A stretch of DNA of 64,000 nucleotides from Mobula hypostoma. Its lineage: Eukaryota. The notes beneath the pieces were generated by a model. That model worked only from the letters and a program-made list of their open reading frames with translations. It had not been told where the DNA came from and ran no database searches. Position 1 is the first letter of the stretch. Every line of letters starts with the position of its first letter. Made by a program: the position numbers and the translations under genes. The stretch lies in contig NC_086127.1 of NCBI RefSeq assembly GCF_963921235.1, forward strand, positions 6,944,001-7,008,000, given 5' to 3'. Below, piece after piece: positions 1 to 64,000 of this stretch.

Positions 1-500
1 GTTGAAGAGCTGGAGAAGACGGAATCTGACAGGAGAGGAGAGTGGTTCAAGGGAGAACGGGAAGGGGGAGGGAGAAAGAGAAAGAGGACGTGCACCGGCC
101 GGGGGATTGTGACAGGCAAGCGAGGAGAAGAGTAAGAGGGCAGAGCGGGGAAATGAAGAAGATGGAAAGAAGCAGCGACCCATCTGAAGATAAAGATATC
201 CACGTCCATGCCATAAGATTGGAGGCCATGTAGACGGAATATAAAGTGTTATTACTCCCGCGTGATAGTGGCCTTATCTTCGTGGCAGAAGAGGAGGCCT
301 TGGACCCACATGTCGGACAAGGAATGGGGAAAGGAGTTGAAATGGCTGGCACTGGGAAATTCCACTTTTTGTGGATGGAGCTGAGGTGGTCGAAGACGTG
401 TTAATTAAATTGAAGAATTATCTGGGCCGCAAAATGTCGAATGTTTATTTGTTTCCAAAGATGCTGTTTAATCTGCTGAACTCCTCCAGCATGTTGTATG
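1..500 (-). mobile_element. Degenerate Penelope-like element remnant (also at about 37285-37990)
   Basis: Resembles the GIY-YIG 3' end and pLTR of the young copy at 49509-50873 (catgccat..g.ttggaggc, gatgctg...ctgctgaactcctccagcat). Confidence 0.6.
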
Positions 501-879
501 CACTGCAATGAATTTGATGCGTTCAGTATGTTCGGAAGCTTGGGATGCTATTTTAGTTTGAGGCTAATTACTATATTACAGGAAAGTATCAAAATTCTTT
601 TGTATTGCTACTGCAAGACCTATAACCGAGACAATTCCAAGATTGAAACAGAGCAGCCGAATGACGGTATAGCATTGGTCTATGATGACAAAGTCCATGG
701 AACCGAGGAATGGACAGGATCAACAATAACGATCATGAAGCTGAGAGGTGAGCCTGAGAGAATTTCGCCACAACAGTCCCTGACTTCTCAGATCGTCATT
801 TCTTCGTCTTTCAGATTTTGGAATTTCATGTCATGCTCTGCATACCTCCTCACAATTGGGATTTTACTGGGATGACAAC

Positions 880-961
880 ATGTTTATTTTTATCCCAGCT
901 GTTGGATGACGCGTCAGCCTTGTGCAGTATTGAATTGTCAGTGTGCTGGAGCGAGTATAAA
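880..961 (+). promoter_or_regulatory. Proximal promoter of receptor gene A, TATAAA at 956-961
   Basis: TATA box about 90 nt upstream of the ATG; the block catgtttattttta.cccagc.gttgga...ctggagcg.gtataaat is shared with gene C (21472-21556) and gene D (TATA 38442-38447). Confidence 0.6.
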
Positions 962-1045
962 TGAGTGACAGAGGAGATTCGTTAGCTGAGATTTTCTTCA
1001 GCGGGATTGTGAACAGTTGGAAAGACAGGCTGAGCCTCAGACAGC

Positions 1046-1112
1046 ATGCTTGGAGCATTTTACCGTGCTAGCAAGATATATTACATGATCATCGCTGTTA
1101 TTGGCGTTCCTG
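1046..1112 (+). CDS. GPR139-like GPCR gene A, exon 1 (MLGAFYRASKIYYMIIAVIGVP, phase-1 intron)
   Basis: ATG at 1046, donor G|GTAAG at 1112/1113; encodes the first half of TM1 and splices in frame to exon 2. Confidence 0.85.
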
Positions 1113-2457
1113 GTAAGCTCACAGGCGAACTAATATCTGCAACTCTGAGCGTGCGGTCTTCGGACGGATCACTTAACGACAGCGTTGTGATGCCGGTGTA
1201 TCAGTGATTGTGGTCCAGACATTGTGACAAAACTATCTGTTCGTTCAGAAGTTGCCTTGCTGACAAGTCTGTGGCCTCGGCTGAAACTAAGCTGGCAGTT
1301 GAAACAGATGTTGAGTGGACGATCGGCAAAGTGGATTCATCAATACGAAAGTGCTGGCAAAGTAAATTCCGATAATCCAGAGACCTCGTCACCTTTGCGA
1401 ATTACTTGGTATTATTCCGTACCAATAGTTGAATATGCTTTAAATTCAAATTAAAAGATATAGCGCTGTACTTTAAAAATTGCTGCAAGCTTGAAGGGAA
1501 CGGGGAAGTGCTGGCATCACTCGTGAGTTACACTCTGAACCATCAGGAGTTCTGAACATTAAAAACAAGAAGTGACTTTGAGTGTTTTAGAGTACCAGGG
1601 TTTGTTTCCACGCCCCGTTATCCGTGCAGTGAAGAGGAGGTTAGGTGCCAACCCAGCAGTGTCCGCTAGAGGTCAGGCGTGTTATGGTTCATGCGATACT
1701 TCGCTCTGATACAATAAACATTGAACTATTGAGAATAATGTTTCAGTAATTTGAAGCAACCCCTAAACGAGGCAGTTGTTTTGAAGTACCTATATCGTCT
1801 TTCCTTTGGAATTGGATGTTTGAAGATCCAACGTGCCAAATAGATGAACGGTCCCTAGCGTCAGGCAATATCCTTGAAAGCTAAAACTGGAGCTGACTGA
1901 TCAGATACTTTGACATAATGTGAAGGAATGCGGTCAGGATCAGCTGCAGAATTTAAAAAGAAGCGAGGCAAGCGGGCCCCTTGTGGGCGGCGAACAAACG
2001 GGTCGAGGAGGAGGAGACAAAGACACGCGATTGAGAAAAATAAATGTACGGAGGCGAAGGAGCCGGGGCTCAGCTGTATGCACAGAGTGACAGAACATAG
2101 GCGACGGGAACGGGGGAATCAACATCGCGGGCAACGTTGCCGAGGTATTCGGGCTATATATATTAGTAAAGAACCTGATGGTGGGAGATTTATGTTGATT
2201 TCTTCAATCCGCCGTTGGTGATCAGTTGACAATGCTTTCTTCCCAAATCCTGCTCATCGGCCAGTACCGTGTGTCGTATACTTTCACCCAGCATGTACGC
2301 GTTAGAGGCAACCGCGGTTCCAGCTTTACACCTTTGAAACCTGGAGAAATAAGTTGTCTGCAAAGTTTGATTGTTGTCAATACTCAGCTTATTTCTCCCC
2401 CGAGTCTCACCGAGCGGCGTGACAGTAATTCCCTTATTATTGTTACTGTTCCCCCAG

Positions 2458-3317
2458 AGAACTTAGTGGCGATTGTGATCCTGTCCCGGGAAAAGTGCGG
2501 CCTCTCCACCTGCACCACTCGCTACCTGGTTGCCATGGCAACGGCTGATCTACTATCCATCATCTTTCAAGTCATCTTGTGGCGGATCAGTTATATTTAC
2601 TTCCCCGGGACTTTCCTAGACATCACCCCCGTATGCAGTATGATCTCCGTCCTGGGACTGGCTGCCATAAAATGTTCTGTCTGGTTCACCGTCACTTTCA
2701 CGTTTGACCGTTTTGTCACCATCTGCTGCCAGAAGCTGAAAGCCAGGTACTGCACCGGGAAAACTGCGGCTCTGGTTCTGACAACCGCAGGCGTTGTGTT
2801 CTCTTTTAGCAACGTACCCCACTTCTTTATATACGAACCCCTTAAAGTGACCGACAATATACCCTGGGACTGCATTCGAAAGCCGAGCTACTATACGGAT
2901 CCCGGCTGGCTTGGATACAGGTGGCTTTCTACCGTTATAAACCCATTACTCCCGTTCGCGTTGATACTACTGTTCAACGGTCTGACAGTTAGGCATATTT
3001 TAGTGACTAGTCGCGTACGGAAGGGGCTGATAGGTCAGAAAAAGGCGGAAAACCGGAATGACCCGGAGATGGAGAGCAGGAGGAGGTCTGTAATCTTACT
3101 TGTCACCATTTCCGGAAGCTTCATCATCCTGTGGTCGGCAGATGTTGCCGAATTCCTTTATAACACCATTGCTGGACTGAATCAACATGAATACAACTCC
3201 TCAGAATACATATTTGAATACACCTCAGACTTTCTGCTGCTATTAAGTTGCTGCACAAACACATTTATTTATGGGGTGACTCAGTCCAAGTTCGAGAGCA
3301 GTTCATCGGCGCAGTGA
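2458..3317 (+). CDS. GPR139-like GPCR gene A, exon 2; 1-bp deletion truncates helix 8 and the C-tail (possible pseudogene)
   Basis: Acceptor cccccag| at 2457; motifs ATADLL, TFDRF, FIILW, CCTNTFIY; ttc-gagagc here vs ttcagagagc in gene D; ancestral stop TAA at 3365-3367. Confidence 0.85.
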
Positions 3318-3869
3318 AATATCCGCTCACGTCAATTATTCAACTAGTTAATAAGCAAAATATCTAAGTTATTCCCGGAGTTACTCTCAGTGTTTTCCAT
3401 CCTGACACCCACAGAACCAGCGATCATCAGAGAACATGTCGAGAATAAAATTGGTTCAGAGCCCGAGAGAGACACGAAACAGGAACGGAATGCCCGTCAC
3501 CCGCAGCCCGCGACCTCCACTTCCTACCAACTATTAAACTTATCCGAACTTTTATTTTCATATTTTTCACCAGATTCCCGATCTCGTCACCGCCACGTTC
3601 AGTTTGATAATGACAGAGCGGGCCAGGATCGGGGGCATTCAAAACCAAGTCGGCGGAAATTTAACTCTGCATTACTGTAAAGTCTTGCAGAGGGATGAAA
3701 CGAAAAATAAAGTCAATAGTTCACACGAACTCACAGTAAACCTTGCACTTGTCCTTCGCTTTCGATGAACGTGTTTGGAGAAATGCTTAACACTACTCGG
3801 GCACTGCTCTCCCAGTTATGCAGATTTCCATGGGAAGCCCCAATGCCGACACTGCTTCAGGGAAAGAAT

Positions 3870-4843
3870 GTCACCTCACTTCCTGATTTCTAATAAATTT
3901 CCATCAGAGAAAACTAATTGTTGAATCTCCTGTGCATTTCGTCCGGTATGTTTATTATTTTAATTCTCAACTAAATCTGAGAAACCTTGACGCGCCGACA
4001 TAGACAAGAACACTCGTTTCTCAATTGCAGTGACCTTTCAAGCGATTGTAGTCGTGTTTATTATTCCGGTTTACATAAATATTGCCGTGTGCCCAATTGT
4101 TTAATGTTATTCTGTAGTGTCTCTGCGTGAAATCAGATGTAGATTTTACAACTGAGACATGTTCCATCGTCTTCCAATTCCCCCCTTTCACGTCAGCATA
4201 TTTCTGGTTGTTATCACTTCCCGATTCCTGTGCGTTGTCTGCGTTTGGACTGGCCATTCCAATTAAGTAAGTTGTTCTTGCTTGTTTATCCTGTGATATT
4301 ATATCCGGACGGGTATCATGTATTGCCCTATCTCTAATAATGGATCGGTCGTCATATAATTATAGGGCTCTGACTCTAAAACTAGATCAGGATTCTATTA
4401 ATAGCAATATATAGTATCTTCCATGAGTTTGCATCTTAAAGCAAGTTTTTGTTGAATCTCCTTAGTATTCACCGAGGAAAATCACATGGTTACTATTAGT
4501 ATTATTATTTCTCGGCTAAATCTGATAAACACTGACTTGCGGAGATAGCCAAACTCACTCATTTCTCTATTGACAGGGACTTTCAGACTGTTCCAATGCT
4601 GCTTCGTATTGAGGCTTTCTGGAGATTCACAGGAGTGTTATAGCCTAGGTTTAATTGTTGAATGTTACCGTGCAGTGACTTCGGAACAAAACCAGTTGTA
4701 GACGTTACAATTGCGGCAATATATACACAGTTCACGTCGACAGTCTTTAAATTTCCTCTTTGAAGTCTGCATATTTCAGGTTTTCTTCACTGATTGATTG
4801 CAGAATGTTGTGTGTATTTGGAATAAAGATATCTATGAAGTAA
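3870..4843 (-). mobile_element. Degenerate R4/Dong-like LINE fragments, locally tandem-duplicated
   Basis: Similar to 15390-15780 and to 41370-42950, where RLE-LINE protein motifs can be read. Confidence 0.45.
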
Positions 4844-5438
4844 CATAGAAACAGAGACATAGTGCATCTATCACACACAACACAAAATAAACAAAATGTT
4901 ACCACATGCAAATTCATACAATATATTTCAAATTGCATGTTAAGTGCGCATCATAGGTAAGGAGTAAACAGTAGACAGTAAACAGTTCGCTTTTGGAGTG
5001 ACGAGGTCCCGGTGGTGTCAAGTATTCTTTAGTCTCAGAAGCTCTTATACAGCCTTAGTCCGGATGCTTCTGACCTCCTTCCTGACGGTGGCGCGTCAAG
5101 GAGAATATGGTGTGGGTGGTAGGGATTCTTAACAATGCCCTGGGTCCTTCTGAGACCTCAATGAGAAACTGTAATGAACGAAGAGGCCACTGATTGTACC
5201 TCAGCTGTTAAAATGGGCACGGAAATGAAAGCTGGAATGTAATTCAGACAAATGCAAAGGTTTTCCTTTTCGTCAGTTAAACCAGGGCAGATGATTATAC
5301 TGTATGCACTGCAGAACAGAGAGACCTCGGGGTAGAATATAGGAAAGTCTTGCCGCCGGTGGATAAGACGGAAAAGAAAGGCGTGTCACGTTTTCCTTCG
5401 TTATTTAGGGCACTGAGTGCAAGAGTTGTGATGTTGTA

Positions 5439-5488
<50 letters not shown>
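5439..5488 (+). repeat. (CTAT)n microsatellite
   Basis: About 12 perfect units. Confidence 0.97.
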
Positions 5489-5489
<1 letters not shown>

Positions 5490-6676
5490 ACTATCCGGCT
5501 TCTACAGGGCACCCTCAATCTTGGAGTCGTCCGCAAGCTTTCTGATCCACTTTTCTACGTTAACATTTAAATCATTAATATAGATGACAAATAAAAACGA
5601 ACCCAACACTTGTCACAGTCAAATAATCAACCATCCACTCTCTGCTAAACCAGATCCACGTTGCTTTAGTTTGATGTCTCTGAATGAAAATTTGAAGTCA
5701 AGTGCGAGATTCACCTGAAAAATAAACTGTCGTGTCTCATCAGTGTTTCATGGGAACATAAACAACATTTGGGACTTTCAGCCTTGTGGTGTTCGATCCG
5801 GTCTTCGTGGCAAATAATATCCTGGAAACTTCCGGATAGATCACAGATTTTAGTTTCTACTTCTGCTCAGACCGAATATGGATGCAGAAATGCTGGTATG
5901 ACTGTGGCAGCTCTGGCTAATGTCTTTGACACACGTCAGGGGCGGGGGTTAAAGTGGTCAGGTCTTTCAGCAGTGTGCTGAACGTGTGTGCTGGGAAAGA
6001 ATCTTTATTAATCAGTCCATAAACCGCGGTTAATGACGTGTGGGCGGGTACCTTTGACTATCAAATATCCCTGGAATATTACTGCTGATCTCTCTGATAA
6101 GCTCAGATGAACATACGTAGAGTGAGTTTCATTGTGATCCGTCACTGTGACTTTCAGCACTCAAATCACTTGAAGTGACTGGAACAAACGGAAGGACAGA
6201 ATGATTTTTTTTATTCCCCATCAATAAAGAAGTTTATTCCGTTTCACCTGCCAAGCTAAGCTCCTGCCCTCAATTTTAGGATCGACTCCGCTCTGCCAAA
6301 TGTGCGGAGATAAATCTGTTTGAAGTTGATTGTTGAAGAATACTGCCTGTGTTAGAAACCGGACTGATCAGAAACTGTCCCATTTCAGCAGCTGGAGCCA
6401 GGTGACTTGGAAATTAACTTGGTAACGCTCGTATTATCTTTTGTTTTGAAGTAAATAACTTGTAACATCCCTTGAGGAGGTGAATTTATAGCACGGTGAC
6501 AGAGTGAGGGGAAACGTTTTCATTGTCAGTGTTTTTGTAGCTGGATTCTTCTAACGTGACTGATGTGATAACCACACTAATTGTCTCAGTGGAATTGCTG
6601 TCTCTTACATATAACTCTGTCAAACCGATCCCCGGTTCAGATGAGCAGCAGGAACGTTCCGTACACTTGACTGAAT

Positions 6677-6746
6677 ATGGGATACCCAGCGGTTTACGAC
6701 ATCGCGGCTGTTTTCTACCCTACCCTTGTAGCGATTGGCGTCCCGG
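6677..6746 (+). CDS. GPR139-like GPCR gene B, exon 1 (MGYPAVYDIAAVFYPTLVAIGVP)
   Basis: ATG at 6677, donor G|GTAAG at 6746/6747; same GVP phase-1 junction as the paralogs. Confidence 0.85.
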
Positions 6747-7361
6747 GTAAGATACAGAATTGTGTTTCCCACAATGGAGAATTCAAACCTCTGATAGTTT
6801 TATTTTAATTTTCCACATTTTTTCCGATGTGATTGTTTTTTTCTTTTGTCAATTACCTTGGCGCCGACACTGACATAGTTTCTGAAGCATGTTGGTCTAT
6901 GTGTTCCTCGGCCGGTGTCTCTATCAATACAGACAACTTCGGCCTTAAACAACAACACGACAGCTTTCTGAAACGACTGGCCAGATGTCTCTATATTTTT
7001 ATTTTCGACACAAGTCAGTAAATTATAATTAATGCTTTAAATCTCCTTGATTTTACTTTGTTCTCACTACATATAACACCTTCAGAATTTTCATCTCCAG
7101 TCATGAAGCTGGTGTTGTTTATGGAGGATGAACTTCTCACCAGTACGCGAGCGGTGGAAATCGGATGCCTCGCTCGACACTGTCGGAAGCTCACTGCCTC
7201 TCCAGTCCGTTATTATTGTGCAGCCGGAGCCCACACACCATGGATTCCTGCTTTTCTCTTCCAAGATAAAACATACCCTGCAGAGCATCGGAAGAATGGT
7301 GGATATTCAGACAGTTGCAACTAACGACAATTCTGTTTATTTTCTCCCAAATTTCTTGCAG

Positions 7362-8260
7362 TTAATTTAACGGCGATTGTGATCCTCTCTCGGGGAAAAT
7401 GCGGACTCTCCAGATGCATCACCCGTTACCTGGTTGGAATGGCAACAGCGGATCTGATGGTGGTTATCGTCGTTGCTTTCGTGGAACAGGTCAACTATAT
7501 CTACACTTATTCCAGATACCTGCTCATCACTCCTGTCTGCGCGCTGACAGTTGTACTCAGGAATGTAACGATGGACTCTTCTGTTTGGTTTACGGTCAGT
7601 TTTACCTTCGATCGCTTCATCGCAATATGTTGCCGAAAGCTGCGGGAGCGATACTGCACCGAGGGAACAGTGACGGTGGTGATCGTGACCGTGGTTATAG
7701 TGAGCTGCGGGAAATGTGTCCCGTTTTATTTTGCCGTTGAACCTTACGCCATCATTGACAACACGCCGTGGCGCTGCGTCTTCACACTGGAATACGCTAC
7801 TTCACCCGTGTGGAAAATATTCGAATTGTTGGACAGCATTTTAACACCGCTGCTACCAATCGGCTTAATTCTAGTGTTCAATGTGTTAACAGTGAGGCAT
7901 ATCATTGCGGCAAATAGAGTCCGCAGAGGACTACGGAACAACGGCGATAATCAGAAGGATACCGAGGTGGAAAATCGTCGGAAATCGATGATATTGTTGT
8001 TTGCTATATCAGCTAATTTCATATTATTCTGGATGCCCTATGTCGCCCGTTCTCTGAAGTGGCAATCTCAAAACTACTTTTATCAGGACAGACATTTGAA
8101 TTCCCCGGTATATATCCTACAGCAGTTTGGGTACATGTTGCAAATCCTCAGTATGTGCACCAATACTTGTATCTATACACTGACACAGAGGAAATTCAGA
8201 AAAGAGCTCAAAAATGGAATGAAGAATGTCTTTACATTAAATGGCCATCTGTGTAGATAA
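7362..8260 (+). CDS. GPR139-like GPCR gene B, exon 2 (spliced protein 322 aa, intact, divergent subfamily)
   Basis: Acceptor tttcttgcag| at 7361; reads VNLTAIVILSRGKCGLSRC..., TFDRF, FWMP, CTNTCIY; AATAAA at 8296-8301. Confidence 0.92.
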
Positions 8261-8639
8261 GGTCGACGTCCAATTGCAATTCAAAAGATTTTTCAAATAA
8301 AACAGTTTTTTAAATTAGTAGTTTTGGAAGATATGCCCTAAAGTTAAACAGTCATGTGCCTGATCATCCTGAAATCGAAAAAGCCACGAAATCTTGCATA
8401 CCTCACACGTTTAAGGTGGGAAACTCCGCAAACGTTCAATGGGCAGGCGTGATTGTTATAGAGATTGAAGTACACTCCAAACTCTCGCAGAAACTTGATA
8501 ATCACAAGGGCGGGAATGGCTTCTGGACTCTCCCGGGTTCAGGCGGACAGAGTCGGGTAAAAGGAATGCCATTTCAAAACAGGGACAGTATGCCGGAATC
8601 ACAGTTGAAGAAAGGGAGGACACTGTGGAGAGATTGTCC

Positions 8640-10245
8640 ATTGATAGACTGCGAGTAGAACTCAGAAGCAGGAAGGGAGTATTGGGAGTCGTTTGACAGT
8701 ATTCCATACAGACACCTCCCCTCACGTCATCATAAAAAAACAACAACAGGGACAGCGAGGAACTGATCGGGAAAAAGATTTTAGACAGGTGCCATATTAA
8801 CAAGAAGGTTATCAAAGACAACTTAAACTTCCCTAATATTCATTGGCAGTTTCTCAGGGTAGGAAGGTTTAGATATGACAGGATTTGTCAGTTGTGTCCA
8901 GGAAGGAGACCTGGCACAATATGCGGACAGGCGGACTAGTAATAGAAAGTGAAACGGATCAGGCGACAGATCTCTCCGCGGATCACCAGTTCAGAAAGAT
9001 AGAGCATAACTGCCCAATATTTACTTTCTATTGGTTAACCAATCCTCTATCCATGCTAATACATCACCCCAAAGCTCTGTGCATTCTTACCTTATGGATA
9101 AGTCTTTTATGCGGCACCCTGACGAGCACCTTCTAGAAATCCAAGTAAGTAACGTCCCTCCGTTCACCTCTGTCCATTGCGCTTGATATATACACACACA
9201 ATAAAAACAACTCCAGTAAGTTTGTCAAACGGGACCTGCCTTTGCGGAATCCATGCTGCGTCTGCCTGATGGATCCTTTTCTTTCAGATGCCTCGCTATT
9301 TCTTCTTTAATGATAGCTTCAAGCATTTTCACAACTGACTTGCCTCCAGTTACCTGCCTTTTGCGTGTGTCCTTTTATGGAACTGCGTTGCCAGTATACT
9401 CCATCCAACTCCTTCCTCATTCCGTTGTAGGCTCCCGTGCTTATGCATGGGAGACTGGTTTTAGATGGATCTATTTATATGAGAAACTCAGTCATATTCT
9501 GAGCAGTCTTTCCAAGTCGACCCCTAACCACATGATGGCTAATTTTACCCGTTTCATTGTTCAGCACCAGATCTAAGATAACACATTCCCTTAGAGGTTC
9601 AGTAACATGCTGTTCAAGAAAGCTATTATTTATGCACTTCAATTAAGTCCCCATCACCTAATCTATGTGCAAGGTTAAGTCCCCGCGACAATTTCATTCT
9701 TACTTGCTTCAGACATTTCTCTGTTCATTGCCTGTGGCACTGTAATGTTATTATTCGGTAGCCTATAGACAACTACTACCAGTGGTTCGTGCCACAAATT
9801 CACTGACCTTATTTCAAATATTACGGGCATTCAGATAAAGTGCCTTTCACTCATTGCGTCTTTAAAATCTAGTAATCTTTGTCATTCATCCACTTGACCT
9901 TTCTGCACTACACTCATTCGTTTCTTTCGATTAGGTTTTGTTTTTAGTTTTTCTTTATCTACACGTTCCTCTTTTACTTTATCCATACTTCTCCAATCTG
10001 TTGAAACTACCCCCCGCTATTTCGTTAAAAACCCTATCCACTGTGATAATCCACAACCCTAGTTAACAATTCCTCAGGATCCAATTCCCATTACGGTTCG
10101 TGTGGAGCCCATCCCGATGGAACAGCTCCCTCCTTCCCCAATACTGGTGCCAGTTTCCCGTGAATTCAAACCCACTTCTCCCACACCAATCTTGAGCCAC
10201 GCATTGAACTCTCTAATCTTCTTTACCTCTGCCAATTTGCACAGC
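8640..10245. mobile_element. Several degenerate CR1 LINE fragments on both strands
   Basis: Endonuclease-like piece on + (8640-8960) and RT/EN/ORF1-like pieces on - (9030-10245), similar to the CR1 at 49257-54785. Confidence 0.5.
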
Positions 10246-11279
10246 AGGTCACCCGATCCAGCATCTCCCTTTCTTTATTGAATCAGTTTTAGTTTCGTGA
10301 CTTTTTGTTCAACAACGACTCAACTGTGCATCGTCACTGAAGCCTTTTGAGCCAAAGTCGGTAAACTCTGTTCTCTCCACCGATAAACTATACCGCGAAG
10401 CGACTTTTAGTCCCGCCTTGTTAGGCCAAGAACAACTTCGCCGCTCTTCTCATTATATGTTCCCATTTTTCTTGAAAAGCACACTAATCGCCTCTATTAC
10501 TGCTAGAGGACGGCTGGGAGAGTCTCCTTAAGGTATATGAAGGACAGGAAGATGACTAGAGAGAGGGTGGGACAGGTCAGGGTCAAAAGAGGAAGCGTGT
10601 CGGTGAACTCCATTCCTCCGCCGAAAATCCTTATCGAATATTCTAAAGGATAGAGGGAAGATAGATGTGTATGGTTGAGGCCCACATACACTAATCTCTA
10701 AAATTCACATCAGTTCCTGCAAATGTATTTCACGCAAAGAAACAGTCATTTTCAGACAGACACATCCTATTGTGAAACTGGGGGTTAACTCAAACATCCT
10801 TTCAATACAAACCTAACAAACAGACGACTGTCCACCCTTCATTCACGCACGCATTATCTCCTCTTCTCTTTCAAGTGAACTCACAAATGTCCAGATCTAG
10901 TGCAATACTTTAAATGTTCAAAACACGACATAATTTTCAGTGTTGAACAGCTAACAAATAATGTATAATTAGAATCAGACAACATTTAAGAAACCCTTTC
11001 GAGTTGAAAACAAACAGACACGAGAAGTTATGTATCGTCCGCAATATCAACACATTTAAAACGTGACGTCACCACACCACCAACGATTTCCACGTTTTCT
11101 CGCCTTCCATCTCTGACCCAGGGTAGGATTCAGATTAAATGAACGTTTTGTTGTGTAGTATCAGTCTTAATAATCCCCATTACCACCGCTGACGTAACAG
11201 ATTTGGAAACCGTTCTGGGACCTGTGCCACACCCACATTCAGTCTGGAACTATAGTCTTTACTAATGGAGTGAAGGTAA

Positions 11280-11352
11280 ATAGATAGACATACTTTATTG
11301 ATCCCGAGGGAAATTGGGTTTCGTTACAGTTGTACCAACCAAGAATAGAGCA
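11280..11352 (-). mobile_element. Rex1/Babar 3' terminal fragment
   Basis: catactttattgatcccg.ggg.aaatt...tttcgttacagttg matches the 3' ends at 16579 and 30343. Confidence 0.65.
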
Positions 11353-12550
11353 GGGATCCAAGTGAGGACTGGCAGGAAGTGAAGGGCAGAGGAAGCTGTT
11401 CAGGAGGCAGAGGCGAGGCTGCGTCACAGAAGGCTGGTGGGAGTGGTCACATGAGGCCGAGATGGGCTAGGATCCTTTCCAACTCCCCAAATGGACACAA
11501 GAGGGAAGGAAAGGTGTCGTCCAGATCAGGAGGAGGTGAGAGCAGTAGTGGAGGAGATGAGAGCCTGCAAGGCAGTGGGAATGAAGCAACAGGGAGCTTG
11601 GACAAGATTGTAGAATGCGCTTGAGAGGAAATTGACCTGGGATGATCTTTGGAAAGCCGAACTACACCGCATCCAATTTCTCATCCAGGTAGTGTAAGAT
11701 GTGCTTCCAAGCCCATCAAACCTGCACACATGGGGCAAGGCAGTGTCATCTGCGTGCCCACTGTGCTCTAAGCGATGAACACTGGAGCACATCCTCAGCG
11801 GCTGTGCAAGGGCACTTGGTGAGGGACGGTACAGGTGGAGGCATGATCAGGTCCTGAAGACCATCGCTGAAGCCATCAGCGCAGGAGTTGAGTGGGCAAA
11901 GCGGTCCCGACCCTCCAAGCAGATCATTGCCTTTGTCAGAGCTGGGGAGCAGCCAATGCCTGCCAAAAGAACATCTGCAGGCATTCTGACCTCTGCAAGG
12001 GACTGGCAGCTGTTGGTGGACCTCGAAGGGCAGCTGAAGTTCCCCAAACATATTGCAGCCACCACCCTGCGACCAGACATTGTCCTACTGTCTGAGTCTA
12101 CTAAGCAAGTGGTGCTGCTGGAGCTGACAGTCCCATGGGAAGATAGCTTGGAAGAGGCCTTTGAAAGGAAGCTCTCCAAGTACGCAAGACTGGTCAGCAA
12201 CTGTCAGCAGGCTGGATGGAGAGCGAGGTGTCTCCCAGTGGAGGGTGGTTGTAGGGGATTCGTAGCCAATTCTTTAGTTAGAGCCTTCAGCATTTTAGGC
12301 ATGGAGGGAGAGAGGAAGAGGAGAGCCATCCGCAGTACCACCAATGCGGCAGAGAGGGCCTCAAGATGGCTGTGGCTCAAAAGAGGGGAGCCATGGAGTC
12401 ATAAGTAGCTAGCCATCTGGACACAAGCTGGGGTCTGATCAGCCCCGGCTGGGTCACCTGGAGAAGGTTGTATGATGTTGAAAGACCCGAAACACCCGAT
12501 GATTCCAGGGACATCACTGAAGCTGTGTCCAGAAGCATCAATAGTTGTAT
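11353..12550 (+). mobile_element. 5'-truncated Hero/R2-type LINE with restriction-like endonuclease
   Basis: CCHC knuckle CPLCSKR*TLEHILSGC, RYRWRHDQVL, RPDIVLLSESTKQVVLLELTVPWE, KLSKY; in-frame stops present. Confidence 0.85.
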
Positions 12551-12999
12551 GTACACATGATATATTAATGAAATATTTACCTGCGAAGATGTTAGCAATA
12601 TGAGAGTAAGTCTTGAGAAAAATACGTTTGTGTTAAGGCGTTCAGAGATCTTAGAAAGCGAGGTCCTGATTCAGCTGAGAATGCTGAAAGTTAATAAATC
12701 TCCAGGCCATACAACCGATATCCAAGGGTACTTAAAGAGTCATGTGATTGTACATACAAACCACTGATATGTATGTTGCAGAAGTTATTGTTGACTGATG
12801 AAATCTCGAAGGAGTGGAAATGCGTAACGTTGTCACAGTATATAAGTAGGGTCTCCACACTAACCCTGGTAACTATATACAAGGAAGCTTAACGTGTATA
12901 TAGGTAAGATAATGGAAACAACCATAAAGAATGAGTTGGAAAAGACACTGATAAGAACAGGAAATGTTCGCAAAAAGCCAGCATTGGTTCAGAACGGGG

Positions 13000-14110
13000 A
13001 AATCATGATTTACTGATAGTCTGTTCTGTGAAGAGGAAAATAACTTTATGATAACCTTTGAACGGTTGATATCATTTCAAAAGGCTTTTGACAAGGTGTT
13101 CCACAAGGGGTTAATTATGAAATTACAAGACGCAGGGATTCGGAGTAAGGTGTGCGATGACTGCAGAATTGGCTCAAAAACAGAAAACAGCGGGTGGTGG
13201 CGACCAATCTGATCTGAACAATATCCAGGTGTGGGCAGATAACTGACAGGACACTTAATGTAAGTAAATGTGAAGTATTACATTTCGGACGTCGGAATAT
13301 TAGATGTAAATATATAATGGGGGTCTTGAGTTCGACAGTGCGCTGTATGAAAAGGCTTCGGCCGTCCTGGTAGACTCATCACCATCAACATCTGGACAAT
13401 GCGCAGAAACGATCAGAAAGGCTAATGGAGTATCGGTCTATATAATGCGCTCAGTGGAGTTCAAGGCCAGCGACATCCTCGTTAAACATAGAAACATAGA
13501 AACATAGAAAATAGGTGCAGGAGTAGGCCATTCGGCCCTTCGAACCTGCACCGCCATTTATTATGATCATGGCTGATCATCCAACTCAGAACCCAGCCTT
13601 CCCTCCATACCCACTGACCCCTGTAGCCACAAGGGCCATATCTAACTTCCTTTTAAACATAGCTAATGAACTGGCCTCAACAGTTTGCTGTGGCAGAGAA
13701 TTCCACAGATTCACCACTCTCTGTGTGAAGAAGTTTTTCCTAATCTCGGTCCTAAAAGGCTTCATAACGCGCTGGTGAGGCCATTCCTTGAGTGCTGTGT
13801 ACCGCCTTGATCTCCAATTTGAGTGAGGGATGAGAAGGCATCAGAAACAGTTCAGAGAAGGGCGACTGGACTCATTCCATTTCTGCAGGTGATAAGCTAT
13901 CCAGAAAGATTGAAATAATTAAATCTTTTTAGCACAGGTAGACATAAAATACCAGGAGACATAATAGAGGTGTTCAAAATCATTCTGAGTAGAAGTAAGA
14001 TGGATAACAGCTCAGGAAATATCAAAATTAATCCATCATCAAGTACACAGGGGCCATAGGTGGAGTCTGACTGGAGGAAGATTTCAGACCAAAATCAGGA
14101 AGCGTTTCAG
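13000..14110 (+). mobile_element. Old CR1 RT fragment interrupted by a younger CR1 3' end (about 13484-13760, - strand, (CATAGAAA)n tail)
   Basis: DFQKAFDKV-like coding at 13075-13100; CR1 8-nt tail repeat at 13484-13510. Confidence 0.7.
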
Positions 14111-14499
14111 GTAGGGTCTGTACTATCAAAACCGAGGGAATGCTTCTTGTTCACGAAATATGAGGAAAGACGCGAACTCTACTTGTAACATGGATGAGAG
14201 GGTGGTGATTTGTACAAAGCGATCTCGAATAGCGTTTGGCCATTTTACAAGCCATATCTTCGCTAATTCTGATTACAGCTACAGGCGGAGAAAGGTGACA
14301 AGAGACACTCAAGGTGTGAAATGCACGTCAAAGCTTTGGTAGAAAATCAAACTTATTAGGAATGTTGGAAATAACAGACCGGTCACAATTTAATTTATCG
14401 TAATCTGACTTTTAAACACGTTCAGGCTTGTATTAATAAGGTGTGGCTTCTTTTATGACTTTCCAATTTAAAGCAATATTTCTGGTGAGTGATGTTTAT

Positions 14500-15920
14500 C
14501 ATTTGATCGGCACTGTGTAAGTAATCAGATTGAAGTAAACGATTATAGGATCTTGTAATGTGTTGGATTTTTCATGTTTCTCTCCCTGCATTTCCTGCAT
14601 TAATCGGCTTCAATTTGTTGGTCTTTTATTTTGTATTTTTAATTATTATTTTCTGTGAATCACCTGGACCTGTACTTCTATGACGAACCCTTCCGTTTCC
14701 GGGGAGAGGTCTCCAAATCTGCGCCAGGCGATCGGCGCTTCCTTGTCGACATCTAGTCTGCACAGATGTGGGAGATGTCTTCCATGGAGGGTCATAATCT
14801 CCCACTGGTTAACTTCGTATTCAATAGTGATAATTTCTTCATTTCTAGGGGCTGTGCTCTCATTTATGTTTAGTGTTGTGCAGGTGAGATCAGAATTGCA
14901 TTTACTTGCATGCAGCAATAAATCTTGTTTTTGTTGGAGAAAATATATCTTAGGAAGCATTATCTGAATGATGTGAATTTTTTTTTGTCTGTTATTCCTC
15001 TACCTCCTTCTGTCCGAGACATTGTAATCCAAATGCGTTCGTGTGTACATTGTATTTTCCACATTTGCCATTTAGCTGTAGTTCTACATTTTGAGTTAAT
15101 TGCTTTAGTTCAAATCTGATGAAGGAGCGTAAAAATTTCAAATCGTCCATATATAGGAGGTGTGTCAAGCTATATTTCATTTGATTGTATCTGATGTGAT
15201 ACACGACTTTCTCCCAGTTCAGTAAGTTAGAGAGCGGGATTAAAGCGGGACAAAACCACAGTGGTCTTCCTGAAAAAAATGTCTCCGTCTGTTTTGATAA
15301 GAGTGGCTGCTCTTATTTTGGTTGTTAATAGCCAGGATGGTCATAGTCCTCCAATGCTCATGAGATGTTGGAATTTCACAGTATTATTATTATTGCTGTG
15401 TTTTTAATTTTTCTCAGCTTACGCTAGTAAAACCTGAGACGTAGGCATAGCCAAACACACACATTTGAAATTCTCCAGGAGGTTTCGAACGATTCTAGTG
15501 GTGCTTAATATTGTGGCTTTCTGTAGATTGATTCAAATATTGCCGTTTGCCTACTAGTTCCATGCTACTGTGTAGTGACATTGGGATGGAACCAGTTATA
15601 GATATAAAATTGGGACAACGTACCCTGTAATATTATATCAGGACCGGCATTATGTATTCCATGTCTGCAATAATGGATTCGTCGAAATAGAATTGTATGT
15701 CTCTGACTCCAAAACGGGATCAGGATTGTACATTTAGTAATGCAAGATATCTTTCAAGAGCTTGCATTTTTATGAAAGACTTTAGTGAATTATGCTTGCC
15801 ATCTGTGTAAGTAATCAGATGGAATTAATCATTAGAGGACCGTGTAATGAGCTGGATTGTTTCTGGTTTTCTGCGAGCATTTTCTGCTTTTATCGTCTTG
15901 AATGTGTTGGCCCTTTACTG
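14500..15920 (-). mobile_element. Degenerate R4/Dong-like LINE
   Basis: LTHLLYMDDLK (RT catalytic motif) and LHGRH..DVDKEA..W..GDLSPETEGFVI..Q.QVI. Confidence 0.7.
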
Positions 15921-16570
15921 TGTAGTTTTGATATATTTCTTGTGTTATCCACCTGGTATTGGATTGCTAATTTCTTTTAAATGCTAAAGTTGTCTTAGTA
16001 TTTACAACACACTTTTTTCACACTGATTGTCCACCCCTGAGGGTGCTGTCCCTCATTGATTCTGCTTTGGTTGCTGAATTTCTGGGATTTGTCGTTCATA
16101 AAATGTATCTCAGTGCTCTACTAATATAGTGACATATAGGGACTGTGACATTAAATTTACTTGGACATTTTAACTTTGCATTACATCATCCTTGTTTCTA
16201 TTGATCCGAGAAGATTAGCTGGTCCTTTTCTCCATGGCTGCTCTATATTTTCCCAATGACCTCCCGTGAAGATCTCGACAGTCAAGTGTGAAACTCTTCT
16301 CCTCACTTAATTTCATCTTCATTAACGCATTCATATCCTGGAAGCCTGAAATGCCGACCGTGTGCATACATCAGCCATGTCTCCATAGTCAAGTACCCTC
16401 AGTAGTTAGAATGCGCAAACACCTGCAGATTTCAGCGGATTCACTGGGTAATCTGTCTCAGAGGTGAAGAAAATAATGTTAGCAGTTTTAATAAATCCAT
16501 TGAAGGTCAGAAACTACAAAAATATTTAGGAAAGGCCATCACTTTGCCTCAGAATACAATTTGCCAAATG

Positions 16571-17303
16571 GTCATAGTCATACTTTATTAATCCCGGGGG
16601 AAATAGGTTTTCGTTACAGTTGCTCCATAAATAATAATTAGTAATAGAACCATAAATAGTTAAATAGTAATATGTAAATTATGCCAGTAAATTATGAAAT
16701 AAGTCCAGGACCAGCCTATCGGCTCAGGGTGTCTGACCCTCCAAGGGAGGAGTTGTAAAGTTTGATGGCCACAGGCAGGAATGACTTCCTATGATGCTCA
16801 GTGTTGCATCTCGGTGGAATGAGTCTCTGGCTGAATGTACTCCTGTGCCCACCCAGTACATTATGTAGTGGATGGGAGACATTGACCAAGATGGCATGCA
16901 ACTTAGACAGCATACTACTTTCAGACACCACCGTTAGAGAGTCCAGTTCCATCCCCACAACATCACTGGCCTTACGAATGAGTTTGTTGATTCTGTTGGT
17001 GTCTGCCACCCTCAGCCTGCTGCCCCAGCACACAACAGCAAACATGATAGCACTGGCCACCACAGACTCGTAGAACATCCTCAGCATCGTCCGGCAGATG
17101 TTAAAGGACCTCAGTCTCCTCGGGAAATAGAGACGGCTCTGACCCTCCTTGTAAACAGCCTCAGTGTTCTTTGACCAGTCCAGTTTTTTGTCAATTCGTA
17201 TCCCCAGGTATTTGTAATCCTCCACCATGTCCACACTGACCTCCTGGATGGAAACAGGGGTCACCGGTACCTTAGCTCTCCTCAGGTCTACCACCAGCTC
17301 CTT
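16571..17303 (-). mobile_element. 5'-truncated Rex1/Babar-type LINE (RT C-terminal region plus 3' UTR, (ATGACT)n tail)
   Basis: ORF 16716..17294 YKYLG..ID.KLDW...RLYF.RRLRSF...SHPLH...SFLPVAIKLYN; AATAAA and tail. Confidence 0.88.
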
Positions 17304-17687
17304 AGCTCCTTTTCCATAGGACGTCCCATGGAAAAGGAGCTTTAGAATTGAACCGAAATGCCAATAATGTAAATATTACATTCAAGGTAGAGGAAGTAAC
17401 TCACTGCGAGATAGTTAGCAGTGACATTTAATTGTAGACACGGGACAGTTTTATTCGCTCTACGTGGAGGTGCATCGGGGTAACCGGCGGAATTTCAGAG
17501 CTTGCCCGGTTGAAAGTGTATTGAGGCGTGTATGTGCGTTTAGTCGTCCTGCATTACGTTAGGATTCTATGAACGAAATCATGCGTTTGATGGAAAGATT
17601 TGTGCAGAATTGTTGAACAGACAAATATAATTTAAGATAAACAATTTACAAACATTAACTTCATTTCAGCTTCCATGTATTTGTGTT

Positions 17688-17690
<3 letters not shown>

Positions 17691-17760
<70 letters not shown>
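17691..17760 (+). repeat. (GT)n microsatellite
   Basis: About 34 units. Confidence 0.97.
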
Positions 17761-17762
<2 letters not shown>

Positions 17763-18307
17763 TAACGAGAATAATTAATGCTACCGTGAATGGAGGCTGT
17801 GTGTCCCAACGTGTAAATGTACGACCACATACATTAAGCAATCGCATTAGATCCTGACCGCAGGCCGAAGCTTTGTAGCATGTTCGTCGTGCCGTAGTCT
17901 GTGTTTCCAACGGGCCTTCCATCTTCTTCCAAAATTCCAAAGTCGTGCGAGCTGTCAGTCAAGGTTGGTTCGATCACGTCGACATATCAGGTTAGTAAAC
18001 TGACGCCATTCCCATGTCAGAGCATATCCATCTTATTGATGTCGATTCAGTAAGACCGAGAAAATTGTATTTCCAACTCCACTCGATCAAAGTCGCAATG
18101 TATCATTCAGCAACACGTGGCAGACAGGGAGGTAGGCAGACAGACGGACAGACTGAACTAAGGACAGACTGTGACGAAGAACCAATTTATCAGAAGATTG
18201 ATGCTAATGAGAGAGAGATAAGTGAGACAATGGAGAAACATTCAAAATGCTAATAAGAGAGAAGAGAGAGAATAAAGAGAAAGAAACACATTTCAGAATA
18301 TTGACAG

Positions 18308-19008
18308 ACCGGTTGCTTTGAACCTGAATTGTTTGAAGTTTGATGGACAGGCGATACCCCAGCGGGGGGCGGGGGGGGGGGGAATAAAAAGAACAGGTTC
18401 GCTAAGGCATAGGACACCACGAGTTCACGAGATAACGAGACCCTGGAAGTGTGCCTCCACAAGTTGGTGGAAGTTGGAGGTCTGGTTCGAGGGAACCGAC
18501 CATAGACTGACAGGGTGAAAAGGGACGATCGGCGTGAACCTGGTGTGTGTGTCCGCCCTTGCCTGGGTGCCGGGTTCACCGCAGATTAACGGTCGTATGC
18601 GGAACAGAGGGGGTCACAGTAGGTGACCACAGAAGACATAAAAATGTTCGCCCGAAAGCTAACTGCGAAGAACATCAAAGGTCTGTTTGAATCAAAATTT
18701 GCATTCTCTCTCTCTCTCCAACGGCACAACAGCGATCACTGCGGACTGTACTAAACTGAACTGAACACTGCGTCACTTGAGACTGATCATTTTACCCCTA
18801 AACTGCGATAGAGCTTAGTTGATTCCTATTGCCCTAGTTCTGTGTAGATGTGTGTTTTATCATTGCTAACCTGTTGCATTTATATCCCTACGATTAGAGT
18901 ACTGTGTCACTTATTTCTTTAATAAAACTTTATTACTTTCTGTGAAACCAGACTCCAACTAGTGGTCCATTTCTGCTGGTTTGGCAACCCAGTTATCGGT
19001 ACGTAACA
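18308..19008 (+). mobile_element. Probable partial solo LTR
   Basis: Ends in ...gtacgtaaCA with AATAAA at 18921; interrupts GACA-rich sequence; 5' terminus and TSD not identified. Confidence 0.5.
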
Positions 19009-20053
19009 AGACATACAGGCATAGGGATAGACAGTCAGATAGACGGAGGGACATAGAGATACGTTATACACAATGAACTATAATCTGCAAGTCAGTAAGT
19101 AGGAATGAGGTAAGGGTAGTGGATGGAGACAAAATGTTTTTGTTTTTGCCATTCTTGTGGTCGCAGGAATGGAGGTTCCATTTTGTGAGACTGTATTTGC
19201 AGCCGCCATTAGGTGAACTGTTTGGTGAGCTGGCTCTTGCTCAGGGAAGGCCTAATCAGAGCTAGTAAACGTGGACATAATGAGTGTTTTTTATTCCTGC
19301 TGATGATCTGCTAAACCTGAGACCATATTCGGACAAAACACTGCTCATAATGTTAAATTGCAGGCTTCCAGAAGGAACAGGCTGTGATCTGGTCACCTGG
19401 GCCCCGTGCCTGGCTCAACTGGTTGGTCTAGTTTGATCCAGTCTGAGTTGGAAAGTGCAAAAGAAATGATCTGGATCACAAGTCTGGGAGAAGGAGGCAT
19501 GAAACAGAGCCCCGGGCCTGATGCAGAGAGAATCTGACACAGGTCAGTCGGGCGTGCTTGTCTGAATGAAATCGAAACAACAGAATGATCTGATAAGCAA
19601 AAGGAAACGAATAGAGGAATGCAGGAGAATAGGCAGCGCCAAATTTGCAGACAAACCATCGCCAAAGCGGATGATCCCAAGCCAGAATTATGAAGACTAC
19701 ATCTGTGTGGAAAGGAACTACTAGCCAGTGAAGAATCTATTTCCAATGTATTACCTTTCCTATTCATTGGATTTTGGTTGAGAATAAGGGGAATCTACTG
19801 TGTACACACAGGTATTTCCTCTATAATATTGCACGGATGGTTTCGACCATGGATACTTACGCAGTCAGGAACTCTCGCACAGTTTTGAGAAGTGATTCAC
19901 CCGCCATTATACTACGACAACTAATGCCTCCACCCGTCATTGGCTTGTATAGATCGACCTGTTTTGGCCATAGACATTTGGCAGTTTATGACCCATTATT
20001 TCCTCCAGCGTGAGTCACGTGACGGATGTTGTTTCCTGGTCTGAAACAGTAAC

Positions 20054-21153
20054 TGTCACAAATGGGGCGCTGTTAATGGACCCAAATGCAAGCCTCAGAC
20101 ACTGAAGTACAAGGAACAGGACTTGACTAGAATAGGGACAAGAACGCAGACTTGGGCTAGGACATGGACAAGACAGGGAACCCAGAATAGGAACTATGCA
20201 CTAGGAGCCTGGGCTTGGGCTCCGAGCCAGAGACTGGACAATGACCCAGAATCTGTGTCTTTCCTCGGGCTCGGGCCGTAGAACCAGGCAAGGACATGAC
20301 ATGACTATAGGACGGGACGTGGCTGGGGTCTGGAGGCTTGCGGCTCGAGGCTGGGGTCTTGATCTTGAGGCTTGAGGCTGGGGTCTTGGTCTTGAGGCTT
20401 GATGCTTGGGTCTTGGTCATGAGGCTTGAGGCTGGGCCTTGGTCTTGAGGCTTGAGGCTGGGGTCTTGGTCTTAAGGTTTGAGGCTGGGGTATTGGTCCT
20501 GAGGCTTGAGGTTGTGGTCTTGGTCTTGAGGATTGAAGCTGGGGTCTTGGGTGTTGAGATGCGGAGGCTGATAACTCGGAGGCTGGAACTTGGAGACAGA
20601 CTGGGAACTGTACATCAACATAGAGCCGGGACTAATCCTTCGAAAAGTCGGGACTCATCTTTAACACGACACCAACATGAGACAGGGCAGTACATAGACA
20701 TAGAGCCGGATCTTATACTTAGACAAGCCGGGACTCAACTTCTTCTCCACACAAAGGCGGGACAGGACCATCCGTCGGGTAACGGCAGAATGGCCGGCCT
20801 TACCCAACAGAGTCAAAGACAAGACAGGTTCCCCCGCAGGGCAACGGCAGAACGGCCTGACTTAACCCACGGAGACGAGGACAAGACAAGACAGATTCCC
20901 TCCAGCGCAACGGAAGAATGGCCTGACTTACCCCACGGAGGAGAAGACAGCTGGCCCGAGAAACGGACGAATCCATACCGCAAGCACCGCTCCGATTACC
21001 GATAGCAAGGCTCCATGAAGCGATGCTTCACTAACGCGGCCTAAAGATGGCAAGTGGCCGCTCTGGCCTTCCACCGGCAGGTTGCTCCTAGGGAATCTTG
21101 ACAAGATAAACAGGAAGACCCGAAGTCCTGAGTCCACGGACCGGACCATGACA
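20054..21153 (-). mobile_element. Solo LTR (TGTCA...GGACCATGACA family) with internal 27-bp tandem repeat (about 20345-20550)
   Basis: TG...CA termini; 5-bp TSD GTAAC/GTGAC (1 mismatch); termini shared with 30554-31732 and 35152-36387; strand tentative. Confidence 0.8.
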
Positions 21154-21471
21154 GTGACATAGACTTGTAGAACTCGCAATTTAGTGCATCTGTAAAACAA
21201 ATGTAATGGATGCATGTGCTCTGTCGGTCTCCACATTTGCACCAATTCAAGGGTCATGTGTACGCTGACTGAATTACTTTGCTTTATACGGGTGTGAACT
21301 TGGATGGAAGCTGGTTCAAGAACAGCAAACAATAAACCGAGAGGTGAGTCTAAGACTGGTTCGTAACAACGTTCGCTGACTTCTCGAATCCTCACTATTT
21401 CCTTCTGAGATTTTAAAATTTCGCATTGAGCTGTCCATACTCCATCACATTTGGGATTTTATTTTAATGAC

Positions 21472-21556
21472 ATCATGTTTATTTTTACCCCAGCGGTTGG
21501 AAAACACAGCAGCTACGTGTAGTGTTCAATAATCAGTCTGCTGGAGCGGGTATAAA
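21472..21556 (+). promoter_or_regulatory. Proximal promoter of receptor gene C, TATAAA at 21551-21556
   Basis: Aligns with the gene A and D promoters; TATA about 95 nt before the ATG. Confidence 0.6.
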
Positions 21557-21646
21557 TTAATGACCGGAGACAGTCGTCAGCTCAGAGTTGTTCTTTCTTT
21601 CAGCGAGTTGGCGGGCGGCTGGACGACCGGCGGAATCTCACACAAC

Positions 21647-21713
21647 ATGCTTGAAACGTTTTACAGTGTGAGAAGAATATTTTTCCTGATCATTGCCGTT
21701 ATTGGTGTTCCTG
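21647..21713 (+). CDS. GPR139-like GPCR gene C, exon 1 (MLETFYSVRRIFFLIIAVIGVP)
   Basis: ATG at 21647, donor G|GTAAG at 21713/21714. Confidence 0.88.
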
Positions 21714-23040
21714 GTAAGAACGAACGTTTACAGTTCTGTGTGTCGGGTCTTTGGGCTCGTTCAGTTACCGACAGCGTTGTGATCCTGGTGAAGACATTGT
21801 GACAAAACTCCGTGTTCGTTCAGAAGTTCCCCGAAGTAAAATCCGAGACCGCGGCTGAAAATGAAAACGCAGTAGAGATAGATACAGAGAGGAAGATATG
21901 GGAGATGGGTTCATTTTAAGGATTCACGGCAAGCAGTTTTGGTTTATCAATGCAACACCCACTGTCAGAGTAACCTCCGATAATCCTGTGCACTCGGCAA
22001 ATTTACTCGGTATTATTCCTGATTGATAGCAAATTAAATCTATTGCGCACTATTTTAAGAAATTGCTGCAGGTTCAACTGGAACGCGAGAAGCGAATCCC
22101 CGGAGAGATTCAGGAGAGAGCAATAGACATTACGTGTGAGTTCGACTCCGGTTCTTCGGGAGTTTCGAAAATGCAAATAAGGATCTGATTACGTTCTAGT
22201 GCAGCGGGGTTTGTTTCCACGGCCGATTATCCGTGAAATGGAGGGGCACCTAGCGGTGTCCACTAGAGGGCGGATGGGGTAAAGTACATGAGATACTCTG
22301 CTCTGGAACGGAAAACATCAAACCATTTAGACTAATGCTGCGGTAATTTGGAGGAACCCCTAAACGAGGCAGATGTTTTGAAGTGCCTGTATCATCTTTG
22401 CTTTAGAAACTGGATGTTTTAATCATTAACATGCAAAGTACCTGCAACTTTCAGCGGTACAGGTCGAACCATTAAAATCGAAAACTGGAACTATCTGACA
22501 GAGTGTGAAGGATTTCCGACCAAGAGTCGTTGCAGAATTTAAAAGAAGCGAGCCAAGCAAGGCCACTGTGTGTAGGTAACAAACGGGGAGTCGAAGACAA
22601 TTGAACGGGAGAACAGAAATCGCTTTGAAATTTGTCAATGACCAGAGGCGAAGGGAGCGGGGGTTTGCCGGTGTGCTGAGTCTGCCAGACTATAGTTGAC
22701 GGGAACGCAGCAATCACTGTCGCTGAGAATGTTACCGAGGTTGCTAACGTTGGTAATCTTGCGAAAACCTGATGGTGGGAGATTTATATTGATTTCTCCA
22801 AAGCGCACTCGGCGATCCATTGACAAGACCTACGTCCCAAGCGCTACTCCTCTTGCAGTGCCGAGGGCCGCACTCTTTCACCAAGGATGCACTCGTCTGA
22901 AGTGTCTGCGCACCCGGCTTTACACCTCTTAAATCTCCAGAAATGTGGTTTGTTTGTTCTCAATTTCCAGATTATCTCTGTATTGAGACCCACAGCCGAG
23001 AGCCGGAAATAAACTTGCTTTTTTTTCGCTGTTCCCTCAG

Positions 23041-23951
23041 TGAATTTAGTGGCGATTGTGATCCTGTCCCGGAGAAAGTGCGGACTCTCCTCCTGCACCA
23101 CTCGCTACCTGGTGGCCATGGCAACGGCGGATCTACTCGCCGTCACCTTTGACGTCGTACTGTGGCGGGTGAGTTATTATTACTTCCCCGGGACTTTCCT
23201 GGACATCACCCCCGTGTGCAGTGCGACCTCTGCCCTGGGACTGGCCGGCACAGAAAGTTCTGTCTGGTTCACCGTCACTTTTACGTTTGATCGCTTTGTC
23301 GCTATCTGTTGCCAGAAGAGAAAATCGACATATTGCACCGGGAAAATTGCGGCTGTGGTTCTGACATCAACCGGCGTTCTGCTCTGCTTTAAGAATGTGC
23401 CCCATTTCTTCAGATATCGTCCTGTGAAAGTGGTTGGCAATATACCCTGGGACTGTATTCGAAGGCCTGGCTACTATACTGATCCCGGGTGGTTGGGATA
23501 CAGAATGTTTTCTACCGTTCTAACGCCATTACTCCCGTTCATATTAATACCACTGCTCAACGCTCTGACAGTCAGACACATTCTAGTGACGAGTCGCGTT
23601 CGTAAGGGGCTGAGGGGTCAGAACAAGGAGAAGAACGGCAGTGATCCGGAGATGGAGAGCAGGAGGAGATCTGTGATCTTACTTCTCACCATCTCTGGAA
23701 ATTTCATCATACTGTGGTCGGTAAATGTTACCGAATACCTTTATAACAGCAGTGCTGGACTGGATCAAAATAATTACAACGATGCAGAATACATAGTTGA
23801 ACAGTCCGGATACATGCTGATGATATTAAGCTGTTGCACAAACACGTTTATTTATGGGGTGACTCAGTCCAAGTTCAGAGAGCAGTTCATCAGCGCAGCG
23901 AAATATCCGCTCACGTCAATTATTCAGCTGGTTAATAAACAAAATATCTAA
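23041..23951 (+). CDS. GPR139-like GPCR gene C, exon 2 (spliced protein 325 aa, intact)
   Basis: Acceptor ttccctcag| at 23040; TM1b-TM7 plus helix 8; TFDRF, CCTNTFIY; AATAAA at 24033-24038. Confidence 0.92.
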
Positions 23952-24979
23952 GTTATTCTCAGAGGTGGTCGCAGTGTTTTCCATCTCGACACAACAGAAC
24001 TGTCGGTGATTGGAGAACATGGCAGCCGGGAGAATAAAACTGGCTTGGACCCCGAGAGAGACACACAACACGGGAACAAACCCGTCGGCACCCGTGACCT
24101 GCGCCCTCCACCTCCTGCCAATTATTAAACGTATCCTACATTTTTTTTTTCACCAGACTCCCCCTCTCGTCACCGCCAAACTCCTTTCGATAGTGAACCC
24201 CGCACCCTGGCGTAAATGTGCAGCCATCAACTGAGCTGAAAATACGTGGCTGCTTCGTGACGGACAGAGAACGGAGCACCTCGCGGAAATGCTGCCATTA
24301 CAAGGAGAACGGGAGAGTTCACGCTGAGCGCCCCGGAATTCAATCTGGTCTGAGCCGTGCTCGGAGTGAGCAGGCAGTGCTGTAAAGACAGTTAACTCAC
24401 CACGTCCTTCAACCTGCAATAAGCAGACAACATCCGCGAGAACAGAGACCTTAACTCAGTCCTCTCAGTATTAACACCTTATGGAGCGGCGGTGGCTTGA
24501 AAGAGAGCAGAATCTGCAGTTGTGTCGGAGGAGCACACTGTGAATGCAGTTCTCTACTATAGTCTCACTGTACCCTGGTGTTTTTGTGTGTTTGGTAGTG
24601 TGATGAGATTTCACCCTGATCCGTGTTCTCTGCAACCCTCAGTTCAGTGTTTGACACCCAATACATCCGGCACTGAATCTCCTTTTCATGCGTGTCTGAC
24701 GGAAACGTGAGCAGAATTGTGTTTGAATGTGCAAAATCAGACAACAATTCATTACAACAACTAAAATACAATAACCACTTCAATCAATAAATAAGCAGTA
24801 AATCGCCACATTCCATCCATTTCAAACTTTATGCATATATATTTATTAATCGCTAGTTCACAGTCATTGTACGTATTTATCGTATATATTGCACGTCGCC
24901 CTGCAGGAAAGAGTATCCCAGTCCCAGAGCATGCTGGGTAGAGATGTCTGCGTGAGTTCAAGTTCAAGTTGGAGCCAAG

Positions 24980-25340
24980 CATATTTTAGTGGCCAGTCGA
25001 GTCCGTAAGCGCCTAAGGGGTCAGAACAAAGAGGAGAACATTATTGACCCGGAGATGGAGAAGAGGACGAGATCTGTGGTTTTGCTCTTCACCCTCTCGG
25101 GTAGTTTCATCCTCCTGTGATTGACGTATGTTTTAAATGTCACCTATTATCAGACCACAGGCACAGCAACAGATTTCAGTGATTCTGAATGGATCTTCAA
25201 CCAAGTCGGGATTTTCCTGAGCACCTTCAGCTGCTGCACGAACACATTTATTTACGCCGTGACTCAATCCAAGTTCAGGAAGCAGGTGAAGATCGCGGTG
25301 AAATATCCGCTCAGCTCAGTACTTCGGTTCATTAATAAAG
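24980..25340 (+). pseudogene. GPR139-like pseudogene fragment (ICL3-TM6-TM7-helix 8 only)
   Basis: HILVASRVRKRLRGQNKEENIIDPEMEKRTRSVVLLFTLSGSFILL*LTY...CCTNTFIYAVTQSKFR; TGA replaces the TM6 Trp at 25118-25120; TM1-TM5 absent. Confidence 0.9.
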
Positions 25341-26559
25341 CCGCGCACTGTGGTACCCCGAGGCTGCCGCAGTGTCGCCTGCCCAAACTCCAGCTTCCCA
25401 CATGTCAATCTGATCTCCCAGACGCCTGTCCTGAGCTTACAGTCCCATTGAACGCCAGTTACGTGAGATCCGACTATCACAGCGCTATCCGTTAAATTTC
25501 TCCAATAGTCCCATCTCCTTTCTTAATGGGAAACGTTGTGTAATCTCTGAGCCATGACCGATAATAAAGTCTCCCTCCGCCCTCGGGACCACCTTGCATA
25601 AGGTCTACTGTGGGACAAAATATTACCAACTCTCCCTGCCCTGGGTCTGTTCAAATGTGGAATTGTCGCTGAAACCAGCTGTATTGATCTCGCTCTGCGA
25701 TGGGGAATATCATCCAGTAGACTCCTCACTGCTTTAAAATATCCCATCACCCTGGGCTGTGGGTAGATGGCGAGCGCAAGCTTCACATCACGATAAATTG
25801 ATCAGCTCCCGACAGTGGGGGCACTCTGGTCAATAACTCGCCTTGTGACCAGCAGTCCAACTCCTTATTGTGGAGTGCCCGAACAGAAATTTCACCCTCC
25901 AAGCGATAGCTGTAATTGCCATGAATAGCGATGAACGACTTGGCGTTAGATCCACGTCCGGGTCCTTATTTCGCATCAATCTCTTCACGGAACACACTCG
26001 GGTGCAAGCTTCTCAGTGCAGAATTCAGCTCCGAGTCTTCCCCGCACTAGGGCAGTCGTGGTGTAAACTCAATTCTGGGGAGAATTCACCTCAGTGTCGG
26101 GACACCTCACGCGTTAATTCTGCCTTATCAGTAGTTTAAACAAGTCGCAGTGTGGTCCCCTGGTATAACCTTCCCCCGGGACAGGTTCTCCAATCTCCCT
26201 CCTGGGTGTATTCCAACTCTTATAATCATCCCCATCACAGCCGGCATTTATTCCAGACACAAAGACAGACCATTGCTCTTACCGATCTTCTCTCACCAAC
26301 TGATTTCCAAAGTTAACAAGTGCACATTCAGTTACATCAAACACAGTGCACGGTCTCCCACGCTTCACACCGCACCGTTGCCAGGCCCCTGGCCAGGCCA
26401 GTCCTTCTGCCGTTTCTGAACAATAAATGTGTAACTTGGGGCTGTTCTGGATGGAGCCGGAAAGTGGTGGATGACAGGAGGGGAGAGATCTGAAGTGAGA
26501 AGCTATCAGGGGGAACACCATTGAGTTGGGTATTGGTGATAGGCAAATGCCCACCCTCA

Positions 26560-27050
26560 ATTCCCGTTAGCCTTCGACCTGAATGCATGAATATCGATTC
26601 CGCTTCTGCTAAAAAAAATCTCTTCCCCTCCCGTCTCTTTCTCCTCCTAACTCTGGTCTCTTACCTCTTCTCGCCCGCTAATCCCCTCCCCTTGACGCCC
26701 ATCCTCTGTCCCATTTTCCTCTGATCTACTCCTGTCAGATTCTTTTATCGCCAGCCCTTTATATTTCTCGTCTGACTGGCTTGACCAATCACCTTCCAGC
26801 GACATACATCAAAGTTGCTGGTGAACGCAGCAGGCCAAGCAGCATCTATAGGAAGAGGCGCAGTCGACGTTTCAGGCCGAGACCCTTCGTCAGGACTAAC
26901 TGAAGGAAGAGAGCTTCCAGCGAGCCTCTTTCCCCTTGGCCGCCTCTTTATTCCTAATTTTTAAGAAAAATTCTGCCATCTTCCCCCTACCCTTCCGGTT
27001 TTGAAGAAAAGTCCCGGCCCGAATCGTTGTCAGTTTGTTTATTTCCACTT
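26560..27050 (+). mobile_element. Old Penelope-like remnant (resumes at 29770-29830 after the Gypsy insertion)
   Basis: SL.P..MNID-like coding, pyrimidine-rich pLTR, decayed hammerhead near 26995-27035. Confidence 0.6.
26862..26897 (-). ncRNA. Minimal hammerhead ribozyme within a 111-bp Penelope pLTR insertion (26803-26913)
   Basis: Reverse complement AGTC CTGACGA AGG-GTCTCGG-CCT GAAAC GTC GACT; TSD CTTCCAGCGA at 26793-26802 and 26914-26923. Confidence 0.75.
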
Positions 27051-29769
27051 TGTCACGTGACCGGCAACGATGAATCTAGAATTGGGTAGAGTGAGGGTTT
27101 ATAATACAATCAAACATTTATTAAACTCTGCTCAATATATAAAAGATAAACAAACGAAAATGTTAACCGGAAGTTAAGTGCTATGCGGCCATTTAACTGC
27201 GGGTCCAGCACTTTTGTACCTTACAATAGATCGAAAAACTCCGTTTTAAATCGGAACTGCGTCATAAGGCAAATACGTAATGGAGCGGAGTCTCTGGCTA
27301 ACGTTCTCACTGGAACACTAATGCGTCACCAGGGGTCTACACTTATATACCTAGTGGTAACAGGTCATCACGTGACCTCACATCGGCGGGAAAATTACAT
27401 TAGGTGACCGCCAAAACACCATTGCATCATCCTCATAAGCCAGTCACAAGGTATCCCTGAGGTATGTAACACCTCCCTTTAAAAAATTGATCTTTTAGGT
27501 GGAAAAAATGTATAAAATGACAACACACAATATCATCATACAGCACCTTACAAACTATTATACAGTAGGAGTGTTACAGAGGTTAAAATCTCACTGTATA
27601 AAATTTAATTACATGGTACATTTAACATATAGATAGAGAATCAGCGATCACATTATCTTTACTTTTAATATGAGTAGTCAAAATATTATACTCCTGTAAC
27701 ATTAAACTCCAATTTAATAATCTTCTATTTTTGCTTTTCATCTTTATTGGCAAATATACATCGGGAAAAACTGGTCCACCTGCTAAGTCATTCCTTAAAG
27801 GTAGAGCAACATCATTTACAGGTAAACTGGGTTGTAGTCCTATTTTAACAACCCCTGTAATTAACCCTGACCTTAAATTTACTCCATGTAAATGTACAGG
27901 CGTAAGGGCACTCCCAACTCCTCTTGTATAGTTTACTTTATCAATGTCAGACTCATCACTAAACTTTAGATCACTGTCTAACATTAGTGATTGAGAAGCT
28001 CCAGTATCTCTAAGTTTTCTTATTGGTACAGGATTGAATCCCGCTTTCAAGGATACAAATCCTTCGGTTATAAAGTGTTCATATCCCCTCTTAACTTGGT
28101 CGGACTCTGACAAACCTTCATTAGTATTTATCAAACTCTATGAATTTACAGGTGTTTTAATTTGCTGCACACAAGCAGCTAGGACTGCTTCCTTCTCTTT
28201 CTTTTTCAATCGATAACAGTTAGCTATTACATGTCTAGGTTTCTCACAATCATTACAAATAACATCAAAACGTCTTTCCTTCAAATGTCTCCCTTCATCC
28301 TTACCTTGATCACTAACTTCAGATTTAATTTCTGGTTTACCTTGACTCTCTGTGCTATTTTTCCTTTTAAAAGTCCTACCAGGAGGAAATTTATTGTTAT
28401 GAATTAAAGTATACTCATCAGCTAATTTAGCAGACTCCTGCAACGTAGCAGTGTCCCTTTCATTTAAGTATGTCCTCACTTCAAAAGGAATGCTCCTTTT
28501 AAATTCTCTCAGCAAAATCAACTCTTTTAATTTATTATACTCCCCATTCACATTTTTAGAGCAAATCCATCTTTCAAAACACATAGATTTCTCGGAAGCA
28601 AATTCCACGTAAAAGTTTTCCACAGATTTCTTCAAATTTCTGAATCTTTCTCTCTGCGCCTCCGGAACCAACTCATACGCCTTCAATATATGCTGCTTCA
28701 CAGTATCATAATCAAGTGCTTACTCAGCATTTAAAGCTGTATAAACTTGTTGTGCTCTCCCTTATATTCAACTCTAACATGACTGGCCATTACTCTTTCG
28801 GCCACTTTAAACTCGGAGCAAGATTTTCGAAATGTGGAAATATTTATCCACTTTTGTCTCAGTAAATGGAGAAGCCAAAATAACCTCACGATTCGCTGCA
28901 AACTGCTTCCTAGAACCAGAGGACTGATTCTGGGACTTCAATTTCTCCATCTCAAGAATTGAATTGAGTCAGGTTTTATAAAACAATCAAACATTTATTG
29001 AACTCTGCTCAATATGGAAAAATAAACAAATTCGAAAATCTTAACCGGGAGTTAACTGCTATGCTGCCATTTAACAAACCGCCACTCAGTACTAGTTCTT
29101 AAAGCGATAAATGCAAACACAGGTCTTAGAATGGTAAATTCGAAAGTCCAAGAGATTTATACAGTCAATTAGGAGAGACTTTCCTGAAGTAAAGAATTCC
29201 TCAAAGACCTGACGTCACGCCAGTCCCAGCCGGATCCTGCCTTGTCCGCAGGATCACGACGACGGAAATAAAACGGTTTAAAGGCACTGACAGTCCCTCT
29301 GGATAATAGATCCTACGCAGCCTTTTCTGCCGCTTTTAGCAGAGGCTATCTCATGCAAATTACTCTTTCTTGAACGAATTCAATAATGGTCGATCCTTTC
29401 AACCGTCGAACGACTCCTTCAGGTTCCTGTCTTCACTCTCCAATACTACTGAAAAGATACATCAACAAACCTGGCAGAAATTGGTTAAAGTGCCGGTCCA
29501 GCGCTTTTGTACCTTACCATAGAATGTAAAACTACGTTTTAAATCGAAACTGCGTCATAAGGCAAATACGCAATGGAGCGGAGTCTCCTGCAAGCGTTCT
29601 AACTGGGAAACTAACTGCGTCACCAGGGGTCTACACTTGGTCTACTAGCTGGTGGTAACAGGGCATCACGTGACCTCACATCGGCGGGAAAATTACATCT
29701 GGTGACCTCCAGAGCACCATTGCATCATCCTCATAAGACAGTCACAAGATATCCATGAGGTATGTAACA
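27051..29769 (-). mobile_element. Internally deleted Gmr1-like Gypsy LTR retrotransposon
   Basis: LTRs at 27051-27471 and about 28955-29769 (TGTTACATA start); PPT aaagggagg abutting the 3' LTR; gag with zinc knuckle CNDCEKPRHVIANC (28138-28701); protease RDTGASQSL and RNase H end RLLNWSLMLQEY..H....NVIADSLS (27622-28134). Confidence 0.85.
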
Positions 29770-30327
29770 ATTTATGGTATCTGACCTGCTGAGGTCCTCC
29801 TGCACCTTGTGCATGTTTCTGTGGATTGCATTGAAATGCTTCCCACAACAGCATGCCATCTCTTTTTCCTGTATCAATCATTTCCTGTAGATAATGTGCG
29901 TTTATCTGAAAGAATAAAAGAAAATGTAAATATGCATATTTTCCATGGATGTTTTGCAATTACCATTACCAATGAAATTAGCAAAATAAACGTCTGCTGT
30001 GCTCAATTGTAACTCTTTGTTAAGATCCATTGCTTAATTTGAAGGAATTTCAACTGAATTTCTCATATTATCTCAGAGGATATTTGAGTTGGAAGATAAA
30101 TATTCTTGCATCCTCAAAGATAATACTCTCGTAAAAGATACATTAAATTGAGATCTGTTGAAGGGAGTTTAGAAAATTCAATACAAATATTGAAGAGTGA
30201 TCAGTTCTCTGACTGTCCTGGTCAACTTTTGCCCCTGCATCACTGCCACTTGCAATACATTTGCCCGCTTAATGTTGGTTACTGTTTCTAACAAGTACTT
30301 CATTGATTGCCAAATATTTTGTCATTT

Positions 30328-32251
30328 AGTCATAGTCATAGTCATACTTTATTGATCCCGGGGTAAATTTGTTTTCGTTACAATTGCACCATAAATAATA
30401 AATAGTAATAGAACCATAAAGAGTTAAATAGTAATATGTAAATTATGCCAGTAAATTATGAAGTAAGTCCAGGACCAGCCTATTGGCTCAGGGTGTCTGA
30501 CCCTCCAAGGGAGGAGTTGTAAAGTTTGATGGCCACAGGCAGGAATGACTTCCTGTCACAGTGGCGGGGCATTTGGAGCAATGGTGGACCTAAATGCAAG
30601 ACACATCTTGTGAGGTTAAATAAATTTAGTTTATTGTTCGATATCAGGAGAGCTAGGCAGGAGTAGGAGTAGCGAACTAGACAAGGACTGAGGACTATGA
30701 CTAGGCTGGGACCAAGGGTCTGAGCTGGGACTCGGAATCGACTCCCAGAACCAGAGGAGACATGAAGAGGCTAGAGTATGGACTCTGAGCCCGAGGCTGG
30801 GCAAGGACCCAGTACGTGGGTCTTGCCTCCGGCTAGGACCCCAGAACCAGGCATGGACATGACATGGGCTAGGGAGAGGAGCAACATGGAAAACAGAGCC
30901 TTGGTCTCGGGAGACCAGGTACATGGAACCATGGACACATACACAGAACACAGAGTCGGCACCCCTCCTTGGGTTCAGGACATAGGGCCGGGACTCCCAC
31001 ACAGAACAGAGAGCTGGGACCCCTCCTTGGGTACAGGACATAGGGCCGTGACTCATGACCCTCCGCCGGGCAACGGCAAGACGGCCTGACTTACCCCACG
31101 TAGTCGAGGATAAGACAAGACAAGACCAACACGAATGAACACCAGACAGTACCTACCTAGCTCCGGTGATGGAACTAGACCGAAGTGCAGGTGGGGGCTG
31201 CAGGCGAGAGGAGCAGAGAAGGGATTCAGACGGGGGGTGTGGGGTAGGACAGGAATCACAGCCCGCTAGGATCAGGACTTGACTTGGTACTTGGATGCCG
31301 CCGGAGCCAGGACTTGGTGCTTGGAACCTCCGGGTAGTGCCGAGCTCTCGACTCGGCCCGGGAACAGTAGACAGCGGCTCTTGATTCTCTCCGGCCGGAT
31401 AACTGACGGATCCACCTTGATGAGGAAACTTTGCAGGCTTGCTTCGGCGAGGTAACTGGACTGGGTTGTTCCGGTGAGGAAAGGCGAATTACCGGCACTC
31501 ACTTCGGGCGGAGACTAGGTTTGCTCCGGCCAGATGACATTGGCACGCCGTGACCTTGCAGCCGCTTCCGCCCCGAACGGCTGAAAGGCGGAGACTATAA
31601 ACTACCCGTTCAGCCGCGTGTTAATTGCCTCTAATCACCAAAGTCGAGGGACACGGGAAAACAGGGAATCAACGGTCCGGATCGTAACATAAACAAGCTA
31701 AATTTAAAGGGACCCCGATCCGGACCATGACACTTCCTATGGTACTCTGTGCTGTATCTCGGTGGAATGAGTCTCTGGCTGAATGTACTCCTGTGCCCAA
31801 CCGGTATATTATGTAATGGATAGGAGACATTGTCCAAGATGGCATGCAACTTGGACAGCATCCTCTTTTCAGACACCACTGTGAGAGAGTCCAGTTCCAT
31901 CCCCACAACATCACTGGCCTTACAAATGAGTTTGTTGATTCTGTTGGAGTCTGCTACCCTCAGCCTGCTGCCCCAGCACACAACAGCAAACATGATAGCA
32001 TTGGCCACCACAGAATCGTAGAACATCCTCAGCATCGTCCGGCAGATGTTAAAGGACCTCAGTCTCCTCAGGAAATAGAGACGCCTCTGACCCTTCTTGT
32101 AAACAGCCTCAGTGTTCTTTGACCAGTCCAGTTTATTGTCAATTGGTATCCCCAGGTATTTGTAATCCTGCACCATGTCTACCCTGACCCCCTGGATGGA
32201 GAGAGGGGTCACTGGTACCTTAGGTCTCCTCTGGTCTACCACCATTTCCTT
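30328..32251 (-). mobile_element. 5'-truncated Rex1/Babar LINE split by a solo LTR
   Basis: 30328-30553 plus 31733-32251 reconstruct a copy closely similar to 16571-17303. Confidence 0.88.
30554..31732 (-). mobile_element. Solo LTR (TGTCA...GGACCATGACA family)
   Basis: TG...CA; perfect 5-bp TSD CTTCC (30549-30553 and 31733-31737); empty site visible in the paralogous LINE near 16785. Confidence 0.9.
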
Positions 32252-32514
32252 AGGAGACAGCAGAAACAATAGTTAAGACGTTTCCAGCTGATCAGTAGCT
32301 CTTAAACATCAAATATTCTGTATTTCAATGAAATATATCATGTCAACTTGTTCATATCAGGATAAAGAAAGTTATAATTTGAATTGAAACAAAACTGAGA
32401 TGATATCACGTTAATATGTATTCTGTTCGCAAAATGTCAGTATTTAAAGTCATCAATAATATGATAGTTCCAACAATAAAAAGTTAGCATTTACGTATCA
32501 CTTAGTGTTTCTGT

Positions 32515-32662
32515 CTCCAGGACTACCTGCCTTTAAATCTACCCCTCAGTTTTTTTTCTCCAGTCCTGTAGAACGGTTTCGGCCCGAAACTTGACTGTAC
32601 TTGTTCCCATAGTTGCTGGCTGGCCTGCTGAGTTCCTCCAGGGTTTAGTGTGTTTGTTGCTA
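32515..32662 (+). mobile_element. Penelope pLTR remnant with decayed hammerhead
   Basis: cagtcctgtagaacggtttcggcccgaaacttgactg followed by gctggctggcctgctgagttcctccag. Confidence 0.6.
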
Positions 32663-33546
32663 GCAATTACTTATAGAAACTTACAATCAGTTGTCTATAA
32701 ATTCTTCACAACGAAGCATTGAAAGTGGAAAGTTAGTGGAAAAATAATTGAAAAAGTAATTGAATCCCGATTTGCTTAGTGTGAGATTCGGTGCTCCCGA
32801 TGCGGATTACTCTACAATGGTGGGTTCCGGCGATTCCGACGCGGTAATCGGTCATTTGGCTAATTGGTTCCATTCCCTGTCTTATTCCACTGTATCCTTC
32901 TCTGCGTGTTCTTTATTGCTTTCGACCTAACTCAGTCATGGGCTAATTTACAGTCGTCATCGAAACCAGGAGCAATCCGTTGGGGTGTAAGAGGACGAAG
33001 CGCTTTGGAAGGAGCCCTGCCGTCATAAAGAGAATGTGAGCTGGGAGACTGCAGAGATACTAGTTAAGACGTTATCCGTTGCTGTTGAACTTTAAATAAT
33101 CAGTATTTCAATGAAATTTATCATATCAACTTCTTCGCAAAAGAGTAAAGAAAGTAATAACCTAAAGTGTAACATAACTGAGGTGATATCACAAATACGA
33201 GAAAATATGGAGATGCTGGAAGTTCAACGCAGTGTGAAATACCTCTTCCACCACCGTTTCAAAGAGAGAACGATGGGTTCTCCGCTGATATCTGAAATAA
33301 TGCGTGTTTGGTAACTTCCTGACGAAACGCATGTGCATCGGCTCCACTGCAATCACATCCATGCCTTATGGGGAGCAGAGACGTAAAGATGCTCTAATTA
33401 GAGCAATATTAAATACTATTGAATCGTGATCCTTCTCGACAGGTATTCGGAATGTATTGAACACCACATTATCAATCAAGTTTGCAGATAGAGTGACATG
33501 ACAAAAACAAATAAAAGTTAAAAATAAAATAAAAATAAAATAAAAT

Positions 33547-36500
33547 CAGAAACCGTGGATGAACATAGAAGTTCGCCTCCTGCTCAAAGCCAGGGATTCA
33601 GCCTTCAGGTCTGGAGATCGGGAGGCTTACATCTCAGCCCTGGCGAAGCGGAGGAGGGGAATCTCTCAGGCTAAACACACATGCAAACAGCGAATCGAGG
33701 AGCATATGGCATGGCATACAGATTATTACCGACTTCAAACCACCTAGTACTATGCCCCCTTCCAGCTCTGCTTCACTCCCTGATGAGCTCAATTACTTCT
33801 ACGCTCGCTGTGACCGAGAGAACAAGGAAGTCACCCTCAAAGCAGATCTCCCACCTGGTGAACCGCCTCTCTCACTTTCCACCTCCGATGTTTGCGCCAC
33901 CCTGAGCAGCGTGAATGTACGGAAGGCAGCTGGTCCGGATGGAATACCTGGCTGTGTGCTCAGAGTCTGTGCAGGGCAGTTGGCCGGGGTCTTCACGGAC
34001 ATTTTCAATCTGTCCCTGGCCCAGGCAGTTGTCCCCACAAGCTTCAAGATTGCCACCATCGTGCCGGAGCCGAAACATTTCACTGCCACGGACCTGAATG
34101 AGTTTAGCCCAGTTGCACTCACCCCCATCATTGCAAAGTGCTTTGAGAGACTGGTTCTATCCCATCTGAAATCTTGTCTGCCCACTACCCTGGACCCCCA
34201 TCAATTTACCTATCGCACCAACAGGTCAACAGATGATGCCATCTCCACGCACATCACTCTGCCCTGACCCACCTGGACAGCCCCAACTCTTACAACAGAA
34301 TTATGTTCATTGACTTTAGTTTGGCATTCAATACCGTGATCCCCTCCGAGCTGATCGCCAAACTTCGCCAGCTTGATATCAGCTCATCCCTTTGCAACTG
34401 GATCTTGGACTTTCTGACTAACAGACCCCAATCAGTTAAGTTAGACATCCTCTCCTCCTCCACTCTCACCCTCGACACCGGCTTGCCTCAAGGCTGTGGG
34501 CTGAGCCCTCTTCTGTACTCCCTTTTCACCTATGACAGCGTTCCTGTACATGGCTCTAACTCCATAATCAAGTTCGCAGCCGACACCACGGTGGTTGGTC
34601 TGATCAGAGTGGATAACGAGACGGCCTACAGGAACGAGGTCCAGCACCTGGCCGTGTGGTGTGCCGACAACAACCTGGCCCTTAACACCCAGAAGACCAA
34701 GGAGATCATTGTGGACTTCAGGCATGCTAGGAGCCACACTCACGTCCCCATCTACATCAACGGAACTGTAGTGCAGCGTGTATCAAGCTTCAAATTTCCT
34801 GGTGTCCACATATCCGAGGATATCAGCTGATGCTGAACTTCTCCATCCTGATCATAAGCGCCTTCATTTCTTGCGGAACATGAAGAAAGCTCAACTCTGT
34901 CCCAGGATACTGAAGGAGTTTTACCGCTGACACATTGAGAGCATACTCAAAAACTGCATCTCAGTGTGGTATGGCAATTGTCCCGTATCGGACCGCAAAG
35001 CATTCCAGCGTGTTTGTGAAAACTGCCCAGAGGATGATCGGCACCCAATTGCTCACCATCGAGAACATCTACCATAAACGTTGCCTGGGCAGGGTGAAAA
35101 GCATTATGAAGGATGCATCTCATCCTAACCGTGGACTTTTTACTCTCCTCCTGTCATAAGGGCGGGGGGGGGGAGGTATGTGTGTGGTGGGGGGAGGCGT
35201 TGATGGCGGAACCAAATGCAAGGCACAGACACTGAGCTACTCGGAACAGGACTAGGATTATCAAGGTAACAAGGTGTGACAGGAAGAACCGATGCTGGAC
35301 ATGGCACAGGCCCTGGATGCAGCTAGGATATAGGGCCAGGGCTAGGACTAGACTAGGAAAGCGGTATCTGGACGAAGAACTAGGAACTTGGAACCTGGAG
35401 AAGGAGTCCGAGCCAGAGACTGGCTAAGGACCCGAAACCTGGGTCTTGACTCGGGCTCGGACCCCGGATCTTGACGAGGACATGACGTGGCTACAGGACT
35501 GGTCGAGACATATAGACAGGACGGGAATACAAAGCCTTGACGTGGACAGGACTTGGACTAGACGAGGTTCTTCGACGAGGCTTATACTAGACAGGGTTCT
35601 TGGACTTGGCTTGGACTAGACGAAGTTCTTGGACAGGAGGAGAGACTCCAGGACGGGACGAGGGAATTGCAGCACGGGGCTGAGCGAGAAAACGAAGCCT
35701 TGATTTGGTCGAGGGAGAGACAGGAACGCAGGGCCTTGGTCGAGGAAGATACAGGAACGGAAAGCCTTGAGCCTTACTGTTCTTAGGACACAGGAATGCA
35801 GAACACAGAGCCTTGATCCTGAGAGACAGGATCATGGAACACAGAGCCGGGACCCCTCCTTTGGAACAGGACGTAGGGCCGGGACTTATACACATAACAC
35901 AGACCCGGGACTCCTCCTTGGGAACAGAACGTAGGACCGGGACTTATACACAGAATGCTGAACACAACGAGACAGTTCCAAATACTAGGTAGCGGCAAAC
36001 GGCCGGACCAACCTAGAGACGGCGTGGACACAGAGACAGTTCAAAACAACGATAGACAGTTCCTTATCTTGCTCCGGCGGTTGAACTTGACAGCGGTGCA
36101 GGCAAAGGTTGCAGGCGAGGTTTACAGGCGAGCAAGGCTTCAGGTGAGGCAAGGCAAGGAAAGGCTTCAGGCGAGGCTTCTGGAGGAAGGTGAAGGGAAG
36201 GGAAGGGCTTCAGACATGGAACAATCCAGCCGCCAAGCCCTGGTCTCCGGAGGTATTTACTTGTCTGTCCAAACGAGAATCATGTGCCTGAATTAGAGCA
36301 CCCAACAGAACAATGGAAAACCTGGAATAAAGATCGATAGACCGGACCGTGAACAGGAATGCGGACTTCACGGAACGGACCATGACACCTCCCATCCGGT
36401 AGGCGCTACAGGAGTCTCCGCTCCCGTACCAGCAGGCACAGGAATTTTTTCTTCCCTCAGGCTGTGACACTGTTGAAACTCACATCACAGCGCTAAGCAG

Positions 36501-36705
36501 TATTGCACCCGTATTGTACTGTCTCAGTACTTTTATATTTGTGTGTTGTAGCACTTACTTTTTATTCGCAGTTATTTTGTAAATAACACTATTCTTTGCA
36601 TTTATGGTCAGCTGCTAACTGAATTTCTTTGGCCTTGTATCTGTATTCGGCACAATGGCAATAAAGTTGAATCTAACTTAATCTAATCTAATCTAATCTA
36701 ATCAA
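33547..36705 (+). mobile_element. Rex1/Babar-type LINE (RT, 5'-truncated, frameshifted) split by a solo LTR
   Basis: [58 protein letters not shown]; 3' AATAAA and (CTAAT)n tail at 36670-36705. Confidence 0.9.
35152..36387 (-). mobile_element. Solo LTR (TGTCA...GGACCATGACA family)
   Basis: TG...CA; perfect TSD CCTCC (35147-35151 and 36388-36392); the LINE frame LLL|PSGRRYRS resumes after it. Confidence 0.9.
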
Positions 36706-38531
36706 TCCACATCCACACCTTCATTGAGGTTTGAACTTCCATTTCCCTGCCCTGCTCTACATCAGCGCTCCCGAGAACCCCGTCACTCTTTGTGTATATT
36801 CCAGCCGAACTCATCTACGGACGGGGCTCAGCATTCACCTGAATTTTGATTCGTTTCTGCTCCTCTCTGTCCATCTGACAAACTGATCAATTTCACCCCA
36901 TAACGAGTGACCAATTTGCCCATTATTGCAACGGGTATCCGGACAGAGTGAAATCTGACCTGCCAGTCGGTTTAGACCATAAATGCATCGAGGCAGCACG
37001 TCATGAAGAAGAAACAGAATATGTAACTTTGTGTTGTATTTACAGTGACAGTGCGGTTCAGGCTATCAAATATGTAAATAGAAATATCTACTGCACTGTC
37101 AACAATGATATCAAATTAGTGCATCGGCAAAACAATTATGGTTGTTGTTACACATAAAATGAATGGAGATCTCTGTCGGCTTTTGCATTTGCACCGATGC
37201 GGGGGTCACCTATACGGTGATTGAATTACTTTGGTGGGAGTTGTTTTCCCTGTGAAGAACTGCATGAATTTGATGTACATACAAAATGCTGGCTCAGCAG
37301 GACAGGCACATCTGTGGAAATGATCAGAATGCTGGCGATCGCTGAACTGGGCAGCAAAGGGAGGGACAAGATGCCAAACTAAAAAAGGACGTGGGAGGAG
37401 GAGGACAGGAACCTGATAGGCGAAGGCCGGTGCGGGGGAAGTGGGGTGGGCGGCGTGGCGAAACAAGTGGCTGGGAGAGAGTAAGTGGAAAAGTTAAAGA
37501 GCTGGAGAAGACGGAATCTGACTGGAGAGGAGAGTGGTTCAAGGGAGAACGGGAAGGGGGAGGGAGAAAGAGAAAGAGGACGTGCACCGGCCGGGGGGTG
37601 GTGACAGGCAGGCGAGGAGAAGAGTAGGAGGGCAGAGCGGGGAAATGAAGAAGATGGAAAGAAGCGGTGACCCATCTGAAGATAAAGATATCCACGTACA
37701 TGCCATAAGATTGGAGGCCATGTAGAATATAAAGTGTTATTACTCCCGCGTGATAGTGGCCTTATTTTCGTGGCAGAAGAAGAGGCCTTGGACCCACATG
37801 TCGGACAAGGAATGGGGATAGGAATTGAAATGGCCGGCACTGGGAAATTCCGCTTTTTGTGGATGGAGCTGAGGTGGTCGAAGACGTGTTAATTAAATTG
37901 AAGAATTATCTGGGCCGCAAAATGTCGAATGTTTATTTGTTTCCAAAGATGCTGTTTAATCTGCTGAACTCCTCCAGCATGTTGTATGCACTGCAATGAA
38001 TTTGATGCGTTCAGTATGTTCGGAAGCTTGGATGCTATTTTAGTTTGAGGCTAATTACTATATTACAGGAAAGTATCAAAATTCTTTTGTATTGCTACTG
38101 CAAGACCTATAACCGAGACAATTCCCAGATTGAAACAGAGCAGCCGAATGACGGTATAGCATTGGTCTATGATGACAAAGTCCATGGAACCGAGGAATGG
38201 ACAGGATCAACAATAACGATCATGAAGCTGAGAGGTGAGCCTGAGAGAGTTTCGCCACAACAGTCCCTGACTTCTCAGATCGTCATTTCTTCGTCTTTCA
38301 TATTTTGGAATTTCATGTCATGCTCTGCATACCTCCTCACAATTGGGATTTTACTGGAATGACAGCATGTTTATTTTTATCCCAGCTGTTGGATGACGCG
38401 TCAGCCTTGTGCAGTATTGAATTATCAGTGTCCTGAGCGAGTATAAATGAGTGACCGAGGAGATTCGTTAGCTCAGATTTTCTTCAGCGGGATTGTGAAC
38501 AGTTGGAAAGACAGGCTGAGCCTCAGACAGC

Positions 38532-38598
38532 ATGCTTGGAGCATTTTACCGTGCGAGCAAGATATATTACATGATCATCGCTGTTATTGGCGTTCCTG
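38532..38598 (+). CDS. GPR139-like GPCR gene D, exon 1 (MLGAFYRASKIYYMIIAVIGVP)
   Basis: ATG at 38532, donor G|GTAAG at 38598/38599; TATAAA at 38442-38447. Confidence 0.88.
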
Positions 38599-39943
38599 GT
38601 AAGCTCACAGGCGAACTAATATCTGCAACTCTGAGCGTGCGGTCTTCGGACGGATCACTTAACGACAGCGTTGTGATGCCGGTGTATCAGTGATTGTGGT
38701 CCAGACATTGTGACAAAACTATCTGTTCGTTCAGAAGTTGCCTTGCTGACAAGTCTGTGGCCTCGGCTGAAACTAAGCTGGCAGTTGAAACAGATGTTGA
38801 GTGGACGATCGGCAAAGTGGATTCATCAATACGAAAGTGCTGGCAAAGTAAATTCCGATAATCCAGAGACCTCGTCACCTTTGTGAATTACTTTGTATTA
38901 TTCCGTACCAATAGCTGAATATGCTTTAAATTCAAATTAAAAGATATAGCGCTGTGCTTTAAAAATTGCTGCAAGCTTGAAGTGAACGGGGACGTGCTGG
39001 CATCACTCGTGAGTTAAACTCCGAACCATCAGGAGTTCTGAACATTAAAAACAAGAAGTGACTTTGTGCGTTTTAGAGTACCAGGGTTTGTTTCCACGCC
39101 CCGTTATCCGTGCAGTGAAGAGGAGGTTAGGTGCCAACCCAGCAGTGTCCGCTAGAGGTCAGGCGTGTTAAGGTTCATGCGATACTTCGCTCTGATACAA
39201 TAAACATTGAACTATTGAGAATAATGTTTCAGTAATTTGGAGCAACCCCTAAACGAGGCAGTTGTTTTGAAGTACCTATATCGTCTTTCCTTTGGAATTG
39301 GATGTTTGAAGATCCAACGTGCCAAATAGATGAACGGTCCCTAGCGTCAGGCAATATCCTTGAAATCTAAAACTGGAGCTGACTGATCAGATACTTTGAC
39401 ATAATGTGAAGGAATGCGGTCAGGATCAGCTGCAGAATTTAAAAAGAAGCGAGGCAAGCGGGCCCCTTGTGGGCGGCGAACAAACGGGTCGAGGAGGAGG
39501 AGACAAAGACACGCGATTGAGAAAAATAAATGTACGGAGGCGAAGGAGCCGGGGCTTAGCTGTATGCACAGAGTGACAGAACATAGGCGACGGGAACGGG
39601 GGAATCAACATCGCGGGCAACGTTGCCGAGGTATTCGGGCTATACATATTAGTAAAGAACCTGATGGTGGGAGATTTATGTTGATTTCTTCAATCCGCCG
39701 TCGGTGATCAGTTGACAATGCTTTCTTCCCAAATCCTGCTCATCGGCCAGTACCGTGTGTCGTATCCTTTCACCCAGCATGTACGCGTTTGAGGCAACCG
39801 CGGTTCCAGCTTTACACCTTTGAAACCTGGAGAAATAAGTTGTCTGCAAAGTTTGATTGTTGTCAATACTCAGCTTATTTCTCCCCCGAGTCTCACCGAG
39901 CGGCGTGACAGTAATTCCCTTACTATTGTTGCTGTTCCCCCAG

Positions 39944-40854
39944 TGAACTTAGTGGCAATTGTGATCCTGTCCCGGGAAAAGTGCGGCCTCTCCACCTGCA
40001 CCACTCGCTACCTGTTTGCCATGGCAACGGCTGATCTACTATCCATCATCTTTCAAGTCATCTTGTGGCGGATCAGTTATATTTACTTCCCCGGGACTTT
40101 CCTAGACATCACCCCCGTATGCAGTATGATCTCCGTCCTGGGACTGGCTGCCATAAAATGTTCTGTCTGGTTCACCGTCACTTTCACGTTTGACCGTTTT
40201 GTCACCATCTGCTGCCAGAAGCTGAAAGCCAGGTACTGCACCGGGAAAACTGCGGCTCTGGTTCTGACAACCGCAGGCGTTGTGTTCTCTTTTAGCAACG
40301 TGCCCCACTTCTTTATATACGAACCCTTTAAAGTGACCGACAATATACCCTGGGACTGCATTCGAAAGCCGAGCTACTATACGGATCCCGGGTGGCTTGG
40401 ATATAGGTGGCTTTCTACCGTTATAAACCCATTACTCCCGTTCGCATTGATACTACTGTTCAACGGTCTGACAGTTAGGCATGTTTTAGTGACTAGTCGC
40501 GTACGGAAGGGGCTGATAGGTCAGAAAAAGGCGGAAAACCGGAATGACCCGGAGATGGAGAGCAGGAGGAGGTCTGTAATCTTACTTCTCACCATCTCCG
40601 GAAGCTTCATCATCCTGTGGTCGGCAGATGTTGCCGAATTCCTTTATAATACAATCGCTGGACTGAATCAACATGAATACAACTCCTCAGAATACATATT
40701 TGAATACACCTCAGACTTTCTGCTGCTATTAAGTTGCTGCACAAACACATTTATTTATGGGGTGACTCAGTCCAAGTTCAGAGAGCAGTTCATCGGCGCA
40801 GTGAAATATCCGCTCACGTCAATTATTCAACTAGTGTATAAACAAAATATCTAA
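39944..40854 (+). CDS. GPR139-like GPCR gene D, exon 2 (spliced protein 325 aa, intact)
   Basis: Acceptor ttcccccag| at 39943; TM1b-TM7 plus helix 8 KFREQFI; AATAAA at 40931-40936. Confidence 0.92.
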
Positions 40855-41369
40855 GTTATTCCCGGAGTTAGTCGCACTGTTTTCCATCCTGACACCCACA
40901 GAACCAGCGATCATCAGAGAACATGTCGAGAATAAAATTGGTTCAGAACCCGAGAGAGACACGAAACAGGAACGGAATGCCCGGCACCCGCATCCCGCGA
41001 CCTCCACTTCCTACCAACTATTAAACTTATCCGAACTTTTATTTTCATATTTTTCACCAGATTCCCGATCTCGTCACCGCCACGTTCAGTTTGATAATGA
41101 CAGAGCGGGCCAGGATCGGGGGCATTCAAAACCAAGTCGGCGGAAATTTAACTCTGCATTACTGTAAAGTCTTGCAGAGGGATGAAACGAAAAATAAAGT
41201 CAATAGTTCACACGAACTCACAGTAAACCTTGCACTTGCCCTTCGCTTTAGATGAACGTGTTTGGAGAAATGCTTAACACTACAGAACTCGGGCACTGCT
41301 CTCCCAGTTATGCAGATTTCCATGGGAAGCCCCAATGCCGACACTGCTTCAGGGAAAGAATGTCATCTC

Positions 41370-42950
41370 ACTTCCTGATTTCTAATAAATTTCCATCAGA
41401 GAAAACTAATTGTTGAATCTCCTGTGCATTTCCTCCGGTATGTTTATTATTTTAATTCTCAACTAAATCTGAGAAACCTTGACGCGCCGACATAGACAAG
41501 CACACTCGTTTCTCAATTGCAGTGACCTTTCAAGCGATTGTAGTCGTGTTTATTATTCCGGTTTACATAAATATTGCCGTGTGCCCAATTGTTTAATGTT
41601 GTTGTGTAGTTACTTTACGTGAAATCAGCTGAAGATTTTACAACGGAGACATGTTCCATCGTCTTCCAATTCCCCCCTTTCACGTCAGCATATTTCTGGT
41701 TGTTTTCACTTCCCGATTCCTGTGCTTTGTCTGCGTTTGGACTGGCCATTCCTATTAAGTAAGTTGTTCTTGCTTGTTTATCCTGTGATATTATATCCGG
41801 ACGGGTATCATGTATTTCCCTATCTCTAATAATGGATCTGTCGTCATATAATTATAGGGCTCTGACTCTAAAACTAGATCAGGATTCTATTAATAGCAAT
41901 ATATAGTATCTTCCATGAGTTTGCATCTTAAAGCAAGATTTTGATGAATCTCCTTGGTAGTCACTCCAGCAAAATCACATGGTTACTATTAGTATTATTA
42001 TTTCTCGGCTAAATCTGACAAACCCTAACTTGCGGAGATAGCCAAACTCACTCATTTCTCAATTGACAGGGAGTTTCGGACTGTTCCAATGCTGTTTCGT
42101 ATTGTGGCTTTCTGGAGATTCACAGGAGTGTTATAGCCTAGGTTTAATTGTTGAATGTTACCGTGCAGTGACTTCGGAACAAAACCAGTTGTAGACGTTA
42201 AAATTGCGGCGATATATACACAGTTCACGTCGACAGTCTTTAAATTTCCTCTTGGAAGTCTGCATATTTCAGGTTTTTTTTCACGGATTGATTGCAGAAT
42301 GTTGTGTGTATTTGGAATAAAGATATCGATGAAGTAAGTTGTCCTTTCTTGTTTAGCCTGTACTGTTATATCCGGGCGGGTATTATGTTTTGTCCTATCT
42401 GTAGAAATAGATTGGACATAATATAGTCTTGGGAGTCTGACTCTAAAACTGGAACAGCTCTGTATTTATAGTAATATGTGGTATACTTTTCATGAGCCTG
42501 TGTTGAAAGAAAGATTTTGTTGAATGGTCTTTGCCAATTGATCATGCGAGTGTGAGTAATCAGATTGAGTTAAACTGCTGGAGGATCCTGGAATGTGCTA
42601 GATTGTTTCTGTCTCTGTTGGAATTTTCTGCATTTATCTTGTTCAATTTGTTGGTCTTTTATTGCGTATTTTTGATATATTTTTGTGTTAGTCTCTACTG
42701 TCAGAACAAACCACTCTGTTTCTGTGATGAGGTCTTTAACTCTGAGCCAGGCGGTGCCCGCTTCCTTGTCAACATCACTTCTGCTCAGTTGGTGGGGATA
42801 CCGTCCATGGAGGGTCATTCCCTCCCATTGGTTGAGATTTTGCTCTGCGGTTATAATTTCTTCGTATTTCTAGTTTGTACTTTCCTTCATGTTTAGTGGT
42901 GCGCACATCCGACAGGAATAGCATATGATCCGATAGAGTGCTGAATCCTG
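41370..42950 (-). mobile_element. Degenerate R4/Dong-like LINE fragments
   Basis: ORF 42570..42818 TLHGRYP..DVDKEAGTAWL..DLITETEWFV...DKCRK, same family as 14646..14960. Confidence 0.65.
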
Positions 42951-43674
42951 TTTTTATTGTTGAATATATACGCTTAGAAGGTTTACTGTGTGCGAACAGA
43001 GAGAATCAAACTCCACCCAACAGCCTGTTGGAGCGAGTGCAAATCCCTCACTATCTTCTTCCCTCTTCCCTCCACAGTCCGCTCATCTTCTCCGTCTTCC
43101 CCTTCCGACCCATCACTCACCACTCTTTTACCCCTCCCTAACACCTCACCACGCGTTCCTCTTTCTCTCCCTCTCTCTCTTTCAGCCTCGCTCCTCCACC
43201 CTCTCTTACCCTGCACTCCCTACTCTCGGTCTCCTTTTACCTTTTACTCAAGCACACTCCGCTTTCTCTCACTAACACTTCCCTTCTCCAGTTTCGGCCG
43301 ACACCCATGCCTCATTCACTGACCGGCATTGAATCTTTCCCCGTGATCATTCCAGGATAACACTCCTCCCTTTCAGTGTGCGATGGAGACAAAGACACAA
43401 AAGCTTCCAAGACAAATAATCTTAGCCTTCAAAGTGTGGAACTTTTGGAACTTGCAGGCATTCAGATCACGAGGAAGCAAAGGAAGGGGGTGGAGAGGAT
43501 CACAGGGACACATTGGGTTGTATTGTGGAGGCAGATTAGGAAGAGAGGGAGAAACTGGGGGAGAGGGCACTGCTGGGAAGGAACTGGGGAAGAGTTGAGA
43601 AGGGCGAATCTGTCAAGGGAGAGAGAGAGCTTGAGGGTGTGAGAGGAACCGGGTGGAAAAGTGGGGGAAGAGAG

Positions 43675-44105
43675 GCGTTGGAGATTGAGAGAGGGGGAGA
43701 TTGAAAAATGGGGAGATTGAAGACGGGGAGATTGAGAGAGGGGGAGATTGAAAAATGGGGAGATTGAAGACGGGGAGATTGAGAGACGGGGTGATTGAGA
43801 GACGGGGAGATTGAGATATAGGGAGAGTGAGAGACGGGGAGAGTGAGAGAGGGGGAGATTGGGAGACGGGGAGATTGAGAGGCGGGGAGATTGTGAGACG
43901 GGGAGAGTGAGAGATGGGGAGATTGGGAGATGTGGAGATTGAGTGACGGGGAGATTGGGAGACGTGGAGATTGAGAGATGGGGAGATTGAGAGACGGGGA
44001 AAGTGAGAGACGGGGAGATTGAGGGACGGGAAGATTGGGAGACGGGGAGATTGAGAGATGGGAATATTGAGAGACGGCGAGATTGGGAGATGGGGCGAGA
44101 GACGG
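43675..44105 (+). repeat. Purine-rich minisatellite, about 16-bp unit GGGGAGATTGAGAGAC
   Basis: About 25 degenerate units. Confidence 0.9.
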
Positions 44106-44419
44106 GGTAGTTGGAGAGACAGATGCGAGGGACACTTGATGTGAGCAGACTTGGGAGTCATAAAGACGCTGGGCGCAGAGAATATTTGGGTAGAAATGGA
44201 GACAGGGATACAGCGGAGGGCAAGCGAGCCGGAGGAAAGATAATGACGAGAGCATAGAGAAACAGTAGAAAGCGGGACGGCTCTGGAAGGTCTTAATTCA
44301 TCTCGATTGATCACTTGAACTACTTATCCAAGACATTCATAACATGCATTGAAATTAACATTTTAGTGTGATTCGCTCTGTTCCAGCAGCGTAGGAGGAA
44401 TAAACACGAATGTCAGAGG

Positions 44420-44860
44420 CCCAGTATCCGTCCCAAACTAATCCCACTGCCCCACTGTTGTCCTACCTCCTGTCAGTCCGGAAATTAATCACAAAGCCCC
44501 ACTCTGTGCCCACAGCCCCGTGTCAGTGCCCATACTAATCCCACCGCCCCGTGACAGTCCTTAAACTAATCTCACAACTCCACGTCAGTCCCCATACTAA
44601 TCCCACAGTCTTGCGTCAGTCCCCAAATTAATCCCATTGCCCGACTCTCTCCCTGCACCGCACACATGCTCCCGTGCACAAAGCCATTTTGACGCACAGC
44701 TGGAATTTAATTTTACATAATAATATGATTTCATATAAATTTCGATCTAGTATTGCAAGCAGCAAATTATTGAAAGTAGCGATCCAATGTGCCTGTACCT
44801 AAATTAATTCCATTGCCCCGCTCTTTCCCGACAGCCCTCTGTTAGTCCCCAAACTAATTA
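44420..44860 (+). repeat. Degenerate minisatellite (cagtccc.aaactaatccca...)
   Basis: The motif recurs about 8 times. Confidence 0.65.
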
Positions 44861-45339
44861 GTTGGCGAAGGGGATTCAAGATGCTATCAGGTTCAATCGC
44901 CGGTGCATAAATTGGGAACCGATGTGCTGTGGGAAAAGAAAAAAAAGTTACTGTCACAGTTTCTTTTCAATAGCGTTTATAGCAGTGACAGTGTGAAAGA
45001 TCTCCTCGTATCTATTACTTCTGGCGTCGATATTGCGCCTGTTATTCAAATCATTCAAACTGTGTATAAACACTCAGGTAATTGATTTCCTGATGATGTT
45101 AAGAGAACGTTAAGGTTTTGAAACTGTTGCTATGGCAAATGTAACCATTTTTGAACTTAGAAAAGGAACTGTTGTACGACTAACAAAAAATACCTCGACT
45201 GCTGCTCTGAACTACAACAAAGGTGTTGCCTCTAAAATAGAGCAGCATTTTCTCACGCCGCGCAGTTTTCAGGCTGTGGTAACATTTCTTGCTCAGAACA
45301 ATGGTTGCCCGCATAGCTGTTAAAAAAAGATAGGGGAAC

Positions 45340-45945
45340 GTTGCCGGCCACAGCAGTAGTGTCAGAGGATTGGAACGTGGAAAATATTATTTCTTTGTTC
45401 AAGAAATGGAGTAAGGATAACACTGAAAATTATTGTGCAGCGAATCTTACTTCAGTGGTGGACACGATCCTTAAAGACTGGATTGAAGAGAGTTTGGAGA
45501 AGCATAGCCTGATTAGAGTCGTCAGCATGGCTTTGTCAGGGGAAAGGTCATGTCTCACAAGGCTGGCTGAATTCCGTGAGAAAGTGAGAAAGCTCGGTAG
45601 AGAAGCTGGGATGATATTAATGGATTTTAGTGAGGTATTTGATATGGATCACCATGGTAGAAATTCAGTAGGCATGGTATCGATATAAAGTTGGCCAGTG
45701 GATTCAGAACGGGTTTGCCCACTGGAGGCAGACAATAGATGTGCATGAAACGTATTCTCCCTGGAGGTTAGTGACCAGTGGTGTTGTGCAGAGATCTGTT
45801 TTGGGACCCCCTGCCTTTTGAGTGCTATGAAGATATGACTTGGGTGAGGAAGCGGAAGGTTGGCGTCAGTAAGTTTGTAGATAATCTGGAGGTTGGTGGA
45901 GTTGTGGATAGTGTAGAAGGAGATTGACAAGATGCTGGTGTTCAA
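45340..45945 (+). mobile_element. Degenerate CR1 RT fragment
   Basis: EDW.VENIISLFKK...NY...LTSVV...SCLT...MDFS.VFD. Confidence 0.75.
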
Positions 45946-46559
45946 GTAAGTTCATTGCGTTCCTTTGATTACCAAAAGCACACAGCAGATAGAAGATTGC
46001 ACGAATAGAACATATTGTTGCAGAAGACATGCAGTCACAAAGGAAGAAATATAGCCCATCCCCGTGAGTAGCACAACTGCCGATTGTCCTCGTTCAACTT
46101 GCGCGTCCACTGAATAAACACTGGAGGGCAGCACAGAGCGAACGCTGGAGGGCAGCTCTGACAGGAGCATTCAGCCCCCCACCCAGCAAGATTCCTGAAT
46201 GCCCATCCCGACCCTTGCTCTCTCCCCTGCGTGGTGGCAACAGACTGCTTGGTCCAATGCGATTCTGCGACGAGGACCTAGAGCTGGCTACAGCCGAAAT
46301 AATGCACTTCCCCCACCGTCGGTCTCGCCAATGAACCAGCGAACTGGACATGTAGTTTTCTGTTACCAATGTCCAATGATTCAATGAAAACATCCGATAA
46401 TCATTCGCTCCACTCGTTGGACAGAGCACCGTCTTGGCAAGGTGACAACACAACAGCAGTGCAGAATAAATCCAGCTCCATCGCTGTCCAGCAACTCGCT
46501 GATGGGTCTATAATACTATAGGTCGATAATATCATCCTCTCAAAACTAATAAAAAGGTC

Positions 46560-46790
46560 TGAAACACACATGAATTGCTGGAGAAACTCACGAGGCCAGA
46601 CAACATCCATGGAAAGAGGTACCAGCCCTGAAGTAGTTTAAATCTTACTGCTCTGCGAAGTCTCTTCCAGGGATGCCTACCTGAAGAATTTTTGATCTTT
46701 TCCATAGAATGTTCCTGGCCTACTGATATCCTCCAGTATTTTGTGTGTTGCTTGGATTTCCAGCAACTGCGGATTTTCTCTGGTTTGCTA
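46560..46790. mobile_element. Old inverted pair of Penelope pLTR fragments
   Basis: acacacatgaattgctggagaaactca..aggccag...catccatggaaa mirrored by tttccatag...ctggcct.ctga..tcctccagtattttgtgtgt. Confidence 0.55.
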
Positions 46791-49612
46791 ATGACCTCAC
46801 ACCTCCCTTGTGCAACTGAATCCACAGTTTCGTTGCATGCAGACCCCAGTTAGTTCAGTTTGGCGCAACATTTTCTCCACAATAGCACGCAGCATAATGT
46901 GCGCATACTGCCGGTTACAGTTGCTATGACTATGACTATGACTATAAGTGCATGGAAGAAGAATACGGTGCATCTGAGTCCGGAATGATAGTCCGTAAGT
47001 ATAGGGAGAATTTGTTGGCTCAGGGGCTGTATTCAATGGAGTTCAGAGGGATGGAATAAGTTTGAGGGAGTAGTTATTTAAAGCTACCGAATGCTGAAAA
47101 GCCTGCATACAGTAAACATGGAGAGGATGTTTCCATATGTCCGAGAGACTGGGGTCCGTGAGCACATCCTGAGAATAAAAGAAAACAACTTTCTTTTAAA
47201 ACTAAGATAAAAGATATTTTTCTTTTGTTCTGAACCAAAGCATGGTTGATCTGTGCAATTTGTTGCCACATATATGGTGGACGCTGTCATTGGGTATACT
47301 TATGGCAATGTTTGATATTTTCTTGATAGCTAAGTGGCTTCAGTGTTACAGGAGGAAGGCAGAAATATGGTGCTTGTGGGAAAAGTCATCAACCATGATG
47401 AGATGCTGGAGCATACCAGATGGACCGAATGGCCCAATTCTGCTCCTATATCTAATGTCTTATCACGACTGAACGACGACTCTTTCCTATCCCTTATCAG
47501 GTTTTGTGAAGCGTGAGGGATAATTACAGATTTGCACACAGAGATATTTATATTTGTCGTTAACATTTAAATTTCAGTGAGATTTGCTTTTGGAAACATT
47601 GAGAAGAAATGTTTTGTTCTGTTTTGAATTCTTAACGTGCCTCGTTATCTCTCTGGTTAAAGTTTGGCCTACGGTGAGAGATTTATCGGAAGAAAAGCCC
47701 CAACTGAAGAAAAAGGAAATACAACAAGTGAACCAGCCCGAGGACTGATAACATCAATTGGAGAGAACCCTTCTGGGTCAGGGTTTCCATTGATTCAGTC
47801 CGGAGAAAGTTTGGTGAGTCTCATTTACTCAAAGACTGGTCCTTTACAAATTACATATCTGCACAACGGAACGTAAGAAATAGCTGGAGTGAGACTGAAT
47901 GTGCCCAGGAGTACCGGTTATGCCTCTGTCAGAGTCAGTTGCAATAATGCCATGTCTGGTAAGGTGCTGTCAGCAGTCCAACTCTTTAAAGCCACTCACA
48001 TCTTCTCAGAATGCTGGCTTATTTCATGGTCTTGAACTTTCTGAAGTAGGTTTTATTCAGATCTGATGTTTCCTTGTTTGGTTGTGTTACATCATAATCA
48101 TCTCAAAATGGGTTGACAATTTCCTCCCTTTACCAGATGCCCCAAGTGCTTTGTGCTGCAATGATTGCAGAAATGTGGAATGACCATGAACTACAGCAAC
48201 ACGTCCTTGATTCCTCTGGCTGTTGCAAGCTGCAATGATATACTTACCCCCGAGGATATCGTTGTGTAAGCCTCTGCTGAGAGCAAGCCTTTTGGAGAAA
48301 AAAACCCGTCTCAATAGCACATTTCCTTCTGTCCTATCTAACAAACGCCAACCAGTAATTTTCATTTACATACGCAAGTCTCGTCAAGTACATTTCTACA
48401 AATTAAATTGACAGTACCTATAAACCTGAATTGAACAGGAATAGGTATTGGAAGGAAGCTATGTTCCCATTTGAGCCAGCGATATATCCGTACTTGAGAT
48501 GAACCAATGTCCCTGCAGGCAGGTCTTCTGCAGCTGCCGGGATCGGTTTATCTCGGATGGCAGATGGGGGAGAAACCCAGTGTTAGTTCAGAAGATGGAG
48601 CAGTTGATTTAAAAGTAGATGCAATATTCAGAGAGACTGTGGAATGATTTGCTGTGGACAGGGCATTATATAGTCAGCTGGATGGGTTGAAATGTGATTA
48701 ATTTAATACAAGAAGTATTAAGAATAAAAGTAACCGAGGACATAGTTCAGTGCATACATGGTACCATGACACGGACTTGACTTATAAGACCACGATTGGT
48801 TGTTTAATGTTCTAGGGTTTAGTTGTTTCAAAATGCATGTGGAAGGCGGTGAAAGGGTGACAAGTGTTATTGCTAATCAGGGATGGTATTACATCTACAG
48901 AAACAGAAGATATGGTGGAGAGACCTTCCATAGATTCGGTGTGGGTGAGGGTAAGAAGCAGGAAGGGAACAATTACTCTGGGAGTATTCGATATGCATGC
49001 CCACTAGCAACACACTGCCCCCGCAATGGCCACCGGGACAATGAGCAGTTGAAAAGCTCACACCTTTTTGGGACGGTGCAAATATATCAGGGTTGGCATC
49101 ACTGGTTATTTAAACTTTCCTAATAATGATTCCCACCTCCTTACTCGAAGATGTTTCAATGTAGGTGAATGTGTTATCTGTGTCGAGAAAGGTTTCCTGA
49201 CATAGTATATGGATGGGTCAACTGGAGTAGATGTCATACTGTATCTAGTTCTAGTTTCAGTCGAAGCAAGCAGCTGAGAAGAAGGGAGTGAAGAAATCGG
49301 GTAGAAAAAGTCGTGTTTTTTTTAAACACTGCTCGGGGAGAAGGGTCTGCACTGCGCAGGCGCGTGACGTAGCGCGCCAAGGTTTAAAAGCAGACACCAT
49401 ATACAGCGGCGATCATCGGAGATGGACTGAGTCAGAGTGGGACGGCTTTGGCTCAACAGGTTTCGACGAGAACAGGCAGAGTCCAGAAAAGGTTCCGGTA
49501 AGTTTTTTAAACGCAAACAACAGGAATTCTGCAGATGCTGGAAATTCAAGCAACACACATCAAAGTTGCTGGTGAACGCAGGAGGCCAAGCAGCATCTAT
49601 AGGAAGAGGCGC

Positions 49613-49648
49613 AGTCGACGTTTCAGGCCGAGACCCTTCGTCAGGACT
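49613..49648 (-). ncRNA. Minimal hammerhead ribozyme in Penelope pLTR
   Basis: Exact reverse complement of 50776-50811. Confidence 0.75.
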
Positions 49649-50775
49649 AACTGAAGGAAGAGTGAGTAAGGGATTTGAAAGCTGGAGGGGGAGGGGGAGA
49701 TGCAAAATGATAGGAGAAGACAGGAGGAGGAGGGATAGAGCCGAGAGCTGGACAGGTGATAGGCAAAAGGGGATACGAGAGGATCATGGGACAGGAGATC
49801 CGGGAAGAAAGACGGGGGGGTGGGGGTGACCCAGAGGATGGGAAAGAGGTATATTCAGAGGGACAGAGGGAGAAAAAGGAGAGTGAGAGAAAGAATGTGT
49901 GCATAAAAATGAGTAACAGATGGGGTACGAGGGGGAGGTGGGGCCTAGCGGAAGTTAGAGAAGTCAATGTTCATGCCATCAGGTTGGAGGCTACCCAGAC
50001 AGAATATAAGGTGTTGTTCCTCCAACCTGAGTGTGGCTTCATCTTTACAGTAGAGGAGGCCGTGGATAGACATGTCAGAATGGGAATGGGATGTGGAATT
50101 AAAATGTGTGGCCACTGGGAGATCCTGCTTTCTCTGGCGGACAGAGCGTAGATGTTCAGCAAAGCGGTCTCCCAGTCTGCGTCGGGTCTCACCAATATAT
50201 AAAAGGCCACATCGGGAGCACCGGACGCAGTATATCACCCCAGTCGACTCACAGGTGAAGTGATGCCCCACCTGGAAGGACTGTTTGGGGCCCTGAATGG
50301 TGGTAAGGGAGGAAGTGTAAGGGCATGTGTAGCACTTGTTCCGCTTACACGGATAGGTGCCAGGAGGGAGATCAGTGGGGAGGGATGGGGGGGACGAATG
50401 GACAAGGGAGTTGTGTAGGGAGCGATCCCTGCGGAATGCAGAGAGAGGTGGGGAGGGAAAGATGTGCTTAGTGGTGGGATCCCGTTGGAGGTGGCGGAAG
50501 TTACGGAGATGTTACTCATTTTTATGCACACGTTCTTTCTCTCACTCTCCTTTTTCTCCCTCTGTCCCTCTGAATATACCTCTTGCCCATCCTCTGGGTC
50601 ACCCCCCCCCGTCTTTCTTCCCGGACCTCCTGTCCCATGATCCTCTCGTATTCCCTTTTGCCTATCACCTGTCCAGCTCTCGGCTCTATCCCTCCCCCTC
50701 CTGTCTTCTCCTATCATTTTGCATCTCCCCCTCCCCCTCCAGCTTTCAAATCCCTTACTCACTCTTCCTTCAGTT

Positions 50776-50811
50776 AGTCCTGACGAAGGGTCTCGGCCTG
50801 AAACGTCGACT
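50776..50811 (+). ncRNA. Minimal hammerhead ribozyme in the inverted pLTR
   Basis: AGTC (stem I), CTGACGA, AGG/CCT (stem II), GAAAC, GTC, GACT (stem I'); predicted cleavage after 50807. Confidence 0.75.
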
Positions 50812-53800
50812 GCGCCTCTTCCTATAGATGCTGCTTGGCCTGCTGCGTTCACCAGCAACTTTGATGTGTGTTGCCGGTAAGTTTTTTGTTCAGATTGTTT
50901 AGAGTAGAGAGAATGCCAGGCAGGATGTTGGAATGCTCCTCTTGCAGGATGTGGGAAGTCAGGGAGCCCTCCGGTGTCCCTGACAACGACACCTGCAGGA
51001 AGTGCATCCAACTGCAGCTCCTAACAAACCGCGTTAGGGAACTGGAGCAGGAGCTGGATGACCTGCGGATCATTCTGGAGAATGAGAAGATTATAGATAG
51101 TAGCTACAGGGAGGTAGTTACGCCAAAGGAGCAGAGGACAGGAAATTGGGTCACTGTCAGACGAGGGAATAGGAAAGGGCAGGCAGAGCAGGGTTCCCCT
51201 GTGGCCATTCCCCTCAACAACAAGTATACCGCATTGGATACTGTTAGGGGGGATGACTTACCTGGGACAACTGCAGTAGCCGGATCTCTGGTACTGAGTC
51301 TGGCTCTGCAGTGCAGAAGGGAGTGGGAAAAAAAGGAGAGCGGTAGTGATGGGGGACTCGATAGTTAGAGGTGCAGATAAGAGGTTCTGAGGTCGTGACA
51401 GAGAATCCAGGATGGTTTGTTGCCTCCTGGGTGCCAGGGTTAAGGATGTATCTGATCGCTTGCATGACATTCTGATGTGGGAGGGTGACCAGCCAGATAT
51501 CGTGGTGCACATTGGTACCAATGACAAGGCAAGGAAGAGTGAGGAGGTCCTGGAGAGTGAGTATAGAAAGCTTGGTAGGAAGTTGAAAAGCAGGACCTCA
51601 AGTGGGGCAATCTCAGGATTGCTACCTGTGTTACCTGCCAGTGAGGGTAAGAATCTGGAGAATGAACCAATAGCCGAGGAACTGGTGTAGGGGGCAGGGT
51701 TTCAGATTTTAGGATCACTGGGACCTCTTCTGGGGCAGGGGGGACCTGTACAAGAGAGACGGGTTACACTTGAACTACAGAGGGACCAATATCCTTTAAG
51801 GGAGGTTTGTTAATGCTATTGGGGAGGCTTTAAACTAGATTTGCAGGGAGATAGGAACCAGAATGCCAGAGCCGACAGTGTGGCTGTGGTGAAAATAAAT
51901 GATGTTAAAAGTTCAAGCAAATCCACTAATACAAAGGTTGTGAGTGGTGGTAAAAATCTTCTGAGGTGTATATATTTTAATGCTAGGAGTATTGCGGGGA
52001 AGGCGGATGAGTTGAGGGCGTGGATTGACACGTGGAATTATGACGTTGTAGCAATTAGTGAAACTTGGCTACAGGAGGGGCAGGACTGGCAGCTTAATAT
52101 TCCAGGGTTCCGATGTTTCAGATGTGATAGAGGCAGAGGAATGAAAGGTGGGGGAGTAGCATTGCTTGTCAGGGAAAATATTACAGCAGTGTTCAGGCAG
52201 GACAGATTAGAGGGCTTGTCTACTGAGTCCTTATGGGTGGAGCTGAGAAACAGGAAAGGTGTGGCTACATTAGTGGGATTGTATTACAGACCACCCAATA
52301 GTCAACGAGAATTGGAAGAGCAAATCTGCAGAGAGATAGCAGGCAACTGCAAGAAACATAAAGTTGTGGTGGTAGGGGATTTTAATTTTCCATATATTGA
52401 TTGGGACTCCCATACTGTTAGGGGTCAAGATGGTTTAGAGTTTGTAAAATGTGTTCAGGAAAGTTTTCTAAATCAATATATAGAGGGACCAACTAGAGGG
52501 GATGCAATATTGGATCTCCTGTTAGGCAACGAGTTAGGACAAGTGACGGAAGTCTGTGTAGGGGAGCACTTTGGTTCCAGTGATCATAACACCATTAGTT
52601 TCAACTTGGTCATGGACAAGGATAGATCTGGTCCTAGGGTTGAGGTTCTGAACTGGAAGAAGGCCAAATTTGAAGAAATGAGAACGGATCTAAAAAGCAT
52701 GGATTGGGACAGGTTGTTCTCTGGCAAAGATGTGATCGGTAGGTGGGAATCCTTCAAAGGAGAAATTTTGAGAGTGCAGAGTTTGTATGTTCCTGTCAGG
52801 AATAAAGGCAAACTGAGTAGGAATACGGAACCTTGGTTCTCAAGGGATATTGCAACGCTGATAAAGAAGAAGAGGGAGTTTTATGACATGTATAGGGAAC
52901 AGAGAGTAAGTAAGGTGCTTGAGGAGTATAAGAAGTGCAAGAAAATACTTAAGAAAGAAATCGGGAGAGCTAAAAGAAGACATGAGGTTGCCTTGGCAGT
53001 CAAAGTGAAGGATAATCGAAAGAGCTTTTACAGGTCTATTAAGATCAAAAGGATTGTAAGGGATAAAATTGGTCCTCTTGAAGATCAGAGTGGTCGGCTA
53101 TGTGCGGAACCAAAGGAAACGGGGGAGATCTTAAATAGGTTTCTTGCATCTGTATTTACTAAGGAAACTGGCATGAAGTCTATGCAATTAAGGGAAACAA
53201 GTAGTAAGATCATGGAAACTGTGCAGATTGTAAAGGAGGAGGTCCTTAATCCCCGGGACCTAACAGGGTGTTCCCTCGGACCTTGAAGGAGACTAGTGTT
53301 GAAATTGCAGGGGCCCTGGCAGAAATATTTAAAATGTCGCTGTCTACAGTTGAGGTGCCGGAGGATTGGAGAGTGGCTCATGTTGTTCCGTTGTTTAAAA
53401 AAGGATCGAAAAGTAATCCGGGAAATTATAGGCCAGTAAATTTAACGTCGGTAGTAGGTAAGTTATTGGAGGGAGTGCTAAGAGACAGAATTTACAAGCA
53501 TTTGGATAGACAGGGACTTATTCGGAAGAGTCAACATGGCCTTGTGCTTGGTGGGTCATGTTTGACCAATCTATTGGAGTTTTTTGAGGAGATTACCAGG
53601 AAGGTGGATGAAGGGAAGGCAGTGGATATTGTCTACATGGACTTCAGTAAGGTCTTTGACAAGGTCCCCCATGGGAAGTTAGTTAGGAAAATTCAGTCGC
53701 TAGGTATACACGGAGAGGTGGTAAATTGGACTAGACATTGGCTCAATGGAAGAAGCCAAAGAGTGGTAGTAGAGAATTGCTTCTCCGAGTGGAGGCCTCT

Positions 53801-55699
53801 GACTAGTGTTGTGCCACAGGGATCAGTGCTGGGTCCATTGTTATTTGTCCTCTATATCAATGATCTGGATGATAATGTGGTAAATTGGATCAGCAAATTT
53901 GCTGATGATGCAAAGATTGGAGGTGTAGTGGACAGTGAGGAAGTTTTTCAAAGCTTGCAGAGGGACTTGGACCAGCTGATGGAGTTAATACAGACAAGTG
54001 TGAGGTATTGCACGTTGGAAGGACAATCCAAGGTAGAACATACAGGGTTAATGGTAAGGCACTGAGGAGCGCAGTAGAACAGAGGAATCTGAGATACAGA
54101 TACAAAATTCCCTAAAAGTGTCGTCACAGATAGATAGGGCCGTAAAGAGAGCTTTTGGTACATTGGCCTTTATTAATCAAAGTATTGAGTATAAGAGCTG
54201 GAATGTTATGATGAATTTGTATAAGGCATTGGTGAGGCCGAATCTGGAGTATTGTGTTCAGTTTTGGTCACCAAATTACAGGAAGGATATAAATAAGGTT
54301 GAAAGAGTGCAGAGAAGGTTTACAAGGATGTTGCCGGGACTTGAGAAACTCAGTTACAGAGAAAGGTTAAATAGTTTAGGACTATTCCCTGGAGCGTAGA
54401 AGAATGAGGGGACATTTGATAGAGGGTATAGGTAGAGTGAATGCAAGCAGGCTTTTTCCACTGAGGCAAAGGGAGAAAAAAACCAGAGGACGTGGGTTAA
54501 GGGTGATGGGGGAAAAGTTTAAAGGGAACATTGGTGGGGGGGGGGGCTTCTTCACACAGAGAGTGGTGGGAGTATGGAATGAGCCGCCAGACGAGGTGGT
54601 AAATGCGGGTTGTTTTTTTAACATTTAAGAATAAATTGGACACATAAATGAATGGGAGGTGTATGGAGGGATATGGTCCGTGTGCAGGTCAGTGGGACTA
54701 GGCAGAAAATGGTTCGGCACAGCCAAGAAGGGCCAAAAGGCCTGTTTCTGTGCTGTAGTTTCTCTATGGTTTCTATGGTTTCTATCTCGCTGTGCTCTTT
54801 CACTCTATTGTCTGTCTGTATGAGAACATAACACCATATGGCATAGCTGTAGAATCAGGCCACTCGGCCGATCGATCCTGCTCCACCAATCCATCATGAC
54901 TGTTTTATTATCTCCCTCACACCCATTCTACTGCCTTCTCCCTGTAGCCTTTGATGACCTGAGTAATCAGGAACTTTTAAACCTTTGCTTTAAATGTACT
55001 TAATGACATGGCCTTCGCAGCCGTCTGTAGCAATTAATTCAACAGATTCAATAGTTAAGTAAGTGTTACTTTATCTCAAGCTCCTCAATGGATACTGGTG
55101 CTTTGCACACAACTAATGCAGAATAGCCTTTTCTCCAGAAGGCGCAACCACACCCTGCTCTAAGGAACCATATTATATGCATTCTACAACTTCCCTCTTT
55201 TGGGATTCAGCATCCTACCTGATTTTCCTAACCGACCTGATATTGAATTCCCGCATACCTATCGGAAGTTTGGCCTTCATACATGCATTTTCTACCTCTC
55301 GTTGTAATTTATATCATACATCCTGATTACTGTTCGGAGGTCTACTCTACCCACACCTTTGGACCCTGTGTCACTGCTTTCTAAGGATATAATCCGATAG
55401 ACCACCCCAGTACCTCTCCTTATCTGCCAGACCTTTCGACAGAATGTGCATTGTTGCAACTTCTCATGAGGAATGATATCCCCTTCACAAGCCATGCTGA
55501 ATATCTTTATTCAATGCTGTTTACAAATGCTGATAAATCCTATTTTGAAGACTCTACTCCAGTAATTTTCCCAAAATTGAAATAAGACCCTACTTATCTG
55601 GTACTACGCACACCCCCACTTCCTCATCCTCCGACTCTGTATCATATTCAGAAGTGGGGTCCGGTCTGTTCATTCCCGCTGTTGTTCCTCTTACTGGGT

Positions 55700-56990
55700 G
55701 AAGGGTCCAGGTGAGGCTCTGGGTCAACACGTACTACTTGTCCAAGGTATTGAAGGTGGTTCCGATGGAAATCCTTGACAGGCCCATTCCCACTTTGGTT
55801 TCACCCGGAAAACTGGTACGTTTGGCTTCTGACTCTCCACTTACCGCCCAGCTGTTCCCAAAGTTATCCTTCCCAGGTAGTCCCACCGCCCAGCAGTTCG
55901 CCAACATATCCTTGCCAGGTAGTCTCAAATTCTTTATGATGTCTCGGTCATTAGTTGGGATTACCTAACCTCTCTATCACTCCGCCTGTTATTTCCTTGA
56001 TTCAGCTCGGTAGACGAGACCTCAGATAGTTCATATACCTTTATGCAGCTCTCTTCTAATATCAAACACATACTTTAGATAAGTCTTCTGCTGTACATCT
56101 TCCTGGCCAGTCCCAAAACAGAGGTCAATGGGCGACCTCGCTTCGCGCCCAAACTCAGATAATACGGCGAATACGCGGTTACTTCATTTTGTGTACAGTT
56201 GTAGTAGTGGACCAGACTCTACGTTCTTTTTTGCTAATCTCCAAGGTTCCGAGCATGTCTGCAAGGTCCGATTGAACCTCTAGGGCCGGAGATCACCCTC
56301 AGGATGATAAGGCGTCGACCTCGACTTCTCAACTCCAAGCATGCTCAGTAACTCATGTATGAGCTGCTCTCGAAACAACGTCTCTGATCTGGGGAGGCCA
56401 TAGTAAACGGAATATTTCTGCCATAACAGTTTGGCCATGCTGGACGCCCTCTAATCCTTGGTAGGAAAGAATTCCGCAATAATCAAGATATTCTCAATGT
56501 TGCTGGCATCGGGCTCCATACACCCCAGATCAAATGGACCTGCACTCTGCGTGTGGGAGAATGGAGCGGCCCTACACCTCGAAGGCAGGACTTCAGTAAC
56601 TATCGAATTCCGCTATACTATATTCGGGGCTAGTAGAACCGCGCTCCCTGCAATCCAGAGTTCTTGTCAACCCCCAAATAGCCGGAATCATCATGAGGTG
56701 ACCTCAAATCAATCCTCCAATATTTCTCAGGCAGAACCAGCTGGGAATGCCGAGGCCTGTCTGGGGGAGATGTGACCCGGTGGAGGATCTGGTTTCTCAG
56801 CTCCAACTTGGGCCATTCTTTCAGTAGGAGAGACACTGCGGTATTTCATCTTGTCCGCCTGGGCAATGTCCCCTTTCGTAACCGCTGTTCGGCTGCCACT
56901 TCCCCAGGACTTAATTCCAGCAAATGTTTTCTCTTCAGAGCAGACAGGTTACTTGTGCAATGCCGCCATCGGAATTCCCAAACGATCTGC
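55700..56990 (-). mobile_element. Gypsy-type integrase remnant
   Basis: QLVLPEKY...HDDSGYLGVDK (H2C2 region) and FPTKD*RASSMAKLLWQKYSVYYGLP...ELLSMLGVEKSRSTPYHPEGD (core). Confidence 0.8.
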
Positions 56991-58625
56991 AGCTCGATTC
57001 TGCCCTTGCCTTTCCTCTACCTTCCACGTAAGGGAAGGCAGGTCTGTTGCTTTGACTTCAGGCGCAGGAACTCTCTCTCATTCTCCGTCGCTGACCAACC
57101 CTTCATGCAAGAAGACCGGTGGGAGTGCTGGGAAATAATGCTGCAGAGGTTGTAATTGGGGAGAAAAGTGGCAGACGGACTTAATACGCACCTTGCATCA
57201 GCATTCACTGTGCGAAAAAACGACCCTTGCGAACTGCCCACAAAGTGGCCTCAGAACATATTGTGCGCCGATGTCAACGACTGATTTACCGTATGCTTCA
57301 ATATATCTGGGACAAGTAGAACCTAGAACACCGAACACGACATCTGGGGAACTGGCCCCTCGGAACACCTTATTGTGCCGAGTCAATTAAACTTGTAATC
57401 AAATGCTGTGAACTAATTCGCTCTCCCTACGCAATCTCCATATCCTTCCCTTCCCTTCTAATTGAGTCAACATCCTAGTATAGTTCCTCTGTGCACCCTC
57501 CAAAGTCTGGACAGCCTTCCGGTCATTTTTAATTTGCCCTTCACACCTTCCCTCCCAGGCTAAAGTTGGAGGTAATTGCTTGCAGTCCCCCTGTTCCGTC
57601 TGACCGCCCCCTCCCCGGTGCTGAGGAGTAAGGAGTTCCGGTGCTCAGACCCAGTGACGAAGGGTCAGATAGGATTCATCTCTGGGTCCTAATGCAGCGT
57701 GACGAGAAGGGACCTGCGCATGGCTGTGCCTGAAGAATGTGATTTGTGCCGGGAACTGACTGGTAATTGGAGGCTCAGATTAAGACGGTGAGCTATGATC
57801 CGCTGCTGGGAGGTTGCCCGGAGACGGGCCATCAGGGTAAATGAACAGATGCAGCTGACGTAGAGAGGGGTGTGGGGTGCCCGACGGGACGGTACAGTGC
57901 CGTTCACGATCCCATTACCCGATAAACCGCAGTGGGCCACAGGACATCATATCCCAGGCAATAACTGGAAACAGGAACACATTGAGAGAAATGAACAGCT
58001 CAATTCCAGCACCGGAATCAGGTATCACACACATTTCACAGATCCATGGCTCATCAGAAGGGAGCCGGCGCAGGACACGGGCTTGCAGTTCAAAAGCACC
58101 AGTGTAACAGGGAGCGACGCACCGAGGGGTGGGGTGGGGGTGTTGGTTGAAAGCTATGTTGGTGTGGGATTCTGAGCTGCAGCGATAGGAAGTGATGCGG
58201 GCATCAGGAAGGTACGCAGAGCTTGGATGAAAGACGGGTCTGTGTAGGTTGCACTGGGCAGAAGTGTGTCCCATGGACAGAGGCGTGGGAAGGTGGACGA
58301 GGCCATAGGATTGGTGAGTGGAGACAGTCTGAGGAGCGGGAGAAGCGCTCTGGGTTGCGAAAGTTGATGTTACTGGGGTAGGATTGGGACTAAAAACAGG
58401 ACGTCGCACCGTAGAAAACGTGTCTGAGGAGTGGAGATACTGGGAAGTGTACTCTATCAGATACATTGCGCTTCGTGTGGCGAGAGCGCATGCGGCCGAC
58501 CGATGACGTGTTGAATTGGTTGGTTCTCCGACGTGCAGGAGTTACTCTCTTTATGGTTCGACTTTTTGACAGCGAATTTCCTTCGACAAAGGAGCGCGGT
58601 TCGTAGATTTCGTACTGTATGTTAC

Positions 58626-59111
58626 CCAGCGTCTACCGTTATCTGAGGAAAGACATTCTTGCCATACAGGGAGTACGAAGAAGGTTCACCAGATTGATTC
58701 CTGGGATGGCAGGAATTTCATATGATGAAAGACTGGATCGACTAGGCTTATACTCGCTGGAGTTTAGAAGATTGAGGGGGGATCTTATTGAAACGTATAA
58801 AATTCTAAAGGGGTCACAGTTTAAGGATAAAGGGGCAGCCTTTTAGGACCGAGTGAGGAAAAGTCTCTTCACACAGAGAGTGGTGAATCTGTGGAGTTCT
58901 CTACCACAGGAAACAGTTGAGGCCAGTTCATTGGCTATATTTAAGAGGGAGTTAGATATGGCCCTTGTGGCTAAAGGGATCGGAGGTATGGAGAGAAGGC
59001 AGGTAGAGGGTTCTGAGTTGGATGATCAGCCATGATCATACTGAATGGCGGTCGTGGCTCGAAGGGCCGAATGACCTACACCTGCACCTATTTTCTATGT
59101 TGCTATGTTTC
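58626..59111 (+). mobile_element. CR1 3' fragment
   Basis: RRFTRLIPGM..SYDERLDRLGLYSLEFRRLRGDLIETYKI; TTCTATG tail; flanked by TATGTTAC at 58618-58625 and 59112-59119. Confidence 0.85.
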
Positions 59112-60726
59112 TATGTTACTGACGTGACAAAGCGCAAATGTTTCTTTCTACCATCCCGTTGGCGTTCTCTTCACTGGATACGTAGCAAGGCGAAACTGGA
59201 TTTACGCGGGTCAGATGGGAGAGGTGGAGTAGGTGGAGGAATGTGAAGTTGGGGAGGGAAGCGAGGCAGCCAAGGCACAGACGGAGGCGAAACAGACCAG
59301 GGCGGAGGCTGGGCTGACGAGGGAGCAAGCTGGGCAAGGAATCGGGACAGAGCGACAGATGTAGGGCTGTGGAAGGAATGGAACTATGCTCAGATCTTAC
59401 CTTTCGGTCAAGTCAACCTCGACGACAAGCGAGGCAACCAGAAGAAACACAGGAAGCATGGTCACCTTTTGGGAAATAGGATCAGTCATTACCCAGCATT
59501 TCCCATGGGAAAAGGACCATTCACAGGGCTGTACAACAAGCAAACGTTTCGACCCGCTGAAACCATTTTATTACCCAATATCTGACTAGAAGGACGCAAC
59601 TTCAGAATGTTCGTCTCGATAGTGGGATGGTCTCTTCATCCACGCACTGTTGCACCCAGCACCCTCTGCAGCGCATTCTAGGTTCCAGCACCCCCAGCAC
59701 TTTCTAGCTGAAAGTGGTCACTCCAAAATTTGTAAATGAGGTGAATTATTTGAGGCGATCCACTGGATCTAAAGTGTCAGAATTTCCTCTTCCCACAGAT
59801 GCTGTCTGACGTTAATATTATTTATTCCAATTTACAGACTTCTCGTCCCCAAGCTGTACTGTTCGACAAAGCAAGACATCAAGTCATAAGTCAATGACAA
59901 TAAATCTCATTCAGAGTTTGTCTGGTGATGGCAGAGCCGATCTATGATTCACATCCCGTGAGTCAGGGAAAACATTATCTCTGTCTTCAGCCTTTGAGCC
60001 ATTGTCCATTGATCAATCAATCTATCTATCTATCTACCTATACTGCGGGGCATTTGCCAAAACGCCGCACACAATTAGAATACACCTTTCTAATTTCTGT
60101 AGTCAAGCTGCCAGGGAATATAAACCGGCACCACCTGTGCAGTGAGTCGGCGATTCTTTCCCCCAGGGTTCGAGCACAGCTTCAGAACTGGACATCACCA
60201 CCAACAGATTTCTACTCATTCAATAATGACTCCCCTCTGCTCCAAAGTAGATGCCGACATTTATTCACACGATATTCCACCTGCCACTTTGAACCCTCTC
60301 ATTCCAACTGCACCATATCCGCTTCAGAGACCCATGCCCTGCACGGAACTCATAACAACACCCTACTGAGTGTTGTCGGAGAGAACGAAAATATGCCCTC
60401 TGACGCCCCCTTCTTTTAATCATCCAACGTCGCTGCGACCTCAGCACCACTGACGGAGATTTCCTACTACCAACAGCGAGAGATAAATTTTGTCCCATTA
60501 CTTCTAGTGCAATCATTTACTGAGCCTTCGCCTTTAACCTCACCAACACCCCTCGCACGGTGTTTTTTCTGATACTGAGTTCCTTTGGGTGGGATGAAGA
60601 CAACATGAGAGGGTGGAGGGCGAGTTGGATATGTATATTCCAGACATATATATGCTCCAGACCAGACAGAGAACGAGAGATGGAAGTGAGTGAGAGATAG
60701 CGAGAATGTCAGAGTGGGAGATGGAA

Positions 60727-60729
60727 GAA

Positions 60730-60783
<54 letters not shown>
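60727..60783 (+). repeat. (GA)n microsatellite
   Basis: Direct observation. Confidence 0.95.
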
Positions 60784-60785
<2 letters not shown>

Positions 60786-60789
60786 GATG

Positions 60790-60995
60790 ATGCAATCTTT
60801 TACTTTTTAAATAATAATATGATCTTCCATTTTCCCTACCAAAGCGGATAACCTTGCATTTATCAATATCGCGCTCCATCTTCCAAACCCTTGCCCACTC
60901 ACTGACCCTATCTATATATCTCTGCACACTTTCCATATCCTCTGTACAACTTGCTTTTCCACTCAATTTAGTGTCATCAGCAAGCTTAGATACCG
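60790..60995 (-). mobile_element. CR1 RT fragment
   Basis: SKLADDTKL...QRYIDRVSEWARVWKM...KCKVI.FG. Confidence 0.75.
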
Positions 60996-61029
60996 TTTAT
61001 CCATATACTGACTGATATATCCCAGCCTT

Positions 61030-61670
61030 TCTCTCCAGTATCAATATCTCTGAGGATATATCCTGGACCCAACATATCGATGCACACCGATGCAAAGAAA
61101 GCACGACAGCGTCTATATTTCATTTGGAGTTTGAGAAGAATTATTATGTCACCAAAGACACTCGCAAACTTCTACAGATGCAGAGTGGTGTGCATTCTAA
61201 CTGGCCGCATCACCCTCCGGTATGGGGATGGGAAGGGTGGTGCTACCGCATAGGATTGTTAAAAGCTGCAGAGAATTCTAAATTGGTTCAGCCCCATCAC
61301 GGACGTCTTCAAGGAGCGATGCCACAGGAAGGCGACAGCTATCATTAATGACCCCCAGCACCCAGGACATGCCCTGTTGTCATGGTTGCCATCAGACTGA
61401 AGCCTGAAGTCACACACTCAGCGATTAGGCAACAGCTTCTTCCCCTCTGCCATCCGATTCCTAAATGGACATTGAACCAATGAACACTACCTCAATTTTA
61501 CTATTTCTGTTTTTGTACGATTTTAATTTAACTGCTTTATACGCAGATATATACTTACTGTGACTGGTTTACCTTTTATCTGTATTATGTATTGCATTGT
61601 ACTGCTGCCGCTCAGTGAACAGTTTTCACTACATATGCCGTTTATATTAAAACGGATTCTGATTCTGTCC
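61030..61670 (+). mobile_element. Degenerate Rex1/Babar 3' fragment
   Basis: ISEDISW, KKARQRLYF, DPQHPGHAL, NSFFPSAIRFLN; (ATTCTG)n tail. Confidence 0.75.
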
Positions 61671-61689
61671 TCTTACTTAGGGGAGACCT

Positions 61690-62700
61690 ATACATTGAAC
61701 AGTGTCACTCAGTCCCCCTCTCTCTGTCGGGGCCGACCAGTGTCTCTCAGTCCCTCTCTCTCAGGGGATACCTGTATACTAACCAGTGTCACTGAGTCCC
61801 TCTCTCTCAGGGGGATATCTGTATACTGACTGGTATCTCAGTCTCTCTCTCTCAGGGGAAAGTCTGTACACTGACCGGTGTCTCTCAGTCCCTCTCTCAC
61901 ATAGGGATATCTGTACACTGACCAGTGTCTCTCAGTCCCTCTCTCAGGGGATATCTGTATACTGACTGGTATCTCAGTCTCTCTCTCTCAGGGGAAAGTC
62001 TGTACACTGACCGGTGTCTCTCAGTCCTTCTCTCTCAGGAGGATATCTGTACACTGAACGGTGTCTCTCAGTCCCTCTCTCTCAGGGTAACATCTGTATA
62101 CTGATCAATGTCTCTCAGTTCCCCTCTCACAGAATGAGATCTGTACAGTTACCTTTGATTCTTAGCCCGCTCTCAGCGGGATATCAGTACGTTGACTTAG
62201 TCCCTCTCTCCGGTGCCTCTCAGCCTCTCTCTCGGAGAAATACTCGTACAATCAAACTCTCTACACCCTTGGGGTATATCCATAAACATACCATTGTCTT
62301 TCAGTCTCTCTGTCTCACACAGCATTTCACTACACTGACTGGTGTCTCACGGTCTTTTCTCTCTCTCAGATGGATATCTGTACCCTGACTGGGGTTTCTC
62401 AGTCTCTCTCCGAGGGTATATCCATTTACTGAACGGTGTCTCTCAATGCTTCACTCTCTCTCAGGAAAGATCTGTACTCTGGCCATTCTCTCTCAATCCC
62501 TCTCTCTCAGTGCATTTCCATACACTGACCCTTGTCTCCCAGACTTTCGTTCTCCCCGCGGGGTATCTGTACATTGATCTGCACACTGACCAGGTTCTCT
62601 CAGTCCCTCTCTCGTAGGGATGAATCCACACTTTCACTGGTGTCTCTCAGTCTCTTTCTTTCCCAGCCGGAGATTTATACACTGACTGGTGTCTCTCTGT
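61690..62700 (+). repeat. Minisatellite, about 44-bp unit ctgtacactgaccggtgtctctcagtccctctctctcaggggatat
   Basis: About 10 well-preserved units to 62150, decaying after that. Confidence 0.9.
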
Positions 62701-63839
62701 CGTTGTCATAGCAGTTACATTGTCCAAGGAGAAGATCGATTGGTAGTTTTCATTTTGCTTAACATTCATTCTATCTCTTTCACTCTCTCTCACTTCCCCC
62801 AAGTCAGACTCTAGTTCTACCATCTTTGCCAAGACTATTGAGCGGGTTGTTGTGGAGAGTCTCCGAGAGTCTATGAGCTGAAGGGGTGGGGGCAGTTCAA
62901 GTTGATGGTAGTCTTTGCCTTCCCCTTGGTTTGTGTATCAGTGGTCTGTCTGTCCGTGTCTCTCTCACCGTCGTTCTCTACATATCTTTCTCAGTGTCTC
63001 TATCTCACTCACTCTTGATATTTCTGCTTCCTAAATATTTCTTCAGCTCCCGCTCTCTTTAAACATGTTTCTGAGCTCCTCTGTCTTTCTACCTCTCGGC
63101 GTTTCCCCTTTTCCCTCTCACTATCTCCCTGTCCCTCTTGGTGTCTCTCTATCTCCCTGCATGTCAATGTTTTACTTTCTTGATATCTTCCCCATTCAAT
63201 ATTACACCCCTCTTATCTCTCGGTACATTTCTCTGCCTCACTCCTCCCTATCTCTATCTGTCGCCGTCTCTTTCTCACTCATCCTCTCTCAGGTACAGTG
63301 GTACAAAGTGAGATAAGTAACACGCCCCCTCTCCTTTTCTCCCGCAGACAGCTATTCGCCTCATGAGGGGAAAAACGTTCTATGGTGATGGTAGGGGAGT
63401 GTTTGGGGGCAAACGGAGCTCAGGAGCCGGAGGTATAAGTTCATCTGGGGTGAGGGTGCCTTTCATAACATATGAGCATTAGTAACGGGAGCAGGAGTCA
63501 GTCGGGATCAAAATCAGAATCAGACATTACAGGCCCTATGATGTTATGCCGAAAGTTTAATCTACTCCAAGATCAATTTCACCCTTTTCTCCCACAAAGT
63601 CCTCAGTTTCCTGTCATCCATGTGCATATCTAGGAAACGTCCGTCTTCTATTAGTCTCTATCACCACCCGTAGCACATTCCACGGACGTTCCACGCTCTG
63701 CGTGAAAAACAACTATCCAATCACCTTTAAATGCCGTCCTCCCCTATTTGCCATTTCCAAGCCTGGTTGTCCATTCTGTGTACGCCTCTTGTCATCTTGT
63801 ACATTTCAATCAAGGCACCTCTCATCCTGCTGACCTGTT

Positions 63840-63846
<7 letters not shown>

Positions 63847-63886
<40 letters not shown>
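63847..63886 (+). repeat. (CT)n microsatellite
   Basis: Direct observation. Confidence 0.95.
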
Positions 63887-63891
<5 letters not shown>

Positions 63892-64000
63892 CTCTCCTCC
63901 CATCTCCTCTCCCCCTCTCTCCCTCTCACCTCTCATTCTGTACTGTCTCCTCTCGCTCGCTTTCTCTCCTCTCCCTCCCCCTGTCTCCGTCTTTCTTACT

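Follow-up and report, generated by a model that had tools for sequence, protein, structure and literature searches.

Sharks and rays have a reputation for acute chemical senses. In surveys of their genomes, however, OR, TAAR and ORA genes proved very scarce, TAS2R genes were absent and V2Rs were modest in number; these small repertoires have been read as discrimination traded for sensitivity (PMC6368271, PMC10116579). In the catshark, the microvillous markers TRPC2 and Go occur in all olfactory neurons, and the olfactory receptors reported are V2Rs, one TAAR and one ORA (PMC10116579). Because these surveys looked only for known families, they would have missed a family such as the one described here, whose nearest relative of solved structure is GPR139, a receptor expressed in brain and pituitary (PMC6443882).

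We analyzed one stretch of DNA from Mobula hypostoma, 64 kb in its whole length and hereafter called the window, in which a preliminary description had reported a tandem array of GPR139-like receptors and had proposed an unrecognised, lineage-expanded sensory receptor family.

Gene cluster in Mobula hypostoma

Positions 1046-40854 of the window (+) contain four class A GPCR genes, each of two exons, along with a single pseudogene fragment from a 3' end. A tblastn search within the 64-kb window returned five copies (c1-c5), all on the forward strand, which bears out the five same-strand paralogs first reported. In c1, exon 1 (1046..1112, 67 nt) runs from the ATG through GVP to the first base of the next codon and is followed by the donor GTAAGC; exon 2 (2458..3317) is frameshifted, giving a 308-aa product. 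The c2 gene, a member of subfamily B, consists of exons at 6677..6746 (70 nt) and 7362..8260 and encodes 322 aa. Proteins of 325 aa are encoded by c3 (21647..21713, 67 nt, and 23041..23951; subfamily A) and by c5 (38532..38598, 67 nt, and 39944..40854), the recent duplicate of c1. The fragment c4 (24974..25339) covers only residues ~200-322. All of these features are on the forward strand. Exon 1 thus has the common length of 67-70 nt that had been described. It always ends in GGx GTx CCx G before GTAAG, and therefore the intron lies in phase 1 after GVP; the claimed phase-1 position between GVP and xN holds in all four genes, with GT..AG boundaries and xN following the AG acceptor.

Independent RefSeq models agree with this structure. 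P0001 corresponds to spliced c3 and P0023 to c5, both identical to our gene models, while P0283 matches c2 exactly over its N-terminal 285 residues. The contiguous c2 ORF retains the conserved TM7 and helix 8, both of which P0283 removes by splicing. Upstream of c1, a TATAAA box is located at 956..961 (+), 90 nt from the ATG, and homologous boxes are found at 21551 for c3 and 38442 for c5; these three are candidate core promoter elements. No TATAAA-type box was found within 300 nt upstream of c2. Retroelement fragments lie between the genes of the cluster.

All four long ORFs matched Pfam 7tm_1 at 70-84 bits (cut-off 30.5; E 1e-19 to 1e-23), and an AF2 model (pLDDT 73.5) contained seven TM helices, an ECL2 hairpin and helix 8. 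Across 88 family sequences, about 22 positions were invariant, including A50, D53, D106, R107, C161, W248 and N290, with N24, C82 and Y294 nearly so; P6.50 and P7.50 are absent from the family. By Pfam score, fold and microswitches (N1.50, D2.50, DR[YF] at 3.49-3.51, W6.48, N7.49-x-x-x-Y7.53 and the C3.25-ECL2 disulfide), the window genes are class A (rhodopsin-like) GPCRs. Every motif previously listed (KCGLSxCxTRYL, TFDRFxxICC, RVRxGL, DxExExRRxS and TQxKFR) was recovered. Taking N24 as 1.50 places the start of TM1 near residue 4, which leaves an N-terminus of ~3 residues; it has no sequon, as had also been noted.

The cluster further records duplication and gene death. The segment at 1..4843 (+) is 97.5% identical to 37493..42337 (+), which carries c5, in direct orientation; the left copy reaches the window edge and may therefore be longer than these coordinates. 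Consistent with its description as a fresh duplicate, c1 lies within this segment, and dS between c1 and c5 is 0.048. However, c1 is not intact, which corrects the preliminary description: compared with c5, it lacks one nucleotide between 3293 and 3294. The reading frame is lost after TQSKF, and 7 residues and a stop take the place of the invariant R302, helix 8 and the tail. From its sequence, c1 is probably a just-disabled copy. The pseudogene c4 is present as reported, but only from about residue 200 (the cytoplasmic end of TM5) to the tail. It is 56% identical to c3 and has TGA at 25118-25120 where W6.48 should be, and no 5' half was found. The proposal of birth-and-death evolution is thus supported by the contents of this single cluster, where intact genes stand beside a duplicate at 97.5% identity, a copy with a fresh frameshift and a fragment of older date.

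Family distribution and nearest relatives

Protein searches at E<=1e-5 returned 2,222 matches with c3 and 2,146 with c2, counts of about 2,200 that apply after clustering at 90%. The best 120 of the 2,222 matches to c3 were all named elasmobranch proteins; among the c2 matches listed, every named protein was elasmobranch and seven were unnamed metagenome or read-assembly proteins. At 50% identity and E<=1e-30, the family comprised at least 113 clusters. The best 120 matches of each of the c3 and c2 searches included no fewer than 29 distinct M. hypostoma proteins, spread over at least 12 scaffolds, and a member was also present in Callorhinchus. Sharks, rays and a chimaera therefore have hundreds of relatives between them, in agreement with the proposed lineage expansion, and these searches indicate that the family is chondrichthyan-wide and specific to cartilaginous fishes.

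In the phylogenetic tree, the 44 chondrichthyan rows formed one clade (91/80), with the amphibian clade as its sister (97/80); the outgroups from Engraulis (P0260) and Branchiostoma (P0259) are GPR139 by name but remote from human GPR139. Sharks and batoids both occurred inside subfamily A, which contains c1, c3 and c5 (support 100/99-100), and inside subfamily B, which contains c2 (100/95-97). Judged from this tree, subfamilies A and B, both present in the window, split before the shark-ray divergence, and the family is older than the chimaera split. As to whether the family is unrecognised, RefSeq already annotates its genes as "probable G-protein coupled receptor 139", but our literature search found no paper on it.

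The nearest outside relative is a "probable GPR139" gene of amphibians and sturgeon (P0220 in Pleurodeles, P0418 in Xenopus tropicalis and P0434 in Acipenser), sister to the whole chondrichthyan family. It resembles the family in length (~340 aa) and motifs, at 30-33% identity and 135-166 bits, compared with 53 bits to GPR139. Unlike the multi-copy chondrichthyan family, it gave one match per species. The amphibian gene is 66-74% conserved over frogs, caecilians and salamanders, and its next-best matches are the chondrichthyan family; no amniote match to the sister gene was found. The ancestor was probably a single gnathostome gene, still single-copy in amphibians and sturgeon, that multiplied in chondrichthyans through tandem and segmental duplications while copies were frequently lost.

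Among receptors of solved structure, GPR139 (PDB 7VUG, 9M42) was the best match to the family profile (59.5 bits, E 3e-15, positions 11-310), 23 bits ahead of the next PDB receptor at 36.8 bits. The c3 protein scored 45 bits against human GPR139, over TM1-3 only, and Foldseek gave 19% identity to rat GPR139; at these three values, orthology to GPR139 was rejected. The label "GPR139-like" is thus apt insofar as no solved receptor is nearer than GPR139, which has signatures in TM1/2/3/6/7 in common with the family, but the relationship is remote (45-59 bits, 19%) and the family forms a separate clade.

Variable pockets and a conserved cytoplasmic face

The outer half of the receptors had been described as variable and the inner half as conserved, and entropy in subfamily A was indeed 1.35 versus 0.50 bits (p 4e-19). 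Canonical pocket positions, set by Ballesteros-Weinstein anchors rather than coordinates and with an approximate TM4 anchor, made up 10 of the 20 most variable sites among close subfamily A paralogues (p 8e-5), namely 3.33, 2.57, 6.51, 4.61, 5.46, 5.39, 6.58, 3.29, 7.39 and 7.43. Subfamily B, in contrast, had no pocket enrichment among its most variable sites, and its signal of pocket diversification was the weaker of the two. In GPR139 we take the ligand contacts to be F3.33, H5.43, R6.51 and N7.38, and 3.33 and 6.51 are among the most variable positions of the family. Between c3 and c5, differences fell at 19 of 46 pocket positions and 23 of 144 intracellular positions. The canonical orthosteric pocket residues and the ECL2 hairpin vary from copy to copy, while the cytoplasmic surface, comprising ICL1, the DRF region, ICL2, a remarkably invariable ICL3 (DPEMESRRxS) and helix 8, is almost identical in every member.

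As a control of comparable divergence, we used 20 amphibian orthologues (mean identity 76%). Their pocket entropy was 0.17 bits, with 33 of 46 positions invariant, whereas their ICL3 entropy was 1.19 bits. The amphibian gene therefore has a nearly invariant pocket and a variable ICL3 and tail, the reverse of the ray and shark paralogues, whose pocket and outer half are hypervariable but whose intracellular face hardly varies, even in ICL3. The earlier proposal of a conserved intracellular face with diversified pockets is strengthened by this reversal. Because the pattern is inverted relative to single-copy orthologues, it supports a ligand-diversified repertoire with a common transducer: the paralogues would share one transducer, each with its own ligand. 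We regard such a ligand-diverse receptor repertoire as highly probable.

Proposed function and comparison with known receptors

What this repertoire detects can be suggested with less confidence. It would most likely enable specialised cells to detect chemical cues from outside the body or from a lumen, and we put forward this sensory use tentatively; the repertoire reading and sensory use, taken together, stand in even balance. Three small M. hypostoma runs, guessed to be RNA, gave contigs on paralogue exons, but also intron-like and promoter-like sequence, and may be DNA. The catshark olfactory neurons, with their set of V2Rs, TAAR and ORA, leave little obvious room for another olfactory family. 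If the use is sensory, the account of vertebrate chemoreceptor evolution changes. In its strongest form, the proposal is that cartilaginous fishes alone possess a seventh family of vertebrate chemoreceptors, made up of hundreds of GPR139-related class A receptors and used by olfactory, oral, gill or solitary chemosensory cells. We consider this doubtful as a whole. If true, such a family could compensate for the scarcity of OR, TAAR and ORA genes and the lack of TAS2R, overturning the view that sharks and rays smell with few receptors.

The paralogues might instead be expanded neuropeptide or neuromodulator receptors of brain or endocrine tissue, co-evolving with expanded endogenous ligands rather than sensing the environment. 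The nearest relatives (GPR139 and the CCKBR, AT2R, PrRPR, galanin and neurotensin receptors) are of this type, and brain and pituitary are where GPR139 itself is expressed (PMC6443882). Peptide receptors typically have an ECL2 beta-hairpin and a C3.25-ECL2 disulfide, as this family does, and the amphibian sister gene resembles a receptor for one conserved ligand. Vertebrate neuropeptide receptors, however, are few and conserved, whereas here there are hundreds, with fast turnover and a hypervariable pocket; moreover, no expanded ligand family is known, and an extracellular N-terminus of ~3 residues is unusual among peptide receptors. We therefore judge this explanation unlikely.

Rapid turnover and pocket diversification would also suit host-pathogen dynamics, as expected of diversified immune or barrier GPCRs on leukocytes or epithelia that recognize microbial or damage ligands, like the formyl-peptide and chemokine receptor expansions. 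CCR5 and CCR2 do appear among the weak PDB matches, but chemokine receptors score no higher than many other class A receptors, and an immune role seems to us quite improbable. Even if neural or immune, the family would still be among the largest unexplained vertebrate GPCR expansions.

Selection estimates bear on whether the family could reflect largely neutral proliferation by segmental duplication in transposon-rich DNA, with outer-half variability as relaxed constraint on redundant genes. Pairwise NG86 omega on the window copies was 0.15 for c1 versus c5 and 0.40 for c3 versus c5, and 0.20 in the intracellular half versus 0.65 in the extracellular half; no region exceeded 1 in these comparisons. 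In the two pairwise comparisons possible for site classes, pocket sites (0.63-0.95) and non-pocket outer-half sites (0.7-0.8) were equally relaxed. An outer-half value below 1, this shared relaxation, the retroelement fragments between genes, one frameshifted copy and one fragment out of five, and the missing pocket enrichment in subfamily B are all compatible with neutrality. It is nevertheless very unlikely given the strong constraint on the intracellular half, the low omega of c1 versus c5, the roughly 22 invariant positions, the persistence of subfamilies since before the shark-ray split and of the family since before the chimaera split, and the non-random coincidence of subfamily A's most variable sites with classical ligand-contact positions. 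That the window copies are duplicated orthologues of mammalian GPR139, sensing L-Trp and L-Phe, is hardly credible, since despite the RefSeq name and the top PDB match, human GPR139 reaches only 45-59 bits and 19% identity in structural alignment, 6.51 (presumably its key Arg) is hypervariable in the family, and the sister is the amphibian/sturgeon gene.

The family can finally be compared with described receptors. The family shares with GPR139 the signatures G-[VL]-P-x-N-[LI]-L-x-[IV]-x-ILS in TM1, YL-x-A-x-A-x-AD in TM2, S-x-W-x-TV-x-T-x-DR[FY]-x-A-x-C in TM3 and LFTI-x-S-x-F-x-x-LW in TM6, and, in TM7 and helix 8, N-x-F-x-Y (without Pro at 7.50) followed by S-[KR]-FR. The two are only about 19-25% identical, however, and GPR139 is a single conserved gene with a longer N-terminus, whereas the family has hundreds of copies and, unlike GPR139, hypervariable pocket positions. 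Some language-model and structure neighbours belong to clusters that bear the name "FMRFamide receptor-like", and Srw and Srx of Pfam gave weak matches, a weak resemblance at the level of features; no tree or E-value placed the family inside these invertebrate expansions.

Like OR, TAAR, V1R/ORA and T2R genes, the family forms tandem arrays, undergoes birth-and-death evolution with pseudogenes and combines a hypervariable pocket with a conserved signalling face; T2R and V1R receptors also have a very short N-terminus. Unlike those families, it has a conserved phase-1 intron that interrupts the coding sequence, and specific homology to them was not detectable, the nearest relatives being GPR139 and peptide receptors. 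Compared with its sister, the family places a conserved amphibian/sturgeon orphan receptor in evolutionary context, and the inverted conservation between the single-copy sister and the expanded family provides a clear, testable signature.

A tandem cluster of intact, duplicated and decaying receptor genes

With the longest ORFs as queries, tblastn placed five copies of a single protein family on the same strand, all between 1 kb and 41 kb, and the same search over the whole 64-kb window returned no sixth copy outside that interval. The window contains no N. Four of the five copies are complete two-exon genes (c1, c2, c3 and c5). Exon 1 starts at the ATG, extends to one base past a GVP motif and is followed by a GTAAG donor; it measures 67 nt in c1, c3 and c5 and 70 nt in c2. 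The introns (615-1345 nt) end in an AG acceptor, and exon 2 encodes the remaining protein. After splicing, c3 and c5 encode proteins of 325 aa, c2 one of 322 aa and c1 one of 308 aa. Two M. hypostoma RefSeq proteins, P0001 and P0023, match the c3 and c5 models, respectively, with no residue different, providing independent backing for the splice structure.

All four products matched Pfam 7tm_1 far above threshold, and an AlphaFold model based on an alignment of 88 relatives showed seven helices, a beta-hairpin in ECL2 and a long helix 8. Taking N24 as position 1.50 (Ballesteros-Weinstein numbering), TM1 starts at approximately residue 4, leaving about three extracellular residues at the N-terminus. 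The preliminary description had proposed a very short N-terminus without a glycosylation sequon, and this was borne out, the sequon being absent.

The RefSeq model of c2 (P0283, 308 aa) differs from ours. Within exon 2 (7362-8260) it leaves the ORF inside TM7 after the residues QILS and takes its last 21 residues, which are unrelated, from an exon further downstream. Helix 8 and the conserved NTxxY are thereby lost, and both are kept by the uninterrupted 322-aa ORF. We consider the uninterrupted ORF to be the better predicted model, and P0283 is probably an annotation mis-splice or a non-functional isoform. Upstream of the genes, c1, c3 and c5 share a TATAAA approximately 90 nt 5' of the ATG, as recent paralogues would be expected to, and no convincing promoter similarity was found between c2 and the upstream DNA of these three. 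No Rfam matches were obtained in the window.

The genes c1 (exons 1046-1112 and 2458-3317) and c5 (38532-38598 and 39944-40854) lie in a direct segmental duplication, in which 1-4843 and 37493-42337 are 97.5% identical. Their coding sequences differ by 10 synonymous and 5 non-synonymous changes (dS 0.048, omega 0.15), so constraint acted on both copies during most of the period after they duplicated. Since then, c1 would have lost one base between 3293 and 3294, a putative deletion that takes away the tail and helix 8 together with the invariant R302. Because the site is no homopolymer, we take this deletion as real. Decay is also seen in c4, which retains no more than a gene's 3' third and carries a TGA where every relative has W6.48.

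The spacers between the receptor genes are filled with retroelement debris, including two retroelement C-terminal fragments on the minus strand that match Pfam ALKBH8_N and are 92.7% identical (16716-17305 and 31631-32269), and a plus-strand RVT_1 fragment between c4 and c5 (33752-34830). At 27622-28701 on the minus strand, a 187-aa gag-like ORF containing a SCAN domain precedes a 170-aa ORF without a Pfam match, and this is probably a remnant of an LTR-type retroelement. A non-LTR retrotransposon at 51841-54065 on the plus strand has two adjoining long ORFs, the first for an Exo_endo_phos endonuclease (481 aa) and the second for an RVT_1 reverse transcriptase (265 aa), with a 369-nt inverted repeat upstream (49550-49918 vs 50510-50874, 97% identical). 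Tandem arrays were found at 20321-20558 (27-nt unit, 9 copies), 43680-44095 (16-nt unit, 26 copies) and 61735-62147 (47/136-nt unit, 9/2.7 copies). Long minus-strand ORFs of low complexity at 43536-44314 are a product of the 16-nt array and were rejected as genes.

Extent and relationships of the family

At E<=1e-5, searches with the c3 and c2 proteins each yielded over 2,100 proteins. Among the best 120 matches of each search, every named match was from an elasmobranch, mostly as "probable G-protein coupled receptor 139", and seven matches of the c2 search were unnamed; these two sets include at least 29 different proteins from M. hypostoma alone, encoded on at least 12 scaffolds. When representatives clustered at 50% identity were scanned exhaustively with HMMER, 113 clusters were obtained at E<=1e-30, after which scores dropped steeply, from about 120 bits at 30% identity to about 75 bits, the level of generic class A receptors. 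Named representatives down to 36% identity were all from sharks, rays and skates, plus one from the chimaera Callorhinchus. The family is ancient, very large and specific to chondrichthyans, it evolves by birth and death, and its genes are real and constrained.

To a single family sequence, the best match was human GPR139, which was weak (45 bits) and covered TM1-3 only. A profile of the family aligned with GPR139 along its entire length, scoring 59.5 bits, with the next receptor at 36.8 bits, and GPR139 has signatures in TM1, 2, 3, 6 and 7 in common with the family, including the missing proline at 7.50. GPR139 is the nearest characterised relative of the family, and the family is not its orthologue. 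A Foldseek search against Swiss-Prot models was non-discriminating as an identifier, returning generic peptide receptors with GPR139 ranked 9th, and protein atlas neighbours carried automatic names only.

In maximum-likelihood trees with remote GPR139-named outgroups (Engraulis and Branchiostoma), all 44 chondrichthyan sequences formed one clade (support 91/80) whose sister was a salamander clade (97/80). Subfamily A, comprising c1, c3 and c5 (100/99-100), and subfamily B, comprising c2 (100/95-97), each included both sharks and batoids, indicating that the A and B genes, 13 kb apart in the window, split before sharks and rays diverged. The Callorhinchus sequence nested above several deeper shark lineages, and diversification of the family probably predates the chimaera split. 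Coelacanth and Odontesthes (teleost) sequences named GPR139 (30-31% identity) were not counted as orthologues, falling outside the family and unresolved among the outgroups.

A protein search with the salamander sequence placed it in a single-copy gene conserved at 66-74% in frogs, a caecilian and salamanders, with a sturgeon homologue at 46% identity; the next matches were the chondrichthyan family at 32-33%, and no amniote match was returned. This amphibian/sturgeon orphan receptor (retrieved proteins P0220, P0271, P0274 and P0415-P0434, outside the window) is automatically named "probable GPR139" and reaches no more than 53 bits against human GPR139.

Constraint on the pocket and the cytoplasmic face

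Within subfamily A, entropy was 1.35 bits in the extracellular half with its loops and 0.50 bits in the intracellular half (TM inner halves and ICLs; p 4e-19), and the direction was the same in subfamily B. As a control of similar overall divergence, we used amphibian orthologues from 20 species (76% mean identity), in which the outer half was more conserved than the inner (0.37 bits in TM outer halves and 0.54 bits in TM inner halves), ICL3 and the tail were most variable, and the pocket was almost invariant. Pocket entropy was 0.98-1.58 bits among chondrichthyan paralogues and 0.17 bits among amphibian orthologues, with 33 of 46 positions invariant in the latter. ICL3 is usually the most variable region of class A receptors; it scored 1.19 bits in the amphibian orthologues and 0.28-0.54 bits in the chondrichthyan paralogues, where it is nearly fixed, against the usual pattern.

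Among close paralogues, classical ligand-contact positions made up 10 of the 20 most variable sites (3.33, 2.57, 6.51, 4.61, 5.46, 5.39, 6.58, 3.29, 7.39 and 7.43; hypergeometric p 8e-5), and several more of the 20 lay on the ECL2 hairpin; this pocket enrichment was absent in subfamily B. Between the window copies c3 and c5, differences occur at 19 of 46 pocket positions vs 23 of 144 intracellular positions, and the pockets of c1 and c5 are identical.

Because the amphibian sister gene shows the opposite pattern at similar divergence, constraint was inverted as the family expanded: the ancestor resembles a receptor for a single fixed ligand, and its expanded descendants resemble many receptors that share a single fixed transducer. 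The sister-gene pocket carries an invariant, strongly polar or charged set of residues (N3.29, Y3.32, F3.33, D5.39, Q5.42, W5.46, K6.51, K6.55, E6.58, R7.35 and N7.39), which looks like a fit to one fixed ligand.

Codon analysis, conducted as pairwise NG86 on the window copies only, put omega at 0.20 in the inner and 0.65 in the outer half. Since omega never exceeded 1 and non-pocket outer sites were as relaxed as pocket sites, positive selection is not demonstrated among these copies.

Sequencing reads and possible function

We examined three small sequencing runs from the same species (X1-X3), guessed to be RNA but with tissue and molecule type unrecorded and possibly DNA. A fraction of 0.00-0.02 of the words was found in these runs. 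Aligned at 80% likeness, their contigs fell on both exons and on c4, with none on most of the intron or on intergenic DNA. Over 21500-25500, the contigs matched receptor exons at 80-95% identity, at depths of 2 to more than 100, indicating that they derive from many paralogues. Some included paralogue intron, polypyrimidine-tract and upstream sequence, and the joint between exons 1 and 2 was seen once, offset by 2 and 3 nt; we therefore do not count the contigs as evidence for transcription. They represent either RNA including unspliced precursors, or DNA.

Judged from sequence conservation, the pockets have diversified across paralogues and the cytoplasmic face is fixed. We infer that different paralogues would recognise different ligands and act through a common signalling partner. 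The most natural reading of such a repertoire would be chemical sensing, and a neural or an immune receptor repertoire are both live alternatives. With regard to chemical sensing, all catshark olfactory neurons carry the microvillous markers TRPC2 and Go, and V2Rs, one TAAR and one ORA have been reported in them (PMC10116579). Surveys of shark chemoreceptors targeted known families only (PMC6368271, PMC10116579). Full-text literature searches, together with checks of the main shark chemosensory and genome papers, returned no published description of the family. That the genes are annotated and automatically named is already known; what is new is an undescribed, lineage-specific repertoire of class A receptors. 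This repertoire is relevant to the puzzle of why cartilaginous fishes have such small receptor repertoires. In its very short N-terminus, the family recalls the T2R and V1R receptors.
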